DNA of 63,865 nt from Chiloscyllium plagiosum (Eukaryota): assembly GCF_004010195.1 (NCBI RefSeq), contig NC_057746.1:18462187-18526051 (forward strand), in the 5' to 3' direction. Shown piece after piece: positions 1 through 63,865 of this stretch. The translations under genes and the position numbers were made by a program. Within the stretch, counting starts at the first letter, position 1. The number at the start of each line of letters is the position of its first letter. The notes beneath the pieces were generated by a model. That model was not told the origin of the DNA. It saw nothing but the letters and a program-made list of their open reading frames with translations, and made no database searches.

Positions 1-1037
1 CCGTTTCCTTGACGGAAGACAGCATTACCATGGTGGGAGGGGTCCCTGAAAATCAAAGTTGCTGTAGCATAAATTTGACAGCCTAGTCTGGGATTGTGAG
101 TCATCTAGACTTGAAATGTCAGCTTGTTCTCTCTCCACGGATGCTGTCTGACCCACTGTGATCTCCAGCGTTTGTTGTTTTCAGTTGGGCTCATGAAAGT
201 CAGCAGAAGATGTAATGTTCTTCGATCTAAACCGAAGAACGCTTAGCCGTGTGTCGCGCACATGACCAGGTTCAGTGAATGATGGGCTATCAGTTCAGAT
301 TGTGCGTGCGATGAACCCATTTTCACATGCACCCATCAAGTTATGTCTGCCCATTTCTCCCATGTAGGGAGGTCTGCTCCAGAATCTCCTGGTGATCCGT
401 TCCGGGCCCTTGCGTGGCACCCCTCCCTCCCCCCTCCCACCGCCGGTTTCTACCCTGAGGAAGGAGTTGTGTGAACTGAGGAAGTCACAGGGCTGAGTTT
501 CAGGTCTGCAGCATCCTGTTTACGACTGCGAGGGAGCGACCAGGGGGAGCTGACAGTGACAGCTGTGAAGCCTCTGAGTGAGCAGCACACCCAATGTACG
601 CTTCTTACCCACCCTGGCATAGTCCACTCAAATGCAGGCTGCGTTCCAGGACAAAAGGTTGGCTTTCCGAGTCCAAGTGCTTCAACACCAATCTTTGTAA
701 TGCAGGAAGTGCAGCAGCCGGATATGCTGAGCAAACCCAGCAGTGCAGGAAATGAGGTCATCCGCTTTGAACTGTATCTGATGTTGGTCAGTATAGACCA
801 GGACAGTCGAAATAACCAGTGAGATCATTTAGATACCGCTGAGATGGGGGGGGGGTCTGAGATGAGTGGTCCATCTGAAAGACGCCACCGCTGACACTGC
901 AGCACTCCCTCAGCCTGGCATTTTGCTCTTGACTGGCATTGGGCCATTTTAATTCATCCGACCAAACGTGCCTGACATTCAGCTAATCCTAATCTTTAAG
1001 ATATTATCATTGCAATTTGAGTGGCTAAGTGGTTAGC

Positions 1038-1164
1038 TGAAACTTTATTGCTGGAACAGCACAGCAGGTCAGGCAGCATCTAGGGAACAGAAGATTCGAC
1101 GTTTCGGGCACATGCCCTAAAGTTTCAGCTTTGATCTCCAGCGTCTGCAGACCTCACTTTCTCC
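1038..1164. mobile_element. Short Penelope-like terminal-repeat insertion in the 5' end of a SINE
   Basis: 16-bp TSD tggctaagtggttagc at 1022-1037 and 1165-1180; sequence matches the 3' end of the Penelope-like element near 20230-20355. Confidence 0.75.
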
Positions 1165-1430
1165 TGGCTAAGTGGTTAGCACGACTGCCTCACAGAGCCA
1201 GAGACCTGAGTTCGATCCCACCCTTGGGCGACCGTCGGTGTGGAGTTTGTTTATTCTCCCCTTGTCTGCGTGGGGTTCCTCCCACTGTCCAAATATTTGC
1301 AGGTTAGGGTGGTTTGGCCCACGCTAAAGTGTCCGGGGTTATGTAGGTGAGGTGGATTATCCATGGGAAATGTGGGCTTATAAGCGAGATGCTCTTCAGA
1401 GGGTCAGTGTGGACATGATGGGCCGAATGG
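1165..1430 (+). mobile_element. HE1-like tRNA-derived V-SINE
   Basis: tRNA-like head (gtggttagcac...gttcgatcc), V-domain tgtggagttt...ttctccc...gtctgcgtgg, CR1-like tail. Confidence 0.8.
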
Positions 1431-1445
1431 AATGAATTCCATTCC

Positions 1446-2037
1446 TGTTGTGGTTCTGTTCGCCGAGCTGGGAATTTGTGTTGCAGACGTTTCGTCCCCT
1501 GTCTAGGTGACATCCTCAGTGCTTGGGAGCCTCCTGTGAAGCGCTTCCGTGATCTTTCCTCCGGCATTTCTAGTGGTTTGAATCTGCCGCTTCCGGTTGT
1601 CAGTTCCAGCTGTCCGTTGCAGTGGTTGGTATATTGGGTCCAGATCGATGTGTTTGTTGATTGAATCTGTGGATGAGTGCCATGCCTCTAGGAATTCCCT
1701 GGCTGTTCTCCCGTTTGGCTTATCCGATAATAGTAGTGTTGTCCCAGTCGAATTCATGTTGCTTGTCTACTAAGCATCCCATGCAAGGACTGCACAAAAC
1801 ACTACATAGGACAAACAGGAAGACAGCTAACGATCCGCGTCCATGAACACCAACTAGCCACGAAACGACACGACCAGCTATCCTTAGTAGCCACACACGC
1901 AGATGACAAGCAACATGAATTCGACTGGGACAACACTACTATTATAGGACAAGCCAAACAGAACAGCCAGGGATTCCCAGCTCGGCGAACACAACCACAA
2001 CAACGAGCACCCGAGCTACAAATCTTCTCCCAAACTT
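1446..2037. mobile_element. Penelope-like (GIY-YIG) fragment in inverted arrangement
   Basis: Encodes pieces of IPCKDCTKHYIGQTGR..AREFLEAWHS..INKHIDLDPIY on opposite strands; 13-bp TSD tgaattccattcc at 1433-1445 and 2038-2050. Confidence 0.85.
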
Positions 2038-3054
2038 TGAATTCCATTCCACGTGTTAATCATTCCTGTGCAAGGACTTCTTGAAGTTGCTGCCACATTT
2101 TCTTTTTCCCAATTTGAACCAGTCCAGCTCGGTTTTATATCACTTTACATTGACGGCAAATAGTGTGACTATTTATACCATCCGTCAAAACTGCTCATTA
2201 CCCATTTCTACTTTTGTCCTGGTCACTTCCTCTTTTTTTTGCCACGCGTTGCCCCTTTCACACGCACCTTCTGCAAATGCGGTCCGACTGTGAAGCGAGT
2301 TGGAAACACTTGCCAAACCCAAAAGTCACTGTCTTAACGCGGTGTGACGGCTTATCTCTGTTAAAGCTGTTTAAGTGTCCTTTGGTAGGAAGTGGGAGGG
2401 TGACTAACTGAGCTACGGTTGACGCTAAAGCCAAGAGGGGCCAGCGATCACAAACTCAGTCGAGGAAATGGTTTAATACGGAGTAGGATCGGCGGTAGGC
2501 CATTTCGCCTCTGACGACCAGTTCCACCGTTCAATAAAATGTCACGCTGATCTGCTTGTGATTCCAATTCCACATCCCCAGCACCTCTGGACAACCTTGC
2601 TGGGTGGGCCTCTCTAACCCAGCCTGGGATTATATTCATCAGAGTTCAGAAGGATGAGGGGAGGGGGATCTCAGAGGAAATAGCAGGAGAGGGGAGGTTC
2701 TGGGTGGGATGCTCTTTGAGGCGGTGGGGGCAGAGTTGGGGAGGTGAGGTCACTGTGGACCAATTGACTTGCTTCCACACTGTTGGGATTCTATGATTCT
2801 CACTTTGGTGTTCAATTCCTCTGGTAAATTAAGGATGGCATCACACTGTACCTGCTTGTTGTGTTTCGTACACTGAAACACCCAAATCCCTCTGCACTCT
2901 GGAATCCCCAGGTATTCTTCCATTTAAGCGTCCTCTGCATTTTCATGTGTTCTACCAAAGTCAATGACTTTGCACTTCCCCACATGATACTCCATCAGCC
3001 AGATCTTTGACCACTCACTCAACGTATATGTATCTATCTGCTACGTCCTTATGG

Positions 3055-3320
3055 CTTCATAGAATCCATACAGTGTGGAAACAGGCCCATTGGCCACCCA
3101 GACCCATTCCCCTACCCTATTACTCTACAGTTACCCCTAACTAATGCACCTAACCTACACATTTCTGAACAATATGGAGCAATTTAGCATGGCCAATTCA
3201 CATCTTTGGATTGTGGGAGGAAACCCACGCGGACACGGGGAGAACATACAAACTCTACACAGACAGTCGCCCAAGGCTGGGATTGAACCCGGCTCTCTGG
3301 TGCTGTGAGCCACCATGCCA
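3055..3320 (-). mobile_element. HE1-like V-SINE
   Basis: Reverse complement of the SINE seen at 31116-31392. Confidence 0.8.
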
Positions 3321-3727
3321 CCCCTAGCTTCTTCATGGCATACTTTCCCGCCTCACTTGGTGTTAGCTGCAAACGTAGCCACCATACCTTTGCTCCACCT
3401 CCTCTTGGTCACGGAGGCGAATTGTAAAAGAATGAGACTCTTCCATCAATCTGTGTTGGGCTTAGAGTCACACCATCTCGATCATGGGACAGGCCACCCG
3501 AAGGGAATGAAAGAAATGGAAGCACGTCCGGTCCTCTTGGGTTGTCCGACCGCACGTGCCTAAGGATCTGGGGGGGTCAGAAATCAGCTTGTTCAGTCAC
3601 GGGAAGGTGCACAACGGAAATCAGGAACTCTGAGTGAAACATATCATCATCAACTTCACAGACAGCCTGTATCGCTCTGCCCACAGAGATACCTTCAGCA
3701 ACAGCTTCATCCGTTTGGAAGAGAATG

Positions 3728-4995
3728 CAATGGTGGCATTTATTTTGAGAGGGCTTGAATACAGAGGAACCTTGATTATCCGAACGAGATGGGTAGGCAT
3801 TATTTCGTTCGGATAATCGATTTGTCCTTAAACAAGGGAAGCCAAACTGATCTAACGCCGTGCTCTCCTGGAGAGTTTGTTTCAATCTATAATTTTGATG
3901 AGTCTGTCGTTTAAACAAACTAATCATTACATTCTGCAAATTGCAGGTTACACTGAGAAGGACTAAACCCTTACCATCACATAATACTGTATATGAAATC
4001 CCAGCATCAAACAGAGTCCCGAACAGCGTCTACAATCACGAGAGCATTTGTCGGTTTCCATGAACATGATAGAGAGACAGTTGCCTCGCCTCGGGCATGC
4101 GTTTATTTTCCCTGCCATTTTTTGCATAAACAGCCCGATATAGTGATAGGAATAAAGCACTTGCATTTGCAAAGGGCTGTGTAACTAACCCTTACGTAAT
4201 ATCTATCCAGTCGCTGATGCTTGAGCTGCTAGTGTTTCTTTGTTTTTCTCAGCATTTTCACACGTTCTTCAGCACAGGTAATCCGAATTCACTTACCTCT
4301 TTGATATAACATTTTGGCAGGAGACCTTGAGATCTTCTTCAGATAATCCGAAATTTGGGTAATTGGTATTCGGATAATCGAGCTTCCTCTGTATAAAAGC
4401 AGGGATGTACTTTCTGAGGCTCCCTAAGCCTCTGATCAGGCCACATTTGGAATATTGTGCACAGTTTTGGGCCCCATATCTCAGCAAGGATGTACTGGCC
4501 CTGGAGTCTGTTCAGAGGAAGTTCACGAGAATGATCCCGGAACTGAAAAGCTTAATGTATGAGGGATGTTTGAGGACTCTGGGTTTGTACTCAATAGAGT
4601 TTAGAAGGATGAGGAAGGATCTAATTGAAACACATAGAATCCTGGACAGAGTGGATGTTGGGAAGGTGTTTCCATTGGTGGGAGAGACTAGGACCCAAGA
4701 GCACAGCCTTAGATAAAAGAGAAGACATTTTCGAATGGAGAAGAGGAGAAACTTCTTCAGCCAGAGAGTGGGGAATCTGTGGAATTAATTACCACAGACG
4801 GCTGGGGAGGCCAGGTCATTGAGCATATTTAAGACTGAGATAGATAGGTTCTTGAGTATCAAGGGGGTCAAGGGTTATGGGGAGAAAGTGGGAGAATGGG
4901 GTTGAGAAATCTTTCAGCCATGATTGAATGGTGGAGCGGACTGGATGGGCTGAATGGCCCAACTTCTGCTCCAATGTCTTTTGGTCTTATGGTCT
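3728..4995 (+). mobile_element. CR1/HER1-like LINE 3' fragment, interrupted by the MITE
   Basis: ORF2 C-terminal motifs LIRPHLEYCAQFWAPY, LESVQRKFTRMIP, DLIET; typical 3' UTR. Confidence 0.85.
3762..4391. mobile_element. Tc1/mariner-type non-autonomous DNA transposon (MITE), 630 bp
   Basis: Terminal inverted repeats CAGAGGAACCTTGATTATCCGAA / TTCGGATAATCGAGCTTCCTCTG flanked by TA on both sides (3760-61, 4392-93). Removing it restores CR1 sequence gggcttgaaTAtaaaagcagggatgta. Confidence 0.85.
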
Positions 4996-5879
4996 TCTCC
5001 CCCTCGAGTGTTGTCTTGATATCACACACCGTGTTCACGCTCGCTCACAAATAGTTACACAAACGTACACAACTTTTCAGCAACATCCCCCTGTTGGATG
5101 AAAATAGAAACCGTTGGGCAGACACAGCAGTGTCTGTGGACAGGGAGAGAGAGTTTTCAGTCCGATGTGACTTTTCTTCGGAAACAAAAGATTAATCAGG
5201 CTCAAAACTCTGTTTCTCTTGTCGCAGATGGTAGCGGTCCTGCTGAGTTTCTCCAGCAGTTTCTGCCTGTATTGAAGATCACTCGGCCTTCCATGGACTT
5301 TGCTTCTGTTCCCCTTTCTGCATCGCACACATCTCTTCTCCTTTGTGCTGTGTCATCCACTTCCTGCCGAAGAGGACATGTCTCCATCCACTAATGTTCT
5401 GATCTTGCCTCATTTGGTCTCATCCTCTCCCTCGCTCTCTCTGTGTCTACCTACCTATCTATTCATCTAACCCCAGCTTACCAGATAGCCTTAACCCTTT
5501 GCAATTCACAACCTATGAAATCACTGAACATCGTAGAGTGCGGAGCTGTTGTCATCACCATACTAGTGTCTGCACTGAGTCCTTGATCCATCATCAGTGA
5601 GCCAGCTGCTATCCAGATGGCCAAAGAAACCGTCTTCTCCTCCCCATCCTGTTATCTCAGCTCTCGAATGGCTCACATTCCAGCGAGGACAAAGGAAACA
5701 CACACAAGCTGAACTTGAGGAATTGCACTGTTGCTCAACAGGTCCCCAGAGGGTGCAATCTCCCCGGTCCAACACACATCACCGGGACATCAGGATAACA
5801 AGGATACCTACGTCAGCTGAGTACAGTTTCACTTTTAACACTATCATTCCTGAGCAGACCGATCTCTAAACCCTGAGCC

Positions 5880-6270
5880 CGGACAATCACAAAGGCCAAC
5901 CGCCCATCTATAGACTCCATCTACCAGGCCCGCTGTCAAGGAAAGGCCACCAGCATTCTCAAAGATCTATCCCATCCTGGCAATGTTTTCTTACAACCTC
6001 TACCATCAGGGAGAAGGTACAGAAGCCTGAACACGCATCAGCCGGTTTCAAAACAGCTTCTACCCTCCTGTTGTTACAATACTGAAGGGACTCACAAACT
6101 CTCAACATTCGCCTGTACCTGTGTTTTCGTTTTTGCTGCTGTTTACCTGCTATTTACTTATCTATGCTATTTAACTCTGTGATCTGCCTCTATTGCTCGC
6201 AAGACAAAACTTTTCACTGTGCCTCGGTACACGTGACAATAAACTCAATTCAATTCAATTCAATTCACCT
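5880..6270 (+). mobile_element. Rex1/Babar-like LINE 3' end with (TTCAA)n tail
   Basis: Degenerate K..SILKD.SHP...LPSGRRYRSL coding remnants; AATAAA followed by a ttcaa microsatellite tail. Confidence 0.65.
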
Positions 6271-6299
6271 ACATGTTGGCTCCCACCTCTGTTACGGGG

Positions 6300-7235
6300 T
6301 CCTCTCTGACCCATACACCGCAATCAGCAATGACAGCTCGTCCAACATAATCCCCAACACCATTGCTCCACAATGCTGCAGACTCAGCCTCCTACTGTTC
6401 TCTTTGTACACTCGCGACTGTGTGGCCAAATTCCGTCATTTACAAGTTTGCTGACAACACCAACATTGCAGCTTGGATCTCAGACAGTAACGAGACCGAA
6501 CACAGGAGATAGAGAGCTCAGCAGCATGGGTAAAGGCAACAATCTCTCCATCAACGTCTGCAAAATGAAGGAGCTGGTCATTGGCTTCAGGAAGCAGAGT
6601 GGAGGGCACGTTCCTGTCTGCATCGATGAAGCTGAGGTGGAGGTGGCCAAGTTCCTGGGAGTGACGATCACCAACAATCTGTCCTGGTCCACCCACATTG
6701 GCACCAAGGTCAAGAAAGCAGGAGGATCAGGAAATTCGGAATATCCACAAAGACTGTTCCCAATTTTTATTGGTGCATCCCTATTTGTGTGCATCACAGT
6801 GTGGTTTGGCAACTGCTCTCCCCTAGACCGTGAGAAACTACACAGGGTCGTGAACAGGGCCCAGTCCGTCACAACCTCCCCTTCCATTGTCTCTGTCTTC
6901 CAATTGTCTTGGGAAAGCAGCCAACATAACCAAAGACCTCTCTCACCCCAGTTATCCTCTCTTCCACCCTCTTCCGTTGGACAGAAGATATAATAGCTTG
7001 AATACACATACGAATAGATTCATGAACAGCTTTCTGCTGGCTGTGATTAATCTTCTGAATGCTCCTCTCCAATTTGAAGATCTTGCCCTCTGTCCACCTT
7101 CGCTGCAGCCATAACTTTGTATTCCTCACTCTGTTCCATTGCCCTATGGCACTTTGCATGGTGTGATCTGCCCGGACTGCACACAAAGCCAAAACTTTTC
7201 ACTGTAACTTTGTACATATGATAATAATAATTTAA
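6300..7235 (+). mobile_element. Rex1/Babar-like LINE, degenerate RT C-terminal half
   Basis: LSLLLFSLYTRDCVAKF, KMKELVIGF, FLGVTITNNLSWS, DLSHPSYPLFHPLP..RRYNSL..TNRFMNSF. Confidence 0.75.
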
Positions 7236-7589
7236 ACAAAACATCGCCATCTGCCGACCTCCCCTTCTCCCACTGCCTTCAGTCACCTCTGTCTCTCTAC
7301 CACCATCTGCTGATGTCTTTATGTCATTGCACCCATAAGAATTAAAATACACATTTGCAGTTTCCGACTTGGAGCAAGCGATTATGCATCGAAACGTGTG
7401 GTGCTGGAAAAGCACAGCCAGTCAGGCAGCATCTGAGGAGCAGAAGAGTCAACATTTTGAGCATAAGCTCTTCATCAGTCCTCACTTTCTCCTGCAAGCA
7501 ATTATGCAGCAGGGTATGAACCTGCTCGATCTGTGCTTGCCCATCACTTCACGGGGACAGAAGGCTATGTAGCATCTCAGCATGTGCTA

Positions 7590-9210
7590 TTTTTATTGCA
7601 GAAAATGTGCTTTATTCACAAAAAAAAACTACATGTTCATAAAAAGGGTTCTCAATCTGTTCCCTGCAGTCTTTACAGAGAGAAAAATGAGACACAAACA
7701 ATATTTGGGAATTTAACATCCTACTGTCCATAAATGTTTTTTTAATGGATAAAACATATTTTTGGAAATTAAAAAAGTTACAGCCCAGCTGCAAAAACAA
7801 AGACATTTTTAACTTGTGCAGGAAAAATATTTATACATATTTTAAGACAATGGGAATCTGAGAACTGAATGAATTCGCATTGTATTTTGGCAATAAGACG
7901 TCAGATGGTGGTCTTTCCCCGCTGTCCTTTGGCAGCAGCTGCCCCAAGCTTTAGCACGTCCCTCAGCGCGTAGTCCTGGATCTTGGAATGTGCCGGTCTG
8001 CAACACTCGGTCAGGGTCAATTCCTTGCTCTGGAAGACCAAAGAGCGTCTTTCACCGAGGTGACGGTCCTCCAGGCACAGACGACGTTTGTCTTGGTGTG
8101 TGTCCCGGGGAACAGCCCGTACAGCATGGAGCTGCTCGGGACAAACCTCGACACAAACCACTGCATCTCCCTCCAGACTCCCTTTACAAAGGCACACTCC
8201 ACAGGGAGATGTCTGACAGTCTGTACCCACCCCCCTGAAGCTGCTTCGAGGCCAGCGTGTGGTGGCACAGACCAAAGGGTGTACATGAAGGATCTGACGG
8301 GCAGTGCCCTTCTCACCACCAGCTGAGCGATGTCTTGGTGCTTGTTGGAAAGTTCTGGTGATGAGACATTCTGCCAAATTGCTTTGACAGTCTGCTCAGG
8401 GAACCGCTCGATAGGATCCATCCTCTCGTTTTCCCGAAGGGTCTCAAGGACACTACGTGCTGACCACTTCCTGATGGACTTGTGGTCAAAGGTGTTTTTC
8501 TTCATAAATTTCTCCACGAAGGACAGGTGATACGGAACGGTCCAACTACTCGAAGCGTTCCGCGGCAGCGAGGCCAGGCCCATCCTTCGCAACACCGGGG
8601 ACAGGTAGAACCTCAGTACGTAGTGACACTTGGTGTTTGTGTACCAAGGGTCTATGTACAGCTTAATGCAGCTGCGCACAAAGGAGACCATCAGGAAGAG
8701 GGCAGTATTGAGTATGTTCTTCTCCCCTCCCCTTGTGCATGGTGTCCCATATTAGGCCTCCGGGTGAAGTGAAAGATGGCTTGGGTGACTGAAGCAGCAC
8801 AGTTTCAGGGAATGGGTCACGTACAGCAACAGAGAGAGAGAGAGAGAGAGAGAGCCTCACACCCTGATGACCAGCAATGGAGAGGGAGGGGCGGAGTTCC
8901 CAAAAGCCCAGTTTCTACCTCACCTTGACAACACGCGCCTCACAAGCGTTGATGCACGCCCCAGCCCCTCCGAACCATATTCCCAGCACCTCCGGTTGGT
9001 CCGTCCTGACGGTGAGGGCAATAAAGGATCGGTCGGCCCAGTTTCCAAAGACCATGGCCTCTCTCTTATCTCAACTTACCTTGGTTCCCGAGGCATGTTC
9101 GCGCTGGTCACAGATGCTCATGAGCTTGTGCACCGACGGTGGATCGGAGCAGAAAATGGCAACGTGGCCCATGTACAGGGAGGCTTTGAACTGCAGGCCC
9201 CCGCTGCCTC
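7590..9210 (-). mobile_element. Tx1/L1-clade LINE, internally deleted 3' portion
   Basis: Minus-strand ORFs (LVVRRALPVRSFMY...HL..EC..VWREMQ; ECCR.AHSKIQDY.LRD.LKLG) closely resemble the element at 52820-55646. Confidence 0.8.
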
Positions 9211-9799
9211 TTCCCTCTCCGGCTCTCATCCTTCCTTGTTTATTGTAAAGCTTTCCATTGAAACTGGTAATTTCTTAAAAAGGAAATTCAATTTCCGGTT
9301 AATAGCTGTCAGGATGACATGATTTAACTTTTTGTGAAGAAGCTAACGGTAACAAAGCACTAAAAGCACAATTAAGTAGACACTAAATTCGTGAGCAACT
9401 TCTACTGCAAACCACACAATGAAATGCCAACTTTTTAATGTTTTGGACAACACAATTGTATTTGTTTTCTGATCAATGTACCCACTCGTGGTCTGGAGTG
9501 GGTGCGATTTGAACCCAGGCCTCTTTGGGTTCAGAGGTAATGAAAACCTTGCTCTGCCATAAGGATCCTCATCATATCACATATTCCTTCAAATAGAGAT
9601 TCAAATTTCCCAGGATCAGGTAAAATGATTCTTACATCCATAAAGTTTACTTCTTTGCTCGATTCTCTGAAGGTGGTGAGGCAAGTTGAAACAGCTGTTA
9701 AGAATCCTTGGGTTTATAAATAGAAGGACACAGTGCAAAACCATGTCTACACATCATTGGTCAGACCACATCTGGAGTATTATGTTCAGTTATCAGAGA

Positions 9800-10050
9800 A
9801 TCATGGAATCCCTACAGGCCCTTCGGCCCAACCAGTCCACACTGACCCTCGGAAGAGTAACCCAGCCAGACCCATTCCCCTACCCTATTGCTCTACGATT
9901 CCCCCTGATGAATGCACCTAACCACTCACATCCCTGAACACTACGGGCAATTTAACATGGCCAATTCACTAACCTGTACATCTTTGGATTGTGGGATGAA
10001 ACTGGAGCACCCAGAGGAAACCCACGCAGACAAGGGGAGAATGTGCAGCA
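9800..10050 (-). mobile_element. HE1-like V-SINE fragment inserted in a CR1 remnant
   Basis: SINE 3' half in reverse; flanks encode CR1 LVRPHLEYYVQ and the downstream continuation. Confidence 0.65.
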
Positions 10051-10129
10051 CCTTATGCAAGGAAGGATGGTAAAGCTCTGGACAGAGTTCAAAGGTGATT
10101 TACTAGAGTGATACCAGGAATGGTTGACA

Positions 10130-11150
10130 AGTTTTGAAAAAGTTGTCCCTTCACTCGAAGGCTGTGACCTCGGATTCTAGTCTCTGCTAGTAGTAGGAGT
10201 ATCTTCTCCATGTTCACTCTATCCAGGCCTCTCAGTACTCTCAATTAGATCGCCCCCCCCATTTTATCCTTCTAAGCATGATGGAGCACAGGCCCAGAGT
10301 CCTAAACAGCTCCTCATAAGACAAACCTTCATCCGTCAGTTCATTCTTGTAAACCTCCTCTTGAGCCCGTCCGAAACCAGCACATCCTTACTCAGATATG
10401 GGGCCCAACCCTGCTCACAATATTCCAAATGCACTCTGACCAAAGCCTTATACAGCCTCAGCAGTACATCCCTGCTCTCATGTTCTAGCCTTTTTGAAAT
10501 GAATGCTAGCATTGCATTTGCCTTCCCAATTGCCAACATATCTCCATCTTACCCTTAAGAGAATCTTGAACCTGGACTTCCAACTCTCCTTGTGCTTCAG
10601 ATTTTCAAAGCCTTTCCCTGCTTAGAAAATAGTCCACGCCTCTATTCCTCCGACCAAAGTGCGTAACCTCACACTTTCCCGCACTGTATTACATCTGCCG
10701 CTTCTATGTTCAATCTCCTAGCCTGCCCAAGTCCTTTTTAAAGTCTCCCTACTTCCTCAATACTGCCTGTTCCTCCATCTATCCTTATGTCACCTGCAAA
10801 TTTGGCAGCAATGGCCTCAGTTTCTACGTCTGGATTGCTGATGTATAACGCAAACAGTTATGGTTCTAATATTGACCCTCCGTGGAACTCCAGTGGTCAC
10901 TGGCTGCCATCCTGAAAAAAGACCCCTTCATCCCCACTGTCTGCCAGTCAGCCAATCCTCTATCCATGCCAGTCCCTTGTCCCTAACACCAGGGGCTCTT
11001 AGCTTATGTCCCAGCCTCCTGTGCGGCACCTTGTCAAAGGCCTTCTGGAAATCCGAATAGATTACGTCCACTGGCTCTCCTTTCTCTAACTTGCTTGTTA
11101 CCTCCTCAAAGAATTCTATCGGATTTGTTAGGCATGGCCTACCCTTGATG
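10130..11150 (-). mobile_element. CR1-like LINE RT fragment
   Basis: Minus strand DFQKAFDKVPH (cttgtcaaaggccttctggaaatc), KANAMLAFI, LYKALVRVHLEYCEQ. Confidence 0.85.
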
Positions 11151-11539
11151 AATTGAGCATCGCCTCAGCCCTCGAGTGTAACTCCTGGAGAAGAACAGGG
11201 CCTCAGCAACCCCCTTTGCCAGGAGGGGGTGGAGGAAAGGAACAGAGAAGAGGAGATGTGGTGTGAAGTGCAAGGAAGGATAAAAAAACACAGGACTTGT
11301 GCAGCCTGGCCAGCTGAACCTTGCCAGCTAATGTGTTTCCATTTAAATGCAGTACTGAGTTAGCAGAGGGTGATTAGTGTGGTTTCTTTTAACTGTTTAC
11401 AGTAATATTTTGATACATAGATATTTTTGAAAAGTTGGACACTTGCAATGTCTGGATACTTGTTATTTGAGAATAAAATAGTGAATTGGTTACGTTAAGA
11501 AGTACCCTGGGTCTCCTAGGCTCACTTTCACAGAGGTTA

Positions 11540-11855
11540 ATCACAGAATCCTCCAGTGTGGCAACAGGCCATTCGGCCCAACAAGTCCACACTGACCTTC
11601 TGAAGAGTATCTCACCCAGACCCATTCCCCTATCCCTCTATATTTCCCCCTGACTAATGCACCTAGCCTGCATATCACTGAACACTGTGGGCAATTTAGC
11701 TTGGCTAATTCACCTAACCTGCACAGCTCTGGGAGGAAACCCACACAGACACAGGGAGAACGTGCAAAGTCCACACAGTCACCCAAGGCTGGAATTGAAC
11801 CCATATCCCTGGTGCTGTGAGGCAGCAGTGCTAACCACTGAGCCACCATGCCACA
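11540..11855 (-). mobile_element. HE1-like V-SINE, near full length
   Basis: Reverse complement of the head tggcatggtggctcagtggttagcactgctgcctcacagc, V-domain and tail. Confidence 0.85.
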
Positions 11856-12042
11856 CCTTGACTGTTGTCTCAGAGACAGTCAACATTATACTTGTAATTG
11901 ACTTTAATTTTGTAAGCATCGTGTGGCTTTCCATGAAAATGTAACATTGAGGGCATTCTCATTTCAAAGGATCGTTACATTTGTCTGAAATAATAGTCAC
12001 ATGCAGACATGCTACTTACAAGACTGGGAGGAGTGTGCACTA

Positions 12043-12690
12043 AGTAAGGTTCCCCATGGTAGGCTCATTCATAAAGTCAGGAAGTATGGGATACAGGAAG
12101 ATTTGGCAATCTGGATTCAGAATTGGTTGGCCGACAGAAGGCAGAGAGTGGTTGTAGATGGAAAGTATTCTGCCTGGAGGACAGTGTTGAGTGGCAACTT
12201 CGAGGGATCTATGCACTTGCACACCCAGATCCCTCTGATCCTCCACACTATCAAGAATCCTGTCTTTAATCCTATATTCAGCATTCGAGTTCGACCTTCC
12301 AAAATGCATCACTTCGCATTTATCCAGGTTGAACTCCATCTGCCATTTCTCAGCCCAGCTCTGCATCCTGTCCATGTTGCGCTACAGCCTGCAGTAGCCC
12401 TCGATACTATCAACAACGCCTCCAACCTTTGTGTCTTCTGTTGAGTGTTGAGTGGGGTCCCGCAGGACTCTGTTCTTGGGCCTCTGCTCTTTGTAGTTTT
12501 TATAAATGACTTGGACGAGGAGGTCGAGGGGTGGGTTAGTAAATTTGCCGATGACACAAAGGTTGGAGGTGTCATCGAAAGTATCGAGGGCTACTGCAGG
12601 CTACAGTATATATTTTACATTAGGATTAAACCTCGGCACAATATTGTGGGGCAAAGGGCCTGTTCTGTGCTGTACTTTTCTATGTTCTAT
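12043..12690. mobile_element. CR1-like RT fragment with internal inversions
   Basis: Plus strand KVPHGRL..WIQNWL..RRQRVVV (12043-12192); minus strand WAEKWQMEFN..KC (12196-12440); plus strand GVPQDSVLGPLLF..KFADDTK (12445-12600); minus-strand 3' tail. Confidence 0.8.
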
Positions 12691-12924
12691 GTAAGCATTA
12701 CAGTAAAGCAGACTGAGTGAAACAGAACTGTGTGGGAAAAGTATCTGTGATAGGAGATAACAACAAATGACAGAGAGCACCTTCAATCTCTTTCTGAGCT
12801 AGAGAGTGACTTCACAGGAGCTGATTGATTTGTGTGTTCCCTCTGAGGTTCTGCACACACCAGTACACACAATCAGTGTGCCAATGCTTCAGCTTCAAGT
12901 TCTAGATGCTACTATTGTACACCA

Positions 12925-13490
12925 TAGAATAGGATCCCTACAGTGTGGAAACAGGCCCTTCGGCCCAACAAGTCCACACCCACCCTCCGCAGAGTAATCC
13001 ACGCATTCCCCTATCCTATATTTACCCCTGAACAATGCATCTAAACTACACATCCCTGAACACTTTAGGCAATTGAACATGGCCAAACCAGTTTACCTGC
13101 ACATGGAGTCGTGGAGACGTACAGCACAGAAACAGACCCTTCGATCCAACCCGTCCATGCTGACCAGATATCCCAACCTAATCTAGTCCCACCTGCCAGC
13201 ACCCGGCCCATATCCCTCTAAACCCCTCCTATTCATATACACATCCAGATGCCTTTTAAATGTTGCAATTGTACCACCCTCCACCACTTCCTCTGGCAGC
13301 TCATTCCACACACGTACCACCCTTTGCGTGAAAAAGTTGCCCCTTAAGTCTCTTTTTGTTTGGACTGCAGGAGGAAACTCATGCAGACACAGCACAAATG
13401 GGCAAACTTTGTACAGACAGTCACCCAAGGCTGGAATTGAACCTGGGTCACTGGCACTGTGAGGCAGCAGTGCTAACCACTGAGCCATTG
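12925..13490 (-). mobile_element. HE1-like SINE interrupted by a CR1 3' end (about 13105-13357)
   Basis: SINE halves flank the CR1 segment DLRGNFFTQRVVRVWNELP. Confidence 0.75.
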
Positions 13491-14139
13491 TACTACTCAA
13501 GACCTTACCTGTACGCACACCGAAAAAAAAGGAGGGAGTATTAGTTAGAGAGTATTTCATTCACATTTCTTTTCATTGATCAGTTTCTTTTTAAAATCAG
13601 CAGATGCTGTTGGAAATTCAATTTAAAATAGTTAGTATCCGAGTGAAGTAAGGTAAAGCTAGCTGGGCAGGCGATGTGCTGCAGCAATGGGAGAAAGTGA
13701 GGACTGCAGATGCTAGAGAATCCAAGTCGAAAAGTGTGGCGCTGGAAAAGCACAGCAGGTCGGGCACCATCCGAGGAGCAGGAGAGTTGACATTTCTGCA
13801 TAAACCCTTCATCAGGAGCGGGTGATCATGCTGACCTGGCGCTGCGAGGCAGCAGTGCTAACCACTGAGCTACCATGCTGTACCTCAACTGCTGTCTCAG
13901 AGACAGACAACATTATACCTGTAATTGACTTTTATTTTGCAATCATCTTTTGTGCTGCAAAACTGAGCTCCCAGTTGTTAGTTGCTTGAGGAACTTCAGC
14001 TTTGAGTTGATGAGCTTCAGTCTAAGACTGAAACACAGCTGGGAAAGAGAGAGTTATCTGCTCACTGTGTCTCACGAGACAGGCACATACCTAAGATTAA
14101 TATCATCAAATCTGGCCAGTGGTCAGGCACAATCAAATA

Positions 14140-14790
14140 CCCTTGAAAGTTGCCACCCAGGTTGACAGGGTTGTTAAGAAGGCATACAGTGTTTTAGCTT
14201 TTATTAATAGAGGGATTGAGTTCTGGAACCATGAGGTTATGCTGCAGCTGTACAAAACTCTGGTGCGGCCATACTTGGAGTATTGTGTACAGTTCTGGTC
14301 ACTGCATTATAGGAAGGAGGTGGAAGCTTTGGACAGGGTGCAGAGGAGATTTACCAGGATGTTGCCTGGTATGGAGGGAAGGTCTTACGAGGAAAGGCTG
14401 AGGGACTTGAGGCTGTTTTCGTTAGAGAGAAGAAAGTTGAGAGGTGACTTAATAGAGACATATGAGGGTTAGATAGGTTGGACAGGGAAAGCCTTTTTCC
14501 AAGTACGGTGACGGCAGGCACGAGGGGGCATAGCTTTAAATTGAGGGGTGATAGATATAGGACAGATGTCAGAGGTAGTTTCTTTACTCAGAGAGTAGTA
14601 AGGGTATGGAATGCTTTGCCTGCAACGGTAGTAGATTTGCCAACTTAAAGTGCATTTAAGTCATCATTGGACAAGCATATGGACGTACATGGAATAGTGT
14701 AGGTTAGATGGGCTTCAGATTGGTATGACAGGTCGGCGCAACATCGAGGGCCGAAGGGCCTGTGCTACGCTGTAATGTTCTATGTTCTAT
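14140..14790 (+). mobile_element. CR1-like LINE 3' portion with (ttctatg) tail
   Basis: QVDRVVKKAY..LYKTLVRPYLEYCVQFWS..VQRRFTRMLPG..LRGDLIE. Confidence 0.88.
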
Positions 14791-15354
14791 AACTGCAAAT
14801 AAGGTTGGCACTTGGGTTGAGAATTGAGCTTTAATATCTCCTCAGCCAGTGACCTTAGCGAATGGGTATGAGGTTCTTGCCCTCAGTGCGGTATCCTTGT
14901 TTCATTGGGGCAGGTTTCATTTGGACCACATTGGGGCCTGGCCTGGCGAATTGCAGATATTTGTTCCATCCACCCGTTCCAAAGTGCGATGGCACACCTC
15001 TGGAGCAGACTGGACTTGAGCATAGGCCTTCGGATGTAAGGTAGGGACACACCCATTGCATCATAGGAGCCCCTCCTGGCAAACTGTACAGCAATGGTCA
15101 TTGATGGAGCGTGAAAAAAGGGAAATTGGTGGGGCATGTTGGGATCTGGTTAGGGGATGTGTGCGGAGGAGGAGTTTCAACTGAAGGGAAGTTGAAAAAA
15201 AATCAAAATGAAACGAGCGGACTTCTAAGAAAGTGAAAAGATGAACGAAAATCAAAGAGCGACAGGAAGGAGCAACAAGTATAAACCAAAGTGTGCAACA
15301 GAAATTATAACCAGCAAAAGTAATCATGGTAAACTGTCAAAGCTAATAAAGCCA

Positions 15355-16390
15355 CAGAGCCATACAGCACGGAAACAGACCCTTCAGCCCAACCCGTCCG
15401 TGCTGACCAGATATCCCAACCTCATCTAGTCCCACCTGCCAGCACCCGGCCCATATCCCTCTAAACCCTTCCTATTCATATACCCATCCAAATGCCTTTT
15501 AAATGCTGTAATGGTAACAGCCTCCACCACACCCTCTGGCAGCTCATTCCATACACGCACCACCCTCTGTGTGAAAACGTTGTCCCTTTTATATCTTTCC
15601 CCTCTCACCCTAACCTTATGCCCTCTCGTTCTGTACTCCCCCACTTCAGGGAAAACACCTTGTCTATTTATCCTATCCATGCCCCTCATGATTTTATAAA
15701 CCTCTATAAGGTCACCCCTCAGCTGCCGACACTCCAGGGAAAACAGCCCCAGCCTGTTCAGCCTCTCCCTGTAGCTCAAACCCTCCAACCCTGCCAACAT
15801 CCTTGTAAATCTTTTCTGAACCCTTTTAAGTTTAACAAGGCCTCTTCTGGAATACTGTGTCCAGGTTTGGTCGCCCTGTTATAGGAAAGATATTATGAAG
15901 CTGGAGACGGTGTAGAAGAGATTTACCAGGGTGTAGCCAGGGATGGAGGGTTTGAGTTATGAAGAAAGGCTAGATAGGCTGGGACCTCTTTCACTGGACC
16001 TTGTGGAGGTTGAGAGATTACCTTATAGAAATTTATAAATTAATGAGGGGTACACAAGAGTTAGAGTTAATGGTAGTTGCCTTTTCCCTCGGGTGAGGGA
16101 TTTCAAGACTACGGGGCTCAGTTTTAAAGTGAGAGGGGAGAGATTTAAAAAAGGCATGAGGGACAAGTCTTTTACACAGACGGTGGTTTTTGTATGGAAT
16201 GAACTTTCTGAGTGGTGGCTATGGGAACAATTATAAAGTTTAAAAGACATTTGGATAAGTGCATGAATAGAAGAGGTTTGGAGGGATATGGGCTTGGAGC
16301 AGGCAGGTGGGGCTAGTTTAGTTTAGGATAATGTTCACCATGGACTGGTTGGACCAAAGGGTCTGCTTCTGTGCTATATGAATCTATAAC
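15355..16390. mobile_element. Two CR1-like 3' fragments head to head (minus 15355-15830, plus 15840-16390)
   Basis: LRGDLIEVYKIMRG..FTQRVVRVWNELP on minus; a homologous degenerate copy on plus. Confidence 0.8.
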
Positions 16391-16499
16391 ATCCTTTCTA
16401 TAGCAGGGAGACCAGAATTGAATCAAATATTCCATTAAGGTTCTTTATCTGTCTGTACATAATATTTGTAACAAGATAGATGAGTTGATGAGTTGGGGG

Positions 16500-17740
16500 G
16501 TGGGTGGGACCCAGAGAGATAGTGATATAAGAGATCAATCTGAGACTGGTACAGTTGAGAAAAGAAGTGAGGGCTAACAGTCAGGGCAGGCAGGGACAAA
16601 GCAGAGAACAAGGTAGGATTGATAAATTAAACTGTGTTTACTTCAATGCAAGGGGCCTAACAGGGAAGGCAGATGAACTCAGGGCATGGTTAGGAACATG
16701 GGACTGGGATATCATAACAATTACAGAAACATGGCTCAGGCATGGTCAAGACTGGCAGCTTAATGTTCCAGGATACAAATGCTACAGGAAGGATAGAAAG
16801 GGAGGCAAGAGAGGAGGGGAAGTGGCATTTTTGATAAGGGATAGCATTACAGCTGTGCTGAGGGAGGATATTCCCAGAGAAATAATCCAGGGAAGTTATT
16901 TGGGTGGAACTGAGAAATAAGAAAGTGATAATCACCTTATTGGGATTGTATTGTATATCCCCGAACAGTCAGAGGGAAATTGAGAAACAAACTTGTAAGG
17001 AGATCCCAGCTATCTGTAAGAATGATAGGGTGGTTATGGTAGGGGATTTTAACTTTCCAAACATCGACTTCAAAGTAGAATCGAAGATAGATAGGATAGT
17101 GAAGAAGGCGTTTGGTATGCTTTCCTTTATTGGTCAGAGTATTGAGCACAGGAGTTGGAAGGTCACATTGCAATTGTACAGGGCATTGGTTACGCCACTG
17201 TTGGAATATTGCATGCAATTCTTGTCTCCTTCCTATCGGAAAGATGTTGTGAAACTTGAAACGGTTGGAAAAAGATTTACAAGGATGTTGCCAGGCTTGG
17301 AGGATTTGAGCTATAGGGACAGGCTGAACAGGCTGGGACTGTTTTCCCTGGTGCGTCGGAGGCTGAGGGGTGACATTACAGAGGTTTATAAAATTGTGAG
17401 GGGCATGGATAGGATAAATAGACAAAGTCTTTTCCATGGGGTGGGGGAACTAGAGGGCACAGGTTTAGGATGAGAGGGTCAAGATATAAAAGAGACCTAA
17501 GGGGCAACTTTTTCACGCAGAGCGTGTTATGTGTGTGGAATGAACTGCCTGAGGAAGTGATGGAGGCACAAATACAATATTTAAAAAGCATCTGGATGAG
17601 TATATGAATAGGAAGGGTTTAGAGGGATATGGGCCAGGTAGGTGGGACTAGATTGAGTTGGGATATCTGGTTGGCATGGACGAGTTGGACCGAAGGGTCT
17701 GTTTCTGTGCTGTACATCTCTATGATTCTCTGACTCTATT
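16500..17740 (+). mobile_element. CR1-like LINE: APE endonuclease N-terminus joined directly to the post-RT C-terminus
   Basis: CVYFNARGL, ITETWL, GGEVAFLI, MVGDFNFPNID, followed at about 17070 by KVESKIDRIVKKAFGML; the RT core is absent. Confidence 0.85.
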
Positions 17741-17749
17741 TTATAGCTG

Positions 17750-17952
17750 ATGGAAATGTGTTGCTGGAGAAGCGCAGCAGGTCAGGCAGCATCTAGGGAA
17801 CAGGAGAATCGACGTTTCGGGCATTAGCCCTTCTTCAGGCTAATGCCCGAAACGTCGATTCTCCTGTTCCCTAGATGCTGCCTGACCTGCTGCGCTTCTC
17901 CAGCAACACATTTCCATCTCTGATCTCCAGCATCTGCAGACCTCATTTTCTC
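17750..17952. mobile_element. Palindromic Penelope-like terminal-repeat insertion
   Basis: About 80-bp perfect inverted repeat; 16-bp TSD ctctattttatagctg at 17734-17749 and 17953-17968. Confidence 0.85.
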
Positions 17953-18379
17953 CTCTATTTTATAGCTGTTACACAGATACAGTTATAGCATGACCAAGGC
18001 AGGGAACCCAATATTTAATGGTATTCCCCATTCTGAAAGGTAGGCAAAAAGGAAAAGGAGGTGGGGTGGCATTGTTGACAAAGGATTTTTGCAGTACACT
18101 GATGACTAGTGAAATAGGTGCAATGGACTGTCATGTCAAATCAACTTGGATGAAAAAGTTGAACAAGGGAAGGAAATCGCAGGTGGAGGTTGCCCGTAAG
18201 CCCTCAAGGATTGCCTCATTGAGGGACAAAGTATAAATCAGGAAACAACAGAGGTGGGCATCATCACAGAATCCCTACAGTGAAGCAGTCCATTTGGCCC
18301 ATTGAATCCACACTGACCCTCCAAAGAACATCCCACCCTATAACATTGCATTTCCCGTGGCTAATCCACATAGCCTACA

Positions 18380-20355
18380 CGCTATTCATCTCCAACACAC
18401 TGCATCCACCTGGACACCCCGCGCTGGCCTGTTACCCACCCTCAACCTCTTCATTTCCAACTGCAGCCGAGACATTAACCGCCTCAAACTGCCTACCACC
18501 CTCCCCCACTCCAACCTCTCACCCTCACAATGCGCAGCCCTCCACTCCCTCTGCTCCAATCCTGACCTCACCATCAAACCAGCGAATAAAGGGGGTGCAG
18601 TGGTAGTTTGGCGCACTGACCTCTACACCGCTGAAGCCAGGCGCCAACACGAAGACACCTCCTCCTCCCACCCCTCATCACCAAACCATCATCTCCCACA
18701 CCATACAAACCTCATCGCCTCAGGAGATCTCCCACCCACACCTCATAGTCTGGGAACCCCGCACTGCCCGGTTCTACCTCCTTCCCAAGATCCACAAGCC
18801 TGACCACCCTGGCCGACCCATTGTCTCAGCATGCTCCTGCCCCACTGAACTCATCTCCACCTACCTCAACACTGTCCTATCCCCCTAGGTCCAGGAACTC
18901 CCCACATACATTCGAGACACCACCCATGCCCTCCACCTCCTCCAAGACTTCCGTTTCCCCAGCCCCCAATGCCTCATCTTCANNNNNNNNNNNNNNNNNN
19001 NNNNNNNNNNNNNNNNNNNNNNNNNNNNNNNNNNNNNNNNNNNNNNNNNNNNNNNNNNNNNNNNNNNNNNNNNNNNNNNNNNNNNNNNNNNNNNNNNNNN
19101 NNNNNNNNNNNNNNNNNNNNNNNNNNNNNNNNNNNNNNNNNNNNNNNNNNNNNNNNNNNNNNNNNNNNNNNNNNNNNNNNNNNNNNNNNNNNNNNNNNNN
19201 NNNNNNNNNNNNNNNNNNNNNNNNNNNNNNNNNNNNNNNNNNNNNNNNNNNNNNNNNNNNNNNNNNNNNNNNNNNNNNNNNNNNNNNNNNNNNNNNNNNN
19301 NNNNNNNNNNNNNNNNNNNNNNNNNNNNNNNNNNNNNNNNNNNNNNNNNNNNNNNNNNNNNNNNNNNNNNNNNNNNNNNNNNNNNNNNNNNNNNNNNNNN
19401 NNNNNNNNNNNNNNNNNNNNNNNNNNNNNNNNNNNNNNNNNNNNNNNNNNNNNNNNNNNNNNTGACATTTCCACCACCTACAAACGGACCCCAACACCAG
19501 GGATATATTTCCCTCCCCACCCCTATCCGCTTTCCGTAAAGAACATTCTCTCCAAAACTCCCTGATCAGGTCCACACCCCCCAACAACCCACCCTCCCTT
19601 CCTGGCACCCTCCCCTGCCACCGCAGGAATTGCAAAACCTGTGCCCACACCTCCTCCCTCAGCTCCGTCCAAGGCCCCAAAGTAGCCTTCCACATCCACC
19701 AACGTTTCACCTGCACTTCCACCAATGTCATTTATTGTATCCCTTGCTCCCGATGTGGTCTCCTCTACATTGGGGAGACTAGACGCCAACTCATGGTTCG
19801 CTTCAGAGAACATCTCCCGGACACCCGCACCCCGTGGCCAAACACTTCAACATCCCCTCCCACTCTGCCAACGACATGCTGATCCTGGGCCTCCTCCATC
19901 ACCAAACCCTAACTACCTGATGCCTGGAGGAAGAATGCCTCATCTTCCGCCTCAGACTCCTCCAACCCCAGGGCATCAAGGTGGATTTCACCAGTTTCCT
20001 CATTTCCCCTCCCCCCCTCACCTTATGCCAGTTCCAAACTTCCAGCTCAGCACCGCCCTCATGATCTGTCCCATCTGTCTATGTTCCTTCCCACCTATCT
20101 GCTCCACCCTCCCCTCTGACCTATCACCTTTACCCCCACCTCCAACCACCTATCACACTCTCAGCTACTTTCTCCCCCAACCCCACCACCTTCCCATTTA
20201 TGTCACCACCCCCTTTGCTCACAGCCTCTTTCCTGATGGAGGGCTTTTGCCTGAAACATCGATTTCCTGCTCCCCGGATGCTGCTTGACCTGATGTGCTT
20301 TTTCAGATCCACATTCTTGACTCTAATCTCCAGCATCTGCAGTCCTCACTTTCGC
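18380..20355 (+). mobile_element. Penelope-like retroelement (RT + GIY-YIG), degenerate, spanning a gap
   Basis: [70 protein letters not shown]; ends in the hammerhead-containing terminal repeat. Confidence 0.85.
18983..19462. other. Assembly gap
   Basis: Run of N. Confidence 1.
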
Positions 20356-20405
20356 TGAGTTACTGCAGGATGCTTAGCCTCTGACCTGTCCATGTCTTCA
20401 TAGTA

Positions 20406-20577
20406 CAGAGGAACTTCAATTATCCAAAGTATATGGGCTGGGAGTATTTCGTTTAGTTAATTGAATGCTGGAGAATCGAGTGTCAGATAATATAGTTCAC
20501 CAAACATCAGACTTGCGATCATGTTCGAATAATCCGAAATTTGTTTAATCAAATGCAGGATAATCGAGGTTCCTCTG
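20406..20577. mobile_element. Short MITE (172 bp), same inverted-repeat family as 3762-4391
   Basis: TA-CAGAGGAACTTCAATTATCC ... GGATAATCGAGGTTCCTCTG-TA. Confidence 0.8.
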
Positions 20578-20949
20578 TATTTGTGAGCGTGGGTCTGTGA
20601 GAATGCACCTGTGAGTGTATATCTTGCTATGTCTTAGTGGGAGTGTGTCTGTGAGAGTACATTGGAAAGTGTGTAAGTTGTGTATCTGTGAGCATATATC
20701 TGTTGGTATATGTCCATGAGGCTGTGTATTTGAGAGCCTGAATCTTGTTCTGTATCTTTTAGAGTATGTTTGTGAGCGTGTGGATCTGTGTTGAGTATCA
20801 GTGGGAGTGCATATGGAAGCATGTGGCTGTGTGTGTATGTGCATCTGCGACAATGTCTATCATGTACTGAAATGCAACAGCGTGTGTATCTGAGCTATGT
20901 GTCTGTGAAAGTGTCCATCTGTGTGCATGTGTTATGTGCCGGTGAGTGC

Positions 20950-22320
20950 GACTATCTGTGGTGTGTGTCTGTGACAGTCTGTATCTGTGTTGTGTGTCTG
21001 TGACAGTGTCCATCTATATTTTCTGTCTGTGACAGTCTATGTATGTGGTGTGCATGTATCTGTGTTGTGTTTCTGTGACAGTGTCTACCTACAGTGTGTG
21101 CATGTATCTGTGGTGTGTGTCTGTGACAGTGTCTACCTGCAGTGTGTGCATGTATCTGTGTTGTGTTTCTGTGACAGTGTCTACCTGCAGTGTGTGCATG
21201 TATCTGTGGTGAGTGTCTGTGACAGTGTCTACCTGCAGTGTGTGCATGTATCTGTGGTGAGTGTCTGTGACAGTGTCTACCTGCAGTGTGTGCATGTATC
21301 TGTGGTGAGTGTCTGTGACAGTGTCTACCTGCAGTGTGTGCATGTATCTGTGGTGAGTGTCTGTGACAGTGTCTACCTGCAGTGTGTGCATGTATCTGTG
21401 GTGAGTGTCTGTGACAGTGTCTACCTGCAGTGTGTGCATGTATCTGTGGTGAGTGTCTGTGACAGTGTCTACCTGCAGTGTGTGCATGTATCTGTGGTGA
21501 GTGTCTGTGACAGTGTCTACCTGCAGTGTGTGCATGTATCTGTGGTGAGTGTCTGTGACAGTGTCTACCTGCATGGTGTGCATGTATCTGTGTTGTGTTT
21601 CTGTGACAGTGTCTACCTGCAGTGTGTGCATGTATCTGTGGTGTGTGTCTGTGACAGTGTCTACCTGCAGTGTGTGCATGTATCTGTGTTGTGTTTCTGT
21701 GACAGTGTCTACCTGCAGTGTGTGCATGTATCTGTGGTGAGTGTCTGTGACAGTGTCTACCTGCAGTGTGTGCATGTATCTGTGTTATGTGTCTGTGACA
21801 GTGTCTACCTGCAGTGTGTGCTTGTATCTGTGTTGTGTATCTGTGACAGTGTCTATCTGCAGTGCGTGCATGTATCTGAGTTGTGTGTCTGTGACAGTGT
21901 CTACCTGCAGTGTGTGCATATATCTGTGGTGTGTGTCTGTGACAGTGGTCTACCTGCAGTGTGTGCATGTATCTGTGTTGTGTGTCTGTGACAGTGTCTA
22001 TCTGCAGTGCGTGCATGTATCTGTGTTGTGTGTCTGTGACAATGTCTACCTGCAGGTGTGCATGTATCTGTGGTGTGTGTCTGTGACAGTGTCTACCTGC
22101 AATGTGTGCATATATCTGTGTTGTGTATCTGTGACAGTGTCTACCTGCAGTGTGTGCATATATCCGTGTTGTGTTTCCTGTGACAGTGTCTACCTGCAGG
22201 TGTGCATGTATCTGTGTTGTGTGTCTGTGACAGTGTCTACCTGCAATGTGTGCATGTATCTGTGTTGTGTTTCTGTGACAATGTCTACCTGCAATGTGTG
22301 CATGTATCTGTGGTGTGATT
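20950..22320. repeat. Minisatellite, 48-bp unit (gtctgtgacagtgtctacctgcagtgtgtgcatgtatctgtggtgagt), roughly 27 copies
   Basis: Visible tandem array; 16-aa periodicity in the ORF translations on both strands. Confidence 0.95.
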
Positions 22321-22549
22321 GTGCCTATGACAGTCTGTATCTGCGTTGTGTGACTAACAGATTGTATCTGTGGTGTGCATACATTTGTGCTGTGTCTCTG
22401 TGACAGTCTGTATCGTGTTGTGTGACTAACAGGGTATACCTGTGGTGTGTACGTATCTGTGTTGTGTGTCTATGACAGTGTCTGTGTATGGTGTATGTGA
22501 TTATGTTGTGTGTCTGTAACAGTACTTATCTGCAGCATATGTCTCTATA

Positions 22550-23600
22550 CTGTGTGTCTGTGACAGTCCATATCTGTGTTGTGTGTCTGTGACAGTGTGT
22601 ATTTATGTCGTGTGTCTGTGACAGTGTGTATCTGTGGTGTGTATGTGTCTGTGACAGTGTGTATATGTAGTGTATATCTGTTTGTGTTGTGTGTCTGTGA
22701 CAGTGCATATCTGTGTTGTGTGTCTGTGACAGTGTGTATCTGTGGTGTATATGTGTCTGTGACAGTGTGTATCTGTGGTGTGTATGTGTCTGTGACAGTG
22801 TGTATCTGTGGTGTATATCTGTCTGTGCTGTGTGTCTGTGATGGTCCATATCTGTGTTGTGTGTCTGTGACAGTGTATATCTGTGGTGTATATGTGTCTG
22901 TGACAGTGCGTACCTGTAGTGTATATGTGTCTGTGACAGTGTGTATCTGTAGTGTATATCTGTATGTGTTGTGTGTCTGTGACAGTCCATATCTGTGTTG
23001 TGTGTCTGTGACAGTGTGTATCTGTGGTGTCTATGTGTCTGTGACAGTGCATATCTGTAGTGTATATGTGTCTGTGACAGTGCGTATCTGTAGTGTATAT
23101 GTGTCTGTGACAGTGTGTATCTGTAGTGTATATGTCTCTGTTCTGTGTGTCTGTGACAGTCCATATCTGTGTTGTGTGTCTGTGACAATGTGTATCTGTG
23201 GTGTGTATGTGTCTGTGGCAGTGTGTATCTGTAGTGTATATCTGTTTGCGTTGTGTGTCTGTGACAGTCCATATCTGTGTTGTGTGTCTGTGACAGTGTA
23301 TATCTGTGGTGTATATGTGTCTGTGACAGTGCGTACCTGTAGTGTATATGTGTCTGTGACAGTGTGTATCTGTAGTGTATATGTGTCTGTGTTGTGTGTC
23401 TGTGACAGTCCATATCTGTGTTGTGTGTCTGTGGCAGTGTGTACCTGTGGTGTATATTTGTCTGTGACAGTGTGTATCTGCGGTGTATATCTGTTTGTGT
23501 TGTGTGTCTGTGACAGTGCATATCTGTGTTGTGTGTCTGTGACAGTGTGTATCTGTGGTGTATATGTGTCTGTGTTGTGTGTCTGTGACAGTGTGCATGT
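22550..23600. repeat. Second, composite minisatellite sharing the tctgtgacagt core (about 29-, 33- and 46-bp subunits in mixed order)
   Basis: Subunits such as gtgtctgtgacagtgtgtatctgtggtgtatat and gtgtctgtgacagtccatatctgtgttgt interleave. Confidence 0.9.
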
Positions 23601-23719
23601 CTGTACCTGTATGTACATGTGTTATGTATGTGTGAGCATGTTTTGTGAGCGCATGTCTGTGAGCATGTGCACATGTGCCGTTGAGAGTGTATCTTGTGTT
23701 GTTTATGAGTGTTTATGCT

Positions 23720-25390
23720 ATACTGTGGAGAAGGACATGGAAGATATAGAATGTAGGGAAATAGATGGTGACATCTTGAAAAATGTCCATATTACAGAGG
23801 AGGAAGTGCTGGATGTCTTGAAAAACATAAAAGTGGATAAATTCCTGGGATTTCATCAGGTGTACTCTCAAACTCAGTGGTAAGCTAGGAAAGTGATTGC
23901 TGGGCCTCATGCTGAGATAATTGTATCATTGATAGTCACAGGTGAGGTGACGGAAGACTGGAGGTTGACTAATGTGTTATCATTATTTAGGAAAGGTGGT
24001 AAGGAAAAGCCAGGGAACTATCGACCAGTCAGCCTGACCTCGGTGGTTAGCAAGTTATTTGAGGGAATCCTGAGGGACAGGATGTACATGTATTTGGAAA
24101 GGCAAGGACTGATTAGGGATAGTCATCATGGCTTTGCATGGAAAATCATGTCTCACAAATGTGGTTGAGTTTTTTGAAGAAGTAACAAAGAGGACTGATT
24201 AGGGCAGAGTGGTGGACATGATCTACATGGAATTCAGTAAGGTGTTCATCAAGGTTCCCCATGGGAGACTGGTTAGCAAGGTTAGATCTCATGGAACACA
24301 GGGAGAACTAGCCATTTGGATACAGAACTGGCTTAAAGGTAGAAGACAGAGGGTGGTGGTGGAAGGTTGTTTTTCAGACTGGAGGCCTGTGACCAGTAGA
24401 GTGTCACAAGAATCAGTGCTGGGTCCTCTGCATTTCATCATTTATATAAATGATTTGGGAGTGAGCATAAAAGGTACAGTTAGTAAGTTTGCAGATGACA
24501 CCAAAATTGGAGGTTTGGTGGACAGTGAAGAAGGTGATCTCAGAGTACAAGGGGAATTTGATCAGATGGGCCAATGGGCTGAGAAGTGGCAGATGGAGTT
24601 TAATTCAGATAAATCTGAGGTGTTGCATTTTGGAAAAGCAAATCATAGCAGGACTTATACACTTAAAGGTAAGGTCCTAGGGAGTGTTGCTGAACAAAGA
24701 AACCTTGGAGTGCAGGTTCATAGCTCCTTGAAAGTGGAGTCCCAGGTAGATAGGATAGTGAAGAAGGCGTTTGGTATGCTTTCAGGTTTATAAAATCATG
24801 AGGGGCATGGATATGATAAATAGATAAGGTCTTTTCCCTGGGGTGAGTGAGTCCAGAGCTAGAAGGCATAAGTTTAGGGTGAGAGGGGAAAGATATAAAA
24901 GGGATCTAAGGGTCAACTATTTCACACAGAGGGTGGGTACGTGTATGGAATGAGCTGCCAGAGGAAGTGGTGGAGGCTGGTACAATTACAGCATTTAAAA
25001 GGCATCTGGATGGGTACATGAATAGGAAGGGTTTAGAGGGATATGGGCCATGTGCTGGCAAATGGGACTGCATTGGGTTGGGATATCTGGTCGGGATGGA
25101 CCAGTTGGACTGAAAATGTGTTGCTGGAAAAGCGCAGCAGGTCAGGCAGCATCCAAGGAACAGGAGAATTGACGTTTCGGGAATGAGCCCTTCCTGACCT
25201 GATTCCTGATTCCTGGAGAAGGGCTCATGCCCGAAACGTCGATCCTCCTGTTCCTTGGATGCTGCCTGACCTGCTGCGCTTTTCCAGCAACACATTTTCA
25301 GCTCTGATCTCCAGCATCTGCAGACCTCACTTTCTCCATGGACCAGTTGGACCTCAGGGTCTGTTGCCGTGCTGTACATCTCTATGACTC
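23720..25390 (+). mobile_element. CR1/HER1-like LINE with degenerate RT domain
   Basis: PGNYRPVSLTSVVSK, FSKVFIKVPHGRL, SVLGPLHFIIYINDL, KFADDTKIGG; stops and frameshifts; 3' UTR interrupted at 25111-25337. Confidence 0.9.
25111..25337. mobile_element. Palindromic Penelope-like insertion within the CR1 3' UTR
   Basis: Inverted arms; 15-bp TSD atggaccagttggac at 25096-25110 and 25338-25352. Confidence 0.85.
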
Positions 25391-25739
25391 GATATCAGCC
25401 TGTGGAGACGGTGTCCCGTGAGACTGTGCCACTGAGTGTATGCATTGTATCTGCGGGTGTGTGTGATAGGGTGTTATGTGTGCTGTGTACGTGTAAGTGA
25501 GCGTGTGTGCTGTATCCGTTGCGTTTGTGATGGTGTGTCTGTGAGTGTATCAGTGTTGCACGCCTGTTAGTGCGTGTCTTAATAAGTGTGCGCGTTAATA
25601 TTGTGTAACCTGAGGGTGTCTGAGTTTCTGCACGTGTTTTCTTTTTTTATAGATTGTACAGATTTATGGGAACCTGTCTGTCACCGTGTGTGTGTGTGCG
25701 TGTGTATGTGTGGGTGTCACATCTTGGTTTCTGTGCGAG

Positions 25740-26195
25740 AGAGTCAGCCTCAGCGCCTCTGTGCAATTGATAACATCTCCCAGCCCTCGATCAATTCAGC
25801 CACAGAACCGCCGGAGATTATCTTTTACCTTGAAACAGAGCGGGGAGAGGTTTATTTTTTGAGACGGCAGGCCCCCGGATTAAAATAGAGACGGCAGGCC
25901 CTTCGCGTGTTTATTTGGGGGAACGGGCGGCGAGAGCGAGGAATTTCGCGCAGACCCACACACAGAGAGTGGCGGCTCCAGAAATCAAGGGGGGTGGGTG
26001 TTGTCTCAGTAACTGATGTCGGTGAGCTCGGGTCAGACAGTCATCAGCAGAAACAGGGTGATCTCTCCCTCCCCGGGGTGAGCTAACAGGAGACTGCGAT
26101 TTCCAAAGGCGTGGGACTGCCATGAGTCGAAAATAAGGAAAGTTACAAGGAAAATGTAGAAAAAAGACAGACGCGGATTTGGGATTAAGGTGAGC
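25740..26195 (+). promoter_or_regulatory. CpG-enriched candidate promoter and non-coding exon 1 (donor at 26189/26190)
   Basis: Unique, CpG-rich segment; GC box GGGCGG 25925-25930; TTTCGCGC 25944-25951; donor TAAG|GTGAGC. The leader exon starts with an acceptor just before its ATG, which implies an upstream UTR exon. Confidence 0.5.
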
Positions 26196-26979
26196 CGCAT
26201 TGGAAATAACACTCAGAATAAAGAGAGGGTCTTTTTTTAAAAAAATATATATAACCTCTGGGTGGATTTTCTCTTTCTAAATAAAGTCAAAGTAATGTTG
26301 GGGACGGTGCAGGTCTGAGGCACTGAGGATGCTAGGGGAATTCAGCAGGTCTGTGTGTGGGGAGAGAGAGAGAGAGAGAGCAACAGTTGGAATCTAGAAT
26401 TTGCCTTTCTCTACATCGAGCAGGGAACTGTGTGCAATGTCCAGTTTAATTTAAGTTTTCACTTGCCGCCAGTGCGGAAAGGTGCACTCTGAAGGTAACG
26501 CCGGTCAAATCTCATTCCCTGGAGCCAGTGAGAAATGTGAATTTTCGTTCCCAGAGATTCAGCGTTTCTTCAGCGAAAACGGCGGAAAATTTGCGATGAT
26601 TTCACCGACGATTTTTTTTTTTGTAATTGGACGGGAAAGAAAATGCAAATTTTATTTATAATTTTTTCCCCTTCCACACCCTGATGTTTTATTTCAAATC
26701 AAGATTCTGATTTCTTGACAAAATGAACCGGATTATTGACCAGGTTTCCCAAATGCATCCAACTGCTCAGTGAGTTACAGATGGATTTGTATGTGGCTAT
26801 TTCCTCAGAGGGCTCCAAAAGTTCATTGTGCTCTGGCTCTCTCTCTCTCTCTCCCCCCACACACACATCTGCGGAGTTTCTCCGGCGCTCTCAGGGCTTT
26901 TGATTTTTTTTTAAAAAATGTCAGATTTCCAGCATCGGCAGTATTCTGCTTTTATCGATGGAGATTTGCCCAGAGAATG

Positions 26980-27260
26980 GGGAGGGCAGTTAAGAGTCAA
27001 GCTCACTGCTGTGGGTCTGGAGTTATGTGTAAGCCAGACCAGGTAAGGATGGCAGTTTCCTTCCCAAAAGGACATTCGTGAGCTAGATTGTCTTTTTTTT
27101 CCCCCCTGACAACGGATTCATGGTCATTATTGGATTTTTAATTCCAGATTTTTTTTAAAAAATTGAAATCAAATTCCACCCTCTGCGCCAAGTTGGGATT
27201 CGAACCCAGATCCCCTGGGTTAACAATCCAGGGATAACACTGCAAGGCAGCCACCTGCCC
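26980..27260 (-). mobile_element. Older tRNA-derived SINE; related copy on + at about 29270-29550
   Basis: aggccagaccaggtaaggatggcagtttccttc here is the reverse complement of gaaactgccat..ctggtctggcctac near 29440-29470; B-box-like gggttcgaatccc on minus. Confidence 0.55.
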
Positions 27261-27331
27261 ACAATCTGCTTCCTATCTAAAATTATCAACACGTGGAAGA
27301 AGTTTCCAAGCATCTGCCACCCTTTATGGGT

Positions 27332-27542
27332 AAAAACGAGGACTGCAGATGCTGGAAACCAGAGTCGAGATTAGAGTGGGGCTGGAAAAGCACAGCAGTT
27401 CAGGCAGCATCCGAGGAGCAGGAAAATCAATGTTTCAGGCAAAAGCCCTTCAAAGATGAAGGGCTTTTGCCCGAAACGTCGATTTTCCTGCTCCTCGGAT
27501 GCTGCCCGAACTGCTGTGCTTTTCCAGCACCACTCTAATCTA
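27332..27542. mobile_element. Palindromic Penelope-like insertion
   Basis: Inverted arms; 14-bp TSD caccctttatgggt at 27318-27331 and 27543-27556. Confidence 0.85.
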
Positions 27543-27629
27543 CACCCTTTATGGGTGTATAACTGCTTCCAAACATCTCTTTTGGACGGCTTGACTTTCA
27601 TTCATAGACGGAAAGAAGAACCCTCTCCC

Positions 27630-28490
27630 AACTAGAACGAGAAGGCATAGGCTTACAGTGAGAGGGGAAAGATTTAAAAGTGACCTAAGGGGCATCGTTT
27701 TCACACAGAGGGTGGTGCGTGTGTGGAACGAGCTGCCAGAGGAAGTGGTGGAGGCTGGTACAATTGCAACATTTAAAAGGCATCTGGATGGGTACATGAA
27801 TAGGAAGGGTTTAGAGGGATATGGGCCAAGTGCACATAAGTGGGATTATATTAATTGAGGATATTTGGTTGGCATGGATAAGTTGGACCAAAGGGTCTGT
27901 TATTGTGCTGTACAACTCTATGACGCCCAGATACTCTGTAGTTACGTTATTTGTATAGTTATGTTATTCCACATTGTAATTTAGATTCCAGCAAACTTTC
28001 TGTGCCAACGTCCATCCCCAATGGCTAGATTCTGCGTGAATATTTTCAATATCAACCTATTTGCAGGCACATCTGGGATTTGAGCCATCTCCTGGTTCCA
28101 ATATTAGGACACTACCACTGTGCCACAGGAGCACCTAGCTCCTTCCCTCCTATTAAGTCTGAGTGAGGGGTCTTCAATTAACCTGGTAACCAGATGCTGT
28201 CCAGTTGTTATACAGTCATCGAGTCATACAGCATGGGAACAGACCCTTTGGCCCAACCAGTCCATGCCGACCATAATCCTAAACTAAACTAGTCCCACCT
28301 GCCTGCTCCTGGCCCATATACCCCCTAAACATTTCTTATTCATTTACTTATGCGAATGTCTTTTAATCATTACAATTGTACCTGCACCCACCACTTCCTC
28401 TGGAAGATCATTTCACACATAAATCACTCTCTGTGTAATAAAGTTGCCTCAAATACCTGTTTGCAAAACCTTTCTCCTCTCTCTTTGGGC
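27630..28490. mobile_element. CR1 3' ends (plus 27630-27925; minus 28215-28490)
   Basis: FTQRVVRVWNELPEEVVEAG motif and shared 3' UTR. Confidence 0.75.
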
Positions 28491-29637
28491 TCTATCCCCA
28501 CCTATCGCCGACTCCTTCCCCCCTCCCATCACCCTATGTTCTACAAAAAAAACCTGCACTTTCCGAGCTATGATCAGTTCTGAAGAGCAGTCACTGGATC
28601 CAAGGCATTATCTCTGATTTCTCTCCACAGATGCTGCCAGACCTGCTGAGCTTCTCCAGCAGTTTCTGTCAGGAAACCATTAACTGGTGTAACCATTTCC
28701 TATTGCTGTTTAGGCTTTTCTTTAATCTGAAAGACCAAAATTGGCTGCGAGGTTTTGTTGTTTGTATTTGTTTCACTGCATTGTTTTGTGGTTGAGAATA
28801 TTCCACGTTGGGAATGGGAAAGCTCCTGGATGTGAAGCTTCATGAAAATAATAAAAACAAATTAAAAGTCATGGATGGTGACCCGGCAAGTTGAAATTTT
28901 GTGTTTGGACTCAAAGTTGAATTGATTTGCTCTCAGTTCAGGATGCCCTAGGCCCCAAAGTCCTTCATTGATGTATAACCATCTTAAATTTGCATGCATT
29001 CTCATGGGATTGAGTGCACACTTGGGGGCAATTTAACAATGGCAGATTAAATAAGAAATGTTTGGAGGGATATGGACCAGGAGCAGGCAGGTGGGTATGG
29101 TTTAGTGTGCGACTATGTTCAGCATGGACTGGCTGGACTGAAAGGTCTGGACTGCAACTGGACAGAATCTGATTGGGTGAAATCTGATGGGTAGGTGCTG
29201 TGTAGCACTGACAGAGGGAACCCGAGACCCCAATTAACATCCATAATGGCTTCAACCATCTCAAGTGGGACGGTGATGGCCGAGTGCTGTTATCATTGGA
29301 CTGCTAATCCAGAGATCCCAGCTAATCACTGAGGACATGGGCCTGAGTGGCACATTGGATCCTTTCCTTCAAAATAAAATCTGGAATTAAAAGTCAAATG
29401 ATGACCTGGGAAAAGCCCATCCAATGAATCTGAGGGAAAGAAACTGCCATACTACACTGGTCTGGCCTACTTGTGATTCCCAACTGCCCCTCTTTGCAAT
29501 AAACTCTGGCCAAGGCAGCGATGCTGCCATCTTGTGAATGAATTGAAAACCAATTACAATGAGGAGTTTTTAGTTGCCTCTACTATGAGTGTTAATTTCA
29601 CTTTCTGTGCAATTTATTTGTTCACCACTGAAGCAGG

Positions 29638-29680
29638 ATGAACACAAGCCCCATCCTCTGGATATTGGCTGTCTTCTCGG
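29638..29680 (+). CDS. NCR3: Leader (signal peptide) exon, MNTSPILWILAVFS(G), phase-1 donor
   Basis: ATG at 29638 follows a tandem AAG-CAG acceptor and a pyrimidine tract; hydrophobic core; donor TCGG|GTAAGT. Joins the next exon to give ...FSGIGA|ETF, a plausible cleavage site. Confidence 0.85.
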
Positions 29681-32600
29681 GTAAGTAGCATTCCGCTGTT
29701 TACAAAATTTTACGGGTTGGTGTCTGGTGACTGTGCTGGTAAAGGCAATAGTGAACGGTGCAATGGACTAGCAAATCAGACTCAGTGCAAAGACACTGCT
29801 CAACGGTCTCGCTTACTCTGTAATCTGCCACAACCTCACCACGACCTCCCTCGGCTGTTGCAAAACCTTTTTGTTCAGCATTTATAGAATTATACGGCAC
29901 AGAAAAAGACCCTTCAGTCCAACTTGTCCACGCTAGCCAGATATCCCAATCTGACGTAGTCCCGTTTGCCAAATTTGGCTCATAAGACGATAGGAGTTGA
30001 AATTAGGCCATTTGGCCCGTTGAATCTGCTACCCCATTCTATCATGGCTGATTGGTTTTTCAAGCCCATTTTCCTGTTTTCTCCCTATAACCTTTGGTCC
30101 CCTTGGCAGACAATATCCCCTTATCTATGTCTGTTTTAAATATACTCAATGACCTGGCCTCCATAACCCTCTATGGCAATGAATTCCATAGATTTGCTGA
30201 AGAAGCTTCTCCTTATCTAAAAAGTCTTCCCTTTACTCTAAGGCTGTGCCCTCAGGTCCTAGTCTCTCCCACCAAGGGAAACATCTTCCCAACGTCCATT
30301 CTGTCGGGCTGTTCAGTCCTCGGCAAGGTTCAATCAGATCGCCCCCCTCATCCTTCTAAACTCTATTGAATATAGTCCCAAATTCTTCAAACGCTCCTCA
30401 TACGATAAGCCTTTCATTCCTGGGATCAGTACAGGGTTTTACAAAGCACTTTCTAATTGGACCACAATCCTTTCTCAATGGACTTCCTTTTGAAGGATGC
30501 AGTCAGCTTCCTTGCTCAGAGTTGTGATCGAATCTGCCCTTTCAGACAGAGTACATCTCACTAAGTGATAAAGCAGTTAAGTAAATGCTACTGCACATTT
30601 CTCTCATTGAGCTGGTAATTTTCTTATTTATTATAAAGTTGTGATCAATGTAAGCCTCCATGCAAGACTGCCTCTCATAGTTCCAACTTCCAATCACTCC
30701 CTCCCCTCTAACTTTCAGGAATTGGCGCTGAGACGTTCCACGTTGTTCAGAAACTTCCCAGAATTCTGGTGGAGGAGACACAATCAGTCCTCATCCCCTG
30801 CAAATGGACAGGCAATGTCTCCCGGCCAATAGGCTCTTACAGATGGCAGAAGGATGGAAGGAATGGCACGGAAGTTTCTGGTCAGACGGCAGAGTACAGA
30901 GGGCGGGTGCACAGATCCCAAGAGGATTTTTTTAACAGCCAAGATGCCTCGCTATTGCTGAAGGAGTTGAAAGTGACTGATTCCGGGATGTATTATTGCA
31001 GTGTGAAAATAATGGAACTGGGTGAGGAATATGGAGCAGGAACACAGCTCACCGTGAGAGGTAACCGATTCACTTGCCTGCCAATAATATTGACCAATAA
31101 CAAAGCCCTTCATTAGGGCGGCACGGTGGCACAGTGGTTAGCACTGCTGCCTCACAGCGCCAGAGATAGGGGTTCGATTCCACCCTCGGGCGACTGTCTG
31201 TGTGGAGTTTGCACATTCTCCCTGTGTCTGTGTGGGTTTCCTCCCACAGTCCAAAGACGTGCAGGTCAGGTGAATTGGCCATGCTAAATTGCCCTTAGTG
31301 TTGGGTAAATGTAGGGGAATGGGTGGGTGGCGGGTCGGTGTGGACTTGTTGGGCCGAAGGGCCTGTTTCCACACTGTAAGTAATCTAATCTAAACATGCA
31401 TGGTATGAGAATCAACTCCACAGTGCAACAGGCAACTTTTTCTAGCTCTTCGTGCTGAAGTTAAGTGGGGGTCTGTTCAATTATCGGACCTTCATAATAC
31501 CTCAGTTATACATAAATACAATCTTGTACGAGTAATTATGTTGAAGTGCCGGTGTTGGACAAAGTTAAAAATCACAGCAGGTCAGGCAGCATCCGAGGAG
31601 CAGGAAAATTGACTTTTCGGGCAAAAGCACTTCATCAGGACTGCTCCTGCTCCTCAGGTGCTGCCTGACCTGCTGTGCTTTTCCAGCACCACTCTAATCT
31701 CGACTCTGATTTCCAGCATCTGCAGTCCTCACTTTTGCAAAGTTAAAAATCACACAACAGCAAGTTATAGTCCAGCAGGTTGCAACGATTAGTATTAACT
31801 TCTGTGTGGAGTTTGCACATTCTCCCCGTGTCTGCGTGGGTTTCCACTGGGTGCTCTGGTTTCCTCCCACAGTCCGAAGATGTGCAGGTTAGGTGGAATG
31901 GCCATGGGAAATTGTCCGCAGTATCTAGGGATGTGCAGATTAGGTGGATTAGTCTTGGGAAATGCAGATTTAGAGGGACAGGGTAAGGGATTGGTCGGCT
32001 CTTTGGCAGTTCAGCATGGACTCAATGGGCTGAATGGCCTTCTTCCACACTGTAGGGATTCTATTCTAAATTAGCTGTGAAGATATGATCAGTCTTTTGC
32101 AACTTTTCATCTCATCCTGCCATGAGGATCCGGATTATCCACTGTCCCAGATTATAACCGTCAAGCAAGAATTCTATACTTTACATCGCAGCCTGATTAC
32201 CATTTTGAAAATTAACTTGCAAGATTATTCTGAAAATTCTTAAATTGCAGAATTAACAGCTAATTAAATATGTGAATGGAAAGAATAAAGGCATAAAGTC
32301 ACACAGCATGGAAGCTGACCGTTCGGTCCAACCAATCCATGATGGCCATAATCCTAAACTAAATTAGTCCCACCTGCCTGCGCTAGGCCCACATCCCTCC
32401 AAGCATTTCTTATTCAGGTACTTATGTAAATATCCTTCAAACATTGTAACACTACCCGCATCCACTTCCATTGGAAGTTCATTCCACACACTGTATAAAA
32501 AAATTTGCCCCTCATGTCTTTTTTTTAAACTCTCTCTCCTCTCACCTTCGAAATATGCCCCCTAATCTTGAAATCCCCCTACCCTAGGGAATAGACGCCT

Positions 32601-35600
32601 ACCATCTCGACCCCTCATGATTATATAAACCTCTTGTGAAGCCACCTCTCAATGTCCTACGCTCTGGGGAAAAAATGTCCCAGACTACCCCCACCTTTCT
32701 TTATAACTCAAACCTTCCACACCTGGCAACATTCCTGTAAATCTCTTTTGAACCATCTCCAGTTTAATAATATCCTTCCTGTGACAGGGTGACCAGAACT
32801 GCACACAGTATTCCCGAAGAGAAACCTGATTGTCATTTTGAAAGTTAACTGAGGAAAGTATTCTGAAGTTGCAGGAATAACAATTAATTAAATATGCGAT
32901 TGGAAGCAATCGTCATGTTACGGAATGCAAAAGGGGAGAGAATATTCCTCCATTGCTTGAAATGACACGAACCACATTTGGAGTAAGGCATGCAGTTTTA
33001 AATCGGGAAGGATATGTTAGCCTTGGTAGATCACAATCCTGAGTCACCAGTGTGGTCCAGGAGCTTGGTGTTTAAGCTGTCGCACAGTTTTTGAGTTCAT
33101 AAAAAGGGAGAAAAATGTTTCTTTTCGTGGGAGCATCAAGAACTATGGAATGTGATCTCAAAATCAGAGACCGCTAATCAAACAATGAAGACAGGTAGCA
33201 GATTTGGTTGCGAAACTGGGTGGGAATCTGGAACCCTCCTTGGAAAGACTGAAAGCACTGAAACTTGCAAAGGCAGGGTTGATGGATATCACAAGGCGGT
33301 GTTAAAATGGGGTACATAAATAGCCGAGCAGATTGAGTTCAGGTTTAGATCAGCCATAATCTAACCAAATGGTTGACTGGATGCAAGGGGCTGAATGGCC
33401 TCCTGCCTTGACCTGCGTAGCTATCTGACTTTGGCCTCTTTCTTCTCAGCGAAAACAAAAGGTGCCATGACCCTATGGTCATTCCTGTTGATCGGTGCTC
33501 TGGTGAATGGGGCTTTCTTGTTCATTTTTGTGCTCTACTGTGTGAAGTTACGCAGAACGAAAGGTAAGGACATGTATCTTTTTGCTGTTTGGCAGATGTT
33601 AAGGTTGTGAGATATTGTGGTGTGAGCATTTGCATTTGTATTCTTAAGGTTGGATGTATGTAATTGGCACTCCTACTCCCTTTGCTCATCTCTTTAATGT
33701 CCTTCTCCCAAGCTCGAACCATTTGCCATACTGTCCATTTCTCATCGTGCGCACCATCTCTGGGTCAAAATTTTCACCCATCTTCTTTCCCCATTCCAAA
33801 ACACGCACTACTAAAGATCTTAACCATTTAGAATAATCGCGTACAGTTAACCTAGCATGATCCATTTCTCCAAAAACATGAGTAAAATGAATCCATAACC
33901 AACCTGCATATTTAGCAGAGGCTCTCCCTTTCGTTTGACTACATCTATTTAAACCATTTACTTAAACCATCTATTGGATCCCCTCTGTTCTCACGTATCT
34001 CGGTAAATATAGCTTCCTTCATATCTTCCAATTCTTCAGGCTGAGCAGTGGGTAAAGCAGACTGAATCACAGGGCTCACACACACACACTAGCATTAACT
34101 TTACTTCTCTATCAGCGAGGCCACATAAAAGTCTTTGCTGATGAGTGCTTTTTGAAAAAATTCAAAACGGTTTGCAGTGGGTTGAAAAGTGGAAACTGTG
34201 ATGGATCAAACCAAACCGCCTCAACATACTCAGAAGATAGTCCAGACCCTAACTTTTTTTTCTTATTTTAAAGGTAAATGTAAGGTGTTCCGTTCCAGAT
34301 GCAATTCATTTGGTCAAACTGTCAGACTTAAAGTAAAGCAGACTTTATTCATCCACTATGGTTAAAATGCAACAAAACAAAAAAGGAATTGGAATAATAT
34401 CACTCTACTGGAAAACTTAACAGAACAATACATACAGTAACTATTATTAATTAACTGTTCCAATGTAGCAACATCGCATAAACACACCTTTGGTAAAAGG
34501 CAAATTCATACACAGATTGCCTCACATGTAACTCCAGTGACAGGCAGAGACCCCCCCAGCTTATGGCTGTAACCAAGAGACAGGAAAAATAGCTTTCACT
34601 TCTTTAAGACCCCAATAGCAACTGCTGAGAGCTAAAACTGAAAATCCTGGTTCTGTGGGTGCTGGAACACACCCATTCAGGCTGTTTTTATTGTTCCAAC
34701 CTTAAAAACACCCAAGGCCTCACAAGCTGTTTACTCTATTGGCTTTCCAACTAGACAGCTCGATGCCTCTGTCTTAAACCCTCTCTTTCAAAAAAAAGGA
34801 ACAAAATAACCTCTTAAAGCCACACAAAATCTTATTAGCAATTTCCCTTAACTGTGTTACCACAAGTGGGTAGATGATTACTCTCAGTCCTCACTTTGTG
34901 CGATTGGCAGTCATAGAATCATTGGTGCGAGAGCAGGTTTTATGGGTGCTGAGGGCTTCAGTGTCTCAGGAGAGGGAGTTGGGGGTCCCCAGTCATCAGT
35001 ACTCACTGAGCATTCTTTTCTAACTTTCCCAACCTACTCTATAATCACCATTTTCCTCAGACTGAACAGTCCCAACTTCAGGCATTATTCCTTTCTCTAT
35101 TGATAGCTGAGATTTCATGGTGGATCAGTGGTTAGTACTGCTGCCTCACAATGCCTGGGACCTGGGTTCGATTCCAGCCTTGGGTGACTGTGTCTGTGTG
35201 GAGTTTGCACATTCTCCCCGTGTCTGTGTGGGCTTTCTCCGGGTGCTCTGGTTTCTTCCCACAATCCAAAGGTGAGCACGTCAGGGTGAATTGGCTGTGC
35301 TAAATGCCTGTAGTGTTCAGGGATGTGTGTAGACTTAGTGCATTAGTTGGCAGTAAATGTAGAGTAATAGGATAGGGGAATGGGTCTGGGTGGGTTACTC
35401 TTCAGAGGGTCAGTGTGGACTTGTTGGGCTGAAGGGCCTGTTTCCACACTGTAGCGACTCTATAATAAATTTTTTACTTTATAACTTTGAATGGTCAGTC
35501 ACAGAGATTTAACTTCCTCTGTCTACTTGATACAGAACTTTCACATCGGCCTGCAAATTGATGCATTTTCCTTTCAACTCATTTACATTCTGTTTGGCCG

Positions 35601-38600
35601 CATCTTGATCACTATATGCACTGTATACTTCTCAAATTGGATCAGAAACGGGTCCACATACAACACATTCATCTGATTCCTTTGCTCCTGTTCCACTACT
35701 TTGCCACCTAACTTTCCATCTGTTCAGATAATTTTCCTCACATGAAGTCATCTCTCATTGTCTTCATGTAATATTTTCCTTTGTAACTTTGCAAGCAAAC
35801 TGACTATTGCTGTTGCCTCACTAAACCTGGTACCATGTTTCCTTTGCTCTCTGTGTTTCTTCACAATGCTTGCCAGGACTCAATGGTCTGAATTATAGGG
35901 ACAGTTTGGATAAGCTAGGAATTTTTTTTCTTTCCAGCGTGGGAGACGGAGGGGGGAGTCTTACAGAAGTGTATAAGATCATGAGAGGCGTGGATAGGGT
36001 GGATGCACTCAGTCTTTTTCACAGGTTTTGGGGAATCGAGGGCCTCAGTTTAAGGTTAGAGGGGAAAGAATAAAAGGGAACCTGAGTGGCAACTTTTTTT
36101 ACCACAGAGGGTGGTACACATATGGAATGAGCTGCCAGCGGAAGTGGTTGAGGCAGGTACATTAACAACATTTGAAAGGCATTTGGACAAATACATGGAT
36201 AGGGAAGGATTAGAAGAATATGGGCCAAGTGCATGGAAATGGGGTTAGCGGGGATGGACATTTTGGTCGGCGTGGACCAGTTTGGGCCTTTCTCTGTGCT
36301 GTAGGCCTCTGACACTATTTCTGAACTGTGGATCCCAGACCCGTTACTAACTTACTGTAATGCACAACCACTCAGGCCACCTTTTTATTTAGATACTTCT
36401 TTAGTATCTCCAACCATACTTGGAGATCTGCCATTCTTCACTCTTAACAATTCGACGATGAAACTAAGTTCGGTGGAAGTGTGGACAGTGCTGAATGGTG
36501 TTGCAAGTTACAGAGGGACACAGATAACCTGCAGAGCTGGGCTGAGAGGTGGCAAATGGAGTTTAATGTGGGAAAGTGACCTTACAGAGGTCTATAAAAT
36601 CATGAGGGGCATGGATAGGATAAATAGATAAAGTCTTTTCCCTGGGTTGGAGGAGTCCAGAACTAGAGGGCATAGGTTTAGGGTGAGAGGGGAAAGATAT
36701 AAAAGGGACCTAAGGGGCAATTTTTTCACACAGAGGGTGATGGATGTGTGGAATGAGCTGCCAAAGAAAGTGGTGGAGGCTGGTACAATTGCAACATTTA
36801 AAAGGCATCTGGATGGATATATGAATAGGAACGGTTTGGAGGGATATGGGCCAAGTGCTGGCAAATGGGACTAGATTGGGTTGGGATATCTGGTCAGCAT
36901 GGACGAGTTGGACCGAAGGGTTTGTTTCCCTACTATACACCTCTATGACTCTTAATTCTCTAAGCATCCTCTAAGGGATACGAGAAAGGACCAGATTCAC
37001 TTCACAAATTCTGTAATTTGTTTGTTACACTCAGCAAACAGCCGATTTACTTCCAATTGTTGATCAATCTACCAAGCCTGGTGATCTGACTTCAGAACAA
37101 CTTAAATTCACTCCTTATCGATGGCCAGCAGGGGATGCCAACAACTGTTCCTCAAAAGGACAACTCAAACTTCTTACTCAGATATTCTTCCCATATGTGG
37201 CAGACAAATGACAGGGAACTGACTCAGAATCTAACTAAACAAATTCCTCATATCTTTAACTCCCAATTATTAAGCTGGAGAGAGTTCTGAAGAGATTTAC
37301 GAAATGTTGCCGAATATGGAACGTTTAGGTGATAAAAAAAGGCTGGATAGGCTGGGATTTCTTTCACTGGAGCGTAGGAGGTTGAGAGGTGGCCTTCTAG
37401 AGGTTTATATACTCATGAGGGGTATACATATAGAGTTAATGGTAGGTGTCTTTTCCCTTGGATGTGGGATTTCAAAACTGGGGGAATATTTTTAAGGTGA
37501 GAGGAGAGAGATTTAAAAAAGACAAGAGGGACAAGTGTTCTGGCAGAGTGTGATTCACTGGTGGAGTGAGCTTCCTGAGGAGGTGGTAGATATAGGCACA
37601 GTTATAACATTTAAAAGACACTTAGTTAACTAGATGAATAGGAATGGTTTGGGGGGGATATGGGCCAGGAGCAGGCAGGTGGGCCTAGTTTTGTTTGGGA
37701 TTATGTTTGGCGTGGATTGTTTGGATCAAAGGGTCTGTTTCCATGCTGTATGACTCTATGCCTCAATGTAAGACATATTTGAGTTGCAACATTTAGTTGT
37801 TACTTCATCAACCTTAACTTCAACTTTGCCTGACTTCACTTAGTTCACATTTAACCCCAACTTTAACTCTATAAGTTTAGCTTGAATCAAACCCTGATTT
37901 GGGTGAAGTGGCCAACTTTTGCTCTCAGTGTCGATCTTGCCTCATTGTTATTTGCTTTCTCTGAAAGTCACTTCAGGGCCAGACTTTTGAAGTGAGGTCT
38001 TAAAGGCTTCTCCTACAAAAATAAGTCCTTTGTTTTGTTAACCTGCCTCGAAAGAACGTTGTGCTCTTCCAGCAGAAGCCTGTCTGGCCCTCAACCAATG
38101 AATTAAACCATAGCTGGATTATATTGTTCAATCCCAGTCAATGGAGTTTACTGGTAAACAGTTCCCAAATGTTTACAGCATTTAAGGTAGTAGTGGTGAC
38201 AGCATTTCTAGAGACCGCATGACACTTTCCTTGTTTGGTCAACAGTGGAAACTGCATATCACAACATATCCTGGCTGCAGCTTTAACTGAGGTCAGAGTT
38301 TAAACTGGCTTGACCAAAATTCCCAGCATGCTTCATTATAGCTCTTCACTAGTCTTGCAGGCCTTTCTGCTGGAGGGCATGCTGATTTTCCCATGGCCCA
38401 AAATTTAAAGTATTAATAATTATAAATGCATTGCCACACAGAATATATCCATTCTGTCTGACGGGAACATACTTAGTTAGAGAAAAAGAAAACTGCAGAT
38501 GATGGAATCCAAAATAGACTGGCAGGAGGCTGGAAGAACATAGCAAGGCAGGCAGCTTCAGGAGGTGGAGGTGTAACACCCGAAACGTTGGCTTCTCCAC

Positions 38601-41600
38601 CTCCTGATGCTGCCTGGCGTGCTGTGTTCTCCCAGCCTCCTGCCTGTCTATTCCGACTGCAGCATTCTGGCAGCTGCCTGAGCCTTCTCCCACCCATTTC
38701 ATCTCACTGTTTCAACCCAACCTCCAATGCTTTCTTTCTGAAGTACTTGTCTAGCATTCACGTAAGTGCAACTCAGCAGTTTACCTCAACTGCTCCAACT
38801 CACAGCAATATTTGGTCATGCTGTTGTTGAATCAGTTTCTCCTTGCTGCACTTATTAGCAACTACCTATTTATTGGTAAACTTCACGATCAGAAACGTTT
38901 TATCCATTTTCACCATCAAACACTCTCAGAACTTCTTTTAAGCTGCCCCTTGTTCTATGCTTTCTGCTGACATATTTTGGGGGAAAATAATGAATTTAAG
39001 ACAATCATTTGCATATTTACTGTCTTTATTTTGTCTGTCGTGTGTAGTGAATAATTTTGTGTCATTGATTATTCTGAAGTGTAGTTACTACAGATCCATG
39101 CACAAAACTGGCATTGATTAATAATAAGATATTAGTAATAAAAAATGTCTTTTGTAATCCACTATTTTGTTATATCCCTTTGTAGGTGCTCAGTGGGCTC
39201 AACGGTGAGTGAGTATCAGCAGATACACATTTAACGATTAAGAAATGCACTCTGTTTGCAGTTGAAGTGGTTGACGGATCCATCGACAGTTTAGCAGCAA
39301 ATCCTTTTCATGCAGGGTCTCTGCGACCCATTTTCTGGAAGGCTGGAGGAGCCTGAAACTCTTCTCAGACTTGAGTAGGGTCTCCTTGCACTTGAGGTGC
39401 CCCCCCCATTCGACAAAGTTAAAGGTCAAGGGTTGGGAAGTTAGAGTCGGCCAGGAAACCCACCTTATCTCAACAGACATGATGGGCTGAATGGTCTTCC
39501 CTCTGCTTTAAATATAAAGTTAAAAATCACACAACGCCACATTATAGTCCAACAGGTTTATTTGGAAGCACTAGCTTTCGGAGCGCTGCTCCGTCACCAG
39601 GTGGTTGTGGAGTATAAGACACCTATTCTTCACAACCACCTAATGATGGAACAGCGCTCTGAAAGCTAATGCTTCCCAATAAACCTGTTGGCCTGTAACC
39701 TGGTGTTGTGTGATTTTTAACTTTGTACACCCCAGTCCAACACCGGCATCTCCAAATCATGACTGCTTTAAATACACCCACATTTCTGGTGAGAGCAAAT
39801 GTGAGAGCAAATGTGGTTGAGTTCTTTCCTTTTCTTGTTTTGCAGACCATACAGAGTTATTTCAGAAATTACCTCTGTGGATAGTAAGTAAATCTGATTT
39901 TTGTTACACTGGAGAATAATATATTACCTATATATGGTTATGAAGACCTGCAAAATTACCAAGATTCTAATTTTGAAATGATTGAGAAGTTTCCAGGTTG
40001 ACACCTGCGTTGTGATTCAGAAAGAAAGTCCTCAATTCAGATTTCTCAAACATTACACATGTCCTAACTCATTTAATGACTTTTTGGAAATCTATTTTCA
40101 CAAGGATTTACCTTTCAGTCAATTGCATCTCATTTATCAGAAGGTATCGCTTTATGTTTGCTCTTCTATTGAACAAAGTTCCCATCTTTGTTGATAATTA
40201 CAATTTCTGTCTTTTAAGAGTTTTTTTAGTCATAGAGCGATAGAGTCAAATAGCACGGAAACAGACCCTTCAGTCCAACCAGTCATGCCGACCATAATCC
40301 TAAACTAAACTAGTCCCATTTGCCTGCTCCTGGCCCATATCTCCAAACCTTTCCTATTCCTGTACTGATCCAAGTGTCCTTTAAGTGTTTCAACTGAACC
40401 CGCATCCACCACTTCCTCAGGAAGTTCATTTCACATGTGTGTAAATAATTGCCCCTCGTGTCTTTTTAAAATTTATCTCATCTCAACTGAAAAACATGCC
40501 CTTTACTCTTGAAATGCCATACAGTTCCAGAAATATGGATAAGAATGTTGCTGAAAAAAATTAGTCTTGCACCCATTAGGACAATTCGCAAGAAATGCTA
40601 ATGTAAATAGCAAACCTATTGTATATTATTATATTGTATGAGAGAAGATGCTGATTAGTTAGCAAATTATCTCTAAGTTGTAGAATGAACTGGAAGAAAG
40701 TTAGCCACCAGGATACACGAACACCAGCTAGCCACAAAAAGACACAACCCTCTCTCCCTCGTAGCCCCACACACAGATGAAAAAAAACACCATTTCAACT
40801 GGGACAACACATCTATCCTGGGACAGGCTAAGCAAAGACATGCCAGAGAATTCCTAGAGGCCTGGCACTCCAACCACAACGCCATAAACAAACACATAGA
40901 TCTAGATACCATCTATCAACCCCTCAGAAAACGAACAGGAAATGACATCACCACAAACCCCAGGAACCCCATCCTGGACAAACATATAAATAGAAAGCAG
41001 GAGACAACAGCTTCGCTTCACTTGGAGGTCGCCACTGATGATGTTACCCAGCCAGGTAATGAAACGTCTGGATATCAAACCTACAGCTCAGCGAGCAAAC
41101 CTGGTTCTGGATGATTGACAGTTAACTGCCAAGGTTTCATTAAACTTTCAACCAGGCTATTTGACCCTGGCCGTTGCTCGGAGAAATTATCCTAAAAATG
41201 ACTGTGACTTATTTTGTTAAGTTGAAACTGGTGCAGTTTGTGTTCTTTCTATCTGCAAGGCTTGTGTCTTAACATATCTAGCTTCAAGAATGCATGAATG
41301 AGTCAAAGTGCAAACCCAACAGATAATCAAAAATTGGTTGTTAGTGTAATTCGTCACATAATCAGAATTACATAACAAATGTTTCCCAATCACACTTAAT
41401 GTTGGGCACTGTGTTGTGAGGTTTGCAAGTGTAGATAGGTTGAATACTTTTCTTGTTTCAAGAAGTTGGAGGGGTTAGAGGGTTACGGAAAAAGGGCTGC
41501 AGAGTGGGACTAGCTGGGTAGCTCTTTCAGCAGCCAGTACAGCTGCAATGGGTCGAATGGCCTCCTACTGTACATTAAGATTCTATGCTTCTAAGATCTG

Positions 41601-44600
41601 TCCTTCATTGAGACATATGGCTGACTTACCTAGCGTCGGACTAACATTGAAATCCACATTTCAATGAGCTGGCACAGTGGCTCAGTGATTAGCACTGCTT
41701 CTTCACAGCGCCAGGGAGCCGGGTTCGATTCCGACTGCTTGTGTCAAGTTTGTACATTCTCCCTGTGTCTGCCTGGGTTTCCTTCGGGTACTCAGGTTTC
41801 TTCCTGCAGTCCAGAAATGTGCAGGTTAGGGTGGATTGGCGATGGGAAACTGTCCATAGTGTTCAAGGATGTGCAGGCTAGGTAGGTTAGCCATAGGAAA
41901 TGCAAAGTTACAGGGATAGGGGTGGGTCTGGGTGGGATGCTCTTCAGAGATTTGGTTGGGTTGAATGGTCTGCTCCCACACTATAGGGATGCTGTGGTTC
42001 CACCTGCCGCATTAAATAACTGTGTGATGGACAGAATGCCTCTTCAGCCTAACAGGTAAAATGAAACAGACATCCTTTCTCTCTCAGAAGTTAATGATGT
42101 GGGATATACCTTTCAATTCCTGTGTGATAATCAACAAGGAGGCCATATGTTTTTCAGGCAAAGACCAAATATCGTATAAAAAGGCATATCCTTTCAGTTG
42201 TTTGAAACAAGCAGGAGCTGACAGTACCCAAGCAGTCCATGTAAGCAAACACCACAGCACAATGCCCAACATTAAATGCGATCCTGTGATTAGGCAACTT
42301 TTGTAAAATAGCCCTCAATGTGAGAATTACAATGAGTGGCAAAACATGAAGCTTTAAAAAATGTGATTTTCTTCAGCTAGAACTGCATTGTGTATGACCA
42401 AACCATCATTTGACAATGGATATATCCCTGAATAACATTTTACAGATTTTAGTGAGAGCATGGGGAATGAGTGGGAAAACGGGCATAAGAGACTTGCTCT
42501 TTGAAAGGGATAGGACAGACTCAATGGGCTAACACATGTTCATCTTTGTAAAAGGTAAAAACAATGACTGCAGATGCTGGAAACCAGATTCTGGATTAGT
42601 GGTCCTGGAAGGGCACAGCAGTTCAGGCAGCATCCAAGGAGCAGTAAAATCGACGTTTCGGGCAAAAGCCCTTCATCAGGAATAAAGACAGAGAGCCTGA
42701 AGGGTGGAGAGATAAGCTAGAGGAGGGTGGGGGTAGGGAGAAAGTAGCATAGAGTACAATAGGTGAGTGGGGGAGGGGATGAAGGTGGANNNNNNNNNNN
42801 NNNNNNNNNNNNNNNNNNNNNNNNNNNNNNNNNNNNNNNNNNNNNNNNNNNNNNNNNNNNNNNNNNNNNNNNNNNNNNNNNNNNNNNNNNNNNNNNNNNN
42901 NNNNNNNNNNNNNNNNNNNNNNNNNNNNNNNNNNNNNNNNNNNNNNNNNNNNNNNNNNNNNNNNNNNNNNNNNNNNNNNNNNNNNNNNNNNNNNNNNNNN
43001 NNNNNNNNNNNNNNNNNNNNNNNNNNNNNNNNNNNNNNNNNNNNNNNNNNNNNNNNNNNNNNNNNNNNNNNNNNNNNNNNNNNNNNNNNNNNNNNNNNNN
43101 NNNNNNNNNNNNNNNNNNNNNNNNNNNNNNNNNNNNNNNNNNNNNNNNNNNNNNNNNNNNNNNNNNNNNNNNNNNNNNNNNNNNNNNNNNNNNNNNNNNN
43201 NNNNNNNNNNNNNNNNNNNNNNNNNNNNNNNNNNNNNNNNNNNNNNNNNNNNNNNNNNNNNNNNNNNNNNNNNNNNNNNNNNNNNNNNNNNNNNNNNNNN
43301 NNNNNNNNNNNNNNNNNNNNNNNNNNNNNNNNNNNNNNNNNNNNNNNNNNNNNNNNNNNNNNNNNNNNNNNNNNNNNNNNNNNNNNNNNNNNNNNNNNNN
43401 NNNNNNNNNNNNNNNNNNNNNNNNNNNNNNNNNNNNNNNNNNNNNNNNNNNNNNNNNNNNNNNNNNNNNNNNNNNNNNNNNNNNNNNNNNNNNNNNNNNN
43501 NNNNNNNTGTCAGTGTCAAGTCTGTCGTCACTGATGGAGATGGAGAGGTCCAGGAGGGGGAGGGAGGTGTCAGAGATGGTCCAGGTAAATTTAAGGTCAG
43601 GGTGGAATGTGTTGGTGAAGTTGATGAATTGCTCAACCTCCTCGCGGGAGCACGAGGTGGCGCCGATGTAGCGGAGGAAGAGGTGGGGAGTGGTGCCGGT
43701 GTAATTACGGAAGATGGACTGTTCTACGTAGCCAACAAAGAGTCAGGCATAGCTGGGGCCCATACATGTGCCCATGGCTACCCCTTTGGTCTGGAGGAAG
43801 TGGGAGGATTCAAAGGAGGTTCATCTTTGCTGTACCATTCTGCGCTATGGTTCTATTCTATTTGTGATATTAATTTGTGAATACCTGAGATACCTCAACT
43901 GTTTGGATACATTGGATTTTAAGTTGGATGGGAACGGCGTCACAAAGCATGTCGGAAATGTATTTTACTGACTATTATACCAGGCAGTTAACTCTCATTA
44001 TTATCAAAGTTAATATTAAATATTAACCAGGTAAGTATCCTACGAACTGGTTGAAAAGATAGTTGTACCTCCTCAACGATATCACTGTAGTGAACTTTAT
44101 TGAGCGATAAGATTTTTTTTAGGGTTTAAAGCCAATGTTCCAAGCATTCTTGCTGGTTTTCCCAAATGGCAGATTAGGGTAAAAATACAACTGTTTCAGT
44201 GAAATTTTTCAAAATGCATAATAAGAGTCATGGAGTCACAGAGTTATACAGCACAGAAACAGACCCTTTCATCTGACCAGTCCATGCCAATCATAATCCC
44301 AAACTAAACTAGTCCTCCCTGCCTGCACTTGGCTCATATCCCTCCAAACCTTTCCTGTTCACGTAATTATCCAAATATCTTTTAAACATTGTAACTGCAC
44401 CCACATCAACCACTTCCTCTGGAAGTTCATTCCACACGCGAACCACTCTCTCTGTGAAATAATTGCTCCTCATGTCCTTTTTTAAAACCTTGCTCCTCTC
44501 ACCTTTAAAATATGTTCCCTTTCCTTGAAATCCCACACCCTACAGAAAAGATACCTGCCATTCACCTTATCTATGCCCCTCATGATTTTCTAAACCTCTA

Positions 44601-47600
44601 TAAAGTCACCCCTCAGCCTCCGACGCTCCACTGAAAAAAAAGTCCCAGCCCCTCCTTATGGTTCAAAACTTCCAATCCTGGAAATATCCTGGTAAATCTC
44701 TTCGAAATCCTCTCCGGCTCAATAATACCCTTCCCATAACAGGGCGACCTGAACCAGACACCACAATCCAGAAAGGGCCTCACCAACGCCTTGTACAATC
44801 GCAAATTGGTGTTGTTTATTTTAAAGTACCGTCAGTCGAATTAGAGTCAGAGAGTCAGAGAGATCTACAGTACGGAAACAGACCCTTCGGCCCAATCCGT
44901 CCATGCCGACCAGATATCCCAACCTCATCTAGTCCCACCTGCCAGCACCCGGCCCATATCCCTCCAAACCCTTCCTATTTATATACCCATCCAAATGCCT
45001 TTTAAATGTTGCAATTGTACCAGCCTCCACCACTTCCTCTGGCAGCTCATTCCATGCACGTACCACCCTCTGCGTGAAAAGGTTGCCAGCCTATTCAGCC
45101 TCTCCCTGTAGCTCAAACCCTCCAACCCTGGCAACATCCTTGTAAATCTTTGGCAAAGACTATAAGCTGGTAGATGAGATACAATGAGATTTTTTTTTAG
45201 CAAAAGAAAGCAACGGTATCAAGATTGCAGAACTATTGCTGACCCTAGGGACTTAACTGATGAGTTAAGTAAAAGCCAATTTATACATTACAATGCCTCA
45301 CAGACAGTATAACTCCCGTGTTGAAACTGCTTACCCAAAATACATTCTAAAGGTACCCAACTCTTCTTTGAAGGATCCCTTCAAATTGTACTGACTATAA
45401 ACTAGTTTCTATTTGACTGAATGAAGAACCTCTGACAATGCTGCACTCCCTCAGTTCTAGACATAAATGAAAAGCAATTCTTCTGTTCTCTGATGGTGGA
45501 GTGTTGCTTGAATCCAGAATTTTCACCATTCAGTGTTGCCAACTAAGCACAACTGGAAATATTAAACAGTCTTATAGACATTCTTGTGAGATAGTACCTT
45601 AAAAGTCAACAAATCTTCCTATAAAAATGCCCATGCATGCAACATTTTTAACAATCCTGGCAGATACCTTCCTATACAGAGTCACAGGGTCATACAGCAC
45701 GGAAACAGACTCTTGCGTCTAACCAGCCCATGCCGAACATAATCCCAAACTGAACTAGTCCCACCTGCCTTCTCCTGGCCCACATTCCCCCCCCCCCCCC
45801 GAACCTTTCCTATTCATACAGTTCTAATCTGCATTCTTATGCTTTTGTCTTTTAGATTTTGTAACATTATGTGCACAGGATGGAGCACAGGATCTGGTAA
45901 GTAACCTAAAAAGAAGCAACTCGCAACACTCGAAAACGACATTTACAGTTCAGGGTTGAAATAAAATACACCCAAGTCCCTACTTACAAAATCAAACATG
46001 AGATTGCGATGATGTTGCTGACAAATTATTGCCATTAAAGAACTGAAACAGATTTTGTTGAAAAATAATTATGAGGCTGACACTGATCACTATTATGCTC
46101 AAGTAAATCAGACAGCAATGTTTGATGTCTCAATTCAAAGTGGTTATTCTCAATTTGCTATCAGAGCTCCCACACTCTCCATTATTGTTGTCTCATCAAT
46201 GGGAGCAACGCACCACCTTGAACTCGGGATAACCGATTGACTAGTTTCCCTGTGTAAAGATGGGCAGGACATAATTAAAGCTGATGCATTAGGAAGTAAA
46301 TGACCCGAGTAACAAAAACACTCTCAAACAGCTCTACTGGTTCTGAAGAACTTCACATGCGTGAAGTCTCATTTCTGATACAGATGATGAGTTTTGGAAA
46401 TATCATTGTATACTGAAAGAGTGTGTATATATTTTAATCAACTGTATTTCATAATGTTACTTCACTTCCTATGCATGATTTAAATCTAGTTAATACACTT
46501 TACTTTATTGATTATGATTTGTGTTCTAGGATAACAAGGTAGCCAGCACACGATATTCAGCTGTACTGTTGTCAACAGGATTAAATATCAAGGGAAGTGA
46601 TTAATCAGAAGTCAATTCCGTATCATCTGTCTTACTGACATCTGCTAGAATGTCTTTAATCCCTTTGCGCTTCAGTGTTCATTCAGGCAGTTCTGTTCTT
46701 ACTAGACATGTTAGTCCAACTGTGGATAGAACTTTTCTGCAGGCTAAAATCTGTAAAGATTGTATACAATCATCAGTGAGACAATGAGCGATTACCATTC
46801 TCCAACTGTCAAACTCAGATATTACACTCTGCCTCAATACAGCTGACACCAAATTGCAGCAAGGTTTGTGAAGATTTGTAGCTCAGGTTGAGGTGTAGGG
46901 TGTAGGTTTGCTCGCTGAGCTGGAGGTTTGATATCCAGACGTTTCATTACCTGGCTCGGTAACATCATCAGTGGCGACCTCCAAGTGAAGTGAAGCTGTT
47001 GTCTCCTGCTTTCTATTTATATCTTTCTCCTGGATGGGGTTCCTGGGGTTTGTGGTGATGTCATTTCCTGTTCGTTTTCTGAGGGGTTGATAGATGGCAT
47101 CTAGATCTATGTGTTTGTTTATGGCATTGTGGTTGGAGTGCAAGGCCTCTGGGAATGCTCTGGCATGTCTTTGCTTAGCCTGTCCCAGGATAGATGTGTT
47201 GTCCCAGTCAAAATGGTGTTTTTCTTCCTCCGTGTGTAGGGCTACGAGGGAGAGAGGGTCGTGTCTTTTTGTGGCTAGCTGGTGTTCGTGTATCCTGGTG
47301 GCTAACTTTCTTCCTGTTTGTCCTACATAGTGTTTGTGGCAGTCCTTGCATGGAATTTTGTAGATGACGTTGGTTTTGTCCCCCCCACACCCCCCCACCT
47401 CAGAATCCTAGTAGCACACAAACCCACCAACACTCTCAAACAAAAACTAACAAACTTAAAAGACTCAGTACAATCCATGGACAAAACCAACGTCATCTAC
47501 AAAATTCCATGCAAGGACTGCCACAAACACTACATAGGACAAACAGGAAGAAAGTTAGCCACCAGGATACACGAACACCAGCTAGCCACAAAAAGACACG

Positions 47601-50600
47601 CCCCTCTCTCCCTCATAGCCCTACACAGGGAGGAAAAAAAACACCATTTCGACTGGGACAACGCATCTATCCTGGGACAGGCTAAGCAAAGACATGCCAT
47701 AGAATTCCCAGAGGCCTGGCACTCCAACCACAATGCCATAAACAAACACATAGATCTAGATACCATCTATCAACTCCTCAGAAAACGAACAGGCAATGAT
47801 ATCACCACAAACCCCAGGAACCCCATCCTGGACAAACATATAAATAGAAAGCAGGAGACAACAGCTTCGCTTCACTTGGAGGTCGCCACTGATGATGTTA
47901 CCCAGCCAGGTAATGAAACGTCTGGATATTAAACCTACAGCTCCGCGAGCAAACGTACACCCTAAACCAAATTACAGCGTCACGTTCGATTCCACCCTCG
48001 GGCAACTGTTTGCACATTATCCCCATGTCAGCATGTGGTCCGGTTGCCTCCCACCATCCAAAGATGTGTGGATATGTGAGTTAGCCACGGGAAATGCAGA
48101 GTTATAGAGTGGGTGGGGTGCGTCTGAGTGGGATGCTCATTGGAGGGTCAATGCTGACTCAATGGGCTGAATGGCCTGATTACAAACGGTAAGGAATCTA
48201 TACATAACTTTAACTCTGAATGCAGAGAATTATGTTTTCTATTTTAGTGACAGTTCACAGCTGAATGTAGTAAAATGTCTTGGTCGCTGTAAATGTCCAT
48301 TTCTTTGAGTAATGATTTTATTTTATGACAGAATCAATATGCGGGTCTGCTGGAATCTGATGCTTTGTGCAATTATGCTGCCCTCCAACAGAAACAAAAT
48401 AATCAATAACAGAGTTTAATTTGTGTTCCAAAGGTTGGAAGCGAAGAAGAAACATCCATTTACATCCCAATGGAAAGGTGAATCCTAATGCTTCTATCGT
48501 CATGTTAGTTGCAGCTACTCATTTTCCACAATCACCCGTGGAACTGACAGTAGTCAGCTGAGACATGTGATCTAGTCATCTTAGTGTGGTTATGGATGGC
48601 TTTGAGATCAAGGAAGAAGAAATGTATGGGCTTTCCTACATATCCCCCAACAACCGAACTTTAGGTCTACTAGAGAGGAGCAGAATTCTCTGCTCCATGT
48701 CATGGTGGTCTAACGAATACTCTGGACCCTGACCAAAACACAGCCTTGCATCACCCTATAACATTAAAGTAACCTTGGGGATTTAGTGGCAGACACGTGG
48801 CTGTGCTTTCCGAGTTCAAGTTTGGACAATGATATCAAAACATCAACTAACCTTAAGGAACATGATCATCTTTCTCTTTTCATATTTTCACAGATAAACC
48901 GTAACATTTCAGTTTTGCACCAATGGGAAGTGATATCACATGCCCATTGGCAAACAATAGGAAGGGTCTGGTTTAATCCTGTTACAAGGATTCCCAGCAC
49001 TCTCCAGCAACAAGCAGTATTTTCAGCCACCCACATGCAAAAGCGGTTCATGAATGTGACAGTAGGTTGGTCTGCTCAGACACTGGTATCAAAGGCGTGG
49101 GCCCAACTGGTACTAAGTGGAGGGTTTGCTCAATGGGATTCCAAAACTTGTCGCTGTGCATCAACTTGTTCCCCCCCCCTTAGGACACCTGGGTGCACAT
49201 TTTAAGCTCATAAGCCAACACGGAGACGATCAGCAGTTCATTCTGCATTCTGCTAGCTTTTCTTCCTATGCATTGTCTGGGATCATTCCTTTGGTGAATC
49301 CCAGGAAGTTGATTTTCACCACAGCTGTTTAACTCCGTAGAAATTGTTTCATTTTCTTCCGTATCCCACGTTGTACTTGTTGAGATTTGAACGAACTTGT
49401 GTTCACTTTGAAGTGATCATTGACAAAGCAGGAGCAAATTTTAACCCAAGTCAGGAAGCACAGAGCATTCCTGATGAAGGGCTTTTGCCCGAAACGTCGA
49501 TATTCCTGCTCCTCGCATGCTGCCCGACCCGCTGTGCTCTTCCAGCACCACACTAATCTTGACTCTAATCTCCAGCATCCGCAGTACCCACTTACACCTA
49601 GTTTTACATTGTACGCTGAGCTACCCTCATGTGAGTTAAATCATGTGAGATGCAAGTGACCTACCGGTCGGGATGCTGAGGGGATCGGTGCAGTTTGACA
49701 GAGACTTAAAGAGCAGCAAAGTTTGCTCCACATTCCATTTGCTGGGGAGTAATATTGAGTCGGATGCAATACTGGTTTTCCCTCTGAACCTCTGGTCTTC
49801 TGTCGGTGGGGGAGGTGAAGGTTTCTCCTGGTGCCTCCATTGCCATCTCACAGTCATCGAGTCACACAGCATGGAAACAGACTCTTTGGTCCAACTAGCC
49901 TATGCCGACCACATTCCCAAACTAAACTTGTCCCACTTAGAGTCATAGAGATGTACAGCATGGAAACAGACCCTTCGGTCCAACCCGTCCATGCCGACCA
50001 GATGTCCCAACGCATTTGTCCCATATCCTTCCAAACCTTGCTTATCCAAATGTCTTTGAAATGTTGTAACTGTAGCTGTATCCATCACTTCTCCTGACAG
50101 TTTATTCCACACATGAACCACTCTGTGTAAAACAAAGTTGCCCCAGCCATTTGTATGAATGGGTGGTGTTCTTTAGGATTTGAATGTTTTTGTCANNNNN
50201 NNNNNNNNNNNNNNNNNNNNNNNNNNNNNNNNNNNNNNNNNNNNNNNNNNNNNNNNNNNNNNNNNNNNNNNNNNNNNNNNNNNNNNNNNNNNNNNNNNNN
50301 NNNNNNNNNNNNNNNNNNNNNNNNNNNNNNNNNNNNNNNNNNNNNNNNNNNNNNNNNNNNNNNNNNNNNNNNNNNNNNNNNNNNNNNNNNNNNNNNNNNN
50401 NNNNNNNNNNNNNNNNNNNNNNNNNNNNNNNNNNNNNNNNNNNNNNNNNNNNNNNNNNNNNNNNNNNNNNNNNNNNNNNNNNNNNNNNNNNNNNNNNNNN
50501 NNNNNNNNNNNNNNNNNNNNNNNNNNNNNNNNNNNNNNNNNNNNNNNNNNNNNNNNNNNNNNNNNNNNNNNNNNNNNNNNNNNNNNNNNNNNNNNNNNNN

Positions 50601-53600
50601 NNNNNNNNNNNNNNNNNNNNNNNNNNNNNNNNNNNNNNNNNNNNNNNNNNNNNNNNNNNNNNNNNNNNNNNNNNNNNNNNNNNNNNNNNNNNNNNGACTC
50701 TCTGTAGTTTCTCGCAGTGTTGGGAAAAGCAGTTACCAAACTGTGATGCATCCAGATAGAATGCTTTCTATAGTACATCTATAAAAATTGTTAAGAGAAT
50801 CCCTCATTGAAAAGTGACCAGCAGCACAGTGCAAGTTAGCTGGGCAATTATTTGGATGAGAAAGGCTATGGCAATCCAGGAATTATTCGACATTATAGAA
50901 ATGTAAGGACAGGCCATTCAACCCTTCTGGGCTATTCTATCAGACAATTAGAAAATGGCCCAACTGGATCGAAAACAAATCTGCTATTTTTCAAACAGTC
51001 ATCCTAACTCTCACAAATAGAGCATCAATCTATTATTCCTAATACCGTGCTGTGCCTTAGTGTGTTGAACTCCACTGACCTTTTCTTACCTACTGCATTT
51101 TGTTCTTGCAGATTGCCAAAGATCTGCACCCAAACAACAGGTAAGCAATAATCTAAAATGCATGCTTCATCAACAAACCATACATGTGCGATCTTTAGTT
51201 GCAATGATTTCACAAGCACATCTCTCACCATTGATAGATTTTACTTAATCCATGCTGTTCCGGCTCAGACTGCCTTTCAAATTCATAACCTTTAAGAACC
51301 CAAACAGTTACACTTTTCAACAAATTTCAGATTGAGATTTTCTGCAGTACCAATAGCAGACCGTAGGACGTGTGTAAATTGGCTGGCTTTCATAAGTTAG
51401 CAAACTGAACAGCTACCAAACCAGATTGACATGACTTGAAAATAAAATGTTCAGCACACTCTGCTTAAAGATGATGAGACATTGGCAAAGATAGGGAAAG
51501 GGATACAGGGCCAAGAATCAATATCCTTTTAAAATTAAATATCAAATCTCTTTATTATATCCCTCCACCAACTTTCTGCTTCAGCAAAAATGCACTCAGA
51601 TCTTAGAAGATAATCCCTACAGTGCGGAAACAGGCCATTCAGCCCATCAACTCTACACTAGCTCTCCAAAGAGCATCCCACCCAGACCCATCCCCACTAC
51701 CCTATCCCTGTATTCCCCATAGCTAATCCACCCTAACCTGCACATCCCTGAACACTATGGGGCAATTTAGCATGGCCAATCCACCCTAACCTGCACATCT
51801 TTGGACTGTGGGAAGAACTCAGAGCACCAAGAGAAAACCCACACAGGGAGAACGTGCAAACTCCACGCAGTCAACAGAGGGTTGCATCAAATGTGGGTCC
51901 CTGGCACTGTGAGGCAGCAGTGCTAACCACTGAGCCACAGTGCCAACCCTTAATTGAACTCATCTACACCTTTAAAGCTTAGTTGCATTTCTTGACCATT
52001 ACTGTCTCAAAATCACTTACATTTTAACAAGCTTCCTTTCTCAATCTCAATTGAAAAAGCTGGTCACTTGCAGAAACTTTATTTAACCAAAGAGCGTAGA
52101 ATATGGTCAATTTAGTCTAACGTAACATTTCTGTTTAATTAGACAACTTCATCAGCCAATATACATTACGCAACGTTAAAGTTAGACGAGGCTGCTAATG
52201 GATCATCTATTCTGAACTTGATTGTGGAAGGCAATGATTTAGAGTGAGTCAAAATTTTCTCTTATTGAAATGACTCAGATGTAATATACACCTTACTCAT
52301 TGACGCTGTAATTACTGGGGGCTGGGGGGGTTGTCCCTTTAAAAAATTATTCATCACTTCTACAGTGTTGTAACTATCTCCGTTAAGGAGTCAACAATTT
52401 TCACTCAATATAGCATTAATAAAAAGGTTGTTCGAGACACACAATTCCTGTTGAAAACTGTCCTTTCTGTAATTAGCATCAGCCTGAAAGTCAATATTGA
52501 TTTCTGTGACAGATAGTGGCCACCAGGTGACATGCTGGAATGCATTCATTGTTTGGTGACTTCTGTCAACCATGTGATTGCAGTGGGTTGACAATGAGTC
52601 CAATCCTTCCCAAATTCTGGGAATTAGCCATAATTGCTGACCAATGCTTGGTCGCTGCCGCATGGATTTCCTGGATCCCATTGAGGAGAGGGAAACAAAC
52701 ACATCCGAACTGTGGTATGGTCTGATGAACTGAAAAACCCAAGTGTGTTGGCATTCCCAAAGACCTACATACTGACCACTGGTGGACAGTATAGGTATAA
52801 CTACCCAAACGCTCTAGGTCAGATCCATGACATCAAGCTGGTGTTCTTCTCTGACCACTGCCTCCTGGCCAACTGTCACCTACAGGGCGAGCAGCGGGCT
52901 GGTAAGGGAACGTGGAAGCTGAACACAAAGCTGTTGACCCCAGGAAACAGTGAGGACCTCAAGAGGGACTACGCAGGTTGGAGAACCGTGAAGCCCCTCT
53001 TTGAGTCTCCAGCAGACTGGTGGGAAACAGTAAAAGGGAACATCAAGAGGTTCTTCATCCTTAAAGGTGTTCAGGAGGCGAGAGAGAGGCGGAGAAAACT
53101 GTCCCAGCTCCAGGAAAGTATGCAAAACCTGCTCCTGCTGCAGACGATGGGGATGGATGTCACGGAGGACCTCAAGGAGGTGAAGGGCCAGCAAGCCTCA
53201 CTCTTTGCCTCGGAGGCCTCCAAGATAATCTTCCGGTCCAGGGTCCGCTCGGTGGAGCAGGACGAGACGTGCTCACGTTTCTTCTTCCAGAAGGTGCACA
53301 AAGAGAGCTCTGTGCTCAGCAACCTGAAGGAAGAAGATGGCTCGCTAATGTCATCTCAGGCTGACGTCATGAGGATCAGTAAATCCTTCTATGCCAGTCT
53401 GTATGACGCGAAGCCAACCGACAGCACGGCCTCCCAGTCGTTCCGGTCCTCTATCACGGAGGTCTTAGATGACAGAACACACGAGAGGCTGGACTAGTCG
53501 CTATCTCTGGACGAGCTGACCAAGGCCCTCGAGTCCTTCGAAAAGAATAAAACTCCCGGAAGCGACAGCTTAGCGGTTGAGCTCTATTCCGCTCTGTGGG

Positions 53601-56600
53601 ACTTTATTGGCCAGGACCTGCTGGAGGTGTATGTCAGTATGCTTCGGCAAGTACCATGAGTGAATCCATGAGGAAAGGCTTCATCACCCTCATCTAGAAG
53701 CGGAAGGGGGAGAGGGAGGAAATCAGAAATTGGAGACCAATCTCACTGTTGAATGTGGATTACAAAATTCTGTCAAAGATAATTGCCAATTGGGTCAGGT
53801 CTGCTCTGGGGTCGGTGATTCACCCTGACCAAACCTGTGCTGTGCCGGGCAGGAAGATCGCTGAGAGTCTCACACTCCTCAGAGATACGATCGCCTACGT
53901 GCAGGACAGAGGGTTGGACACCTGCCTGATCAGCCTGGACCAGGAGAAAGCCTTTGACAGGATATCACACAGGTATATGAGCAATGTTCTCTCCAAAATG
54001 GGCTTTGTGGAGGGAATCTGCAATTGGATCAGACTGCTCTACACCAACATTGTCAGTGCAGTCTCAATCAATGGGTGGGAATCAGATAGCTTCCCAGTCA
54101 GATCTGGAGTCAGGCAGGGCTGCCCTCTCTCTCTCCTGCCTTGTTTGTGTGCTACATAGAGCCATTTGCCGAGTCCATCAGGAAGGATGCGCGCCTGAGA
54201 GGAGTGACTATTCCTGGCCAGGTTAAGGCCTTCCTGTACATGGATGACGTCGCCGTTTTCTGCTCGAATCCGCTGTCCGTGCACAGACTCATGTGCANNN
54301 NNNNNNNNNNNNNNNNNNNNNNNNNNNNNNNNNNNNNNNNNNNNNNNNNNNNNNNNNNNNNNNNNNNNNNNNNNNNNNNNNNNNNNNNNNNNNNNNNNNN
54401 NNNNNNNNNNNNNNNNNNNNNNNNNNNNNNNNNNNNNNNNNNNNNNNNNNNNNNNNNNNNNNNNNNNNNNNNNNNNNNNNNNNNNNNNNNNNNNNNNNNN
54501 NNNNNNNNNNNNNNNNNNNNNNNNNNNNNNNNNNNNNNNNNNNNNNNNNNNNNNNNNNNNNNNNNNNNNNNNNNNNNNNNNNNNNNNNNNNNNNNNNNNN
54601 NNNNNNNNNNNNNNNNNNNNNNNNNNNNNNNNNNNNNNNNNNNNNNNNNNNNNNNNNNNNNNNNNNNNNNNNNNNNNNNNNNNNNNNNNNNNNNNNNNNN
54701 NNNNNNNNNNNNNNNNNNNNNNNNNNNNNNNNNNNNNNNNNNNNNNNNNNNNNNNNNNNNNNNNNNNNNNNNNNNNNNNNNNNNNNNNNNNNNNNNNNNN
54801 NNNNNNNNNNNNNNNNNNNNNNNNNNNNNNNNNNNNNNNNNNNNNNNNNNNNNNNNNNNNNNNNNNNNNNNNNNNNNNNNNNNNNNNNNNNNNNNNNNNN
54901 NNNNNNNNNNNNNNNNNNNNNNNNNNNNNNNNNNNNNNNNNNNNNNNNNNNNNNNNNNNNNNNNNNNNNNNNGGCTGGTGGTGAGGAGGGCTCTGCCTGT
55001 GAGATCCTTTATGTATGCCTGGACTCTCTGCCGCACCGCATGCTGCCCTCGAAGCGGCTGCGGGGGGGACGAGACTGTCACACACCTCCTTCTGGAATGT
55101 GCCTACGCAGAGGAAGTCTGGAGAGGAATGCAGTAGTGTTTGTCGAGGTTCGTCCTGAGCAGCTCCGTGACGCAGGACTCTGTTCTCTACGGCCTGTTCC
55201 CCGGGACGCACACCGAGACGAACATCAACTGTGCCTGGAGGATCATCAACTCGGTGAAGGACGCTCTCTGGGCGGTCCGAAACCTGCTGATCTTCCAGCT
55301 GAAGGAGTTGACCCCGACTGAGTGTTGCAGATTGGCACATTCCAAGGTCCAGGACTACGTGCTGAGGGATGCGCTGAAGCTTGGGGCAGCTGCCGCCAAG
55401 GCGCGGTGGGGAAAGACCACCGTGTAACGTCTACCTGCCTAACGAAGAACAGGGGGCCCATGCAGTCATTTGGGGTCTGCTGACGCCTCAGCTAAAAATG
55501 TAACCGTACAGACCTGTAAATAGGAATCATTACTCTGTTTCGGTATGCAAACAAATGGAACGTTTACACATGTATGGCACGTCCAACTGTACAGACCATC
55601 AAATTATTTTATGAATAAAGTATATTTTTAAAATTAAAAAAAAAACTACAATGCTCCCAGAATCAAGTTCCACGTTCGTGTGGAATCAAAGTAAACAAGT
55701 GGTTCTCAAGATGCTTTGAAAGAATTCTCAGGAGATGTAATGAATTGACACGTTTCAATGCTTGTACTGGACCGTAGTCGAAAACTTGCGACTCAGAATT
55801 AGAAGAGGTGGAAGCTGTTGCAATGATAAAAGTCCTTATGTCTGGGTCAGAATCTCCAAGCTCAAGTGCCACTTCAAGATCTGGCAGCAACGGGAAACCT
55901 GTCATAATTTCACCAAAGGATTGATTATCTGTTGACAAAACTTTTCCGACAAGCTCATGGTAGGAGGTTAAGAAAGAGAGGGAGAAAATTTCCTGATCAG
56001 TCAGATCTGTAGTCCCCATTCTGCCTGTGGTTTAAAGAAAATTCCACACAAAGATTTGTGCCCTGAGTAAGAGGCATTCTCATCCTGAGGGACATTGAAT
56101 GCTCTCCCTTTAAAATACCTCTGCTGTATAATGGCAATTTCTCTCAATTTCTAGCCATGGACCCAAGCATATGTTGTTTGCATATAAGCTGAGAGGTCTT
56201 CTCTGACACACCTGGCTCATTGTAGATAATTGAACATCCATCTTTACTAAAAGGACCAATCAAAAGTTTTGCTCTGTCTTGTCACTCTGTCCTAGTAACT
56301 TGAAAGCAAGAAGAGACAAACAAAATCTATTTGATCCATCCAACTGATCGTCCCTTTTGATGACAGCACAGCCCCACTGGTCCAACATCTCGGATTATTG
56401 CTTCATTTCCGATTTTTAAATGCAATTTCAACAAAATTCCTTAATTCTTAATTCCACAAATCCACTTTAATTTATCTCCAATGGTTTAATCTCCTTTGTA
56501 AACGTGAATGTGAAACAAATTGTGTTAGCATTTCTTTTTTAATTCAAGGGGATATAAGGATCTTTGGCAAGACCAGCATTTAATACTTTCAGCAAGCAGC

Positions 56601-59600
56601 GTTAAACCTTACAGTGCATGTGTTGTTGTCAGGTCAGGAGATTCAGGAAGCCAACTTTGCACTCCTGAATCTATCCTGAAAGATCCTGGAATATCATGAG
56701 CTGTCTCAGTCAAAATCTACCGCATAGTTTCTACAGTGTTGCACTGTGTGACAGCAAAACAGGGAGTATTTTTTTTCACATTGTTGACAGCCTGTTGAAC
56801 TATCAATGTGGATTCCTGAAGAAGGGCTTATGCCCGAAACGTCGATTCTCCTGTTCCTTGGATGCTGCCTGACCTGCTGCGCTTTTTCAGCAACACATTT
56901 TCAGCTCTGAACTATCAATATGCCAAGATATCTCAATGCAGTGCAAGTAGCTCTTGTAAAGCCATCCCAGGGTATTATTTTGCACATCTTCAGGTTCATC
57001 AGCATTTTCATAACTACAAGTAACAGCAATGACTATGCTACACTATATGACTATGTTCGGTTCTGCAAATAAAATGTAAAGATTGTGTCGATACTATGGC
57101 TTTATGAGGTGTAGTTTGTCCTGTTTCTTTCTGAGAGGTTTCAAGGCACATACACCAAGCAGTCTACGCAGAACCACCAGATTAAGCAGTTTGTGAGGCC
57201 TTGGGTTTTGTTTTAAAGTTGGAACAATAGAAGCAGCATGAATGGGTGGGGGTCAAACTCCTTTAGAACCAGGACTTATCATTTCAGTAGAAGTTGCTGC
57301 TGGGCTCTTGTAGATGTGGATGCTGGTTTTTTTTTTCCCTCTCCCTGTTACAGTGAAAAGCTAGCGTTATGTTCCTGCTGTTAGAATTGCATACTAGTCA
57401 ATCTTATTTTTTTAATTTGCCTTTGTAAAGGGGGTCTTTATGGGATGTTAATATATTGGAACAGTTAATTAGTAATATATACTGTATCTATTATTTGGTT
57501 AAGCATTTTGATAGAGTTACAGGTAAGCTGATTCTTTTCTTTATTTTTTTTCTTTGGTTGTATTTTAACTATCGTACATGAATAAAGTGTGTTTTTCCTC
57601 AAATCTGATAGTTTGACCAGTTGATTTGCATCTGGAACCTTAAATTTACCTTTAACTTAAGAAAAGGTTAGCATCTAGGCCACCTTCTTAATATATTTTG
57701 AGGGGATTTGGTCTGGTCCATAACAAGACTGAAAAAATGCGGCTTTATTGAAATAAAATGGAGCACAGTGATTGTTTGGGTAGGCTGAAGGTGTTTTTTT
57801 TTGGAACACAAGGCCTGAGTTTCTGAGGCTTTTTTGTTTAAGTACAACATTTTAGATGCTGACAATCATCTTCGAACTTTTCATTCCTTGATGTGTATTT
57901 TATTCTGATGGTTATAAAATCTTCCCCTCCTTTTGCAGGCATGATTATGGATATGACGAGCTTAATGTAACAGGTAACTAACAAGAAAATATATATTTTG
58001 GGGCAGCTGCATGGTTTATTATATCTTGTAACCTTTTATATTGTAACCTCAAGCGACTGAGGCAAACAGTGACTAGTTCAATATGGTTTTGCTGTCCCTG
58101 ATGACAATAACTACCTATTTATTGGTGCAGGATTTTGTTGTGGGTGAAACAGGCGGTATCCCAGAGTCAGTTGAGTGAAATGCTGAATGATTAGATATTT
58201 CCGATATCTTCCCAAGAAGACAAGCTTCAATCCCTATTTGCCAGAGCAGAAACTGGATACAATTTGACCTTCCTTGCTGGTATCACTCAGAGTGATGTAA
58301 AGCAACAGGAGACTGAAGTGACAGTGCTGATTATGGAGAGACTGCTACTGTCTTGTCTAAAGATCCCTTTACTGATGCTGGTTACTGTTATCATACAAAT
58401 CACTAACTCCTGTTTAGCTCCCTTTGAAATATTTGCCCAGATGTATCAGTCTCTTTGGTGCAATTTGCATATTTTCCTATTTACATTTGAAGATAGTGCT
58501 AAATTAAAGTGATCTGTAACCTTGCTGCAGTGGTGATGTCAGCAAGCAACTTAATCAACTATTCCATTTGAAGTATTCTCGCAGCCGGCAATGTTGAAAT
58601 TTAAATTAAGAATCTCTTCATCTACGATTTTAAAAATTGATAAAATAAGGATACACTTTTTAAAAAATCATTTGAACATGTACAGGGCAGCACAGTGGCT
58701 CAGTGGTTAACACTGCTGCCTCATGGCGCCAGGGAACTGGGTTCGACTCCAGCTCCAGGCAACTGTCTGTGTGGGGTTTGCACATTCTCCCCGTGTCTGC
58801 CTGCGTTTCCTCTGGGTGCTGCAGTTTCCTCCTACAATCCAAAGATGTGCAGGTTCGGGTGGAATGGCCGTGCTAAATTGTCCCATAGTGTTCAGGCATG
58901 TGTAGGTTAGGTGCATTAGACGGTGGAAATGTAAAGTAATAGGGTGGGGGAATGGGTCTTGGTGAAGATAGAACATTACAGTGCAGTCCAGGCCCTTTGG
59001 CCCTTAATACTGCACCAATCTGAAGGCCATCTAACCTGCAATATTCCATGATTATCCAATAACCATTTAAATACTCTTAAAGTTGGCGAGCCTACTGCAG
59101 TTGCAGGCAGGACATTCCATGCCCTTACTGCTCTCTGAGTAAAGAACTTATCTCTGACGTCTGTCCTATATCTATCATCCCTCTTCAGAGGGTCGGTGTG
59201 GACCTATTGGGCTTGTTTCCACACTGCAAGGATTCTGTGATTTTCTTTTCTCATTCTGGAGAAATTTGAGATACCCCAACAAATAAAGTCTCTTCAGTGT
59301 CAGCAAATAAGTTATTTCCAAGTGAAAGCTGGGTCATTTCTCTTCAAAGAAGGTGTATTTTAGGCATTTGTGTTACCCCCACGTCGCTGGAGTGAAATCG
59401 AATCCCCACAGCGGCAACTTCTGGGTCTCCCACATTATTCAGCACATAGAGTAATGTAATCTAATCTAATCTAGAAGGGGTAAATGTAGGGGTATGGGTG
59501 GGTTACGCTTCGGCGGGTCGGTATGGACTTGTTGGGCCGAAGGGCCTGTTTCCACACTGTAATGTAATGTAATGTAAAAAAATGTAAAAGAGTCATACAG

Positions 59601-62163
59601 CCAACCAGTCCATGCCGATCGTAATCCCAAACTAAACTAGTCCCACCTGGCCCACATCCCTCCAAACCTTTTCTATTCATGTCTCTATCCAAATGTCTTT
59701 TAAACATTGGAATTGTTTACACATCCACCACTTCCTCATAATGTGCACTCCACACATGAACCACCCTCCGTGTAAAACCAAAATCGCCTCATGTCTTTGT
59801 TTAAAATCCCTCTGCTCTAACCTTAAAAATATGCCCCATAGTCTTGAAGCTTCCCAACTTAGGGAAAAGCCAACTACCATCAACTCTACCTATGCCTCAC
59901 ATTATTTTATAAACTTCTACCAGGTCACCTCTCAACTTCCTACATCCTTGTGAAAAAGGTCCCAGCCTATCCAGCCTTCCTTTATAACCCAAACCCTCCA
60001 TACCCAGCAACATCCTGGTAACTCATGTACCATTTCCTGAAGATAATGTCAGTTGCAGTGCAGTCATGATGACGATAGTGAAAGCTAACAGCGCCGCTGT
60101 CATTACCACTTCAAAACTGACCGAGTTTAAATGATACCTCTTTGTGTAATTAAATTCATTTCATAGTGCATTCAATGTCAACAGGGCCGCCTTTTTATTA
60201 ACCATCACTCGTAGCTAATTGTGGCATCAGTTTTTTTTAAAGATTAGATTCCCTACAGTACGGAAACAGGCCCTTCGGCCCAACAAGTCCACACCGAGTC
60301 TCCGAAGAGCAACCCACCCAAATCCATTCCCCTACATTTATCCCTGACTAATGCACCTAACACTATGAGCAATTTAGCATGGCCAATTCACCTAAACTGC
60401 ACATCTTTGGACTGATTTGGAGATGCCGGTGTTGGACTGGGGTGGACAAAGTTAAAAATCACACAACACCAGGTTACAGTCCAACAGGTTTAATTGGAAG
60501 CACTAGCTTTCAGAGTAGCTCGAAAAGCTAGTGTGCTTCCAATTAAACCTGTTGGACTATAACCTGGTGTTGTGTGACTTTCATCTTTGGACTGTGGGAG
60601 GAAAACGGAGCACCCGGAGGAAATCCACACAGACACTGGGAGAATGTGCATACTCCACACAGACAGTCACCCGAGGCTGGAATCGAACCTGGGGCCCTGG
60701 TGCTGTGAGGTAGCAGTGCTGACCACTGAGCCACCGTGCTGCCTTTCTTGTGATAATAATTCTCCCATCACATTGCTCGATTCATTAGTCAGGATTTTGA
60801 TACCACGCCTATTAAAAACGTTCATATATATCCAAGAAGATAACCTGTCCCTTGGCATTTATGCTGTCACGATCTTGCACCTGTCATAGAATGATATCAC
60901 ATGGAATGAGGCCATTCAGGTCATTATACCAGTGCAAGCGCTTTCAAAGAGCTGCCCAATTAACCCCACTTACCTGCAACTCTGCAGGAAAACTTTAGAT
61001 TAGATTCCCTACAAAATGAAAACAGGTCCTTCGGCCCAACAAGTCCACGTCAACCTTCCGAAGAGTTACCCACCCAGACCCATTTCCCTCACCTATATTT
61101 ACCCCTGACTAATGCACCAATCACTACGGGCAATTTAGCATCGCCAATTCACCTAAACTGCACATCTTTGGACTGTGGGAAAAAAACCCACGCAGACACA
61201 GGGAGAATGTGCAAACTCCACACAGACAGTTGCCTGAGGCAGGAATCGAACCTGGGTCACTGGTGCTGTGAGGTAGCAGCGCTAACCACTGAGCCACCGT
61301 TTGAACAAGACCTTGAACAATTAAACTGCAAATGTTCTGAACCAAATTCCTGACGTGTTCTTTAAAATTGGTGTGGTGTCAGTGCAAATTTAATGGATAA
61401 ACGATTTTACACAAATGTTTGAGACAGTTTCCTGATGGGATTGAGACATAAAGCTAATTACTTGTACTTTTCTCACATTCAATTCTCAGTGAAACGTTGT
61501 CCTATACCTGAAAGTGCATCAAAGGATGAGGTAAGAGAACAGAGACAGTGCCCTTCTTGTGTAACATTTACTTCAACAAATATGACCTGGTTCCAATTAA
61601 AGCTTGCTGTCTAATTGGCATCTGCAGAAGGTGGTAACTGGCAGTTGGAAAGTAGGTGCAAGATGGCATTCATTTCAGGAAAAGCTTTGTTCTGTTTAAC
61701 GAAACTGAAAAGATGGATCCGGCCAACTGGAGTTACTCATCCATTATCTGTTGATCATGCAGCATTTATATGGTCCCTTCAAAACGTGTTTTGATTAGTG
61801 CACTCAACAGAATTATTCATATTCAATATTATCTCATCAAATTGGAAATGGATCAACACAGAAAACTGGGAATATGCTGAACTATTGGAGAAGTACAACT
61901 GGGAAAAATAGACAGATATGCAAATTGTGATTCTCACCTGTTTGATGCTAAAGAGCAAATTGTATTGAACTTGCTGTTTGCATTTTGTAATTAAAGCAAA
62001 CTCTATGCACCCTGTATTAACACGAAAAGCAATAGGATGGGGGGTTTGTGAGGGTCTCTTTAACCAGTGTTCAACTGTACTCCTTAACCATCTTTCCTAT
62101 TCATAATTTGTGCAGGAAAATGGAGAAAATTCTCACCAGTGCGCTGAAGTGGTGAATCTATAG
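29638..62163 (+). CDS. NCR3: NCR3/NKp30-family single VJ-type IgSF receptor (multi-exon: leader, IgV, TM, up to 8 cytoplasmic exons); predicted 223, 249 or 270 aa depending on how exon 46530 is used
   Basis: Exons 29638-29680, 30719-31060, 33450-33563, 39186-39204, 39846-39883, 45856-45896, 46530-(46592 or 46604), 51112-51140, 57939-57973, 61490-61530 and 62116-62163 have AG acceptors and join in frame with matching phases. All donors are GT except the one at 46593. The V domain matches the NKp30 pattern from memory; orthology versus family paralog cannot be resolved here. Confidence 0.75.
30719..31060 (+). CDS. NCR3: VJ-type Ig V-set domain exon (NKp30-like)
   Basis: Acceptor ctctaactttcag|GA. 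Translates GIGAETFHVVQKLPRILVEETQSVLIPCKWTGNVSRPIGSYRWQKDGRNGTEVSGQTAEYRGRVHRSQEDFFNSQDASLLLKELKVTDSGMYYCSVKIMELGEEYGAGTQLTVR, with B-strand Cys, C-strand Trp, DxGxYxC and a J-like YGAGTQLTV in one exon. Shares IGS.W..D, G.EV...T.E.RGR and LG...G.GT.L.V with NKp30. Two N-glycosylation sequons (NVS, NGT). Donor AGAG|GTAACC, phase 1. Confidence 0.93.
31116..31392 (+). mobile_element. HE1-like V-SINE, full length, 55 bp downstream of the V exon
   Basis: gggcggcacggtggcacagtggttagcactgctgcctcacagcgcc head with A/B boxes, V-domain, (taatc) tail. Confidence 0.9.
31577..31737. mobile_element. Penelope-like terminal-repeat insertion nested in a second Penelope-like family fragment
   Basis: 17-bp TSD caaagttaaaaatcaca at 31560-31576 and 31738-31754. 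Confidence 0.75.
32295..32820 (-). mobile_element. CR1-like 3' fragment
   Basis: EYCVQFWSP..KDIIKLEMVQKRFTGMLPG on minus. Confidence 0.8.
33450..33563 (+). CDS. NCR3: Stalk and transmembrane exon AKTKGAMTLWSFLLIGALVNGAFLFIFVLYCVKLRRTK
   Basis: Acceptor ctctttcttctcag|, phase 1 to 1, donor AAAG|GTAAGG; hydrophobic stretch of about 24 residues followed by basic stop-transfer KLRRTK. Confidence 0.88.
34197..34826 (-). mobile_element. Solo LTR-like element (probably Gypsy-type)
   Basis: TG...CA termini, near-TSD aaac/aaat, internal AATAAA on minus; similar in reverse to 57092-57725. Confidence 0.6.
35118..35465 (+). mobile_element. HE1-like V-SINE
   Basis: Head, V-domain and tail match the other copies. 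Confidence 0.85.
35870..37760 (+). mobile_element. Cluster of three CR1-like 3' fragments (35870-36310, 36455-36950, 37270-37760)
   Basis: Repeated L.EVYKIMRG / FTQRV..VWNELP motifs and CR1 3' UTRs. Confidence 0.8.
39186..39204 (+). CDS. NCR3: Cytoplasmic micro-exon A1 (19 nt, GAQWAQR), phase 1 to 2
   Basis: tatccctttgtag| acceptor and CAACG|GTGAGT donor in unique sequence; phase fits both neighbours. Confidence 0.7.
39515..39762. mobile_element. Palindromic insertion of a third Penelope-like terminal-repeat family, in the A1-A2 intron
   Basis: Inverted arms (aaagttaaaaatcacacaac.../...gttgtgtgatttttaacttt); 12-bp TSD ctgctttaaata at 39503-39514 and 39763-39774; degenerate hammerhead cores. 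Confidence 0.7.
39846..39883 (+). CDS. NCR3: Cytoplasmic exon A2 (38 nt, PYRVISEITSVD), phase 2 to 1
   Basis: Long pyrimidine tract ttctttccttttcttgttttgcag|; donor GATA|GTAAGT; contains YxxI. Confidence 0.75.
40690..41101 (+). mobile_element. Penelope-like GIY-YIG 3' fragment
   Basis: Nearly identical to 47545-47955; contains hammerhead motif at 41035-41068. Confidence 0.85.
41690..41995 (+). mobile_element. HE1-like V-SINE
   Basis: tggcacagtggctcagtgattagcactgct head; V-domain. Confidence 0.8.
42555..43815 (-). mobile_element. Penelope-like retroelement spanning a gap
   Basis: Minus-strand RT motifs (GVAMGT.MGPSYA, PFLDLSIS) at 43510-43800; terminal repeat with intact hammerhead core at 42652-42679. 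Confidence 0.8.
42790..43507. other. Assembly gap
   Basis: Run of N. Confidence 1.
44225..45150 (-). mobile_element. Two CR1-like 3' fragments in tandem
   Basis: LYKALVRPFL..; FTERVVRVWNELPEEVV; 3' UTRs. Confidence 0.8.
45856..45896 (+). CDS. NCR3: Cytoplasmic exon A3 (41 nt, NFVTLCAQDGAQDL), phase 1 to 0
   Basis: gcttttgtcttttag| acceptor; CTG|GTAAGT donor; open in the required frame. Confidence 0.72.
46530..46604 (+). CDS. NCR3: Cytoplasmic exon A4 (DNKVASTRYSAVLLSTGLNIK[GSD*]) with ITSM-type TxYxxV; terminal by read-through, or internal if 46593 is a donor
   Basis: gatttgtgttctag| acceptor, phase 0; TRYSAV motif; AAG|GGAAGT donor-like site at 46592/46593; TAA at 46602-46604. Confidence 0.7.
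   Translation, partial: DNKVASTRYSAVLLSTGLNIKGSD
46861..47965. mobile_element. Penelope-like element as a roughly 500-bp inverted duplication of the GIY-YIG endonuclease region
   Basis: ORFs 46883-47398(-) and 47318-47932(+) both encode NVIYKIPCKDCHKHY.GQTGRKLATRIHEH; 13-bp TSD accaaatt(g/a)cagc at 46848-46860 and 47966-47978. Confidence 0.9.
47889..47922 (+). ncRNA. Minimal type I hammerhead ribozyme motif (family 2); copies also at 41035-41068(+), 46938-46971(-), 1486-1519(-)
   Basis: CUGAUGA-U-GUUACC-cagcca-GGUAAU-GAAAC-GUC. Confidence 0.6.
49471..49498 (+). ncRNA. Minimal type I hammerhead ribozyme motif (Penelope-associated, family 1)
   Basis: CUGAUGA-A-GGGC-uuuu-GCCC-GAAAC-GUC: conserved core boxes, 4-bp stem II, palindromic ACGU in place of stem III. 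Confidence 0.65.
50196..50695. other. Assembly gap (exactly 500 N, possibly a placeholder size)
   Basis: Run of N between tail modules A and B. Confidence 1.
51112..51140 (+). CDS. NCR3: Cytoplasmic exon B1 (29 nt, IAKDLHPNNR if phase 0 to 2)
   Basis: Strong acceptor gcattttgttcttgcag| and donor CAG|GTAAGC in unique sequence. Open in all three frames, so the frame is inferred from neighbours. Confidence 0.65.
51605..51945 (-). mobile_element. HE1-like V-SINE
   Basis: Reverse complement of the SINE consensus seen in this window. Confidence 0.8.
52820..55646 (+). mobile_element. Tx1/L1-clade LINE, 5'-truncated ORF2 with stops, spanning a gap
   Basis: Endonuclease end FSDH..WKLN; RT motifs NWRPISLLNVDYKILSK, DQEKAFDRI, GVRQGCPLS, YMDD; C-terminal CPRSGC...ETVTHLLLEC knuckle; AATAAA and poly(A) at about 55614-55646. 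Confidence 0.9.
54298..54972. other. Assembly gap
   Basis: Run of N inside the Tx1-like element. Confidence 1.
56808..56907 (+). mobile_element. Single Penelope-like terminal repeat with hammerhead motif
   Basis: 12-bp TSD tgaactatcaat at 56796-56807 and 56908-56919; CTGAAGA-A-GGGC-ttat-GCCC-GAAACGTC. Confidence 0.8.
57092..57725 (+). mobile_element. Solo LTR-like element, same family as 34197-34826
   Basis: Shares atggcttta.gagg start, gtgaggccttggg, ggaacagttaattagtaata, AATAAA (57581) and ggtctggtccataaca end. Confidence 0.6.
57939..57973 (+). CDS. NCR3: Cytoplasmic exon B2 (35 nt, HDYGYDELNVT), phase 2 to 1
   Basis: cttcccctccttttgcag| acceptor; CAG|GTAACT donor; contains YxxL (YDEL); same phases as A2. 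Confidence 0.7.
58685..59240 (+). mobile_element. HE1-like V-SINE interrupted by a minus-strand CR1 3' end
   Basis: SINE head and V-domain 58685-58965; CR1 tail in reverse at about 58968-59182; SINE 3' end resumes. Confidence 0.75.
59590..60020 (-). mobile_element. CR1-like 3' fragment
   Basis: Same 3' UTR and ORF2 end as the other CR1 copies. Confidence 0.75.
60240..60740 (-). mobile_element. HE1-like SINE with a nested palindromic Penelope-like insertion (60415-60581)
   Basis: 13-bp TSD catctttggactg at 60402-60414 and 60582-60594. Confidence 0.8.
60995..61300 (-). mobile_element. HE1-like V-SINE
   Basis: Reverse complement of the SINE consensus seen in this window. Confidence 0.8.
61490..61530 (+). 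CDS. NCR3: Cytoplasmic exon B3 (41 nt, VKRCPIPESASKDE), phase 1 to 0
   Basis: ttttctcacattcaattctcag| acceptor; GAG|GTAAGA donor; same length and phases as A3. Confidence 0.7.
62116..62163 (+). CDS. NCR3: Terminal coding exon B4 (ENGENSHQCAEVVNL*)
   Basis: ctttcctattcataatttgtgcag| acceptor, phase 0; aligns by eye with A4 (DNKVASTRYSAV vs ENGENSHQCAEV); TAG at 62161-62163; followed by unique UTR-like sequence and AATAAA. Confidence 0.62.
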   Translation, partial: ENGENSHQCAEVVNL

Positions 62164-62826
62164 GATAATGGAAACATTGAACCTAATGTTCTGTTTTTCA
62201 ATGCAGTGGCTCATGGAAATATCTGGTGTGCTACCAGCCCTGTTTAAATTTTCTTCAGTACGTCGGATTAGACATGATATACAACGGAAAACCAGTCTAT
62301 CCAACACAAGCATTTCATATCTGTGGTTAGATGTCACTCAAGCCTGGTCCCACTTTCCTTATTTAAATCGATCATTCAAACCCTTTATTGTCCTTTCCCT
62401 TTTTTGCTTATCTTGTCTCCCATTTAATGCATCAATACTTTGTGCTTTAACCACTCCATGTAGTAAGGTGTTCAACAGACCGAGTTTAGGATAGAGAAGT
62501 CTTTAAAACAATTGGATTCTGTTTGTCTTGTACTGAAGGCTCTGTCACAAAAGGAAACATTCTCTCTTGATTTACTTTGTTGAAACTGTTCATAATTTTA
62601 AAGACTTGCACTCAGCCATTCCTCGACTTTCATTGTTGTTTTCATTTCCCGTTCTTGAGTATCAAAGGAGCAAGTTACTTTTTTCAGTGCCTGTTCCACC
62701 TCCAGGACATTTCAAAGTCCTTTCCAGCCACGGAAGATACCCTATAGCAAATGAGCATCTCTGTATTTTAAACATTTGTTTGTGCTTATCCTATTATCAT
62801 AAGCACTGTAAATATGATTCATGACA

Positions 62827-62832
62827 AATAAA
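62827..62832 (+). terminator. Candidate polyadenylation signal of the NCR3-like gene
   Basis: AATAAA about 660 nt after the B4 stop, followed by a GU/U-rich stretch (tgtgttgtatatgttccgtgtactgtagtgttgtgttc). Confidence 0.5.
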
Positions 62833-63184
62833 TGTTTTGATGTGTTGTATATGTTCCGTGTACTGTAGTGTTGTGTTCGGATGCTATTTGGTTGCCGAAA
62901 TCAGAGTTTTTTGTTTTCATTGTTTCATGGCTGGCCCAGGGTCAAGAAACAGGACAGGTGCCTGGACTGATTAGAATTCATTAGCCAAATAATAATCCCC
63001 TTGCTTCTCCTGTGTACAAATTGTTGTTCCCTTGGAAATTGGAATTCTTGGATCTGTCCTGAGGTGTTTAAATGAAGGGTTTCGACAAATAGGTTCTAAT
63101 TAGTGCACCAAATGCTGGACAGAAATAAATAATTGCATGACATGTATTTGATGTTGACTGTCCTACACAATATGTTGTTCAATA

Positions 63185-63525
63185 TCATGAGGGTCATGGT
63201 TAGGATAAATAGACAATGTCTTTTTACTGGGGTGGGGGAGTCCAGAACTAGCGGGCATAGGTTTAGGGTGAGAGGGGAAAGAGTTAAAAGGGACCAAAGG
63301 TGTAACTTTTCCACACAGAAGATGGTACGTGTATGGAATGAGCTGCCAGCGGAAGCGGTGGAGGCTGGGACAATTACAACATTTAAAAGGGTATATGAAT
63401 GGGAATAGGTCTAGAGGGATATGGGCCAGGTACTGGCAGGCGGGACTAGATTTGGTTAGGATATCTGGTCGGCATGGACGAGTTAGACCGAAGGGTCTGT
63501 TTCTGTGCTGTACAGCTCTACGACT
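63185..63525 (+). mobile_element. CR1-like 3' end
   Basis: IMRVMVRINRQ..GESRTSGHRFRVRG..VRVWNELP. Confidence 0.85.
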
Positions 63526-63865
63526 GCAAACATGTGCTCAGGGAATGCAACTAAACCTTTTCATACTAATTTGTTGTTCTAATTCTACAATTACCTGAAA
63601 AATTAGGAATACTGTAACATCAGACCTTTCATTCGACTTTTTACTAAATAACAAACTGTGGCTAAACTAGGTCTTTCAAAAATGCCATTTTCGTTTCCCC
63701 TGAAACTGACAGGCATGGTTAAACCAGGAGCCAACCACCCATCTCAACCTACCTGACCAGCAGGGAGCCCACACACTGTGTGTAAAGTTGGTGTAATACA
63801 TCAGCCAATATTACTCTTCAGCGGCTTTGGTGGTCAGTGTAGCAAGTCATACACCCACTCTCCAC

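What the first reader, a model, noticed from the sequence alone, without database searches (positions are those of the whole stretch)
29638..62163. Shark NKp30/NCR3-family receptor with an uncharged TM and a long, tyrosine-motif cytoplasmic tail
Seen: leader, VJ-type IgV and TM exons in phase, then eight small exons of 19-75 nt that chain in frame. The TM has no Arg, Lys, Asp or Glu (only an Asn). The tail carries YRVI, TRYSAV and YDEL. Established: mammalian NKp30 has a short tail and signals through a TM arginine that pairs with CD3zeta/FcRgamma; shark NCR3 genes form a divergent, MHC-linked family. Inference: this member signals through its own tail and could be an inhibitory or switch-type counterpart to activating NKp30, making a paired-receptor system. 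The tail exons are too small to appear in the ORF track and gene predictors could miss them.
Basis: partly seen in the sequence, partly recalled or inferred. Interest (0 to 1): 0.85.

Follow-up and report, generated by a model that had tools for sequence, protein, structure and literature searches.

The report
Shark NKp30-like inhibitory receptor gene

Summary
The gene is real. It is LOC122541166 of Chiloscyllium plagiosum. The leader, VJ-type IgV and TM exons are in phase as described. The V domain is NKp30-like: profile E 2.4e-20 against human NKp30, next best 1.4e-8.

Collinear matches to orthologue proteins give nine visible small exons of 19-101 nt. Phase arithmetic requires a tenth. It is unseen and probably lies in the gap at 50196-50695.

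- YDEL is real and conserved.
- YRVI is species-specific: Asp or Val in the closest relatives.
- The TRYSAV exon has a GG donor and no homologue.
Both are conserved in 5 of 5 relatives.

NCBI's 220-aa model reads two exons out of frame and stops early.

An inhibitory function is inferred, not shown. Shark NCR3 families are published, and ITIM-bearing and Lys/Arg-TM members are in databases. First readers noted six other NKp30-like loci in this genome (unchecked). Verdict: a new member of a known kind.

The parts
29638..29680 (+). E1: start codon and leader (MNTSPILWILAVFS), phase 0 to 1
   Evidence: Donor CGG|gtaagt. Exact match to P0003 residues 1-15.
30719..31060 (+). E2: VJ-type IgV domain, 342 nt, phase 1 to 1, with the J-like strand YGAGTQLTV
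   Evidence: V-set, E 2.4e-12; human NKp30, E 1.1e-10; profile E 2.4e-20. 109 of 113 residues match C. punctatum P0153.
33450..33563 (+). E3: short stalk, TM without R/K/D/E (Asn at 33506-33508), stop-transfer KLRRTK, phase 1 to 1
   Evidence: 89.7% identical over 39 residues to P0153.
39186..39204 (+). E4: 19 nt, (G)AQWAQ(R), phase 1 to 2
   Evidence: The same peptide is in P0153. Sites: tag|GTG and ACG|gtgagt.
39846..39883 (+). E5: 38 nt, PYRVISEITSVD, phase 2 to 1. It holds YRVI, whose Tyr is not conserved.
   Evidence: P0153 has PDRVISE and P0159 has QVQVVSE.
45856..45896 (+). E6: 41 nt, (N)FVTLCAQDGAQDL, phase 1 to 0
46530..46592 (+). Probably not an exon.
   Evidence: It is in none of the fetched relatives. 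246 of 300 shuffles score as high or higher.
48332..48433 (+). Cassette acceptor and read-through (NQYAGLLESDALC...). There is no in-frame GT donor, and an in-frame TAA lies at 48407-48409 where C. punctatum codes Glu.
   Evidence: The cassette is optional in H. francisci isoforms X5 and X6.
48434..48477 (+). E7: 44 nt, VGSEEETSIYIPME, phase 0 to 2. YxxM motif at 48458-48472.
   Evidence: IY.PM is present in 5 of 5 relatives aligned.
50196..50695 (.). Assembly gap 2. It is the likely place of unseen exon E8 (length 2 mod 3; about 13 residues in relatives). The gap was not filled.
   Evidence: Phase break E7 out 2 / E9 in 1. No match above background in the read letters 48478-50195 and 50696-51111: best score 23 against a background of 19-35.
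51112..51140 (+). E9: 29 nt, read in phase 1 as CQRSAPKQQ, out in phase 0. NCBI's model reads it in phase 0 as IAKDLHPNN.
   Evidence: (match to DCQSSAPKRQ of P0153).
52143..52243 (+). E10: 101 nt, TTSSANIHYATLKLDEAANGSSILNLIVEGNDL, phase 0 to 2. Canonical ITIM IHYATL at 52161-52178.
   Evidence: P0004, E 0.011; P0153, E 1.7e-14, 97%. NCBI's model reads it out of frame and stops at IYITQR.
57939..57973 (+). E11: 35 nt, HDYGYDELNVT, phase 2 to 1. YDEL at 57952-57963.
   Evidence: (100% over 11 residues). Y[DE]EL is present in 5 of 5 relatives.
61490..61530 (+). E12: 41 nt, (V)KRCPIPESASKDE, phase 1 to 0
   Evidence: The same 14 residues are in P0153.
62116..62163 (+). E13: ENGENSHQCAEVVNL and stop TAG. 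AATAAA signals at 62827 and 63124.
   Evidence: (93% over 15 residues).

Best explanation
This is a single-V member of the shark NKp30/NCR3 family, LOC122541166 of Chiloscyllium plagiosum.

Shown by sequence: the coding chain is leader, germline-joined VJ-type IgV, a TM with no basic residue, and ten small tail exons. Nine are visible and one is unseen, probably in gap 2. With E8 counted as in the relatives, the chain encodes about 310 residues, about 150 of them cytoplasmic. The tail carries three tyrosine motifs kept in sharks and a ray: YxxM (IYIPM), a canonical ITIM (IHYATL) and, 30 residues later, YDEL.

Inferred mechanism: the V domain binds a B7H6-like or other ligand. Without a TM Arg or Lys, the receptor cannot borrow CD3zeta/FcRgamma-type ITAM adaptors. 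Instead, Src-family kinases phosphorylate its own tail. The ITIM and the downstream YxxL then recruit tandem-SH2 phosphatases (SHP-1/SHP-2) and damp activation. The YxxM could add PI3K-type input, as in CD28-family or BTLA-type co-receptors.

The public 220-aa model is an annotation artefact caused by the unseen exon.
For: - V domain: the best solved relatives are the four human NKp30 sequences. A single-sequence search gives E 1.1e-10 against 1.6e-7 for the next hit. A profile of five shark V domains gives 2.4e-20 against 1.4e-8, with no CD28, CTLA4 or PD-1 among the 60 rows shown.
- The nearest named relatives are NCR3 or NCR3-like proteins of Stegostoma, nurse shark, Callorhinchus, lungfish, frog and turtle.
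- Exons: every visible exon has AG/GT sites and consistent phases.
- The exons match, in order, C. punctatum XP_072406317.1 (E 2.4e-22 for the cassette plus E7, 1.7e-14 for E10, 100% for E11). They also match Stegostoma, Scyliorhinus, Heterodontus and Mobula proteins.
- The E10/E11 junction reproduces the relatives' ...DLE|HDYGYDEL.
- The three tyrosine motifs are each present in 5 of 5 relatives aligned.
- No TM in the clade has Arg or Lys in its core.
Against: - There is no transcript evidence for this species.
- E8 is unseen, so an intact frame cannot be shown.
- If the strong acceptor at 48332 is used, the frame hits TAA at 48407-48409 before any conserved tyrosine.
- The relatives are mostly automated RefSeq models, and I could not see their support.
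- YxxM and YxxL can also signal positively.
- YDEL lacks the hydrophobic -2 residue of a strict ITIM in Mobula (DGYDEL).
- The mid-TM position is Glu in Stegostoma and Heterodontus, so 'uncharged TM' is not a clade-wide rule.
Confidence: 0.72

Rival explanations
1. In this species the gene is a tail-less or decaying copy. Splicing uses the acceptor at 48332, meets the TAA at 48407-48409, and yields a receptor with a V domain, a TM and about 65 tail residues but none of the conserved tyrosine motifs. Alternatively, E8 has been lost and the frame is broken. Such a protein would act as a signalling-dead decoy or not at all.
For: - The acceptor at 48332 has the better pyrimidine tract.
- No in-frame GT donor follows the cassette.
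- Both C. punctatum models read through this stretch, which is open there.
- E8 was not found in the read letters.
Against: - All nine visible tail exons downstream and upstream keep canonical sites, open frames and 86-100% identity to the sister species. That is unexpected if the tail were unused.
- The acceptor at 48434 is the one used in the Stegostoma and Heterodontus models.
- The TAA may be a polymorphism or a base error.
Confidence: 0.17
2. The tail is mainly co-stimulatory or activating. The YxxM (IYIPM) recruits PI3K as in CD28, ICOS or DAP10, and YDEL acts as a half-ITAM. The receptor would then be an adaptor-independent activating form.
For: IY.PM is conserved in 5 of 5 relatives, and Y[DE]EL fits YxxL. 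The roles assigned to these motifs come from general knowledge and were not tested here.
Against: A canonical ITIM is equally conserved and lies 30 residues before YDEL. From general knowledge, that spacing is typical of tandem-SH2 phosphatase docking. No YxxL-x(6-8)-YxxL ITAM is present.
Confidence: 0.12
3. The public model XP_043533719.1 is right: a 220-residue protein whose tail ends ...IAKDLHPNNRQLHQPIYITQR.
For: It is the RefSeq model. Its exons map exactly to the window.
Against: - Its last two exons are read in frames that match no relative. The other frames of the same DNA match C. punctatum at E 1.7e-14 and S. canicula at E 0.011.
- It skips E7, which relatives keep.
- It ignores E11-E13, which are 93-100% identical to the sister species.
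Confidence: 0.05
4. One reading: the TRYSAV exon is included and gives an ITSM-type switch motif.
For: The stretch is open in phase 0, is 63 nt long (so frame-neutral), and follows a usable acceptor.
Against: - The donor is GG, not GT.
- It is absent from all fetched relatives, including three Heterodontus isoforms.
- Its similarity to the family is below the shuffle median: 24 against 26, with 246 of 300 shuffles as high or higher.
Confidence: 0.04

Closest known systems
Human NKp30 / NCR3 (PDB 3NOI, 3PV6, 6YJP, 9FWW)
   Same: A single VJ-type IgV ectodomain. It is the best solved relative by a margin of 12 orders of magnitude in the profile search. It is a type I membrane protein.
   Different: Human NKp30 has a TM arginine that pairs with TCR-zeta/FcRgamma (passage read in PMC5371597) and, from recall, a short tail. 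The shark gene has no basic TM residue. It has a tail of about 150 residues spread over ten small exons, with an ITIM, a YxxM and a YDEL.
Orthologue or close paralogue models: C. punctatum XP_072406317.1 and Stegostoma tigrinum LOC132206215 (P0159). More distant: S. canicula LOC119975535, H. francisci XP_067865377/8, Mobula hypostoma LOC134346462.
   Same: The same V domain (109 of 113 residues with C. punctatum), the same order of tail segments and the same three tyrosine motifs.
   Different: - All are named 'uncharacterized protein'.
- C. punctatum reads through the cassette without a stop. Its model also carries a 46-residue N-terminal extension.
- Heterodontus has three copies of the E4/E5-like unit.
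- S. canicula and Mobula have two V domains.
Nurse shark NCR3 family (Kinlein et al. 2021, Immunogenetics 73:333; e.g. QTT61898.1, QTT61904.1)
   Same: The same divergent VJ-type family. The V domain is 40% and 35% identical. Members occur with uncharged TMs and with a Lys in the TM.
   Different: The two members retrieved have short tails (28 and 3 residues) and lack the three-motif tail. Whether that paper describes an orthologue of this gene or its ITIMs I could not check: the paper is not held. Only its citation and, from recall, its abstract are known to me.
ITIM-type inhibitory IgSF co-receptors (PD-1, BTLA, SIRPalpha), by function only
   Same: An IgV ectodomain, a TM without a basic residue, and a tail with an ITIM plus a second tyrosine motif about 25-30 residues later. 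BTLA and the CD28 family also carry a further adaptor-binding tyrosine motif (general knowledge).
   Different: No sequence relationship of the tail was found: the Atlas search of the tail gave only one low hit, at 0.76. The second motif is YDEL, not TxYxx[VI]. Nothing was tested biochemically.

Membership tests
NKp30 / NCR3 family | V-set Ig domain with a germline-joined J-like G strand (GxGTxLxV) | tested here: met
   Pfam V-set, E 2.4e-12. YGAGTQLTV ends the single V exon.
NKp30 / NCR3 family | The V domain is closer to NKp30 than to other V families | tested here: met
   - PDB: NKp30 at 1.1e-10 against TCR mu at 1.6e-7.
- Profile: 2.4e-20 against 1.4e-8.
- Nearest named proteins are NCR3 or NCR3-like.
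- No tree with outgroups was built.
NKp30 / NCR3 family | Basic TM residue for pairing with CD3zeta/FcRgamma (mammalian NKp30) | tested here: not met
   The TM core has no R or K, only Asn. This feature defines the mammalian activating form, not the shark family, which has both kinds.
NKp30 / NCR3 family | MHC linkage | not tested
   No MHC gene was recognised in the window. The only lead is unchecked first-reader notes of NCR3-like genes nearby and one next to AIF1 about 8 Mb away.
NKp30 / NCR3 family | Binds B7H6 | not testable with these tools
   Needs a binding assay.
ITIM-bearing inhibitory receptors (a functional class) | (I/V/L/S)xYxx(L/V/I) in the cytoplasmic tail | tested here: met
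   IHYATL at 52161-52178 in E10. The motif definition is recalled.
ITIM-bearing inhibitory receptors (a functional class) | The motif is conserved in relatives | tested here: met
   5 of 5: IHYATL, VQYATL, VQYATI, IQYTEI, IQYAVI.
ITIM-bearing inhibitory receptors (a functional class) | The tail is actually expressed on the receptor in this species | tested here: inconclusive
ITIM-bearing inhibitory receptors (a functional class) | Phosphotyrosine-dependent SHP-1/SHP-2/SHIP recruitment and inhibition | not testable with these tools
   Needs biochemistry.

The most novel reading that the evidence does not exclude
Elasmobranchs keep a distinct NKp30-family lineage with three defining features. 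The tail (YxxM, ITIM, YDEL), split over about ten micro-exons, has been conserved since sharks and rays diverged. A polar mid-membrane residue (N/H/E/E/Q) is also conserved. Cassette exons tune the tail. On this reading it would be an ancient checkpoint-type arm of the NKp30 axis that mammals lost, leaving them only the adaptor-coupled activating form. In C. plagiosum, a single-base stop in the cassette read-through would make acceptor choice at 48332 versus 48434 an on/off switch for the whole signalling tail.
Probability: 0.25. Interest if true: 0.6.

Novelty: new member of a known kind. Interest (0 to 1): 0.3.

Why it matters
- It corrects a public gene model. XP_043533719.1 is truncated by frame errors around an assembly gap.
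- It shows that one lineage of shark NKp30-like receptors carries a conserved three-tyrosine tail with a canonical ITIM.
- It gives concrete splice junctions and peptides for testing inhibitory versus activating NKp30-family signalling at the base of jawed vertebrates.

It does not change the picture of the family. Divergent shark NCR3 genes are published, and ITIM-bearing and Lys/Arg-TM members are already in sequence databases.

Tried and rejected
- RNA evidence. The look-up of sequencing runs listed no RNA holder. It did list two single-cell polyA raw-read runs of the same species. I laid them, with two other runs, on the 3' part of the gene.
Splice sites, and the position of E8 in other species, could not be compared at the DNA level.
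- Tail family. The Atlas search of the C. punctatum tail gave one hit at 0.76 and structural rows with TM 0.22-0.33. This is uninformative, as expected for a disordered tail.
- The search for homologous proteins with the V exon alone saw only 3 candidates because of its length window. With tails as the query it returned 3 and 4 proteins.
- Literature. Kinlein 2021, Flajnik 2012 and Ohta & Flajnik 2015 are not held. Four full-text searches found no held paper describing the tails or ITIMs of shark NCR3. This says nothing about the papers not held. Supplements were not asked for.
- Rejected: the 75-nt alternative acceptor for E6 at 45822, because relatives show ...VD|N|FVTL.
- Rejected: a weak FSNS match at 50988-51008 as E8 (background score; sequence read).
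- Not done: a V-domain tree, because no true outgroup sequences could be fetched by id.
- Not done: the joined spliced protein was never built or searched. Every exon was translated, searched and aligned on its own.

Full report
**What is there.** The leader (29638-29680), a 342-nt V exon (30719-31060) and a 114-nt TM exon (33450-33563) have canonical splice sites and all join in phase 1. The V exon ends in the J-like strand YGAGTQLTV. The TM core has no R, K, D or E; its one polar residue is Asn at 33506-33508. It is the only V domain in the window.

**Family.**
- Pfam calls the exon V-set, E 2.4e-12.
- Among solved structures, the four human NKp30 sequences lead at E 1.1e-10, ahead of TCR mu at 1.6e-7.
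- A profile of five shark V domains widens the gap to 2.4e-20 against 1.4e-8 for VNAR. No CD28, CTLA4 or PD-1 appears in the 60 rows shown.
- Hits that carry names are NCR3 or NCR3-like proteins from Stegostoma, nurse shark (QTT61898.1), Callorhinchus, lungfish, a frog and a turtle. Some are auto-named SIRP-like.
I built no tree, for lack of fetchable outgroups.

**Identity of the gene.** A search of 1.84 billion representatives found a 220-aa protein that is 100% identical over the V exon. It is XP_043533719.1, 'uncharacterized protein LOC122541166', of Chiloscyllium plagiosum. Its exons map exactly to 29638, 30721, 33449, 39188, 39847, 45858, 51112 and 52144, and it stops at ...IYITQR.

**Orthologue-guided chain.** The same 90% cluster holds C. 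punctatum XP_072406317.1, 390 aa. Stegostoma LOC132206215, S. canicula LOC119975535, H. francisci isoforms X2/X5/X6 and Mobula LOC134346462 have the same kind of tail. tblastn of these tails on the window, reading the sites by eye and a phase table give the following exons:

| Exon | Coordinates | Length (nt) | Peptide or motif | Phase |
|---|---|---|---|---|
| E4 | 39186-39204 | 19 | AQWAQ | 1>2 |
| E5 | 39846-39883 | 38 | PYRVISEITSVD | 2>1 |
| E6 | 45856-45896 | 41 | FVTLCAQDGAQDL | 1>0 |
| E7 | 48434-48477 | 44 | holds IYIPM | 0>2 |
| E9 | 51112-51140 | 29 | CQRSAPKQQ | 1>0 |
| E10 | 52143-52243 | 101 | holds IHYATL | 0>2 |
| E11 | 57939-57973 | 35 | HDYGYDELNVT | 2>1 |
| E12 | 61490-61530 | 41 | KRCPIPESASKDE | 1>0 |
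| E13 | 62116-62163 | 48 | ends in TAG | 0 |

- All have AG/GT sites.
- Aligned as separate rows, the exons fall in order along the relatives' tails. The exception is the 9-residue E9, which MAFFT misplaced; tblastn places it.
- I never joined the exons into one protein.

**The gaps.**
- Gap 1 (42790-43507) lies in the E5-E6 intron, and gap 3 (54298-54972) in the E10-E11 intron. Gap 3 has a reverse-transcriptase ORF just upstream.
- Phases fit across both, and relatives have no residues between those exons.
- The E7-E9 interval holds gap 2 (50196-50695) and does not fit: E7 leaves phase 2 and E9 needs phase 1.
- Relatives have about 13 residues there. With the split codons, that is an exon of length 2 mod 3.
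- A Smith-Waterman scan of the read letters on both sides found nothing above background: best score 23, against 19-35 in 33 control chunks.
- So E8 is either in the gap or lost.
- This explains NCBI's model. Lacking E8, it skips E7, reads E9 and E10 out of frame and stops early.

- YRVI exists, but its Tyr is Asp in C. punctatum and Val in Stegostoma.
- The TRYSAV stretch (46530-46592) has donor AAG|ggaagt. It is in none of the fetched relatives and scores below the shuffle median.
- YDEL is real and conserved.
- In the five relatives aligned, IY.PM, [IV].Y..[LI] and Y[DE]EL are each present in 5 of 5.
- A three-V Heterodontus protein, P0001, has IDTPM instead and ends soon after.
- Chaining in frame is weak evidence. 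The interval holds 4436 open AG..GT segments of 19-75 nt.

**Open problems.**
- A cassette acceptor at 48332 (NQYAGLLESDALC) has no in-frame GT donor. Both C. punctatum models read through to E7. In the window that read-through meets TAA at 48407-48409.
- Heterodontus isoform X6 skips the cassette, and Stegostoma splices it normally. A join of 45896>48434 would therefore give the full tail, and use of 48332 a tail with no conserved tyrosine.
- No RNA evidence could be obtained.

**Mechanism (inferred).** There is no basic TM residue, so no pairing of the kind described for NKp30 with TCR-zeta/FcRgamma (passage read in PMC5371597). Signalling would go through the receptor's own tail, with the ITIM and a YxxL 30 residues later as a phosphatase dock. 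A YxxM may modulate this. The mid-TM residue is polar throughout the clade: N, H, E, E and Q in the five TMs aligned. This is unexplained.

**Known or new.**
- The shark NCR3 family is published. I saw Kinlein 2021 only as a citation. Its abstract I recall only, and I could not read the text.
- Databases already hold nurse shark NCR3 with Lys in the TM (QTT61904.1) and C. plagiosum XP_043533794.1 with Arg in the TM.
- They also hold ITIM-bearing NCR3-like proteins of Heterodontus and C. punctatum.
- First readers noted six other NKp30-like loci in this genome (unchecked).
- The finding is a real, mis-annotated member of a known family. The interest is modest.

Noticed in passing
window 13398-13535 (+): This stretch matches the first 46 residues of the C. 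punctatum model at 93%. The peptide also matches several other places in the window, so it is repeat-derived. Either a 5' exon lies about 16 kb upstream of the ATG, or that model's N-terminal extension is an artefact.
   Followed up: no
window 33506-33508 and the aligned TM column in alignment A1: The mid-membrane residue is polar in all five TMs aligned: Asn here, His in C. punctatum, Glu in Stegostoma and Heterodontus, Gln in Mobula. It may mediate TM association. It is not the basic residue of activating receptors.
   Followed up: partly
window 21048-23593: Large minisatellite arrays: 48-nt unit x 26.5 copies at 94% match, then 141-nt unit x 7.2 copies. They create long spurious ORFs on both strands.
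   Followed up: partly
window 46883-47398 (-) and 47318-47932 (+): Two overlapping, inverted ORFs of 171 and 204 aa encode near-identical proteins. They lie in the E6-E7 interval, downstream of the TRYSAV stretch. Similar fragments lie near 1830-1943 and 40989-41036. There was no Pfam hit. It looks like a transposable element.
   Followed up: partly
window 53749-54156 (+) and 24209-24790 (+): Reverse-transcriptase (RVT_1) ORF fragments, E 2.5e-17 and 1e-12. The first lies just upstream of gap 3, inside the E10-E11 intron.
   Followed up: yes
P0032 (XP_043533794.1, C. plagiosum): A two-V, VJ-type family member with Arg in the TM and a 17-residue tail. For it and for this gene's product the collection lists a longest contig of the same length (35,007,441), which suggests the same scaffold. 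Its V resembles Heterodontus P0114, which has an uncharged TM and two ITIMs. That is an activating/inhibitory pair in a different subfamily.
   Followed up: partly
P0011, P0151, P0154 (H. francisci): The unit corresponding to E4 plus E5 (..Q.QRQ.TDIPE.TS..) occurs three times in tandem in the Heterodontus tail. Two cassette segments distinguish isoforms X2, X5 and X6.
   Followed up: no
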